A stretch of 34,695 bases of DNA from a virus (lineage: Duplodnaviria > Caudoviricetes). The translations under genes and the position numbers were made by a program. Location of the stretch: IMG/VR virus record IMGVR_UViG_3300025875_000072, positions 1 to 34,695 of that record. One strand, given 5' to 3'. Of the stretch, positions 1 to 34,695 are shown one piece after another; the first letter of the stretch is position 1; each line of letters starts with the position of its first letter. The notes beneath the pieces are model-generated. The model was not told where the DNA came from, made no database searches, and saw nothing but the letters and a program-made list of their open reading frames with translations.

Positions 1-1848
1 GAAGGTCACCGTGAATGTCCGCAGCTGCAGCCTTCCGGTCACCACAGGCCTCCCTTGGTAGTCCAGAGGGAACTGGCGGGAGAACGTGATGCGCTGGTCG
101 TACCTCTCGCCGCCCGTCGCACTCGGCTCATTGCCGGGCACCCGAACGGTCCTTGAGGACGTCCAATCGTAGCTGGTGGGGTCGATCAGGGAGCCGGGGC
201 GGCTCGGGTCGGCCTTGGTGCGGACCATCTGGAAGGTGCCGGGCGCGGTGTCGTAGGGCAGGATGAAGGTCGTGCGGTCCCCGATGGGGTCGTAGGTGCC
301 GGTGAGGGCCGTGCGGGTGTCGAGGTGGACTTGAAGGTTCTGCTCGGCGGGCCGGGCGTTCGCTTCAAGGTTCATGCGCTCGAGGTAGATGCCGTCGGGC
401 CGCTTGCTCACGAGGAACAGGTGGCCGTCGAGGTACTCGCCTCCGATGATCGGATGGGCGAAGCGCCAGCGGCGCCACGCGCTCTGCACCTTCTCGTTGC
501 CGTTCCAGTAGAACTGGTAGGCGTAGACGTCCGTGCCTCCGGTCAGGGCGAACACTGCCTTGGAGTTCGGGGCCGCGATCAGGGCCTTGAGGTTGCCCGG
601 CAGGTAGCCAGGGACGTGCGCGGTGACCTCGGCAGCGGTCAGGCTGTCACCCTGCGCGATGCGGGTATATTCCCACACGGCGCTGGCGCCGTTCTGATCG
701 CCGCAGAAGTAGACCTCGGTCCCAATGGAGACCGGACGAACCCTCGTGTTCATCTCGTACCGGGTGACCGGGGAGATCGCGAGGCTCTCAGGCGTCAAGC
801 CCTCGTCGCCGTTCTCAATGGAGAACTGGGTCTGGTCCGCGAAGGCCATGATGCCGTCGTTGAAGGGCACGGCGAACTTGAGCAGCGCCACGTTGGTCGT
901 TGCGACCGCCACGTCCACCACGTCGGAGCCGACGTAGTCGAGGACCGTGTTGCGCCAGAAGTTGCCGAAGTCGCCGGCACAGGAGAACACGACGTTCTCG
1001 TCCACCAGCAGGCCCAGGCGGTTCTGGTAGAAGAACACGTCGGAGATGGTGCGGCCGATGAAGGTCGGCGTGGGGTTGGTGTTTGCGTCACCGACGCGGC
1101 GCGGCGCCCAGCTGAACGGGCTGAACCGGAAGCTGCCATCGGCTTCCCGCACGAGCGCATGGGGCATCGTGGTGGCGTCGAGGGAGTTGGTCTGGCTCGG
1201 GCCGACCGTCTCGTCCCATACGGCGCCCTTGCGGACGACATAGTAGCTGACGAACCCGGTCTCGACCGACCCGGTGATCTTGTAGAGGGCACCGTTCGGC
1301 GCGGTCTCAGGCAGCTTCTCCATCGAGGCAAGTTCGCCCTGGTAGCCGCTGTTGGCCGCATTGATGGGGTACTGCATGGCCGAGCCGGCGCCCGTCCGGT
1401 TGATCCAGACGTAGCTCGTCGGCTGCGGGGCAGTGTCGTAGCCGAGGGGCGCCATCTGGCAGACCCGGTCGGCGTTCACGATGAAGGTGTAGTCGGCCAC
1501 GGTGACAGCGCGGAACCGCGTACCGCCGGCAAGGTACCCCCAGCCCTCGGGGGCCAGGACGGTATGCTCGGCGCCGGTCGCGGTGTTGAAGACGCGCATC
1601 TGGCCGCCGTCGATGACGACGCAGTAGCGCTCCGAGACGTCGCGGTTGATGTAGTGAACGAACGCCCCGTCGCCCACGGTGTCCAGCAGGCGCGCAACGA
1701 GTTCCGTCGGGGGCCGCTTGGAGAGACCGTCGGCCAGCGAGGACCATGTGTTCAGCTCGGCCTCGTTCTGGTCGGCCGTGCGGAGCAGCGGAGGCTGCTG
1801 AGAGACGCCGTTGAGCAGCGAGGGCAGGGTGCGGTACTTGAGGCTCAT
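1..1848 (-). CDS. Tail tubular protein B (T7 gp12-like), partial, runs off window
   Basis: Read manually: ATG at 1848, MSLKYRTLPSLLNGVSQQPPLLR...GLSKRPP, typical gp12 N-terminus; follows tail tube A; absent from the ORF track, consistent with no stop inside the window. Confidence 0.9.
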   Translation of the reverse strand, partial: MSLKYRTLPSLLNGVSQQPPLLRTADQNEAELNTWSSLADGLSKRPPTELVARLLDTVGDGAFVHYINRDVSERYCVVIDGGQMRVFNTATGAEHTVLAPEGWGYLAGGTRFRAVTVADYTFIVNADRVCQMAPLGYDTAPQPTSYVWINRTGAGSAMQYPINAANSGYQGELASMEKLPETAPNGALYKITGSVETGFVSYYVVRKGAVWDETVGPSQTNSLDATTMPHALVREADGSFRFSPFSWAPRRVGDANTNPTPTFIGRTISDVFFYQNRLGLLVDENVVFSCAGDFGNFWRNTVLDYVGSDVVDVAVATTNVALLKFAVPFNDGIMAFADQTQFSIENGDEGLTPESLAISPVTRYEMNTRVRPVSIGTEVYFCGDQNGASAVWEYTRIAQGDSLTAAEVTAHVPGYLPGNLKALIAAPNSKAVFALTGGTDVYAYQFYWNGNEKVQSAWRRWRFAHPIIGGEYLDGHLFLVSKRPDGIYLERMNLEANARPAEQNLQVHLDTRTALTGTYDPIGDRTTFILPYDTAPGTFQMVRTKADPSRPGSLIDPTSYDWTSSRTVRVPGNEPSATGGERYDQRITFSRQFPLDYQGRPVVTGRLQLRTFTVTF

Positions 1849-2441
1849 CAGTGCGTCCTGCTGCCGAAGCCGGCGAGGGCCGGGTTGTTGCGGAAGAGGT
1901 TCGTCTTGCGGGCGCCGCGCTCCTCACGCTCCAGCAGGAGCCAAGCGCGAAGCTCGTCCTCCTCTTCGAAGCGGTCGAGAACCTGGGAGCCGATGGCCTT
2001 CGATTGGAACCGGCGGGCCGCCGAGGTGGCGATGTAGGTACGGGCGGTCTCGGGCAGCTCCTCGAAGGAGAAGGCCCAGACGATCTTCACGCTAACGGAA
2101 GCGTCGAACTCGAAGGAGCGGGTGTCCTTGCTGTAGAGCGCGAGGCCCTTCGTCGGATGCTTGCGGATGACCAGCTCGTCGATCCCCATGCTCTCGACCT
2201 TGAGGGCGTTGGCGGGGACCATGATGTGCCCGTCGATGTCGGGCGCGAGCGGGTAGTTCGTGTCGGTGTTGAAGGCGAACCCATGGGACAGGACGCGGCG
2301 CGTGGCGGTAGCCAAGCGGGCCTGTGCGATGGAGACGTCCTTGATGCCGCTCACGTTCAGCGAGTTCACCGGGGCTTGGCCGATGGACATCAACATTTCG
2401 TTGACTGCCTCCAGCTCGGACATGGGGCTAAGGATGGGCAT
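1848..2441 (-). CDS. Tail tubular protein A (T7 gp11-like)
   Basis: SELEAVNEMLMSIGQAPV...GFAFNT...FEELPETARTYI motifs; synteny. Confidence 0.92.
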   Translation of the reverse strand: MPILSPMSELEAVNEMLMSIGQAPVNSLNVSGIKDVSIAQARLATATRRVLSHGFAFNTDTNYPLAPDIDGHIMVPANALKVESMGIDELVIRKHPTKGLALYSKDTRSFEFDASVSVKIVWAFSFEELPETARTYIATSAARRFQSKAIGSQVLDRFEEEDELRAWLLLEREERGARKTNLFRNNPALAGFGSRTH

Positions 2442-2889
2442 AGTGGCCCCTTTCCTCTAGGTAGAGAGCCGCTTGGCGGAGCCGCTGCGGGCTATCGCCA
2501 AGGTTCCCGATACCTTTGTTGCATTGAGAGCAGAGAAGTCCTCGGACCTCCCCGGTGCGATGGTTGTGATCGACTGCGAGACGCAGCCCGTTCTCTTCGG
2601 GGGTCTTGGCGCAGATCGCGCAGCCGCCGTTTTGGTCGGCCAACTTCCGGTCGTATTCCGCGAGGGACAGGCCGTAGGTGTTGCGGAGGAAGGCGTCCTT
2701 CCGCTGGCCTTTGGTCCGCTGGTAGCGAGCCTTGCAGGCGGCGCGGTCGCATGCGCGACACTCCGTGCCCAGCCCGTCAGGCTTGGATCGGTTGCGGTTG
2801 AACTCGGTCAGGGGCTTTGTCGAACCACAGCGGGGACAATGCTTGACCGCAGCGCCGTCAGGCGCCGTGGTGAGGCTGTGGTTGGACAA
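2428..2889 (-). CDS. Endonuclease VII-type homing endonuclease (start uncertain, TTG 2889)
   Basis: CPRC...CRAC zinc finger, YGLS..EY, QNGGCAIC, LAVDHNH.TGEVRGLLCSQCNKGIG. Confidence 0.85.
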   Translation of the reverse strand: MSNHSLTTAPDGAAVKHCPRCGSTKPLTEFNRNRSKPDGLGTECRACDRAACKARYQRTKGQRKDAFLRNTYGLSLAEYDRKLADQNGGCAICAKTPEENGLRLAVDHNHRTGEVRGLLCSQCNKGIGNLGDSPQRLRQAALYLEERGHYAHP

Positions 2890-2902
2890 GGCTCCGTTCG
2901 TG

Positions 2903-2938
2903 AAAAAATAGGGGGCCTCCGGTGAAGGAAGCCCCCTT
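2903..2938 (-). terminator. T-phi-like intrinsic terminator after the capsid gene
   Basis: Minus strand AGGGGGCTTCC-TTCACC-GGAGGCCCCCT followed by ATTTTTT, just after the capsid stop. Confidence 0.85.
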
Positions 2939-2948
2939 GGGGTAGTGA

Positions 2949-3932
2949 TTAGGCGGGGACGGCGCCGGTACGCAGCTCGACAGCGCACTTGCTGCGGAGC
3001 TTCCGAGTGCCGACCATCATGCGCGCGATCAGCAGGTCGCCCTGCTTGCGCGGCTGCGGTTCCACCTGGAAACCGATCTCCTGCACGATGACAGAAGCGG
3101 CGGCCATCGGGGTCCACACGGCGCCAATGGTGGTCCCGAAGGATCCACGGTAGACGGCCGGGATGAAGTCCTCGTGCGCGGCGTTGGTGAAGTTGCCGGC
3201 GCGGCTGTCCTCACCGAAGGGGGCGAGGTTGGACTTGAGGACGTTGATGTCGTCGATGGTCGTCAGCGACATCTTGCGGATGTCGGCCGAGCCGCCGTTG
3301 GTGTCGCGGTTCAGGTTCTTGTCGCTGCGGGCGACGAGGTACCACTGCGCGGGCTTGAGGAGCGCGTTGATAACCTGCGCGTCAACCGGCACGTCCTTCT
3401 CGTCCATTGCCTGCTTCGAAGCCGAGAGGGCGTCGATCAGGGCGTTGGCGTCGGTCGCGAGGTTGCCGGCCACGACAGCGGAGCCGCCCTGGTCGCCAGC
3501 GAACAGCGCACCGGAGCGCGCAGCGAGGATCACCGTCCGCATGACATTGCGGTCGAAGTGGCGAGCCAGGAAGCTGCCCATCTCCGTGGTGTACGGCTGA
3601 CGCACGTCGAAGTGGTTCAGGATTTCGTCGATGTCCGAGAGGAAGACGTCCGAGACGAGCTTGTCGTCGGGCTCGACCTTGATCTCGGTGTGCGCGATCT
3701 TGCGGCCCGTCAGCTCGGTGCCGGGGGTGTGGTAGCCACCGCCCGCGCGCCAGATGGCCGGGAACTTGACCGACTTGCCGTTCGACAGAGTGCGGGTCTG
3801 GTGCTTGTCGCGCATGATGGTCGCGGTTTCGAACGCGGTGATGACTTCGCCAGCGGCGAGGTCGAGCATCAGCGCGCGGTTGTCGCCCGACAGCTGGTTC
3901 TGGCCGGGGAAGTTCGGATCGGAGTTGGCCAC
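2949..3932 (-). CDS. Major capsid protein (T7 gp10-like)
   Basis: ALMLDLAAGEVITAF, RTLSNGKSVKFP, HFDVRQPYTTEMG, QGDLLIARMMVG..LRSKCAVEL. Confidence 0.95.
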   Translation of the reverse strand: MANSDPNFPGQNQLSGDNRALMLDLAAGEVITAFETATIMRDKHQTRTLSNGKSVKFPAIWRAGGGYHTPGTELTGRKIAHTEIKVEPDDKLVSDVFLSDIDEILNHFDVRQPYTTEMGSFLARHFDRNVMRTVILAARSGALFAGDQGGSAVVAGNLATDANALIDALSASKQAMDEKDVPVDAQVINALLKPAQWYLVARSDKNLNRDTNGGSADIRKMSLTTIDDINVLKSNLAPFGEDSRAGNFTNAAHEDFIPAVYRGSFGTTIGAVWTPMAAASVIVQEIGFQVEPQPRKQGDLLIARMMVGTRKLRSKCAVELRTGAVPA

Positions 3933-3949
3933 TTATTGGCCCTTTCATA

Positions 3950-4160
3950 TTCGGAGGTTGGTGCGTTGGGCGAACCGCTCATCGAAGCAGCGCCGATGCC
4001 AGTGTCGGTTGTCCTTGCGGGCCGAGGGCTTCACGGAGATGGTCGAGGGGGCGGGCAGGGGGTGCCTCCGACCGGGGATCAGTCGGCGGGAGACGGCAGC
4101 ACGGCACTCCCGTGCGCCCTCGGGGATCAGCCGAGGGGGCGGTGGGGGCCGTGCTGCGGG
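3950..4160 (-). ncRNA. Putative structured RNA in the scaffold-capsid intergenic leader
   Basis: Perfect 10-bp stem 4096-4105/4148-4157, two hairpins sharing CUGAUCCCC, and a GCAA-capped hairpin. Confidence 0.45.
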
Positions 4161-4164
4161 TAGG

Positions 4165-5040
4165 TCAGCGGCGGTGCGTGTAGACGCTGTCGAACATGCG
4201 CTGCGGCTGGACGCGGAAGCCAGCGGCCTGAGACCGCTGCAGCTTCGCCATCACTTCGTTGCGGAAGCGAGCGTCGGTTGCGTACTTCGGGTTCTTCTGG
4301 TCAGCGACCAGCTCGTCCCGTGACTGATAGGTGTCGCCGGCAGTGGCACCGGAGTTCGCCGTGGTGACCTGACGGCCCTCCGACGGACGAGCAGCCTGGA
4401 ACCGGGCGTAGAGACCACGTACCGCGTTCTCGCGGAGCGCCTCGTTGTCCAGCGCGGAGTTGTAGGCGTCCAGCTCGGCGTCCGAGAGCTTCTCGGCGGC
4501 CCACTGGGTCAGGGCGGCGTAGTTCTGCTCGCCTCCGACATAGCCGTGGATCGTGCCGACGCTCTGCTGCGCCAGTGCCTGCAGGCCCTTGAGGTACACC
4601 TGCTGCACTTCGGTCGGGATGCCGGCCTCGGCCAGCTTCGTGGCGGTCTCTTCGGAGAACGCCTGCGAGGTCGTGAAGTCAGAGCGCGCGGCGTCGAGCA
4701 GCGAGGTCAGCGGGTTCGCAGCCGGCTCTTCGGCGGCCGGGGCCTTGGCGATCTTGCCGTCGGCGGATGCGGCCGGCGCTGCCGGGGTCTCTTCGGCGGG
4801 GGCGGCGGGCGCAGGAGCGGCGCCGAGGCGCTTCTCCAGTTCCGTGTAGCTCGCCACGAGCGCGTCGTAGTCGGGCTTGCCGTCCTTGAGGAACTTCTCA
4901 GGTACCTGCGGGGCCTCGGGGGTCACCGGGGTCGTCGCGGGTGCCTCGGAGAAGCCACGCTGGCCGACTTCGACAGAGGCCTGCTCCGTCGAGGTCAGCT
5001 GCGGGGCGCCTTCCGTGGTCGTGTCTGTGCCGTCGCTCAC
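4165..5040 (-). CDS. Capsid scaffolding protein (T7 gp9-like)
   Basis: VPEKF..YTELEKRLG, VGGEQNYAALTQWA, NPKYATDARFRNEV..KL.RS; acidic; lies between portal and capsid. Confidence 0.9.
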   Translation of the reverse strand: MSDGTDTTTEGAPQLTSTEQASVEVGQRGFSEAPATTPVTPEAPQVPEKFLKDGKPDYDALVASYTELEKRLGAAPAPAAPAEETPAAPAASADGKIAKAPAAEEPAANPLTSLLDAARSDFTTSQAFSEETATKLAEAGIPTEVQQVYLKGLQALAQQSVGTIHGYVGGEQNYAALTQWAAEKLSDAELDAYNSALDNEALRENAVRGLYARFQAARPSEGRQVTTANSGATAGDTYQSRDELVADQKNPKYATDARFRNEVMAKLQRSQAAGFRVQPQRMFDSVYTHRR

Positions 5041-5225
5041 TGGTAGCTCACCAGCGTCATGCCGTTGACGAGCGTCGTCTCGCTCTCTTCGACGGGGGCC
5101 TCTTCAACCGCGCCGTCGGCCTCGGTGTTGTCCTCGACCGTGAAGTTGGAGAGGACTTCGAGGATCGGCGTAGCGGCCGGCGCCACGTCTTCGACGGGTT
5201 CCGACTTGGTCTTCGGGGTTGCCAT
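5037..5225 (-). CDS. Small acidic hypothetical protein
   Basis: 62 aa ORF filling the portal-scaffold gap, 4-nt overlap with scaffold. Confidence 0.7.
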   Translation of the reverse strand: MATPKTKSEPVEDVAPAATPILEVLSNFTVEDNTEADGAVEEAPVEESETTLVNGMTLVSYQ

Positions 5226-5228
5226 GAA

Positions 5229-6782
5229 TTATGCTCCTGCGCCCTGCTCGGGCGCCATGATGGCCTCGGCGCCGACCTTCGCGACTTGCGGGGCGGCGGC
5301 CATTGCGGCTTGGTTGGTGGCGGCAGCTTGGTCTTCCTGCGCGAGGGTGTCGGCGCTCTTGAAGAGCGTATCGAGACCTTCGACGCCGTAGGAGTCGCCC
5401 AGGCGCTTGCCGAGTTCGGTGGGATCGGTGATCCGCGAGAGAACCTGCTGACCGTAGATGTTGGTCAGGTCGGTCATGAGCATGCGGATTTTGTTCGCGG
5501 CGTGGTTGCGGCCAAGCGCCTCGAAGCCGGTAACGATGGTGGGGTTGACGTCGGCCGGCAGCTCAGGCGCCTCGCCTTCGCGGACGAGGATGTAGAGCAG
5601 GCGGCGTATCAGAGGCAGCTGGAACTCAGCCGAGAGGACCGTGTAGACCCCGCCCAGTACGTTCTCCAGCTCCTGCGCCATCGCTCGGATTTCCTCGGCG
5701 GTGACGCGCTCGGCGTTCCGCACGGTGCCCGATTGGAGCAGGAAGGCATGCGACAGGCGAAGCTCGAGGCGCGATGCGACCTCGGAAGCGACCGAGAAGT
5801 CCTGCGTCTTTTCGAGCTGCAGGGCTTTGACCTTGTCGACGTAGCCGGTGACGAAGTCTCCGCTCTCGGCGGTCGCCAGTTCCTCGATGTCGACCATCGC
5901 GTTCGGGTCCACCATGTGGATGATCCGTGCGGCGACCGAGGCGAACTGAATGATCGCCTTCGAGAGGTCTTCGAGGCTCATCAGGTCTCCGACGTACTCG
6001 GAAACATGAGCGCGACCGTAGTCGCTGCCGGGGATCGCCTGCCAGCGCAGGGCCATCCAGCCCGCTTCGGCGCGGGGCGCGCGGCCTTCGCTCTCGGGGA
6101 CCAGGGTCTCGTTGATCTCCTGATAGTGGACGACCTCGTCCTCCTCGACCTTCACATGCGTGTAGATCGTGACGAGCTTGTCGTTCTCCTTGCCCTCTTC
6201 CACCACGACCTTGCAGGCCGCTCGGACTTCTTCGGACAGGGTGGACGGGTAGACCTTCTCTTCGATCACGGCTTCGATCATCCGGCCGCGCTCGTCGCGC
6301 AGGACGACATACTGATCGAGGCGATAGAGGCGCGGCGGGAGCCTCTCGAGGCCGACGTAGACCAGGGCGTTGCCGCCGACGATCAGGTGGCGAAGGGTCT
6401 CCATGAAGATCGGCCGCATGGCTGCGGTCTCGACCAGCAGGTGTGCCTTGGAGGAGATGCGGCCCAGCGCCGTCTTCACGGTCGTCAGGTTCTCGCCAAG
6501 CTCCTCGGCGGTGTCCTCGTGGACACTGATGCGGGCGAAGGCTTGATCCGGCGGGAAGAGCGTCAGCAGGAGCCAAGAGGCCAGGTTGTTCACGCAGCGA
6601 GCCCCGAGGGACTGATAGGGCTGCGAGAAGGCGCTGTTGGCGTCCTGCGCGTCGGCAGGGATCAGGCCGGGGATGGTGAGGTCGGAGTTCTTGCGGGCGC
6701 GCTCCAGCGCGGTGTTGCGGGTGCCACGCAGCTGCTCATAGCGCCGCTTGGCTTGCGCCACGATGGCGGTATCGGCGGCCAC
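5229..6782 (-). CDS. Portal / head-tail connector (T7 gp8-like)
   Basis: PYQSLGARCVNNLAS, SDYGR, RNAERVTAEEIR...ELENVLGGVY, IVTGFEALGR. Confidence 0.96.
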   Translation of the reverse strand: MAADTAIVAQAKRRYEQLRGTRNTALERARKNSDLTIPGLIPADAQDANSAFSQPYQSLGARCVNNLASWLLLTLFPPDQAFARISVHEDTAEELGENLTTVKTALGRISSKAHLLVETAAMRPIFMETLRHLIVGGNALVYVGLERLPPRLYRLDQYVVLRDERGRMIEAVIEEKVYPSTLSEEVRAACKVVVEEGKENDKLVTIYTHVKVEEDEVVHYQEINETLVPESEGRAPRAEAGWMALRWQAIPGSDYGRAHVSEYVGDLMSLEDLSKAIIQFASVAARIIHMVDPNAMVDIEELATAESGDFVTGYVDKVKALQLEKTQDFSVASEVASRLELRLSHAFLLQSGTVRNAERVTAEEIRAMAQELENVLGGVYTVLSAEFQLPLIRRLLYILVREGEAPELPADVNPTIVTGFEALGRNHAANKIRMLMTDLTNIYGQQVLSRITDPTELGKRLGDSYGVEGLDTLFKSADTLAQEDQAAATNQAAMAAAPQVAKVGAEAIMAPEQGAGA

Positions 6783-7055
6783 TTAGCGGCTCCTTGTGAT
6801 CTTGGCGGACGTCCATGGACGGTCGACCAATCCCTCGCCCCGAACGGGCGGCGCCAGCGCAGACGCGGGGGGCGTGGCGGTGGCAGGGAGTTGGGCCGGC
6901 TGAGAGCCAGCGCGGTCGATCCGCAGGCTGCTGCGTCCAGCGCGAGCGGCCTTGGTCGTCGGGTCAACCCCATCGAGATAGGGGTTGCGGATGATGGTGG
7001 GTTCCTTCGGCTTCTCAGTGCCGGTCTCGATCTTTGGCGTCTTGACGATGCACAT
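6783..7055 (-). CDS. Small virion protein (gp6.7/7.3-like)
   Basis: True start ATG 7055, MCIVKTPK...GRSSLRIDR; MC- start and SLRI motif are typical of pre-portal genes. Confidence 0.7.
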   Translation of the reverse strand: MCIVKTPKIETGTEKPKEPTIIRNPYLDGVDPTTKAARAGRSSLRIDRAGSQPAQLPATATPPASALAPPVRGEGLVDRPWTSAKITRSR

Positions 7056-7240
7056 CAGCGAGGGGCCTTTCTGGCCTCGTCGCGCTCGCGCTTCCGGCTC
7101 TGGTTGATGAGGAACAGGACAAGCTCGCGCTTGCCCGCGTATCGCTGGATCACCTCCATGCTGTCGCCCGCTTGGGGGACGGCCTCGGGGACGAGCTTCT
7201 CCAGCTCGACGATCTGGTCGTCGGTCAGTGGATGCTTCAT
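7055..7240 (-). CDS. Small hypothetical late protein
   Basis: MKHPLTDDQIVELEKLVPE...RYAGKRELVLFL; first gene after the late promoter. Confidence 0.7.
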   Translation of the reverse strand: MKHPLTDDQIVELEKLVPEAVPQAGDSMEVIQRYAGKRELVLFLINQSRKRERDEARKAPR

Positions 7241-7255
7241 GCGGGGGCGCACCTG

Positions 7256-7302
7256 AAAAAATAGGGGCCACCCTGATGCCCAAAGGCACTAGAGTGACCC
7301 CA
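7256..7302 (-). terminator. Hairpin plus U6 immediately downstream of the late phage promoter
   Basis: GGGGTCACTCTAGTGCC-TTTG-GGCATCAGGGTGGCCCC followed by TATTTTTT. Confidence 0.65.
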
Positions 7303-7322
7303 TGGGATCGGTTGAGGGTTCT

Positions 7323-7346
7323 TCCTCCAAGGGTACTGACTAATTG
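7323..7346 (-). promoter_or_regulatory. Phage RNAP promoter (late), +1 about 7328
   Basis: CAATTAGTCAGTACCCTT|GGAGG; same -17..+1 geometry as T7/T3/K11 promoters; consensus occurs five times. Confidence 0.85.
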
Positions 7347-8170
7347 CCTGTCGGCGCCCAGGGGATCACGCGGGTGCCGTCGAGGTCCGTGGCCTTGAGG
7401 ATGCGGGCCACGTTGATCTGCGCGAGGGCCTCTTTTTCGCCCTGGCCCGCCTTGGCGTAGGCCGAGACGATGCGGGTCCAGACGTCCTCGTCGCTCTCGT
7501 CCAAGGACCACTCGGTCACGATCTCGCCCTTGCGCTTCCCTCGGGTGATCTCGCGGTGGCTCGCATGCCACGCCTTGAGTTCGTCGAGGATCGCGTCGGC
7601 CGTCTTCGGCCCACAGCCGGGGGCGCCGGGGTAGTGGTCGGTCGCGTCCCCGGTGAGGGTCTGCCAGAACAGGAACCGCTCGGCCGCCTCGGGGGTGATC
7701 GTGCGGACCTTGCCGTTGCTGTCGCGGTTCGGGTTGTAGAGCAGGCCGGGGATCGTCTGCATGTCCTTGTCCTGGGACACGATGATCCGGTCGCCCTTGT
7801 GAGGCTCGGTCGACAGGATGCCCATGACGTCGTCGGCCTCGAGCCACGGCCGGCGGTCGACCGGGTAGGTCTCGACCAGCCAATCCTTGAGGTCGTACAG
7901 ATGCTCGGGGCGCTGGCCCGTGCGGTTGCCCTTGTAGTCGGGGTAGATGCGCTTGCGGAAGTTGTTCAGGTCGTCCGAGAGGCAGACGATGAAGTCGGAG
8001 GCCTTGAGGGTCTCCATTAGGTTCTCGATCTGCTCCCGCGCTTCCCGTTGGGCCGCTTCAAGGTCGGCCACCTTCGACGTGACGCCGTCGCCCCAATCGT
8101 AGCTCCGCTCGTTGGCGGCAGTGGATTGGTAGGCGACGATGTCAGCGTCGATCAGGAGGGTGCGGGTCAC
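7340..8170 (-). CDS. 5'-3' exonuclease (T7 gp6-like)
   Basis: LLIDADIVAY, NFRK.IYPDYKGNR, LEADDVMGI, DKD, QTLTGD.TDHYPG. Confidence 0.93.
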   Translation of the reverse strand: MTRTLLIDADIVAYQSTAANERSYDWGDGVTSKVADLEAAQREAREQIENLMETLKASDFIVCLSDDLNNFRKRIYPDYKGNRTGQRPEHLYDLKDWLVETYPVDRRPWLEADDVMGILSTEPHKGDRIIVSQDKDMQTIPGLLYNPNRDSNGKVRTITPEAAERFLFWQTLTGDATDHYPGAPGCGPKTADAILDELKAWHASHREITRGKRKGEIVTEWSLDESDEDVWTRIVSAYAKAGQGEKEALAQINVARILKATDLDGTRVIPWAPTGN

Positions 8171-8583
8171 CAGTGAGGGTTCTCAAACCACAGGCGCATC
8201 GCCTCCGTGTGGGCAGGGAAGCACAGCTCTTCCGCTTCGGTGGCGATGCGGATGGCGGTACACTCCTCGGTCGGCGTCCACCCCTCTTCGCTGCAACCAT
8301 AGAGGTCGAAGACGGAGGTACAGAACGCCAGCAACTTCCCGTTCGGTGTGATGACCGAGTAGCGCAGGGTGCCAGCTTGCGCCGCCCATCCGGTCTCCTC
8401 GAAGAACTCGCGAGCCGCGCCGCTTTCCAGCGAGGCATCCTTGCCGTTCTCGACGTAGCCGCCGGGCAATGCCCACTGGCCGTTGTCGCTCCGTTGGACG
8501 ATGACCAAGCCAGCTTCGTGCCGGCGCGTCCATGCGCGCTGGAGATGGACGCCGACGGGCGTGGGGTTGTCGTAGGTGTTCAT
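8167..8583 (-). CDS. Nudix hydrolase
   Basis: Nudix box WALPGGYVE...AAREFFEETG. Confidence 0.88.
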   Translation of the reverse strand: MNTYDNPTPVGVHLQRAWTRRHEAGLVIVQRSDNGQWALPGGYVENGKDASLESGAAREFFEETGWAAQAGTLRYSVITPNGKLLAFCTSVFDLYGCSEEGWTPTEECTAIRIATEAEELCFPAHTEAMRLWFENPHW

Positions 8584-8864
8584 GGCGCCACCGGACAGGG
8601 GTTGTTGATGGCGGCCCGAAGGCGCTCGTTCTCGGCCATGCGGACACGGCGGTCGGACGTGACGATCTTGGACAGCTCCCAGATGCTCATGCCCTCGCGG
8701 GCTGTGGTGACCGGGTACTCAGGCGTCGGAACCTGCTCGATCTGGCAAGGCACCGGGATCGGAACCTTCACTTCAACGGCAGCACCGGGCACGGTCTGGG
8801 TGGCGCAGGCGGGGGTGAGTAGCAGGAGGCCGAGGGCCATCCAGAGGCGAGCGATGCGGCTCAT
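8580..8864 (-). CDS. Putative o-spanin (Rz1-like lipoprotein)
   Basis: Signal peptide and lipobox LLLTPA-C20, Pro-rich VEVKVPIPVPC segment. Confidence 0.7.
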   Translation of the reverse strand: MSRIARLWMALGLLLLTPACATQTVPGAAVEVKVPIPVPCQIEQVPTPEYPVTTAREGMSIWELSKIVTSDRRVRMAENERLRAAINNPCPVAP

Positions 8865-9091
8865 CGTGTCGGCACCTCCAGGGCGACCCCGAGGCCCGTC
8901 AGGAACGACGCATGGCGCTCGATCAGGAGCGCGACGACGGCGTCGGCCTCGTTGTCGGTCAGCGGGATTTTGGTGCCGCCGATGAACAGCTCGCCCATGC
9001 AGCCCTGAAGGCGGCGAAGGGCTTCGAGGCAGTGAACCGACGATGCGGCGCGCTTCACCTCGGCTTCGGTCAGGGTCCGTTCTTCGATCAC
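8861..9091 (-). CDS. Hypothetical protein between the two spanin genes
   Basis: GTG 9091, 4-nt overlaps with both neighbours. Confidence 0.6.
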   Translation of the reverse strand: MIEERTLTEAEVKRAASSVHCLEALRRLQGCMGELFIGGTKIPLTDNEADAVVALLIERHASFLTGLGVALEVPTR

Positions 9092-9480
9092 TGGGTCAGT
9101 TCCTCTTCGAGCAGGATGCGGGACGCGCGGCACTGCGCCAGCTCGTCGAGCTGGTCGTTCGGCAGGGCCATGATCTGGGCGGCGCGGTCGTCGTGGCGGG
9201 TGGCGTGGGTGCTGGCGGCTTCGTACTGGCGGATGTAGACCTCGCGGTCGGCCGACGCGGCCTGGGCGAGGGCTTCGATGCCGGCGTTCTGGCTGGCGAT
9301 CAGGGCGTCCCGGTCGGCCAGCAGGGTCCGCTGGGAACCGATGGTGGTCTCTTGGGCCGCGACGGTGGCCTTGAGGTCGTCGATCTTGTTGCCGGCGAGC
9401 TTGAGGGTGACGATGCCGGCGAGGAGCAGCAGCGCGAGCGCTACCGGCCCGAGCCAGCGGGGGAGGGCGAGGGGGGACAT
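9088..9480 (-). CDS. Putative i-spanin (Rz-like)
   Basis: Single N-terminal TM helix, long Ala-rich coiled coil, C-terminal Cys. Confidence 0.7.
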   Translation of the reverse strand: MSPLALPRWLGPVALALLLLAGIVTLKLAGNKIDDLKATVAAQETTIGSQRTLLADRDALIASQNAGIEALAQAASADREVYIRQYEAASTHATRHDDRAAQIMALPNDQLDELAQCRASRILLEEELTQ

Positions 9481-9851
9481 TCGGAACTCCTGATGTTGAG
9501 GCGATAGAAGTCCGCGAGGGCGACCAGCTCCTCGACTAGGAGGTCCGACTTGGCCCTGTTGGCGCGGTTGGAGATCACCACCACGTTGCCTGGGACGTAG
9601 CCTCGGGCGGGGATGATGCGATCAAGGGACGGCGAGTACGGTCCCGGCCCCTTCGACCCCAACGCCCGCTCCAGCTTGCACCCGAAGACGGGGCAGTAGG
9701 TCGGGATGAGGATGTCTTCCTCGGTGAGGTTGAAGGGGACGCCGGCTTTCTTCGCGCGCTCCTTCGCCGCCTTGAGCATGCCCTTGCGGACATCCAGGGG
9801 CGACGGGGACCGACGGGGCTTTGTGGGCGCCCGCCGGGTTACTGTTGGGAT
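9441..9851 (-). CDS. HNH-like endonuclease (start ATC 9851 or ATG 9779)
   Basis: AKERAKKAGVPFNLT, CPVFG, SPSLDRIIPARGYVPGNVVVISNRANRAK. Confidence 0.78.
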   Translation of the reverse strand: MPTVTRRAPTKPRRSPSPLDVRKGMLKAAKERAKKAGVPFNLTEEDILIPTYCPVFGCKLERALGSKGPGPYSPSLDRIIPARGYVPGNVVVISNRANRAKSDLLVEELVALADFYRLNIRSSECPPSPSPAGSGR

Positions 9852-9874
9852 GATGTTCTCCTTAACGGAAGGGC

Positions 9875-11881
9875 CTAGTGAGAGTCGGCCCAGTTGCGGC
9901 CCTTGTCGAAGGAGCCGGCGAGCGGGCAGCGCATGTCGAAGGCCAGACCCGCATCGCGGATCGAGTTCTTCGCCAGCTCGCCAATCTCGGCGGTGAGGTG
10001 TTCGGGTATTTCCATCTGGAACTCGTCGTGGATGTTCGCGACGAACCCCATGACGTCGTCCCCGCGCCGCCACTCGCCGGTCAGGCGGTCAGGCTCCCAG
10101 CCCAGGTCCATCAGCTTGTCAGTCAGCAGGACCAGAGCCTTCTTCATGACGACGGCGCCGCCGCCCTGCAGGAGGGTGTTGAGCGCCGAGTGGGCGGAAC
10201 GGACCTTGAGCAGGCCTCCGTCGAGGGTCTTGAGGTAGCCGTCCCGCTTGGCGAGACGCTTGACCTTCTCTTGCAGCTTGCCGAGCGCCGGGAGGCCGGC
10301 TTCGACGCGCTCGCGGGCCTTCTTGCCGAGGCGGGCTAGAGCCCGTTCCCGGTCAGAGCCGGCCGCATGCTTGGCGTTGAAGGCCTCGCGCTGCTCGCCG
10401 GTCATGTCCTCGTAGATGACCATGCCCAGCTTGAGCAGGCCGGCACCGTAGAGGTAGGCGTAAATCCACGTTTTGGCCGAGTTGCGGGAGTTCAGCTTGA
10501 TGAGCCGCTGGTTCACGGTGTGAACGTCGGACCCGTCTTCCTTCTTCCCGTTGACGACGGTCTCCGCGTAGGCGCCGTCGTCGTAGAGAGCCATGTAGTG
10601 GGCCAGCATCCGCAACTCGAGACCCTCGGCATCGCAGCCCCCCAGCATCATCCGTGTGCGGACGGTGAAGAGGGAGCGGCACTCCCGGCCGTAAGGCACC
10701 TCGCCCCTCGCGTTCACGAGGGAAGGCACCTGGGCCATGTTGGGCTTCGAGTGCGTCATGCGCCGGGTGATGGCGCCGAGCGTGTTGACGTAGCCGTGGA
10801 TGCGCCCGTCAGGGCTGACCATCTTGAGCCATGCGTTGTCGCCTTCGGCCAGCTGCCCGAGCCGCTTGTCGACGGTCAGGTAGTCGATCAGCACCTTCGC
10901 CGGCTCGATGTGGTCGAGAGAGGCGAGGGTCGTTTCGTCGACCTTGGGGGCGCCGCTGTCGGTGAACTCGACGGGTATCCATCCGTAGAGTTCCTGCAGC
11001 CGGTTGGCGATCTGCGGCCGACTGCCGGGGTTGAACGAGACCAGCTTGAGCTTCTCGTAGGTCTCGCCCTTCTTGAACTCGACCTCGTACTCGTTGCCCT
11101 CCTCGTCCCAGCGGCGAACCTTGGTGCGCCTGCCGGCCGTTACGACGACGGGCTGGCCATACTTCTTCACCGGCTCGACCCAGGGCTTGAAGGCGTCCCG
11201 TAGGTTGTCCAGCAGTTCGGCCTTGCGACCGATCAGCTCCACGAGGAGCTTCTCGGCGGCCTCCTTGTCGAACTCGAAGCCGAAGCGGGACTGCATCGAG
11301 ATGATGTCCTGAACCCGATGCTCCAGCTCCTCGGCCTCTTCGGAGACCGGGCGGGTCATGCACTTGTCCCACAGCGCCCAGGTGGTGACCGGGTCTTGGG
11401 CCGCGTACTCTTCCATCTCCTGCGTGAAGGAGTGCCATTCGCCCTCGTAGTCGGCCTTGAGGACGCCGAGGCGGATGCCCCAGGCCTTGAGGGTGTGGGC
11501 GCCTGTCATCGCGCCGAAGCCTTCCGGCCGCTTGCCGTTCCTGATGGCGGTGCTGTCGATCTCCTTTAGGTTCGGCCAGCGCAGGCGGGCCATGACCATG
11601 GTGTCCCGAAGGATCACGTTGCGGCCGATGCGGAACCGAGGCTCCACCTTCTGGATCGCAGGGATGTCGAAGGAAATGATGTTGTGCCCGATGAGGCGCT
11701 CCTGCTCCATCAGGAGCCCGAAGCCGTCGTCGAGGGTGCCGTCGCGGGGCGCCGGGGAGCCGTCAGCGAAGCGACCGCCGTTGAAGCGCAGGCGCGTGCC
11801 GTCGTTGGTGTCGTAGGTGTGCAGGGTGTGGACCCGGTCCAGCTCGTCGAGCAGGCCGTTCGTTTCGATGTCGAAGATCAT
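9875..11881 (-). CDS. DNA polymerase, family A (T7 gp5-like)
   Basis: FDIETNG exonuclease motif, DAEGLELR, RNSAKTWIYAYLYG, NTLLQ, NIHDE; GGAG SD before ATG 11881. Confidence 0.97.
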   Translation of the reverse strand: MIFDIETNGLLDELDRVHTLHTYDTNDGTRLRFNGGRFADGSPAPRDGTLDDGFGLLMEQERLIGHNIISFDIPAIQKVEPRFRIGRNVILRDTMVMARLRWPNLKEIDSTAIRNGKRPEGFGAMTGAHTLKAWGIRLGVLKADYEGEWHSFTQEMEEYAAQDPVTTWALWDKCMTRPVSEEAEELEHRVQDIISMQSRFGFEFDKEAAEKLLVELIGRKAELLDNLRDAFKPWVEPVKKYGQPVVVTAGRRTKVRRWDEEGNEYEVEFKKGETYEKLKLVSFNPGSRPQIANRLQELYGWIPVEFTDSGAPKVDETTLASLDHIEPAKVLIDYLTVDKRLGQLAEGDNAWLKMVSPDGRIHGYVNTLGAITRRMTHSKPNMAQVPSLVNARGEVPYGRECRSLFTVRTRMMLGGCDAEGLELRMLAHYMALYDDGAYAETVVNGKKEDGSDVHTVNQRLIKLNSRNSAKTWIYAYLYGAGLLKLGMVIYEDMTGEQREAFNAKHAAGSDRERALARLGKKARERVEAGLPALGKLQEKVKRLAKRDGYLKTLDGGLLKVRSAHSALNTLLQGGGAVVMKKALVLLTDKLMDLGWEPDRLTGEWRRGDDVMGFVANIHDEFQMEIPEHLTAEIGELAKNSIRDAGLAFDMRCPLAGSFDKGRNWADSH

Positions 11882-11971
11882 GGCGGCTCCGGTGGATGGA
11901 TCGTAGGCTGGAAGGAGGGCGCGGGGAGGCGTCTGAGGGGCGCAGGGGGCGCCCTCCATCAAGCTCACGAC

Positions 11972-12001
11972 AAAAAAGGGGCCGCCCCGAAGGACGACCC
12001 C
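11972..12001 (-). terminator. Intrinsic terminator with UUCG loop
   Basis: GGGGTCGTCC-TTCG-GGGCGGCCCC followed by T run. Confidence 0.85.
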
Positions 12002-12027
12002 AGTGGTTCCCGTGAAGGGATGCGGTG

Positions 12028-12357
12028 TTAGTCGAGCAGCTTGGCGATGCGGGCCTGGACCCGCGCAGCGCGCTGCACGTCGGCCATCGTGTCCTCGTAG
12101 GTGCCATCGAGGGCGTCGACTTCGTCGAGGAGGGCCTCGATCCGGTCGTCGATCTTGTTGGCGCGGCGCACGGCGGCCATGCGGGCACGGTCGAGCTTGC
12201 CATTCACGCGGTCGAACTGTGCGACGGCCTTGGCGACATCGCCATTCAGGAAGTCGAGCAGCTCTTCGAGCAGGCTGCGGCCGGCGGCCAGCGCCAGTGC
12301 GATCAGCGGCAAGACGAAGTTGCGGACGGCGGCGAGGAGAGAAGCGAAGCGGTTCAT
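12028..12357 (-). CDS. Hypothetical membrane-anchored coiled-coil protein
   Basis: Hydrophobic N-terminus FVLPLIALALAA, heptad-rich remainder; only gene between a promoter and a terminator. Confidence 0.75.
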   Translation of the reverse strand: MNRFASLLAAVRNFVLPLIALALAAGRSLLEELLDFLNGDVAKAVAQFDRVNGKLDRARMAAVRRANKIDDRIEALLDEVDALDGTYEDTMADVQRAARVQARIAKLLD

Positions 12358-12398
12358 GGAAGACCTTTCGAGAACAGGAAGGCGCGGCGGATGTTCGC

Positions 12399-12422
12399 CA
12401 GACCTATGGTCCTGACTAATTG
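12399..12422 (-). promoter_or_regulatory. Phage RNAP promoter, +1 about 12404
   Basis: CAATTAGTCAGGACCATA|GG; 37 bp identical to 18016-18052. Confidence 0.88.
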
Positions 12423-12943
12423 ACGGGCTTGGTCTTGGCGGCGATCAGGCTGGCGGCGACCCCCTTGTGCGGGCGGTCGTCGATCAACTTGTCGTTGGCT
12501 CGGGCATCGAGGACGATAGCCATGCAGCACATCGCGTGGGCCAGCTCATGCTCGCCGCTCTCGGCGTCGTTGTCGTTGCCGTCGATCCAGCTGGCGATGT
12601 GGCGCAACGCCGCGTTGGCGTAGGTCATCGCCTCCACCGGGTCTTTGCGCCAGTTGAAGGGGCCGTACTTGTCGGCCCCCAGCTGGAACACGCCGGCCGC
12701 CTCGATCATGGCCGCTGCCGGCATGAGAGCGAGGGATGGCTTGGCGCGACCGTGGATGGCCTTGGGGTTCTCGGGGAGCGGAGACCCTGCGGACGGGAAA
12801 GGGTCCGTGCGTGGTTCCCACAACGGGTTCGACCCCGCGCTGCAGCCTCGCGACACGCACACCTCTGCAGGCGTCTCGCGGTGCTTGCAGTCGAAGCAGC
12901 TGCGGTCTTCCGGCAGCGTCAGGTTAACGGAACTATAGGACAT
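12416..12943 (-). CDS. DUF5664 dATP/dGTP diphosphohydrolase-domain protein
   Basis: NPK..G..K, GADKYGPFNWR, AALRH, DAESG..ELAHA motifs; N-terminal CxxC...CxxxxC. Confidence 0.82.
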   Translation of the reverse strand: MSYSSVNLTLPEDRSCFDCKHRETPAEVCVSRGCSAGSNPLWEPRTDPFPSAGSPLPENPKAIHGRAKPSLALMPAAAMIEAAGVFQLGADKYGPFNWRKDPVEAMTYANAALRHIASWIDGNDNDAESGEHELAHAMCCMAIVLDARANDKLIDDRPHKGVAASLIAAKTKPVN

Positions 12944-14603
12944 CGTCGGTTTCATCCTTGAACGGGGCGTCGCCGTCTTCCGGCAGGGGCACCTCAAACA
13001 TCAGGCCGGTGTCCCGGTCGTACTTGAGGGCGATGAAGGGGCCGACACTGTCGCCAGTGAGCCGATCCTTGAGGCCACGGATGACCGTGGGGCAGTCGGG
13101 GTCTTGCTTGTTGCGCTCGAGGCCGATCAGGTAGTGCGACCAGAAGGCCACGGCCCGCGAGCCACGGAAGTGCTTCTCCTGCACTCGCCCGCCGTCCTCG
13201 TGAGAGGTGCCGTCAGGTGTCGCAAGGTGGAAGACGAGGTGGATCGTGATGTCGAGTTCCTCGGCCAACTCGGCCAGCTCCGCCATGATGCCGTCCAGCG
13301 CCGTGCGCTCGTTCTCGGCCCCGGCCGTCAGGGCCGTCATGGGGTCGATGATGAAGTCGCAGACGCCGTGGGCAGCGTGGAGGAAGCGGATCGTGTGCTT
13401 GACCGTCTCCCAGTTCCGCGCGCCCTTGAGCGACACGGAGTAGAGGAGCGGCCGAAAGGACATGATCTGCGCCCGCAGCTCGTCCTTGTCGTACTCGGTG
13501 CCGGGGACGTGGACGCGCTTGCCCATCGCCATCCCCCCGAGGGTCTTGAGGGTCTGCTTCGGGGGCTCCTCGTAGAGGATCGTAGCGACCGGGCGCGGGG
13601 CCGGCATGGGCAGGAACTCGGAATGGTCCTCCCCGAGGTCAGGCCGCATGGCCGTGAGGGCCAGCTGCTTGACCAGCGTGGTCTTGCCCGAGCCGGTGCC
13701 GGCGCCCCAGGTGTAGAGGGCGGCGCGGCGGATGCCGTAGGTGGCGCGGGTCATGGTGATCCACGGCCACGGCAGGCCCCACTCGGTGTCCGCGATGGCG
13801 TCCTCCATGACCTCGTCGAGGTCGTTGAGGATTTCGGGGGACCACTTGCGGGCCGACCAGACCGCGTCGACCAGCTCCTTCGAGCGGCCGGCGATGACCA
13901 TGTCGTTGGCGTCCTTGAGCGGCAGCTTGCCGACGTGGACCTTGCCGTGGCTGAACAGAGGAGCGCACTCCTCCACCGCCTTGCGGCCGGGCTCGTCCTC
14001 GTCGAACAGCAGCACGACCTTCTCGAAGCTCTCGAGGAAGTCGAGGGCTTGGGCGACGAACTTCTTGGCCGAGGGGGCACCCTGGGGGACCGAGACGGCA
14101 GGCCACGACAGGCCCATCGCCTGTGCGACGGCCATCGCGTCCAGCTCGCCCTCGGTGATGACGATCAGCTTGCCGTTGGGGCGGCACAGCTGCTGCCCGT
14201 AGAGCGGCAGGGCGTCCTTGAGGCTCCCGAGGAGCAGGAAGTCCTTGCCGGGCAGGCGCACCTTCTGCGCCACGATGTTGCCCGCCTCGTCGTAGAAGGG
14301 GGCGATGTGGCACTTCTTGTCGTTGAAGGTGCCGACGCGGTAGTTGTATTTCTCGCAGGTGCGGTCGTCGATCTTGCGCTTCGCGAGCGCTTCGATTTCG
14401 CCACCGTGGATCAGGCCAGCCATGCGCTTTCCTTTGGGTGAAGGGTTGGCCTCACCCTCCACGCCATCGGCCCGCCCCGGTGTGCGGCAGCTGTGACAGA
14501 ACGTGTGCCCGTCATCGTAGACGGCGTTCGCGTCAGAGCTTCCACACTCGGGGCGGGGGCAGGACGTTTTGTAGAGGAGGGTGCTTTCGGGGTACTCGCT
14601 CAC
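12933..14603 (-). CDS. DNA primase-helicase (T7 gp4-like)
   Basis: CPRPECGSSDA...CHSC zinc ribbon, TOPRIM ITEGELDA / FDEDEPG, Walker A GTGSGKT, FRGS. Confidence 0.96.
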   Translation of the reverse strand: MSEYPESTLLYKTSCPRPECGSSDANAVYDDGHTFCHSCRTPGRADGVEGEANPSPKGKRMAGLIHGGEIEALAKRKIDDRTCEKYNYRVGTFNDKKCHIAPFYDEAGNIVAQKVRLPGKDFLLLGSLKDALPLYGQQLCRPNGKLIVITEGELDAMAVAQAMGLSWPAVSVPQGAPSAKKFVAQALDFLESFEKVVLLFDEDEPGRKAVEECAPLFSHGKVHVGKLPLKDANDMVIAGRSKELVDAVWSARKWSPEILNDLDEVMEDAIADTEWGLPWPWITMTRATYGIRRAALYTWGAGTGSGKTTLVKQLALTAMRPDLGEDHSEFLPMPAPRPVATILYEEPPKQTLKTLGGMAMGKRVHVPGTEYDKDELRAQIMSFRPLLYSVSLKGARNWETVKHTIRFLHAAHGVCDFIIDPMTALTAGAENERTALDGIMAELAELAEELDITIHLVFHLATPDGTSHEDGGRVQEKHFRGSRAVAFWSHYLIGLERNKQDPDCPTVIRGLKDRLTGDSVGPFIALKYDRDTGLMFEVPLPEDGDAPFKDETDDVL

Positions 14604-14746
14604 CGGCCCTTGCGGCGGCGCACCGACCAAGTCGGCTCACGCTTCGAGGGCAGGCGGTCTGCGCTGGCGGGGATGCCGGCGGCGGTGCAGGCGGCGACGA
14701 GGGCGAGGCCCAGGGCCGTCGGACGGCAGATCAGTTCGCGGGTCAC
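14600..14746 (-). CDS. Small hypothetical protein (48 aa)
   Basis: Read manually; GTGA overlaps with both neighbours. Confidence 0.55.
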   Translation of the reverse strand: MTRELICRPTALGLALVAACTAAGIPASADRLPSKREPTWSVRRRKGR

Positions 14747-14985
14747 GCTGCCACCTCGGCGTCCACGAGGCGCCACTCAACGAAGCGATTGTCGTGGCTG
14801 TCGCGCTTCTCGACGGAGGCGATCAGCTTCCCCTCGGGGATCAGCTCGGGCTTCCGGTTCTTGATGCGCCAGATGGCGGATGCGACCTGCACTCGGCCCA
14901 GTTCAGCGAAGCCGGTGGCCTCGGTGATGTGGCCCTTGGAGCGCAGGATGTTCATGACTTGCTGTTCGCGGGTCAGACGGCTCAT
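14743..14985 (-). CDS. Small winged-helix protein
   Basis: ILRSKGHIT..TGFAELGRVQVASAIWRIK helix-turn-helix-like pattern. Confidence 0.65.
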   Translation of the reverse strand: MSRLTREQQVMNILRSKGHITEATGFAELGRVQVASAIWRIKNRKPELIPEGKLIASVEKRDSHDNRFVEWRLVDAEVAA

Positions 14986-14998
14986 GGGTATCTCCAGA

Positions 14999-15457
14999 TC
15001 AGGTGTTGAGGTTCTCCCACCACGGCTTCACGTCGAAGCTCGGGCAGGCCTTGCGGACCCCCGGCACGTCCCGGTGGCCGATGACGGCGGCGCGGGGGTG
15101 TTCGGCGGTCAGCTTGCGGACCAGCGCTTCGAGCGCGGCCCATTGGGCAGGCGTGTAGTTGTCCTCCCCCAGGCCCTTGCGGTGTTCCGAGGAGCCGATG
15201 GGGGGCGAGCCGCCGACGAGGCAGATCGCAAGGGAGCAGGAGTTGATGCGGGGTTCGTGGGCGCCGGGCTGGGTGTCAGGGCGTCCCTTCTCGAGGGTGC
15301 CGTCCCGGCGAATGACGTAGTGGTAGCCGATGTCCCGCCATCCGCGCTTGCGGTGGTCTTGGCGGATTTCGGCCGCGCCGTAGTTCTCGAGGGTTGCCGG
15401 CGTTGCCGAGCAGTGGATCGCGATGAACTCGATGCGGGTGAGGGGCTTGTAGTTCAC
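14999..15457 (-). CDS. N-acetylmuramoyl-L-alanine amidase (T7 gp3.5-like)
   Basis: IAIHCSAT, GW.DIGYH, GAH, ICLVGG, GHRD...KACPSF. Confidence 0.95.
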   Translation of the reverse strand: MNYKPLTRIEFIAIHCSATPATLENYGAAEIRQDHRKRGWRDIGYHYVIRRDGTLEKGRPDTQPGAHEPRINSCSLAICLVGGSPPIGSSEHRKGLGEDNYTPAQWAALEALVRKLTAEHPRAAVIGHRDVPGVRKACPSFDVKPWWENLNT

Positions 15458-15885
15458 AGCTCCTTCGGGTCGATGGGGGTGATCGAGACGAGGATGCCGG
15501 GCTCGCCGGTCGTCCATCGCTTCGTGGTGAGGAGGTCAGCGACCTGGGTGTCGTCGGACCAGAAGCGGCCATCCTTCGTGATGACGTCGAGGACACCCTT
15601 GGCGTAGTTGTCGACGTCAGGCTTCGGGATGAGCAGCTTGGTGGTCTTCGGACGGGGCGCCTCTGAGCGGACGTGGACGTACACAGGGCCGTCGAAGGGT
15701 GTCTGCGGGACGCTCTTGGCCGCAAGGGCGTTGAGTGCCTCCGCCACAGCCGCCTGCCACTCCTTGTATTCCTTCGGAGAGTAGACGGTTGCGATGGGCC
15801 TCCGGCCCGCCGGGGTCACCACCCGCGTCCTCGGTCGAGGAGTTGGCATGGGGGCCACAGCGAGCCGGAAGGATGTGGAGGTCAC
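15454..15885 (-). CDS. rusA: RusA-family Holliday junction resolvase
   Basis: PRPR, KPDVDNYAKGVLD, WSDDTQV. Confidence 0.88.
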   Translation of the reverse strand: MTSTSFRLAVAPMPTPRPRTRVVTPAGRRPIATVYSPKEYKEWQAAVAEALNALAAKSVPQTPFDGPVYVHVRSEAPRPKTTKLLIPKPDVDNYAKGVLDVITKDGRFWSDDTQVADLLTTKRWTTGEPGILVSITPIDPKEL

Positions 15886-15965
15886 CCGAAGCGGTCGAGT
15901 GGCACGAACAGCGCCGCGACCAGCACGGCGATCACGCAGGTGCCGACGAGGGCTGCGGCGATCAC
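15882..15965 (-). CDS. 27-aa single-TM micropeptide
   Basis: VIAAALVGTCVIAVLVAALFVPLDRFG; GTGA coupling to both SSB and rusA. Confidence 0.55.
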   Translation of the reverse strand: MIAAALVGTCVIAVLVAALFVPLDRFG

Positions 15966-16708
15966 AGGTCGTCGTCCTCGGTGCCGCTCTCGTCACCGAA
16001 CGAGCCGCCCATTTCGTCCTCGGCCGCGTCGTCGATGTCGTCGCCGTCTTCCGCGCCGAAGCCGTGCGCCGAGGCGTCACGCTGGCCGAAGGACACGAGG
16101 GTGATGAGCTGCACCGCGTTGAGACGGAAGCTGATGCCGACCTCGCCCGTGCTGGCGGTGTAGTAGGGCATCAACTCGATGCTCATCTTCACCTCGGAGC
16201 CACCGCCGATCTGCGGCGGGTTCTTGAGGGGCTTGCCCTGGGCGTTGAAGATGTCGGGGGTGCGGGTCCACTTCTGGCCGGTCTTCGGGCCAGACTTGTA
16301 GGTGCCCGAGGCCTTCATCTTGGCCTTGAGGATGACGACGCCGGTACCGTCGGCGGTCTCTTCGTCCAGCTCCTCGGCCATCGGCTCCACGATGGAGATC
16401 GGGGCCGCCAGCTTCTTGATGAGGGCCGCCTTGCCGGCCTTGGTCAGCTCCGCGACCTTCGCCGCATGCTCTTCCTCGGTCAGCAGATCGGGGTTCTGCT
16501 CGCGGACCTCGTCGTACTTGGCCTGCACCATCTCCATGGCCTTGGCCTTGATCCGCTGGACCGTGGCGTCGGACAGGTCGAGGGCCTGCTTGCACTCGTA
16601 GACGCCAGCGGCGTCGTACTTGGTGTCGGGTTCGTTCAGGCGCGGCCAGATGGCCGGCGCGCGGGGGGTGGTGAAGCTCGGCAGCTTCATGAAGGCCTTC
16701 TTAGCCAT
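15962..16708 (-). CDS. Single-stranded DNA-binding protein (T7 gp2.5-like)
   Basis: FTTP..WPRLNEPDTKY, IGGGSEVK, GISFRLNAVQLI, acidic tail. Confidence 0.92.
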   Translation of the reverse strand: MAKKAFMKLPSFTTPRAPAIWPRLNEPDTKYDAAGVYECKQALDLSDATVQRIKAKAMEMVQAKYDEVREQNPDLLTEEEHAAKVAELTKAGKAALIKKLAAPISIVEPMAEELDEETADGTGVVILKAKMKASGTYKSGPKTGQKWTRTPDIFNAQGKPLKNPPQIGGGSEVKMSIELMPYYTASTGEVGISFRLNAVQLITLVSFGQRDASAHGFGAEDGDDIDDAAEDEMGGSFGDESGTEDDDL

Positions 16709-16712
16709 GCGA

Positions 16713-16898
16713 TCAGTCTCCGATTGTGATGAAGTCGATGAGCGCAGCCGTGCGACGGACGTCGCGCTCGAAGGTGGTGGTGTCGAAGCCAGCGGTGGCG
16801 GCCTCTGCGAGGTCGACTAGGTCGACGATGTCGGTGTTGGCCGTGCGCTCGGCAGCGGCCTCCACCATTGCCCAGTAGCGGGGGTCGGCGCCCTTCAT
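16713..16898 (-). CDS. Hypothetical protein
   Basis: 61 aa, tightly packed in the operon. Confidence 0.65.
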   Translation of the reverse strand: MKGADPRYWAMVEAAAERTANTDIVDLVDLAEAATAGFDTTTFERDVRRTAALIDFITIGD

Positions 16899-17503
16899 GC
16901 GTAGGGGTTCGATCCGCTGGGGTTGCTGCGGGTCCGCAGGAACGGCTCGGCGTGGCGCACGGAGGCGTCCACGATCTTGCCATCGACCAACTCACGGAAC
17001 AGGTAGCCGACGCGGACCTTGCCGTACTTGGAGCGGCCACGGGCGGCGTCGATGCTGGCGTGAACTGTCTGTCCAACGGAACCATCGGCGTAGATGTTCA
17101 GGACTTCCGTCTTGCGGACGGCAGGCACGTTGATGATGTCGTCGGCATGCTCGACCGAGACAGGACCGCCGAAGGCGCGACCGTCAGCCGCGACGATCCG
17201 GGGGGTAGGGGCGATGCCCCAAGCACCGGGCACGGTGATGACCAAGCGGCCATCCGGCAGGGTGCCTTCGAGCTTCACCGGGGTGCCCGAGCGGGTCTGC
17301 AGGGGCCTGGAGGTGTCGAGGGTGACCACGGCGGCGACGTTGCGGATGTCAGGGCGACGGCCGAAAACGTGCTTGCCGTTCTCCCGATAGATGAACTGGC
17401 CTACGCCCTCGATTTGGACGACGTTGTAGTTCGGCCCTTCGCTGCGGAGGGAGGTGACGGGGGTGCCGTCGACGGTCTCCAGCGGCTTCGTGAAGTCGAT
17501 CAT
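16895..17503 (-). CDS. Hypothetical protein with internal duplication
   Basis: IDFTKPLETVDGTPV / LDTSRPLQTRSGTPV repeats. Confidence 0.72.
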   Translation of the reverse strand: MIDFTKPLETVDGTPVTSLRSEGPNYNVVQIEGVGQFIYRENGKHVFGRRPDIRNVAAVVTLDTSRPLQTRSGTPVKLEGTLPDGRLVITVPGAWGIAPTPRIVAADGRAFGGPVSVEHADDIINVPAVRKTEVLNIYADGSVGQTVHASIDAARGRSKYGKVRVGYLFRELVDGKIVDASVRHAEPFLRTRSNPSGSNPYA

Positions 17504-17772
17504 GCGAGTTCTCCTGCCGCGTAGTCGCGGATGGCTTCGAGGTGTGGGTTGCGGACGGCGTCGGCGTCAGCGATCTGGCGCTTGGCCCGGCTGACGAGTT
17601 CGTGGGGGTCGATCCCCGCCGATTGGCTGATGAGGGTGAAGCACAGCGCGAGGGCGTCGAGCTGCAGCGAGGGTTCGTCGGTGTCCTGCAGGCCCGTCAG
17701 CAGCTTGAAGGCTGGCACTTTGACAGGGGCGAGCGACGACCGAGCGAACAGGCGTTCGCGGATGGCGGTCAT
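17500..17772 (-). CDS. Hypothetical protein
   Basis: GGAGG SD, 90 aa, coupled to the next gene. Confidence 0.72.
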   Translation of the reverse strand: MTAIRERLFARSSLAPVKVPAFKLLTGLQDTDEPSLQLDALALCFTLISQSAGIDPHELVSRAKRQIADADAVRNPHLEAIRDYAAGELA

Positions 17773-17822
17773 GAAGGGAACCTCCAGGGTCTTAAAGGGA
17801 ACCTTAGAGGGTGAGTGTTCTC

Positions 17823-17846
17823 ACCCCCAATGGTCCTGACTAATTG
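17823..17846 (-). promoter_or_regulatory. Phage RNAP promoter, +1 about 17828
   Basis: CAATTAGTCAGGACCATT|GGGGG followed by hairpin GGGTGAG-AACA-CTCACCC. Confidence 0.85.
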
Positions 17847-17847
17847 G

Positions 17848-17988
17848 TCAGCCGACGCGGAACTGGTCGCTCTCGGCAGCAGAGAGGGCTGCGATCTGGC
17901 CGTTGCACACGACCGCTACGCCATTCGTCTCAGCGAACTGGCGAGCGATACGGGCGCGGGCTTCGGCGTTCAGGGTGATCGTCTTCAC
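17848..17988 (-). CDS. Small hypothetical protein (46 aa) between tandem phage promoters
   Basis: AAGGAG SD, GTG 17988, MKTITLNAEARARIARQF...; read manually. Confidence 0.65.
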   Translation of the reverse strand: MKTITLNAEARARIARQFAETNGVAVVCNGQIAALSAAESDQFRVG

Positions 17989-18028
17989 GGGTGGTCTCCT
18001 TGATTGTTCTGATGGGGCGGATGTTCGC

Positions 18029-18052
18029 CAGACCTATGGTCCTGACTAATTG
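18029..18052 (-). promoter_or_regulatory. Phage RNAP promoter directly after the RNAP gene, +1 about 18034
   Basis: CAATTAGTCAGGACCATA|GG; position equivalent to T7 phi1.1. Confidence 0.88.
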
Positions 18053-18086
18053 GCACCCGCCCCTGATCGTCACGATAACGGAACTA

Positions 18087-20615
18087 TTATGCGAACGTGT
18101 AGAGAGCCCCGAGAACCTCGTTCAGGTCGAGGTCGCCGGCCGCCGGGGGAGGCGGAAGCTCGCCGGCCAGCTCGTCACCGAGCTGCCCCTTGAGTTCCTC
18201 GTAGAGGCCCCCGAGAACGTCACCGCTATACTGCTCCACGAACGTCTCCCGCAGGATGCGCGAGAGGCGGCCGGTGTTCGCAGCATGGGTGCCGAAGCTG
18301 TCGTGGATCATCGCAATGTGCGCGATCCCTTCCCGCTTCGCGCGCAGCGCAACCGCCTGCAGATGCGAGGCGTCGAGCGAGTGGACGAAGTTCGGGGCAA
18401 CCCCGTTCGCCTGCGCCCGGCTGTCGAGGACGTCCCCTTCCTTCTGGATGGTGAGGTCGACCCGCTGCCCGGCCCAGTGGGCGCGGACGATGACGCCTTC
18501 GGTCTTCTTGTATTCCTGCAGGACCGGCAGGCCCATCGGGGTCGTCCACCACAGCGGGAGGTCGGCCTTAGCGGCCACCTTCGCTGCCTCGCGGAGCCAA
18601 TCCATCGCCCGAGCAGCCGAGGAGACCGTCAGGCTAATGGAACTATACAGGACGTGCGAGAGCCACATGGCCGCCTGATAGTTGTCCACGCCGCCGAGGT
18701 ACGGCCCTTCGCCGGCTTCCTCCCGCGCCTTGTCCAGTTCCCGCAGGGTCTGCAGGATCATCGCCTGCATCCCGAACCGGGTGGCTGAGTAGCAGAAGGT
18801 CATGGTCGGGCGCTTCGCGATGGAACGGGTGATCTTGCCACCGGCCCACGCCTTGCGGATCGGCTCTGTCGGCACCTCGACCGCCTCGCCGTCGACCTTG
18901 GTCGTCAGCTTAACGGAACTAATTGCCGGGTAGAGACGCACCAGTTCCTCGTGGGAGCAGTCCGCCATCGCCTGGGCGTTGCCGGCCACAGCCATGTAGA
19001 CGTCCTGCGGCTTCTCGGAGGGCAGGAGGTTGACCGCACGGCCGCCTTCCGTGTCCCGCAGCATCGCGGAGAAGTGCTGCAGGCCCGAGCAGGAGCCGTC
19101 GAGGGCGATGGGGAGGCGCGAGACGAAGCTCGTCCCCTCCTCCAGCATCCCAACGTACTCGATGCAGGCCGCGAGGGCGCACCACGGGCTGTCCGCAGTC
19201 GTCCAGAAGCGGTTGCCGTCCAGAGGCATGACGCCACTGTCGATCAGCTCGTTGGTGTTGTCGATGACCCACTGGACCCGCTCGTCGAACGAGACCTTGT
19301 CCACGCCGAACAGGTTGGCGATGTGGATCATGAGCCACCGCTTGCCTTCCTCACCGAGGGGCATGCCGTCCGCGAACTGGATCAGGGCCTTCTGCCAATC
19401 ATTCCCCTGCGGGGTCGGGCCGAACGCAGGGATCGGGTACACCCGGCCACGGAAGTCCAGCTCGTGCGGGAAGAACATGCGCTCCTCCTCCGCGAACCGG
19501 CGGGCGACCCACAGGTCACGGTGGAGGGCCAAGCGGCTGCTCTGCAGGTCAGCATTGCGCCCATAGACGGTCGCCGCCTCACGCTTCCACGCGATCTTGG
19601 CTTCCTCGTTGGTGTCAATGTCGAGCGGCTTGGGCGGCACGGGCTCGTCCTGACGGCGCGGCAGGCCCCCGAGGGAGCCGCCTTCGGTCCAGACCTTCTC
19701 CATCGCATCGAGGATCGCCGTGTTGATGACCCACGGGCTGTCCTGAATGTGGTTCACGGCCTCGTAGACGTCGCTGATGTCGGCGTTCCGAAGCTCGTCG
19801 TGGTAGGCGAGGTTCCGCTGCTTGATGAAGCGGTTACCGGGGCGTGGCGTCAGGTACCCGCCATAGGTGGGGGAGCGCCAGCGGCGGGGGCGGCAGACCA
19901 TCGGCATGTTGAGCGGGGCGAGCAGTTCGCACCGGGCGTGCTGCTTGTCGAACCACTCCTGCAGCGTCTCAGTGGTGCGAACCTGCAGGACGTAGCCCTT
20001 GGCGCGCTTGACCTTCTCGATCACGAAGAAGCCGGTCGCCTCTTGCGCCATCTCGATGCACTTGGTGCCGACCGTGGCCTTCTCCGCGTCGCTCATGGTG
20101 ATCGCCACGCCCTCGGCCACGAACAGCTTCTTGACGGCGGCGGCGCGCTGGCGGCTGTACCCGCGCTGCTCCTGCTTCTTGAGGTAGCCCTTGTAGCCCT
20201 TGCGGTTCATCTCGCGGAACGCATTGAACTCGAGGTTCTCGATGATCGCGTTCGCCACCTTGATCGCCACCGTCTGCAGCAGCGAGCCAGCCATCGCGCA
20301 GTTCACGAGGACGCGCAGAGTCAGGTAGGCGGCCTCTGCGGGGTCCGAGAGGAGCAGCAGGGGGTAGGCGTTGTGGTGGCGGCCTGCCTTCTGCTGGCCG
20401 ATCTTCTCAAGGAAGGCGTTGATCTCGTCCACAGTGGGCTGGACGGCGAGCTTGAGCAGCTGACGGCCCGGCGGGAGGTTGGCCTCCTCGTCGATGCTTC
20501 CGGCCTCGGTCTTCCAAGGGAGGGCACGGGCACGGTAGCGCGAGGCGCCGAGGTCGCGGGCGTCGTCCTCCAGCTCGAGCTGGCGGCGAACTTGGGAGCG
20601 GAAATCGTAGGGCAT
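18087..20615 (-). CDS. Single-subunit T7-like RNA polymerase
   Basis: DFRGRVY, LDGSCSGLQH, RSIAKRPTMTFCYS, PNFVHSLDASH, IHDSFGTH. Confidence 0.98.
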   Translation of the reverse strand: MPYDFRSQVRRQLELEDDARDLGASRYRARALPWKTEAGSIDEEANLPPGRQLLKLAVQPTVDEINAFLEKIGQQKAGRHHNAYPLLLLSDPAEAAYLTLRVLVNCAMAGSLLQTVAIKVANAIIENLEFNAFREMNRKGYKGYLKKQEQRGYSRQRAAAVKKLFVAEGVAITMSDAEKATVGTKCIEMAQEATGFFVIEKVKRAKGYVLQVRTTETLQEWFDKQHARCELLAPLNMPMVCRPRRWRSPTYGGYLTPRPGNRFIKQRNLAYHDELRNADISDVYEAVNHIQDSPWVINTAILDAMEKVWTEGGSLGGLPRRQDEPVPPKPLDIDTNEEAKIAWKREAATVYGRNADLQSSRLALHRDLWVARRFAEEERMFFPHELDFRGRVYPIPAFGPTPQGNDWQKALIQFADGMPLGEEGKRWLMIHIANLFGVDKVSFDERVQWVIDNTNELIDSGVMPLDGNRFWTTADSPWCALAACIEYVGMLEEGTSFVSRLPIALDGSCSGLQHFSAMLRDTEGGRAVNLLPSEKPQDVYMAVAGNAQAMADCSHEELVRLYPAISSVKLTTKVDGEAVEVPTEPIRKAWAGGKITRSIAKRPTMTFCYSATRFGMQAMILQTLRELDKAREEAGEGPYLGGVDNYQAAMWLSHVLYSSISLTVSSAARAMDWLREAAKVAAKADLPLWWTTPMGLPVLQEYKKTEGVIVRAHWAGQRVDLTIQKEGDVLDSRAQANGVAPNFVHSLDASHLQAVALRAKREGIAHIAMIHDSFGTHAANTGRLSRILRETFVEQYSGDVLGGLYEELKGQLGDELAGELPPPPAAGDLDLNEVLGALYTFA

Positions 20616-20712
20616 GCGTGATCCTTCCGGTCAGGGATGAGGGCCGGCAGAACGCCAGCCTTGGATGGGGCAAATGGTGGGGAGCCTATGGTACGGCATA
20701 ATTGCCGCGCGC

Positions 20713-20741
20713 CCCCTACCGTTGGCACGATGGTCTGTCAA
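20713..20741 (-). promoter_or_regulatory. Host sigma70 promoter for the RNAP gene, overlapped by repeats
   Basis: TTGACA (20741-20736), 17 nt, TAGGGG; alphaproteobacterial -10 elements often lack the final T. Confidence 0.65.
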
Positions 20742-20819
20742 ACGGAACTATCGTGCCAGATCGTGCCGATTTAGGGGTGTGCCATCGCGCCAGCTTGGCA
20801 CGATGCAGAAAGGGCTAAA

Positions 20820-20886
20820 AAATGGCGGAAATGCGCCGTTTCTGACGCACCTCCGCTACCAGCACTTTGGCAGATTTCCGCCATTT
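20820..20886 (+). other. Candidate attP: core CCTCCGCTACCA (20850-20861) between 13-bp inverted repeats
   Basis: Directly 3' of the integrase; core reads like a tRNA 3' end ending in CCA; flanked by AAATGGCGGAAAT / ATTTCCGCCATTT. Confidence 0.6.
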
Positions 20887-22141
20887 ATTGCAGAGCCACC
20901 GTGCCAAGCTCGGCACGGTTCCCCCGGCTAACGGAATGGCTCCGTTTGGCGGAGTTTCCGGGATTTTCCTCCGTATTCCCATCAGATGCGGGACTTGAAA
21001 GGATCGCCACGCCTTGCAGCAGGGCCTGGGCGGAGAGGTGCGTGTACCTCTTCGAGGTGATCGACACGTCCGAGTGACCAGCCCACCACGACAGGCGCTG
21101 CAGTTCCATCCCGCCGAGGGCGAGCCGGGTGATGCAGGTATGGCGCAGCGTGTGCAGGCTGACGTCGTCGATGTTGTGGCCGAGCGCCCGCACATCGTCC
21201 CGCAGGTTGTCCCACATATAGATCAGGCGGGAGTGCAGCTTCGGGAACCACAGCCCGTCCACGGCCTGCCGGTTCAACTCGTCGAACAGCGCGGACGCCG
21301 CAGGGGTCGCAGGGACCAAGCGGGGCTTCTCGCTCTTCGTCAGGTACTCGGGGAGCAGCAGCGCCGGCCGCAGCACCCCATCGCTGTCCCTGATCTCGAT
21401 CACGCTGGCGGGGCCGAGCAGCAGCCCTTCGCCCCGGCGAAAGCCGGTCTCGATCAGGATGCGGACGAACATCTGGAAGCGCCGCCAAGGCCGGTTGGGG
21501 TCGGTGCGCTGCCGTGCGTCCATCGCCTTGAACATCGCCTCTTCCTCGGCAGGCTGCAGGACGCGGTTCTTGTTGTTCCGCACCTTGATCTCCGGCATGC
21601 GCGGCTTGGCCGCCAGCAACGGGCGCCCATCCTCGTCCTCGTAGAGTTCGACCGCCGAACGCAGGGCCTTCGACAGCGCGTCCATCTTGCGCTTCACGGT
21701 GCCGGGCTTGTTCCCCTCCGCGAGCAGCTGGTCGGCCAGATCGCGCAGGCGCTGCCGGGTCATGTCGGTGACCAGCTCGTCGCCCACCAGTTCGATCAGG
21801 ATTTTGACGTTGGAGCGAACGGTCTTCTGCGCCCGCGCCTTGCCCCACACCTCGTCGTCCATCTCGCAGCGGTCGAGCAGCTGCTTCATCGTGTAGCCTG
21901 ACGGAGCCTTCCGTCTAACGGAAGCGGGGCCGTCAGTGTCGCGCCCCTTGGGGGCCACAACCGCTCCCCGAGAGAAGTGCTTCGGGTGGACCCCGATCTC
22001 CCACTCCTTGCGCTGCTTCTCGGCCTCCGCCCGGTCGCGGGTGTCGCAGCTGACGCGCTGGCGCTTGGGCTTGCCATCTTCGCCCGGCACCGTCACGTCG
22101 AGGTAGAAGATGCCGTTCGCCTTGGTTCCGATCTTCGCCAT
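20885..22141 (-). CDS. int: Tyrosine integrase
   Basis: TGFRRGE (R), TKSEK (K), HTLRH, GH, KRY catalytic set; N-terminal arm-binding-like domain. Confidence 0.95.
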   Translation of the reverse strand: MAKIGTKANGIFYLDVTVPGEDGKPKRQRVSCDTRDRAEAEKQRKEWEIGVHPKHFSRGAVVAPKGRDTDGPASVRRKAPSGYTMKQLLDRCEMDDEVWGKARAQKTVRSNVKILIELVGDELVTDMTRQRLRDLADQLLAEGNKPGTVKRKMDALSKALRSAVELYEDEDGRPLLAAKPRMPEIKVRNNKNRVLQPAEEEAMFKAMDARQRTDPNRPWRRFQMFVRILIETGFRRGEGLLLGPASVIEIRDSDGVLRPALLLPEYLTKSEKPRLVPATPAASALFDELNRQAVDGLWFPKLHSRLIYMWDNLRDDVRALGHNIDDVSLHTLRHTCITRLALGGMELQRLSWWAGHSDVSITSKRYTHLSAQALLQGVAILSSPASDGNTEENPGNSAKRSHSVSRGNRAELGTVALQ

Positions 22142-22145
22142 CGGA

Positions 22146-22679
22146 TTATCCTTTCAGTGCTTTATGCAGCGCCTTCATGACCTTGCGGCCTTCCGGCGTG
22201 AGCTTGATGAACTTCTGCCGGTTGTCAGCCGGGTTCAGGTCCGAGGTGAGCCACCCCAGGCCCTTCGGGAAGGCCCGCGATGGCTCCATCAGGATGCGGT
22301 AGGTGGTGTGCAGGCTGCGGTTCAGGCGGTCCCCGACCATCTCCTTGATGTCGCCAAACGTGGCGGGGCGGCCAGCGAGGTCCGAAGTCGCAGCGAGCAT
22401 GAAGAAGATCAGCTGCGAAGCGGTCATGCGCTCGAGCCACCCGACCCGGCCGACAACCTCGAAGTCGCCAGGCGCGAACTCCTGCGTCCCGCAGCCCTGC
22501 AGACGGGCCATCCCGTTCCGCATGATCTGGCTCACGACCATCCTGCGAGTGCCGTAGGCGGCGAGGTGGGGCTTGGGATCGACGAGATCGCCCAAGGCCA
22601 GCGGCAGGCTCTGCGTGGTGACGCGGGTGAGGAACTCGGTCTCGGCGTCGGGGTAGAAATCGGGGTTCTTCATGGTCAT
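22146..22679 (-). CDS. MarR-like winged-helix regulator (candidate repressor)
   Basis: C-terminal GLGWL...NPADNRQKFIKLTPEGR wing motif; adjacent to the integrase. Confidence 0.75.
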   Translation of the reverse strand: MTMKNPDFYPDAETEFLTRVTTQSLPLALGDLVDPKPHLAAYGTRRMVVSQIMRNGMARLQGCGTQEFAPGDFEVVGRVGWLERMTASQLIFFMLAATSDLAGRPATFGDIKEMVGDRLNRSLHTTYRILMEPSRAFPKGLGWLTSDLNPADNRQKFIKLTPEGRKVMKALHKALKG

Positions 22680-22879
22680 GCTTCCTTCTGCTTACATGGT
22701 TGACAGGTGAGGCTTGCGAAGTTCGCGGTGGGTGCCCCGCAGGACTTGCAGGGCGGGAGCGGCTTGCTGACGCGCCACCCGCCGAGCAGGCCGTGGATGG
22801 CCTTCGCTTCGCGCTTGCTGATGGGCTGGCGGGAGGCGGCGATTGCCGCATCGACCGCGTCGGGGTTGTAGCGGCTCAC
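22676..22879 (-). CDS. Small zinc-finger protein
   Basis: GTG 22879; CKSC...CQPC at the C-terminus. Confidence 0.62.
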   Translation of the reverse strand: MSRYNPDAVDAAIAASRQPISKREAKAIHGLLGGWRVSKPLPPCKSCGAPTANFASLTCQPCKQKEA

Positions 22880-23049
22880 TTGCTCGGCTCCCCGGTCAGG
22901 TGTTCGTGGCCGACCCATTCGATGCCGACGCGGTAGCAGGGCCATCCGTGGCCGGTTGCTACCGCTTCGACGACGCCCTTGACGCGCCGGGTGCGGATGC
23001 GGTCGCCGACGGTGGCGAATGGGATCGGATGCGGACGGCAGTGGCTCAT
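22876..23049 (-). CDS. Small hypothetical protein (57 aa)
   Basis: Read manually, MSHCRPHPIPFATVGDRIR...; 4-nt overlaps on both sides. Confidence 0.55.
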   Translation of the reverse strand: MSHCRPHPIPFATVGDRIRTRRVKGVVEAVATGHGWPCYRVGIEWVGHEHLTGEPSK

Positions 23050-23234
23050 GCTTCAAGCTCCTTGAGGACACCCGCCAGCGCCCCAAGGAGCGCCGGGAGG
23101 CCGTGAGTGGTGATCTGGGCGACAGGCGCTACCGGCCCGCCGATGTGGATGGAGAACAGGGCCGTGATGATGGCCCCGGCGAGCAGCCCGACAACGAGAC
23201 CGGGCAGCGCCATGCAGAAGGTGCGGAGGATCAT
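23046..23234 (-). CDS. Small two-TM membrane protein
   Basis: ATG 23234; two hydrophobic segments. Confidence 0.62.
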   Translation of the reverse strand: MILRTFCMALPGLVVGLLAGAIITALFSIHIGGPVAPVAQITTHGLPALLGALAGVLKELEA

Positions 23235-23710
23235 TGCCCTGCCCCCTTCGTGGCCGTAATCTCCTGCGACAGGCGGATGACCTTGCGGGCCGCCCAATGC
23301 TTCGCGGCAGGGGCTACGGCATGCTGATCGGCCACGATCCCGTCTCGCAGGGTGACGCAATGGCCGCCGACGGTGAGCAGGTAGGTGACGCCGGGCTTGG
23401 CATGGCGCCGGGCGAAGGTGGCGACTGTGCAGCGTTCAACGTACCGGCCACCCGCCACGGCGTGACAGGTGCCCCGGATCATCCGAGCAGGGACGTGGAA
23501 GCGTTCGACGTAGGAGGCGCCAAGGGCCTTGAGGGCGCGGCTTCGGTCAGCGTCGTAGGTGCGGCCCCTCCAGCTGGCGCCGTAGCTCGCTTGGGCCTTG
23601 ATGGTGCCCCATGCGTCCTCGAAGGATACGCCAGCGGCGATGGCGACGGCCAGCACTCCACAGTGCGGCTCTTTTCGCGGGGCATAGCCCGCCGGGTAGC
23701 GGATGCTCAC
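23231..23710 (-). CDS. Hypothetical protein, possibly papain-like (Cys-His-Asp)
   Basis: HCGVLAVAIA...GGHCVTLRDG..AD arrangement. Confidence 0.65.
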   Translation of the reverse strand: MSIRYPAGYAPRKEPHCGVLAVAIAAGVSFEDAWGTIKAQASYGASWRGRTYDADRSRALKALGASYVERFHVPARMIRGTCHAVAGGRYVERCTVATFARRHAKPGVTYLLTVGGHCVTLRDGIVADQHAVAPAAKHWAARKVIRLSQEITATKGAGQ

Positions 23711-24075
23711 TGGCCGTTCTCCCCGTAGACCGCCGCATAGACGCCGTTGCAGGTCTCGTTGTCGGCATGGTCAGCGATCAGTTCGCTGCCGTCCTCCGCG
23801 TTGCCCCAGACCAGCAGGAAGGAGCCAAGACGGCGACCATCGACCGTGTGGACGTACAGGCTGTCCTCGCCGGTCGTGCAGAGCGCGTCGAGGATCGTGG
23901 AGCGGATCACCTCGCGCTTGACCGTCGTCTCGGTCCCGTCGTGGACGCTGATTTCGTAGCCATGCGCCAGCAGTTGCGTGACGAGCTTTCGGGCGACTTG
24001 GCGCTCCCCAACGGTGGCGAAGCGCATGAAGCTGGACTGCCCGGTGAAAGCGCGCTGTGGGTCGGTCATGGTCAT
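23707..24075 (-). CDS. Early hypothetical protein
   Basis: AAAGGA SD, ATG 24075; GYEISVHDG...LLVWGN..ELIADH. Confidence 0.72.
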   Translation of the reverse strand: MTMTDPQRAFTGQSSFMRFATVGERQVARKLVTQLLAHGYEISVHDGTETTVKREVIRSTILDALCTTGEDSLYVHTVDGRRLGSFLLVWGNAEDGSELIADHADNETCNGVYAAVYGENGQ

Positions 24076-24113
24076 TGTGGGTTCCTTTCGTCGAGTTTCT
24101 GGCTTGTGGAAGT

Positions 24114-24887
24114 TCAGGCGACGTGGCGCTTGCCGCCGCCGTGTGCTGCGATCTGGACGGAGACGCGAGCCTTGCCCGAGGTGCCCATGCAGGCCCGGCA
24201 GGAGAAGCAATCGGTGACCTTGCCCTTCTCTTCGGATGCCGGGCAGACCGTCTCGCGGCCCTTGATGTTGGCGAAGGGTTCCGAGGTGACGCGGAAGGTG
24301 CGGTAGCCCTTGGCGTGTGCCGCATCCATGTCTTCAACGCTGTCGGCGCTGGCCATCACCAGTTCCGCCCAATGGGCAGGCACATCGCGCCACTGGTGGG
24401 TGTACCCTGTCCAGCCCTTGGCGTCCCGCAAGGCGACCTTCCAGAGCGCATAGGGTGCAGCTGCAGGATCGCCGTAGGTGCCGAGCCGCACCATCTTGCC
24501 AGCGAAGATCAGGGACGCCTCAAAGGCGTTCGCCTTCGGATAGATGCCGCGCTTGTAGCTGGCATAGACCGAACGCGGCCCATGGATCAGGGTGACGTAG
24601 CAAGAGCGTCCCGCCCCTGTCCCGTCTCCACGATGCGGGCAGGTGCCACAGATAGAGGCATCCTCCCCCGTCTTGACCGCGTCAATCGGGCTGACATCAG
24701 ACCGGATGATGTAGGTTTGCACCATCGCTCCCGTCTTGGCGTTGGCGCTCTTGTTGCGGATGCCGGTGGCGATGACCACGATAGGCTTGCCGTCCAGCTT
24801 GCTCGGGCCTTCATACAGGATGACGCCGTTCGCCTTGGCGAGGTTAGCAGAGAGGGTGAGTTCGCCGGTTGCGGTGGGATTGAACAT
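24114..24887 (-). CDS. Cys-rich, radical-SAM-like early protein
   Basis: NAKTG, CGTCPH...CY, VRLGTYGDP, GYTHQW, CPA...CFSCRAC; AGGAG SD before ATG 24887. Confidence 0.72.
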   Translation of the reverse strand: MFNPTATGELTLSANLAKANGVILYEGPSKLDGKPIVVIATGIRNKSANAKTGAMVQTYIIRSDVSPIDAVKTGEDASICGTCPHRGDGTGAGRSCYVTLIHGPRSVYASYKRGIYPKANAFEASLIFAGKMVRLGTYGDPAAAPYALWKVALRDAKGWTGYTHQWRDVPAHWAELVMASADSVEDMDAAHAKGYRTFRVTSEPFANIKGRETVCPASEEKGKVTDCFSCRACMGTSGKARVSVQIAAHGGGKRHVA

Positions 24888-24925
24888 GAGAATGGCTCCT
24901 ATCGAATATCTGGCTTGTGGAACTG

Positions 24926-25039
24926 TTAGGCGAAAGCGTACTCGGCGGCAATCAGCCGCTCGGCAGCGTTGAAGGCGTCGGCATCGCCACGGCACATGGC
25001 TTCGTCACGGCAGGTGTAGAGGATCGCAAGGTAGTCCAT
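24926..25039 (-). CDS. First early gene (37 aa)
   Basis: AGGAG SD, MDYLAILYTCRDEAMCRGDADAFNAAERLIAAEYAFA. Confidence 0.6.
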   Translation of the reverse strand: MDYLAILYTCRDEAMCRGDADAFNAAERLIAAEYAFA

Positions 25040-25049
25040 GAGGTTCTCC

Positions 25050-25352
25050 TGTAGGTCGGTTGCCACGTTCCCCTGTCTTGCGTTGAGGGAGCGAAGGAAC
25101 CGGCGGGCATTGTGCCCGCTATGCCGCCCGGTTGGCCGGGTCGGCAGGTTCGGTTCGCGGGGACGCTTGTGGTCCCCCGGCGACCCCCCTCTATGGGAGC
25201 CGCGTCACCCTGCTACCGGGCGGCAGTCTCGTCTGGACCGCCCGTCACATAGGCCCGCTTCCAATCACAGGTTCGGCTCAGTGGCCCGGTCTAGCGGAGA
25301 CCGTGGGGAGCGTTTGGGGAGCCTCTCGGCGGCCCGTCGTTCCCTCGTTGTT
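25050..25352 (-). ncRNA. Long structured early leader
   Basis: About 300 nt with no convincing ORF and at least six hairpins, including a multibranch domain. Confidence 0.4.
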
Positions 25353-25358
25353 GAACCC

Positions 25359-25387
25359 CTTCTAGCGGCGGCCGATCGTGCTGTAAA
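25359..25387 (-). promoter_or_regulatory. Host sigma70 early promoter
   Basis: TTTACA, 17 nt, TAGAAG, AT-rich upstream; GCACGATC lies in the spacer. Confidence 0.7.
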
Positions 25388-25532
25388 CAAGAAAATGAGG
25401 CTTCCAGAACTATTTTTACAGGAATGGCGGTTTTCTGCGGGTTTCAGGGCCGAAAAAAATGCAGGGCGGGGTCTGAAAGGGCGCTGCCAGGGCGATAAAT
25501 GACAGGCCACAGCGCGCCGGATCGGCCCCGCG

Positions 25533-25870
25533 TCGGCAGGCCCCGGCAGGCATCGGCAGGCGCCGGCAGGGCAGGCCCCATAGGAGCCCGTAGGAGCCCC
25601 ACAGGGCGCGGAGAGGCTGGCAGGGCACCACAGGCCCCGGCAGGCCCCGCTAGGCCACCACAGGGCACCACAGGGCACCAGACACCGGCAGGGCGCGGCA
25701 GGGCACCACAGGGCACGGTAGGACACCACAGGGCACGGTAGGGCACCACAGGGCGCGATAGGTGGCCCGCAGGTGCCAGCACGAAAAAAGCAGGGCCGCG
25801 CGGACCCGAACGAATACCCATGGCAGGCCCCTAGCGCCACCACAGGGCACCAGCTGGCCCCCACAGGGCG
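25533..25870. repeat. Degenerate ~10-bp tandem array (CCACAGGGCA / GGCAGG family) near the genome-end junction
   Basis: Visible 10-bp period, e.g. cagggcacca cagggcacca; related units recur at 26220-26260. Confidence 0.8.
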
Positions 25871-26099
25871 CACGATCTGGCACGATCCCCTCGGCAGTGG
25901 GACTGAAACGGCAGTTTCCCTAGGTGCCGCCCTTCAACGTGCCGCCTATCGTGCCATAGGGGCATGGCCCTAGGCCTTCGGAAGGGGAGCGGAAGGGCCG
26001 CCACAGGGCCGGTGGGCAGGCCCCACCCCATGGGGGGAGACCCGTGCCTGTCATGAGCGTTATGCCGCTTCGGATTTTTGCAGCAAAACCAACGGCTTT

Positions 26100-26122
26100 C
26101 AATTAGTCAGTACCCTTGGGGG
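26100..26122 (+). promoter_or_regulatory. Antisense phage RNAP promoter, +1 about 26118
   Basis: CAATTAGTCAGTACCCTTGG, identical over 20 nt to the 7346 promoter but on the plus strand. Confidence 0.75.
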
Positions 26123-26306
26123 TGGGGATAATGGAAGGATACCTATAGGTACCCCACAGGAACCCTCCGGTGATCCTTCGGAGATCGAGGAGGTGAGGGT
26201 AGGGGGAGGAGGGGGAAGAGGCCCCACAGGAGCCCCAGGGAGGCCCACAGGAGCCCTTGGGGAGCCGGGAGGGTACTACCCCGCCCAGCCCCCTCTCTAG
26301 GCCTTC

Positions 26307-26753
26307 TCAGGCCGTCAGGTAGAGCGCAGCTTCACGAGCCCGTCGGGTGACCAGCCCACGCAGCACCACGCGCTTGCCCCGCACCGTGCCCTTGTTCCAG
26401 AGCTTGATGCCGGCCGCAGCGCCCTGGTGGTCACCAGCAAGGTGCCGGCGGAGGGCGGTGGAGCGGACGAAGGCGGAGATGCCGATGTTGAAGGCGAGGC
26501 TGACGAACGCAGCGAACTGGTTGTCGGTGGCGTTGGGAGCAGCCCGGGCCACAGCGGCCTCGAAGCGGCTCAGGTCTTTCCGCAGGAGGCTCTCGGCCTC
26601 GGCGCGGGTGATGACCATGCCCGGCTTGACGTGGCTTCCGGTGGACCCGTAGCCGATGGTCAGGTGCCCCGTGGGGCAGATGTAGGCCTGCAGCTCCAGG
26701 CCCTCGCAGTCCTTGATGATCGTCAGGCCTGCGGTGTTGATCTGGCGGGGGAT
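26307..26753 (-). CDS. GH24 lysozyme endolysin (probable ATC start)
   Basis: (I)PRQINTAGLTIIKDCEGLELQAYICPTGHLTIGYG with E-x8-C-x5-T triad; NQFAAFVSLAFNIG, GLVTRRAREA. Confidence 0.92.
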   Translation of the reverse strand: MPRQINTAGLTIIKDCEGLELQAYICPTGHLTIGYGSTGSHVKPGMVITRAEAESLLRKDLSRFEAAVARAAPNATDNQFAAFVSLAFNIGISAFVRSTALRRHLAGDHQGAAAGIKLWNKGTVRGKRVVLRGLVTRRAREAALYLTA

Positions 26754-26772
26754 GGTCGGTCCTTTCGTGATG

Positions 26773-28500
26773 TTAACGGAACCTTCGGCGACCCGAGGGG
26801 CGCCCTACGGCTCGGCGGGCGGCGATGCCCGAGGGGGGTCGGGTCCACTTGAACCCGGCGTTGGCGAAGAGCAGACGCTCGTATTCCTCGGCGGCCTTCC
26901 GCTCGCGGTCGCTCTGCGCCTTCTTCGCGTCGGCGTTGAGGTACTCGGCCCAGTGCTTGACACCCATCGCCAGCACGTCGGCCATGTCGTCGTGCTTGAG
27001 GGCGCCCTTGGCGTCCTGCATGTGGGTGAGCTGGAAGAGCCCTCGGTGGGCCACAGGGGCCATGAGGTCCGCTCGGCAGACGTTGGTGTCGATAACCAGG
27101 CGGTGCTGCCGCATGACCGGCTCCAGGGCCGCGATGATCCGCTGCTCCTTGTTGCCGACGGCGCGGATGCCCTCGATCCGGCAGGGGCGCAGGGCGTTGA
27201 CGTGCGTCTCGAGCAGCTTGCCGAACATGCCGTCACCGAAGTTGTCCTCGGGGACGATCAGGTTCACCTCATGCTCCGCGCTGATCTGCGCGAGGCGGGC
27301 GAGGGTCTCAGGGCCGTAGCCGTCCTGAAAGCCGCCCCAGGCGGTCACGAAGATGTAGCCGGCGAGGAACTTGGTGACGCAGTAGGTCGTGCGGTCACGT
27401 CCACGGCCCGAGGGGTCGATGAACATGGCAGACCCGGTGAACGCCAGGAACTCCTGCGAGGCCTTCATGGGCCGGTAGAGGCGGTCGCCGTCGAACCCGA
27501 CGTTCTCGATGTCCTTGATCGCCAGCTCGGGCGCCGAGGACCACACAAGGTAGCTGGGGGCCATCTTGCGGTCGACGTCCATGACGATCAGGTCGCGGGT
27601 CTTGAGCGGGTAGCGCTCGGCGTCCGACAGGGTCGTGTCGAGCTGGTACTGCAGCAGGAAGCCGGCTTGCCGGTACTCCGTCTCGCGCTCGAGCAAGTCC
27701 ATGTCGTCGAAGCGGTCAGGGTCGGTCGGGGCGCCTCCGATCATCGAAGCCATCGGCTTCATCAGGTCGGGGTTGGCCTCGAGGTCGGCCATGAGCATCG
27801 GCGCGATGAAGCCCCGGTAGTTCGCCAGCTTGTCGGCCGTCGGGTACCTTGCGGGCCAGATGCGGACCTCGTAGCCCTTGTCGGGCAGCTGCCGGTAGAT
27901 CGACTGTTCGGACTGCGGAGTGCCGAGGTAGACGATCTCGCCGTCAGGCTTGAGGATCGCGGCGTACTCCTTGGTCTTCGCCTCGAGCTTCTCGCGCATC
28001 GTCTCGGTTTCCGAGTTCTTCGGTACCTCGACGTCGTCCGAGATGACCAGATCGGCGCGAGAGCCGGTCAGCTGGCCGGTGATGCCCACGGCTTTCACCG
28101 AGGGGGACTTGTCGGCCTTGGCCGGTCCCACGTCGAAGATCAGGGCGGAGGACCGCTGGCCGGGCCGGGCGCGCAGCTCGGGCCACAGCTCGTCGCCGGC
28201 CTCGTGGTCGATGATCTGCTTGATGAAGCTCGCGATCTCGGTCGCGAAGGCCTCGTTGGCCGACACGATCATGATCTTGAGGTCGGGGTTGTTCCAGAGG
28301 CGCCACACGACGTAGGCCGCCGTGAGGAAGGTCTTGCCGACCCCACGGAACGCCTGGATGAACCGGCGGCGCCCACCGCCGACTAGGAAACGGGCTATGT
28401 CTAGCTGTACGCGGGTGGGCTGCGGCAAGAGCAGCAGCCGGGTCCAGACGTACCAGAGGAACTTGAGAAAGCTCCCCCGAAGTTGTTCTTGGGCGTTCAG
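26773..28500 (-). CDS. terL: Terminase large subunit (T7 gp19-like; probable CTG start)
   Basis: IQAFRGVGKT, GITGQLTGSRAD..ISDDVEVP, LGTPQ, IDPSGRGRD, HDD..D. Confidence 0.96.
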   Translation of the reverse strand: MNAQEQLRGSFLKFLWYVWTRLLLLPQPTRVQLDIARFLVGGGRRRFIQAFRGVGKTFLTAAYVVWRLWNNPDLKIMIVSANEAFATEIASFIKQIIDHEAGDELWPELRARPGQRSSALIFDVGPAKADKSPSVKAVGITGQLTGSRADLVISDDVEVPKNSETETMREKLEAKTKEYAAILKPDGEIVYLGTPQSEQSIYRQLPDKGYEVRIWPARYPTADKLANYRGFIAPMLMADLEANPDLMKPMASMIGGAPTDPDRFDDMDLLERETEYRQAGFLLQYQLDTTLSDAERYPLKTRDLIVMDVDRKMAPSYLVWSSAPELAIKDIENVGFDGDRLYRPMKASQEFLAFTGSAMFIDPSGRGRDRTTYCVTKFLAGYIFVTAWGGFQDGYGPETLARLAQISAEHEVNLIVPEDNFGDGMFGKLLETHVNALRPCRIEGIRAVGNKEQRIIAALEPVMRQHRLVIDTNVCRADLMAPVAHRGLFQLTHMQDAKGALKHDDMADVLAMGVKHWAEYLNADAKKAQSDRERKAAEEYERLLFANAGFKWTRPPSGIAARRAVGRPSGRRRFR

Positions 28501-28556
28501 GGGGTGTCCTTGGGGAAGTGTGGGAGCCCTGGGGAGGGCTCCCACGGGGGCTGCGC

Positions 28557-30161
28557 TTACCGCTCGTCGAGCGGCATGTAGCTCTTCAGAGCGCGCAGCC
28601 GGGGGCTGGAGTTCTGGTTCAGGTTCTCGTAGAGGCCCCAGCTGCCGTACTCGCTGGGAGCGGAGAACAGCTGGTAGTTGGTGAACAGCTTGCCACCCGC
28701 CGCGCGGAAGTTGCGGACGTTCGCTTCCTCGATCTTGCCCATCTCGCTGTAGCGGGGGAGGTCGTTCAGGAAGGCGGTGAAGGCGGCGTCCCCGGACCTG
28801 TCCCCGCTGACCTCATGGTACCCGGCCTCATAGGTGACGTATTCCAGGCCGTACTGGGTTGCCTTGTCTCCGAAGTATTTGTGCCTGTCGGCGTTGTAGC
28901 TGTTGAAGTCTTCCCACAGGAGATCAAACGCCTTGGTCACGCCGCCGTCTGGTTCCGTCTGCCACCAACGCTTGACCGTGTCGTAGTAGTTCTTGGCCAT
29001 GCTCGCGTAGAAGTACGGGGCGACGGCCAGCTCATCGATGAAGTCGGCGGCGCGGATGGTGTTACCGTTCGCGTCCTTCCAGTCGGGCGTGGTCAGCAGG
29101 AGCGTCTCGCCGCCCGCGCTGCCCCACTGTGTGCCCGCAACGATACGGATGCGCTCAGGCGCAGCGGAGAACAGGGGGCGGATGATCTGGCTCATCTGCG
29201 CCGTCCGCATCCCGAGCCATTCCATGTGGCGCCAGTTGATGCCCCACAGGGCGAGGGCCTTCCGCCGAGCGTAGCTCTTCTGCATGAACCCGTCGTTCCA
29301 CACCTCGTTCGACAGCTCGATCCGAGCCACGAGGTGTGGGTTCAGGTTGTCCCTGACGTACTCGCCAAACTTCAGCATGTAATCGTCGCTGGCGTGGATC
29401 GGCAGGCAGAACCACGGGTTTACGTTGAGCCGATTGCACATGTCCACGAGGAACTCGACCGGCACCCCGTAGTACGCCCAGAGCAGGCTGTCGGGCTTGT
29501 TCGGGCGATCCGCCCACTCCAGCTCTGGCAGGGTGTCGAAAGCGGTGTAGCTGCCGACATTCTTGCCGGTGCGCGGGTCGTAGGTGGCGTTGGCCTGCAT
29601 GTAATCCATGAACCGCAGGACGGTGAAGCCCCTGACCCTCTCGAATACAGGGGGGTTCAAGATCACGTTGCCGTCCAGCCACGATTGGTACAGGTCGGCG
29701 CGGACGCAGTGGAAGTTCCGCAGGTAGTTTCCTGTCCCGTTCGGGTCGGTCGCGCTGATCCTGAGCTGGACGATACCCCCCGACCCGGTGCGGAACGTCA
29801 TGCGCCCCGGCACATGGTCGAGGACGGTGACCCCGTGCTGGAAGGCGAACGTGCCTTCGCCCTCGTAGGTGAAGACGTACTCGGTGTTCGGGGGCATCGC
29901 CGGGCCGGCGTTGTAAAGGAAGTTCACAACCACCGTCACGCCACTCGGCAGGGACGTGGGGTACTTGTTCGCGTTGTAGGGGACGGCGACCGTGGTGTTG
30001 CTCGGTACCCAAATCTCGGCGTTCCTCGTGATGTCGAGGAGGGGCGCCGAGTCGCTGTAATACACCAGGGTTCCCATGTTGGTGCCGATCTGGGGAGCCC
30101 CGGCGCTGTTGTCGGGGATCGCTGTTGCCAGCGTCCCCTTCGTCTTGGTGATAGTCGGCAT
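28557..30161 (-). CDS. Putative clan GH-A glycoside hydrolase / depolymerase
   Basis: LRFMD, GVPVEFLVDMCN, PWFCLP, ELSNEVWN (acid/base), TYEAG (nucleophile). Confidence 0.72.
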   Translation of the reverse strand: MPTITKTKGTLATAIPDNSAGAPQIGTNMGTLVYYSDSAPLLDITRNAEIWVPSNTTVAVPYNANKYPTSLPSGVTVVVNFLYNAGPAMPPNTEYVFTYEGEGTFAFQHGVTVLDHVPGRMTFRTGSGGIVQLRISATDPNGTGNYLRNFHCVRADLYQSWLDGNVILNPPVFERVRGFTVLRFMDYMQANATYDPRTGKNVGSYTAFDTLPELEWADRPNKPDSLLWAYYGVPVEFLVDMCNRLNVNPWFCLPIHASDDYMLKFGEYVRDNLNPHLVARIELSNEVWNDGFMQKSYARRKALALWGINWRHMEWLGMRTAQMSQIIRPLFSAAPERIRIVAGTQWGSAGGETLLLTTPDWKDANGNTIRAADFIDELAVAPYFYASMAKNYYDTVKRWWQTEPDGGVTKAFDLLWEDFNSYNADRHKYFGDKATQYGLEYVTYEAGYHEVSGDRSGDAAFTAFLNDLPRYSEMGKIEEANVRNFRAAGGKLFTNYQLFSAPSEYGSWGLYENLNQNSSPRLRALKSYMPLDER

Positions 30162-30168
30162 TCAGTCC

Positions 30169-32442
30169 TTACCCTTCTACGGTAAATTGAAGAACGGTTC
30201 CGGCAGTCTGCCCATCGCGGGTCACTGCAACGCGCAGCTGGTAAGACCCCGGCGCAAGAGCCGTCGTAGTGTAGTAGTACGGCATCGCGGTGATAGGGTC
30301 CGAGGCTGTCGCGGTACCAGTGAAGTCGCTGTCGGAACTGAGGGTGACCTCGATGTCGTCGCCAGCTTCCCAATCGGTGACGTCAATGGCGAACGTCTGC
30401 TTCGGATTGCTCGGCAGAGATCGGCGCGTCACTCTAGGTGCCATGACCAGCGAGGTGCTGGAGTAGGTGGTCGTGACGGGTGCGAGGTCCGGCGTCCTGT
30501 TGCCCCACACATAGGTGAAGTTGCGGAAGTCGGCGTACTCGCCTGCCACGGCTCCATTCACGCGGGCCATGATCCAATGCTCGCCCTGGAGCGCCACGAA
30601 GGAGCCCTGCACCGGGCCTGCCACGTTCTGGGCAAGAAGCTGCCACTGCGCGGGGTCTTCCAGATTGGCCTGCTGGGCCACCCACAGGGAGTAGCCGCCC
30701 CCTGCAGAGAGCGCAGGGACGTCGACTGCTACGGTGAACTCGTAGCCAGCGACCAGACCGACCATCTTGGCGGCGGCCTGCGGCATCGTCGAACCGCTCC
30801 GCGCCGCAAGGCGCAGGGTGCCATCCGTAAGCGTACCGGCCGCAGGGTCCGAGACCCGCTGGGCCGATGCGTCCAGCGACGTCGTCGACCACTGATCGAA
30901 CGGGATCGCGACCGGCAGAGCTTCCAGAACGGGGCCGATCTTCGCGCTCTCCCTGACGATTTCCGTACCATCAGCCTTGATGTGGACAGGGGCGCAGGAG
31001 ACGAGGCCACCCTGGTGCTCAGGCGAGATCGTGAACGCGGACATGCTGCCGCCGATCCGCACACCGTCGACGAACCACCTGTACCCCTTGGTGCCCGTGC
31101 TCGGGCTGGTGGTGCCCTTGGTGACGGTCAGCGTCATGCCAACGCGAGGCTCGGTGGCGCCGGCCGGGAGATTGACCACCGGGTCGCTCGTCCAGACGTA
31201 GCCAGAGGCGTCGGGCGCGGATGCCAGCACCGCCTTCGGGAGATCGAAGTCCACATACTCGCCGGCCGTGTAGGTCTCGGCGTTGTAGTAAACGGAGTGC
31301 GTGGTGGCCGTGGCCGTGAACTGGCCCGTGATCGTGCCGGTGAACGTCACATAGGTCTGCTCGAAGAGGGCTGCGGCGGTCGGGTCCGAGGGCGTCCCTA
31401 CGCGGACGGAGAAGCCGCTGGACGCGTTCATTGAGGGCACCTTCGCGGAGAAGTTGTAGACTGCCCCGACTGTGAGGCCCGTGAGTTCCGTCACCGCTTC
31501 CGGCCAGTATTTGTCGGCGGTGGCCGTGAGGCGCAGCCACCCGTTCTCCAGCTGCATCACCGACGGGTCCGCACTGCGGATGTAGTCGGGGGCAGAGCTG
31601 TAGCTGTAGGACGTCACGCCATCGAGGCTGGTGAGGGGTCCACCCTCGGCCACGTTGTTGATTTCGATGCTGACCGACTGCGGCGCGCTGGCGTTTCCGG
31701 CCGCGTCCGTCGCGACGAAGGCGAAGACGTAGGAGGCCTGGGTCTCGAAGTCGGTGGCAGCGAGGCTCCACGCCCCGGTGGTCGCGTTCAGCGACACAGC
31801 ACTGGCGTCGGTGCCGCTCACTCCCCAGGTGACAGCCTCGTTCGCGGTCAGAGTTCCACCAACGGCGACCGCTTCGTCGTAGCTCCCCGAGGGGTTGGCG
31901 CTGGTGATCGAAGGGGCGGCGGTGTCGGACACAGGAGCCGCCTGCACGGGGCCTACCAGCGCCGACTGCTTGAGGTTGGGGATGTCGGTTCCGGTGGCAG
32001 GGTCGGTGCGGAGCGGCATCGCAGCGATGGTCTTGCCGACGTCGGCACTGCGGACGGTGAAGGTGACGCTGTTCAGCCCGATGTTCACGCCACCCACGAA
32101 CCACCTGTAGCCGCGAATGCCGGTGGAGGGGCTGGTCAGCCCAGGGTTGATCCTGAGCACCGTGCCGGGGTAAATGGCAGCCCCACCACCGTCGATAGTG
32201 ACGGACGGATCGACGGTCCAAGTAAACGCGGTCGGGGTGGGAGTTGGGGCCGGCGCGGGGGCCGGCGTGGGGGCGGGGGTCGGGATTGGCGGGATCAGCT
32301 TCGCGTTCCGCAGGGCGGTGTAGAAAGTCGACTTATCTGCCGGGAAGGTCACGCCAGCGAGCGCGGAGTTCAACTCAGCTTCGGTGAGAACCCTAGAAAG
32401 TACCGAGGCAACCGTGATGCGGCCTTTGAAGAGACTGCCCAC
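30169..32442 (-). CDS. Multidomain Ig/cadherin-like and CBM-like repeat protein
   Basis: PTPAPTPAP linker, duplicated W-T-x-DP...PSTG..GYRWFV unit, DFE...ATDAAGN cadherin-like motif, two Trp-containing beta-sandwich repeats. Confidence 0.72.
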   Translation of the reverse strand: MGSLFKGRITVASVLSRVLTEAELNSALAGVTFPADKSTFYTALRNAKLIPPIPTPAPTPAPAPAPTPTPTAFTWTVDPSVTIDGGGAAIYPGTVLRINPGLTSPSTGIRGYRWFVGGVNIGLNSVTFTVRSADVGKTIAAMPLRTDPATGTDIPNLKQSALVGPVQAAPVSDTAAPSITSANPSGSYDEAVAVGGTLTANEAVTWGVSGTDASAVSLNATTGAWSLAATDFETQASYVFAFVATDAAGNASAPQSVSIEINNVAEGGPLTSLDGVTSYSYSSAPDYIRSADPSVMQLENGWLRLTATADKYWPEAVTELTGLTVGAVYNFSAKVPSMNASSGFSVRVGTPSDPTAAALFEQTYVTFTGTITGQFTATATTHSVYYNAETYTAGEYVDFDLPKAVLASAPDASGYVWTSDPVVNLPAGATEPRVGMTLTVTKGTTSPSTGTKGYRWFVDGVRIGGSMSAFTISPEHQGGLVSCAPVHIKADGTEIVRESAKIGPVLEALPVAIPFDQWSTTSLDASAQRVSDPAAGTLTDGTLRLAARSGSTMPQAAAKMVGLVAGYEFTVAVDVPALSAGGGYSLWVAQQANLEDPAQWQLLAQNVAGPVQGSFVALQGEHWIMARVNGAVAGEYADFRNFTYVWGNRTPDLAPVTTTYSSTSLVMAPRVTRRSLPSNPKQTFAIDVTDWEAGDDIEVTLSSDSDFTGTATASDPITAMPYYYTTTALAPGSYQLRVAVTRDGQTAGTVLQFTVEG

Positions 32443-32446
32443 GGTC

Positions 32447-32713
32447 TTACTGCTCGCCAACCCAGAGGGCTACTGTGCCGGCACCCGAGGTGATCTCGAG
32501 GCGAACGTAGGGCACCCAGGAAATGCTTTCGAGGAAGGCAGCAGCGGATGGCTCCTTGACCTCGATCCACGGGGCCTCGGGGGAAACACGGCCGAGGACG
32601 CGGAAGACGGTACCGTCGGTCTGCGCCTGCACGGGAAGCAAGCCGACGCCGTTGGTGTCGCGCACGGTCCCCTCGGCGGAGCCACCGGCCCCGCTCGCGG
32701 TGAGCTTAATCAT
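32447..32713 (-). CDS. Small beta-rich hypothetical protein
   Basis: 88 aa, VLGRVSPEAPW...PYVRL. Confidence 0.68.
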   Translation of the reverse strand: MIKLTASGAGGSAEGTVRDTNGVGLLPVQAQTDGTVFRVLGRVSPEAPWIEVKEPSAAAFLESISWVPYVRLEITSGAGTVALWVGEQ

Positions 32714-32728
32714 GTGGTTGGGTGTCCT

Positions 32729-32998
32729 TTAGTGAGAGAGCCGAACGGCCTCTTCTTCGAGGTCCAGATCGGCCAGGGTCGCGGCCAGATTGCTGACCGG
32801 CTTGTTGCCCAGCGGGGCGGTGATCGAGTTGTCCTTCAAGAACTTCAAGGCCTTGTCGATCAGCTGGGGGTTGATGGGCTGGCGCTGGTCAGGCTGCTCG
32901 TGGTTCGCCAGCTCAATCGCCCGCTCCAGCTCCTCGCGTAGCCCCTGGGCCACAAGGCCGTGGAGCATATCGAGGAGGTCGGAGGTCGCCCGGCTCAC
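32729..32998 (-). CDS. terS: Terminase small subunit (T7 gp18-like)
   Basis: RATSDLLDMLHGLVA...ALKFLKDNSITA; follows the holin with GTGA overlap. Confidence 0.8.
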   Translation of the reverse strand: MSRATSDLLDMLHGLVAQGLREELERAIELANHEQPDQRQPINPQLIDKALKFLKDNSITAPLGNKPVSNLAATLADLDLEEEAVRLSH

Positions 32999-33339
32999 AG
33001 GCCGAGCTTCCGCTTCACGGCGGCCCACACGTCACGCGGGGCTTCCTGCGCGACCTCGCCAAGGCTCACGCGGAGCTTCTTGACGACTTCGAAGGCGCCG
33101 ATCCCGGCGACGAACCCGACGCTGCTCTTCGCAATGTCAGTGGCGCCGAGGAGCGCGTGGGCCAGCTCGCCAGCGTAGTAGCTGACGACGATGCCCACGG
33201 TGAGCTGGATGAACCGCTGCAGCCAGGGCATCGAGCCCTGCACTGCGACGGCGACGGCTGCGCCGAGCGCGCCGGGGACGAGCCCTTTCAGGAACTCGGT
33301 GATCGCCGGCAGATGCACGGCGAGGTCTTCGCGGGTCAT
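32995..33339 (-). CDS. Putative holin
   Basis: Three hydrophobic segments, basic C-terminus; lies between tail fibre and TerS. Confidence 0.72.
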   Translation of the reverse strand: MTREDLAVHLPAITEFLKGLVPGALGAAVAVAVQGSMPWLQRFIQLTVGIVVSYYAGELAHALLGATDIAKSSVGFVAGIGAFEVVKKLRVSLGEVAQEAPRDVWAAVKRKLGL

Positions 33340-34499
33340 GAGGTGGTTTCCTGGGGAGCCTCGAGCGCGGCCACACGGGCCGTCAGGGTCTCGATCAGCT
33401 CCTGCTGTTGTTGGATCGCTCGGACGAGCGTGGGGATCATGTCGGACATGCGGATGGACAGCTTGGAGCCGGGAGGTAGTCCGCCGGGGGCTGTCGGGCC
33501 TTGGAGGGGCTGGTAGTCGTACTCTTCGATCAACTCAGGGAGGACCGCCTGGACCTCCTGCGCCACGAAGCCCGACACGTCCGCCTTTGAGCCATCCACC
33601 CAATCGAACCTGCGCGGCTTGAGAGCCATCACGGCCTCGATCCCGGTCTCCAGCTCCCTGACGTTCTTCTTGAGCGAGCCGTCGGAGAGGCTGGCGATGC
33701 TGGTGCTGGTGGAGAATATCTGCCCGTCGTTGCGGACGTAGAACGCCCAGCCCGGCAGGTTGATGTTGAAGACGTGGAAGGTGTTGCCCTCTCTCGCGCT
33801 GACGACAATCGTGGACCCGGCCATTCGCGAGCCGGCGGTAAACAGGTCGTCCGCAGGCTTGCCGACGAGGACGTTGCCGGCGGCGTCTATCCGCGCCCGC
33901 TCCACGCCTGCGGTGAAGAACCGGACCCCTCCGTACCCGCTCTGGAACAGGGAGGCGCCGTTCGGGCTGTCGTCCACACTCGCCCACTTGATCCCGTAAT
34001 GCGGCATGTGGACGCCGTGCGTGTTGAAGCCATCCCCGCTGGGCAGGCCGATCAGGGCGCCCGAGTCGGAGGCGCCGGCCGGCAGGTACAGGTTGCCGGA
34101 TACGGTCAGGAGACCCGGCGAGGCGGTGACGGTCCCAGCGACCTCGAGTGGGCCTGAGATGCTCCCGCCAGTGAGCGGCAGGTACGTCTCGTCGACGGAG
34201 TTGATGACGTCCATCGCATCGGCGTAGGACTGCACCAGCGCCGCGCTGTTGAGCGCCAAGTCTCGGATGTAGCCCCGCGTCGGCATGGCCTGGAACGGGG
34301 TGTCGACGTCGGCACCGGCCCACGCCGTGACCAGCACCAGCTGCGTGGCGCTGATGATGCGCTCGATCTCGAGGATCGCGCCGCTCTCCAGCACCAGGGC
34401 ATCGCCGGGGTTCACGTTGCGGATGAAGTCTGTGCCGACGCCAGTGACGTCAGCGGATGCGCTGCGGAGCTGCAGCAAGCCGGTGCGGTACCAAGCCAT
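33336..34499 (-). CDS. Tail fibre with C-terminal intramolecular chaperone (peptidase S74)
   Basis: MAWYRTG...VTGVGTDF N-terminus; SDGSLKKNV...GFVAQEV..VLPE...LVRAIQQ. Confidence 0.88.
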   Translation of the reverse strand: MAWYRTGLLQLRSASADVTGVGTDFIRNVNPGDALVLESGAILEIERIISATQLVLVTAWAGADVDTPFQAMPTRGYIRDLALNSAALVQSYADAMDVINSVDETYLPLTGGSISGPLEVAGTVTASPGLLTVSGNLYLPAGASDSGALIGLPSGDGFNTHGVHMPHYGIKWASVDDSPNGASLFQSGYGGVRFFTAGVERARIDAAGNVLVGKPADDLFTAGSRMAGSTIVVSAREGNTFHVFNINLPGWAFYVRNDGQIFSTSTSIASLSDGSLKKNVRELETGIEAVMALKPRRFDWVDGSKADVSGFVAQEVQAVLPELIEEYDYQPLQGPTAPGGLPPGSKLSIRMSDMIPTLVRAIQQQQELIETLTARVAALEAPQETTS

Positions 34500-34508
34500 G
34501 GTGATCCT

Positions 34509-34694
34509 TTAAGGGTTGGCCGCGCTCCACTCGTCGAGCAGCGTCTGCATCTCGGCGCGGATGCGCTCGCAGGCTTCTCGCTCGGCGCGGGCGGCGGCGT
34601 GTTCGGAGGCCGCCTCTTGGCGGAAGGTTTCGGTCTGAGAGCGCAGGGTCCGCGCTTCGGCCAGCAGGGCCTCTACAGAGCCCTTGAGGAGCCC
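34509..34694 (-). CDS. C-terminal end of a coiled-coil protein, partial
   Basis: ...EALLAEARTLRSQTETFRQEAASEHAAARAEREACERIRAEMQTLLDEWSAANP-stop. Confidence 0.6.
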   Translation of the reverse strand, partial: GLLKGSVEALLAEARTLRSQTETFRQEAASEHAAARAEREACERIRAEMQTLLDEWSAANP

Positions 34695-34695
34695 G

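Follow-up and report, generated by a model that had tools for sequence, protein, structure and literature searches.

The repeated word TTCCGTTA in a T7-like phage contig is probably the strong half of a 16-bp operator of a MarR-like winged-helix protein (22146..22679, minus strand), which would silence the prophage. The stretch of DNA analysed, hereafter the window, is 34,695 nucleotides long. From sequence comparison, our best reading is that these candidate operators form a dispersed network that resembles the stoperators of cluster A phages and is not a member of that class, because the site is dyad-like, its orientation is not strict family-wide, and the termination sites mapped in the relative LUZ100 do not mark its copies. 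Exact candidate operators are now in hand in the culturable phages S2B, LUZ100, and RHEph01, and they bear on how a T7-like prophage with a self-amplifying RNA polymerase (RNAP) is kept silent.

The Repeated Word and the Shape of the Site

TAACGGAA has eight exact copies on the plus strand of the whole window and none on the minus strand, against a mean of 0.19 and a maximum of 3 in shuffled sequences. TTCCGTTA is the top-ranking 8-mer on the gene strand (Markov-3 expectation 0.04). The first-pass annotation had reported eight exact copies and none on the opposite strand, and both statements are borne out, with all eight in place and on the gene strand. The enrichment also holds in the codon-preserving shuffle that it had called for: in 34 coding sequences assembled by hand, six sense copies are found, while 2000 synonymous-codon resamplings give a mean of 0.065 and a maximum of 2. 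In this resampling the antisense word has the higher expectation (0.166) and yet is absent, hence the strand bias is not due to codon use. Of the one-mismatch variants, the four that had been named (17074, 18635, 20740, and 26129) fit the extended consensus, but as a class such variants are near chance (15 vs. 8.3 ± 3.1). Further ones, missing from the earlier account, lie at 16992, 29914, and, on the minus strand, 31486. Positions 8000-27000 are matched without differing letters by contigs from sequencing run X1, which may be the source sample. The pieces in run X2 are identical and of low depth, so that it offers no variants.

The 8-mer is the left half and centre of a 16-bp pseudo-palindrome, gTTCCG-TTAR-cctGAc (6+4+6), with AT flanks mirrored on both sides. 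The 7 nucleotides 3' of the 8-mer are conserved even though they were not used for picking sites (leave-one-out score 41 vs. -20 ± 7), and 0 of 5000 random sets reach the score of the real sites. The repeat had been described as an asymmetric word of 8-11 bp; because the right half is conserved, that description gives way to a pseudo-palindromic site of 16-23 bp. Several relatives (G004, G021, G028, and G037) carry a near-full palindrome, 14/16 symmetric, directly after the RNAP stop codon. The window holds about 15 sites, 13 of the 16-bp type and two of a TTCCAC type, and 15/15 are co-oriented with transcription. Three of them are new: a weak one at 8774 and those at 24097-24112 and 24908-24923.

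Sites, Genes, and Promoter-Like Sequences in the Window

The gene order marR-like, tyrosine integrase (20885..22141), T7-type RNAP (18087..20615) is present on the minus strand, with marR directly upstream of the integrase. Phage-RNAP promoter-like sequences were recognised by the T7-type promoter layout. They are found on the minus strand at 20688..20703 (a divergent one, upstream of RNAP), 18036..18051 (AATTAGTCAGGACCAT), 17830-17845, 12406-12421, and 7330-7345, and on the plus strand at 26101-26116. The one at 20688..20703 would give the RNAP a self-amplifying loop, like phi1 as described for LUZ100 (PMC10134795).

All sites listed here are on the minus strand. Around the RNAP gene, one site (18069..18084) lies directly 3' of the stop codon, 17 bp before the promoter-like sequence at 18051, a position common across the family. 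Two are within the gene: 18628..18643, in codons for SSISLT and at the same place in most close relatives, and 18904..18919, in a segment that is shorter in close relatives. Upstream, in the integrase-RNAP gap, a candidate site at 20733..20748 stands beside the phage-type promoter-like sequence, 29 bp upstream of its position 20703. This copy was thought to overlap the -35 element of the RNAP promoter; TTGACA does lie within it, but no sigma70 promoter is called there. The integrase gene contains a site with a weak right half at its 3' end (20922..20937) and an internal one, TTCCGT-TAG-ACGGAA (21909..21924). Elsewhere, sites lie within the tail tube A gene (2086..2101, CTTCCG-TTAG-CGTGAA), within ORF 8580-8864 (8767..8782, the weak one, PWM 17.4 bits), and within ORF 16895-17503 (17067..17082). 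Others are directly 3' of the DNA polymerase stop (9856..9871), at the primase-helicase stop, overlapping the start of the dATP/dGTP diphosphohydrolase gene (12918..12933; this junction has a copy in LUZ100 and RHEph01 too), next to the reverse-oriented promoter-like sequence 26101-26116 (26122..26137), and on the TerL stop codon (26767..26782). The gene-junction placement noted before has its positions right.

The two TTCCAC-type sites are in the early region, CTTCCA-CAAG-CCAGAA (24097..24112) directly 3' of an early-gene stop and GTTCCA-CAAG-CCAGAT (24908..24923) at an early gene junction. In addition, a degenerate inverted pair of sites (25378..25410) covers the -35 element of what is likely an early host promoter, read by eye as TTTACA-17-TAGAAG. 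The pair has a 17-bp offset, as in the S2B pair.

Most Relatives Carry Their Own Versions of the Site

The conservation check in relatives that had been suggested comes out in favour of the motif. In 26/32 MarR-positive T7-like genomes the phage's own version is found directly after the RNAP stop, and a homologous site is present there in most loci where the stop was located. A seed taken from this position recruits more sites than all six random anchors in 26/32 MarR-positive genomes, while 6/32 did not beat this null. MarR-positive genomes carry about 5-15 copies, up to 20 in relatives. Of eight complete genomes without MarR, T7 and Stalingrad alone beat the anchors, and their repeat is the T7 promoter or a promoter-like word. 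BB8 and DU_RP_I, which have an integrase and no MarR match, have no site family. For gene stops, a generic 10-mer statistic was set aside, since it discriminates poorly and scores promoters as well.

Some relatives place the site on promoters. S2B uses the version TTGCGTCA, with inverted pairs on promoters. LUZ100 has 12 copies of an equivalent site; it fills the -35/-10 spacer of the mapped host sigma70 promoters P1 and P2, a layout shared by G027, and two further copies precede phi1. Two sites stand beside the promoter upstream of RNAP in L085, L087, S2B, and LUZ100. Only 3/283 sites in relatives overlap a strict sigma70 consensus (8/9600 at random), so classical operators at host promoters account for a minority of the copies. 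The copy inside the RNAP gene follows the phage's own motif change in G001 and G007/G008; it differs from the phage's post-stop variant in L007, L014, G030, and G009.

Proposed Mechanism

MarR proteins bind as dimers on the two arms of a site, with their wings at the flanks. By analogy, a MarR-type dimer would cover both 6-bp arms, its wings reaching the AT flanks. Initiation would be blocked by the copies that cover the early host promoter and by those that precede, by 4-30 bp, the phage-RNAP promoters on either side of the RNAP gene, and copies within the integrase, RNAP, and replication genes would damp read-through. With integration at the 3' end of a tRNA gene, a host tRNA of the same orientation would lie 376-614 bp upstream of the RNAP gene. 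Damping would matter because host tRNA transcription points at RNAP and any leak feeds the polymerase's own promoter. Among 14 loci screened, four have a co-oriented tRNA on the upstream side of RNAP, and an attP core matching a host tRNA is seen in relatives (the L085 core is repeated after int in L192). For the window, no attP core with a tRNA match was found, the best 20-nt match falling in a protein-coding stretch. Immunity groups would differ in the centre and the inner arms of the site, and the one-way orientation may be a tuning of the dimer site, not a strict need. If so, immunity groups become predictable from sequence, the site offers a marker for temperate Autographiviridae, and cognate repressor-operator-RNAP sets could serve as orthogonal gene-circuit parts.

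A bolder version, which we hold to be a minority prospect, is that a stoperator-like system derived from a MarR dimer evolved independently in temperate T7-like phages, in which deliberately lopsided dyads would be polar roadblocks both for host read-through and for the single-subunit polymerase of the phage, and the centre an immunity code. Roadblock sites would then be written even into the coding sequence of an RNA polymerase, and the immunity code would be readable family-wide.

Orientation and Elongation

It is also conceivable, though unlikely, that the same protein binds the sites mainly as a polar elongation roadblock, so that reversing a site would abolish termination, as in functional stoperators. 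The orientation in the window fits this, as do 224/283 sense sites over 32 genomes, 12 of them significantly biased, in counts for which site offsets were set by hand, EM may over-recruit, and the strand given to near-palindromic sites is arbitrary. The right half follows a fixed consensus of its own and has not decayed at random, many copies are intragenic or after stops, far from promoters, and in prophages a host tRNA reads toward RNAP. However, strict one-way orientation is confined to 6/32 genomes. Eight relatives (G007, G008, G009, G013, G016, G021, G026, and jiawei) show mixed orientation, and in G008 the copy within RNAP is flipped. Of 10 non-promoter copies in LUZ100, just one follows a mapped termination site within 25 nt; that site, T4, has a hairpin of its own. 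The comparison was made by hand on lytic-infection data and is weak.

Which Protein Tracks the Motif

The best correlate of motif distance is the MarR recognition helix (r 0.45, n 17), which keeps a partial r of 0.21 (p 0.024) once RNAP, Int, TerL, HTH2, and the remainder of MarR are accounted for. The covariation sets comprise 23 and 17 of the 32 genomes; those without MarR, Int, RNAP, HTH2, TerL, or Pol were omitted, as was G008, a duplicate of G007. Int, RNAP, the RNAP specificity loop, and HTH2 add no correlation once MarR is held, and TerL retains one (r 0.33, p 0.001, 17-genome set). The MarR tree and the RNAP tree, the latter a quick version, group the motif classes equally well, and the Int tree splits them. 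Because these two trees tie and the TerL correlation persists, the covariation is partly shared lineage. The expected co-variation with the winged-helix gene therefore stands in that the recognition helix tracks the motif best, but it is not fully separable from descent.

These results bear on two other readings. It is improbable that the binder is instead the second small HTH-like protein (HTH2, 14743..14985, minus strand) or the integrase, using the sites as arm-type sites. Both are DNA-binding and occur in most relatives, but neither has a partial correlation after MarR. HTH2 does not track the motif: it was not detected in the complete genome G004, which has the TTCCGTTA motif, and the window type is common to G009, G026, and G001, whose motifs differ. 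Against the integrase stand its tree and the two integrase-positive, MarR-less phages without a site family. Separate GGCAC repeats, which cluster between int and RNAP in phages of different motif classes, are better candidates for its arm sites than the 16-bp sites. Still less probable is an RNA-level signal, a pause site for the phage RNAP, of the class II type, or a signal for packaging or translocation. The sense-strand bias, the post-stop placement, and the TerL correlation would suit such a signal, but inverted copies, the inverted promoter pairs of S2B, and the dyad shape would not. Neither the phage promoter nor the RNAP specificity loop varies along with the motif, and it is absent in lytic T7, KNP, SB1, Stalingrad, and Percy, whose transcription and packaging are alike.

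The MarR-Like Protein

The predicted structure of the candidate binder has one confident wHTH domain (pLDDT 78-95 over residues 81-177), and residues of about 83-177 are conserved. Foldseek matches have a probability of ~1.0 with weak E-values (≥5e-3), and the top ones, with MarR, MexR, MepR, and AbfR among the matches, are mostly MarR-titled or MarR-type regulators. Pfam MarR cut-offs are not reached by the window protein, and MarR_2 is matched by 2/19 relatives. A homodimer prediction scored 0.02, which is evidence neither way. A weak likeness of 22 aa was seen between the N-terminus and T7 gp5.3.

Improbable, too, is the reading that the sites descend from MarR operators and are now partly vestigial here, the early region and the 5' end of marR having apparently been exchanged. 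The N-terminal ~80 aa are unlike relatives, with no homologue found, the early genes are nearest to G003/G026 and bear their TTCCAC variant, and the early-promoter pair is degenerate. Decay is at odds with the wHTH part, 56-72% identical to relatives, with a perfect site in the RNAP segment peculiar to this phage, and with the rare codons retained by coding copies.

Host genomes point the same way as the phage comparisons. TAGTTCCRTTA occurs once in five alphaproteobacterial genomes, which may not include the true host, and that copy is within a prophage. The version of a Novosphingobium prophage has seven copies in a 4.9-Mb genome, 7/7 in two prophage contigs and co-oriented, and none in two other genomes. 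By eye, the host motifs CtrA, alphaproteobacterial LexA, and EcfG do not fit. A host transcription-factor or chromosome-polarity site can virtually be dismissed, given these counts and the different motifs in phages of similar hosts; the host counts and the MarR-less genomes together disfavour the host-factor, packaging, and translocation signals that had been offered as alternatives.

Comparison With Known Systems

We take the MarR-like protein as the likely binder. This part of the first-pass proposal is supported by comparison, as a phage-specific site accompanies the MarR-like gene; its assignment to the stoperator type is not, given the dyad-like 6+4+6 site, the single-domain candidate, and the few strictly oriented genomes. 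Cluster A stoperators (L5 gp71, TipsytheTRex) are asymmetric, span 13 bp, and bind a two-domain monomer; their orientation-dependent termination has been demonstrated (PMC9283540, PMC6550527). Both systems have many dispersed sites, mostly along transcription, in promoters and short gaps, and a motif that diverges with the repressor. Their orientation along transcription is matched in the window and mixed in several relatives. They number more than 20 sites, compared with 15 in this incomplete 34.7-kb contig. Here, in contrast, the site is a 16-bp pseudo-palindrome with many intragenic copies and a MarR-like candidate binder, and the cluster A repressor has an HTH and a Stoperator domain where the predicted model here has one confident wHTH domain.

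Bacterial MarR operators are dyads of about 16-22 bp with AT-rich flanks. MarR, MexR, MepR, and AbfR and their operators share the winged-helix fold and the dyad site with the system described here, which differs in its genome-wide use by a phage, its fixed left-right asymmetry, and the lack of evidence for ligand sensing.

The MarR-like regulator/integrase module is reportedly the subject of Boeckman et al. 2022, cited for it in the LUZ100 paper. That work may already describe some of what is found here; among the papers covered by our literature search, none gives these site sequences or a genome-wide array in T7-like phages. In the LUZ100 paper, MarR was hypothesised to bind sites flanking the RNAP promoter, and the passages concerned give no site sequence (PMC10134795). 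The temperate T7-like module (LUZ100, S2B, Pasto, RHEph01) has the same marR-int-RNAP order and a phage promoter upstream of RNAP. What is added here is a defined 6+4+6 site with phage-specific variants, dispersed over early promoters, the RNAP interior, and replication and late junctions. The proposed MarR system is hence extended, and no new kind is founded.

Genome organization

The window spans an entire virus record of 34,695 bp. Every identified gene is on its minus strand, in a T7-like arrangement that runs from the early genes through a winged-helix gene (22146-22679), a tyrosine integrase, a T7-type RNAP and the replication genes to portal, capsid and tail; TerL and the lysis genes are at the opposite side of the window. 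Among cultured phages, Caulobacter phage S2B and jiawei are closest (RNAP 53-54%). The closest prophage (68%) sits in Novosphingobium, from which we infer a sphingomonad-like host. The RNAP and gene order of jiawei (OR464703, 'Mycobacterium phage jiawei') are like those of S2B, and its recorded host may be wrong. A dATP/dGTP diphosphohydrolase gene (PF18909; 12416-12997) lies between primase-helicase and DNA polymerase, and an inserted endonuclease VII-type gene (2428-3117) separates the capsid gene from that of tail tube A. The TerS-TerL interval (28557-32460) holds two large ORFs of 534 and 763 aa; neither has a PHROG match, and the second, of 763 aa, contains an internal repeat. The two lysins are a T7-type amidase (14999-15517) and a lysozyme-type endolysin after TerL (26307-26618). 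A 10-bp direct-repeat array (25527-25861) likely marks the genome-end region.

A repeated, oriented site

The repeated site is a real feature of this genome. The strictly oriented 8-mer reported by the first-pass annotation is borne out, with eight exact copies on a single strand against 0.19 expected, and it ranks top among 8-mers. Six copies are coding, against 0.065 under synonymous resampling, which predicts the antisense word more often than the sense word in coding sequence, yet the antisense word is absent there. One-mismatch words, some of which the first-pass annotation listed as variants, are by themselves near chance. Twelve aligned copies give the consensus.at.gTTCCG-TTAR-cctGAc.gat, a 16-bp pseudo-palindrome whose right part played no role in choosing the copies and is conserved (score reached by 0/5000 random sets). 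The AT flanks and outer positions mirror one another, but at the inner arm positions the two halves show a constant difference (GTTCCG on the left; GTCAGG on the right, read backwards). Position 8774 has a weak 13th copy, and early junctions are followed by two copies of the TTCCAC type (24112 and 24923); all 15 full window sites are in sense orientation. A degenerate inverted pair of sites covers a likely early host promoter.

The site differs from two other repeat families. The phage-RNAP promoter-like sequence AATTAGTCAG(G/T)ACC has six copies, five on the minus strand (7330-7345, 12406-12421, 17830-17845, 18036-18051 and 20688-20703, the last a divergent copy preceding RNAP) and one on the plus strand (26101-26116), opposing the genes near the likely genome end. 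The GGCACGAT repeats lie in the int-RNAP gap (20724-20919) in both orientations and are likely integrase arm sites; similar GGCAC repeats occur in S2B, jiawei and others. A second GGCACGAT cluster (25869-25955) lies near the end repeats.

Conservation among relatives

Most loci with an identified RNAP stop carry a related or equivalent site within the first 20 bases past it: TAGTTCC then a variable centre in the close clade, TTGCGTCA, CCACCATA or GGCACGCT in other clades, and near-full palindromes in genome G004 and many distant phages. Used as a seed on whole contigs, this site recruits more copies than any of six random anchors in 26 of 32 MarR-positive genomes. Among eight complete genomes without a MarR match, the seed does so only in T7 and Stalingrad, where what recurs is, respectively, the T7 promoter and a word resembling a promoter. 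G009 and G030 are fragments without the marR region and are uninformative. BB8 (L197; 5637-5915) and DU_RP_I (L198) have an integrase, lack both the MarR match and the site family, and are possible intermediates toward lytic life.

Relatives share sites at early and replication-gene junctions, one or two sites ahead of RNAP, one past it, and one within RNAP, 557 bp ahead of its stop. Orientation across 32 genomes is 224 sense to 59 antisense, strict in six and mixed in several; RHEph01 carries 15 copies. The host-chromosome count also favours a phage-borne site: the Novosphingobium version occurs seven times in 4.9 Mb, every time inside the prophage, and the window's version occurs once in five genomes, in that same prophage.

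LUZ100 (L194) holds 12 copies of an unannotated 16-bp repeat, TATCCA-CCAG-CGCATA, 11 of them sense (377, 578, 3940, 3996, 6690, 6966, 11570, 13196, 14660, 22151 and 34512) and one antisense (3847). P1 and P2, two promoters mapped by ONT-cappable-seq, have their spacers filled by two of the copies, and another two lie ahead of phi1. Because LUZ100 is cultured, its repeat allows direct experimental test.

The candidate repressor

The 22146-22679 product has a predicted winged-helix fold; its top structural matches, with weak E-values, mostly bear the title MarR or are MarR-type regulators. Its N-terminal ~80 residues (22428-22679) stand in place of the conserved first helix and are unlike relatives; a search for homologues of this stretch found none, and T7 gp5.3 shows a weak likeness across 22 aa. 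The early genes (23700-25000) are closest to those of G003/G026, TTCCAC-class phages, and carry the same site variant; an exchange of the early region would be a likely explanation.

Recognition helices pair with motif classes: RSLH[TS]TY with TTCC[AG], KSLNTTY with TTCGA, RSLKTTY with TCCCA, S[IV]RN[ST]Y with GGCACG, and RS[IV]EKS with CCCAC. The suggested co-variation with this gene holds insofar as the MarR recognition helix ranks first in Mantel tests (r 0.45; partial 0.21, p 0.024). With MarR controlled for, no correlation is added by integrase, by RNAP or its specificity loop, or by the second HTH. It overlaps with lineage: since TerL retains a partial correlation and motif classes group on the RNAP tree as well as on the MarR tree, shared descent may lie behind it. 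The in-RNAP copy follows the phage's own motif in G001 and G007/G008 and does not in L007, L014, G030 and G009, which would agree with a lag or, inside the TTCC group, with tolerance at the site's centre.

A proposed dispersed operator network

The sites probably form a dispersed operator network of a MarR-like repressor in temperate T7-like phages. In 4 of 14 screened loci, the RNAP gene lies 376-614 bp past the end of a host tRNA of the same orientation. Two loci (L085, L087) retain two sites in this interval, immediately ahead of sequences resembling phage promoters; the window's own promoter-like copy at 20688-20703 is of this kind. A prophage would therefore face read-through into a self-transcribing RNAP gene. 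With a repressor dimer on the sites, the early host promoter and the phage promoters around RNAP would be blocked, and read-through would be damped at copies farther on. Just 3 of the 283 sites coincide with a strict sigma70 consensus, and most must then serve a different role. Intragenic copies may stop polymerase, and a version of the network that works by polar roadblocks is possible but less likely: the sites are orientation-biased, yet a mapped termination site lies just before only one of the ten LUZ100 copies outside promoters (compared by hand, in lytic data).

Comparison with known systems

MarR has been hypothesised to bind sites on either side of the promoter that precedes RNAP (Boeckman 2022, as cited in PMC10134795); the sections of PMC10134795 considered here give no sequence for them. 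The window system would be a variant of this MarR-site kind already proposed in print. Stoperators, as described in the portions of PMC9283540 and PMC6550527 considered here, are asymmetric sites of 13 bp; the protein that binds them is a two-domain monomer, and their polar termination is proven. The proposed stoperator-type reading therefore holds only in part: the window sites share dispersal and orientation bias with stoperators but differ in site shape and protein architecture, which makes the system partly stoperator-like and yet no member of that class.
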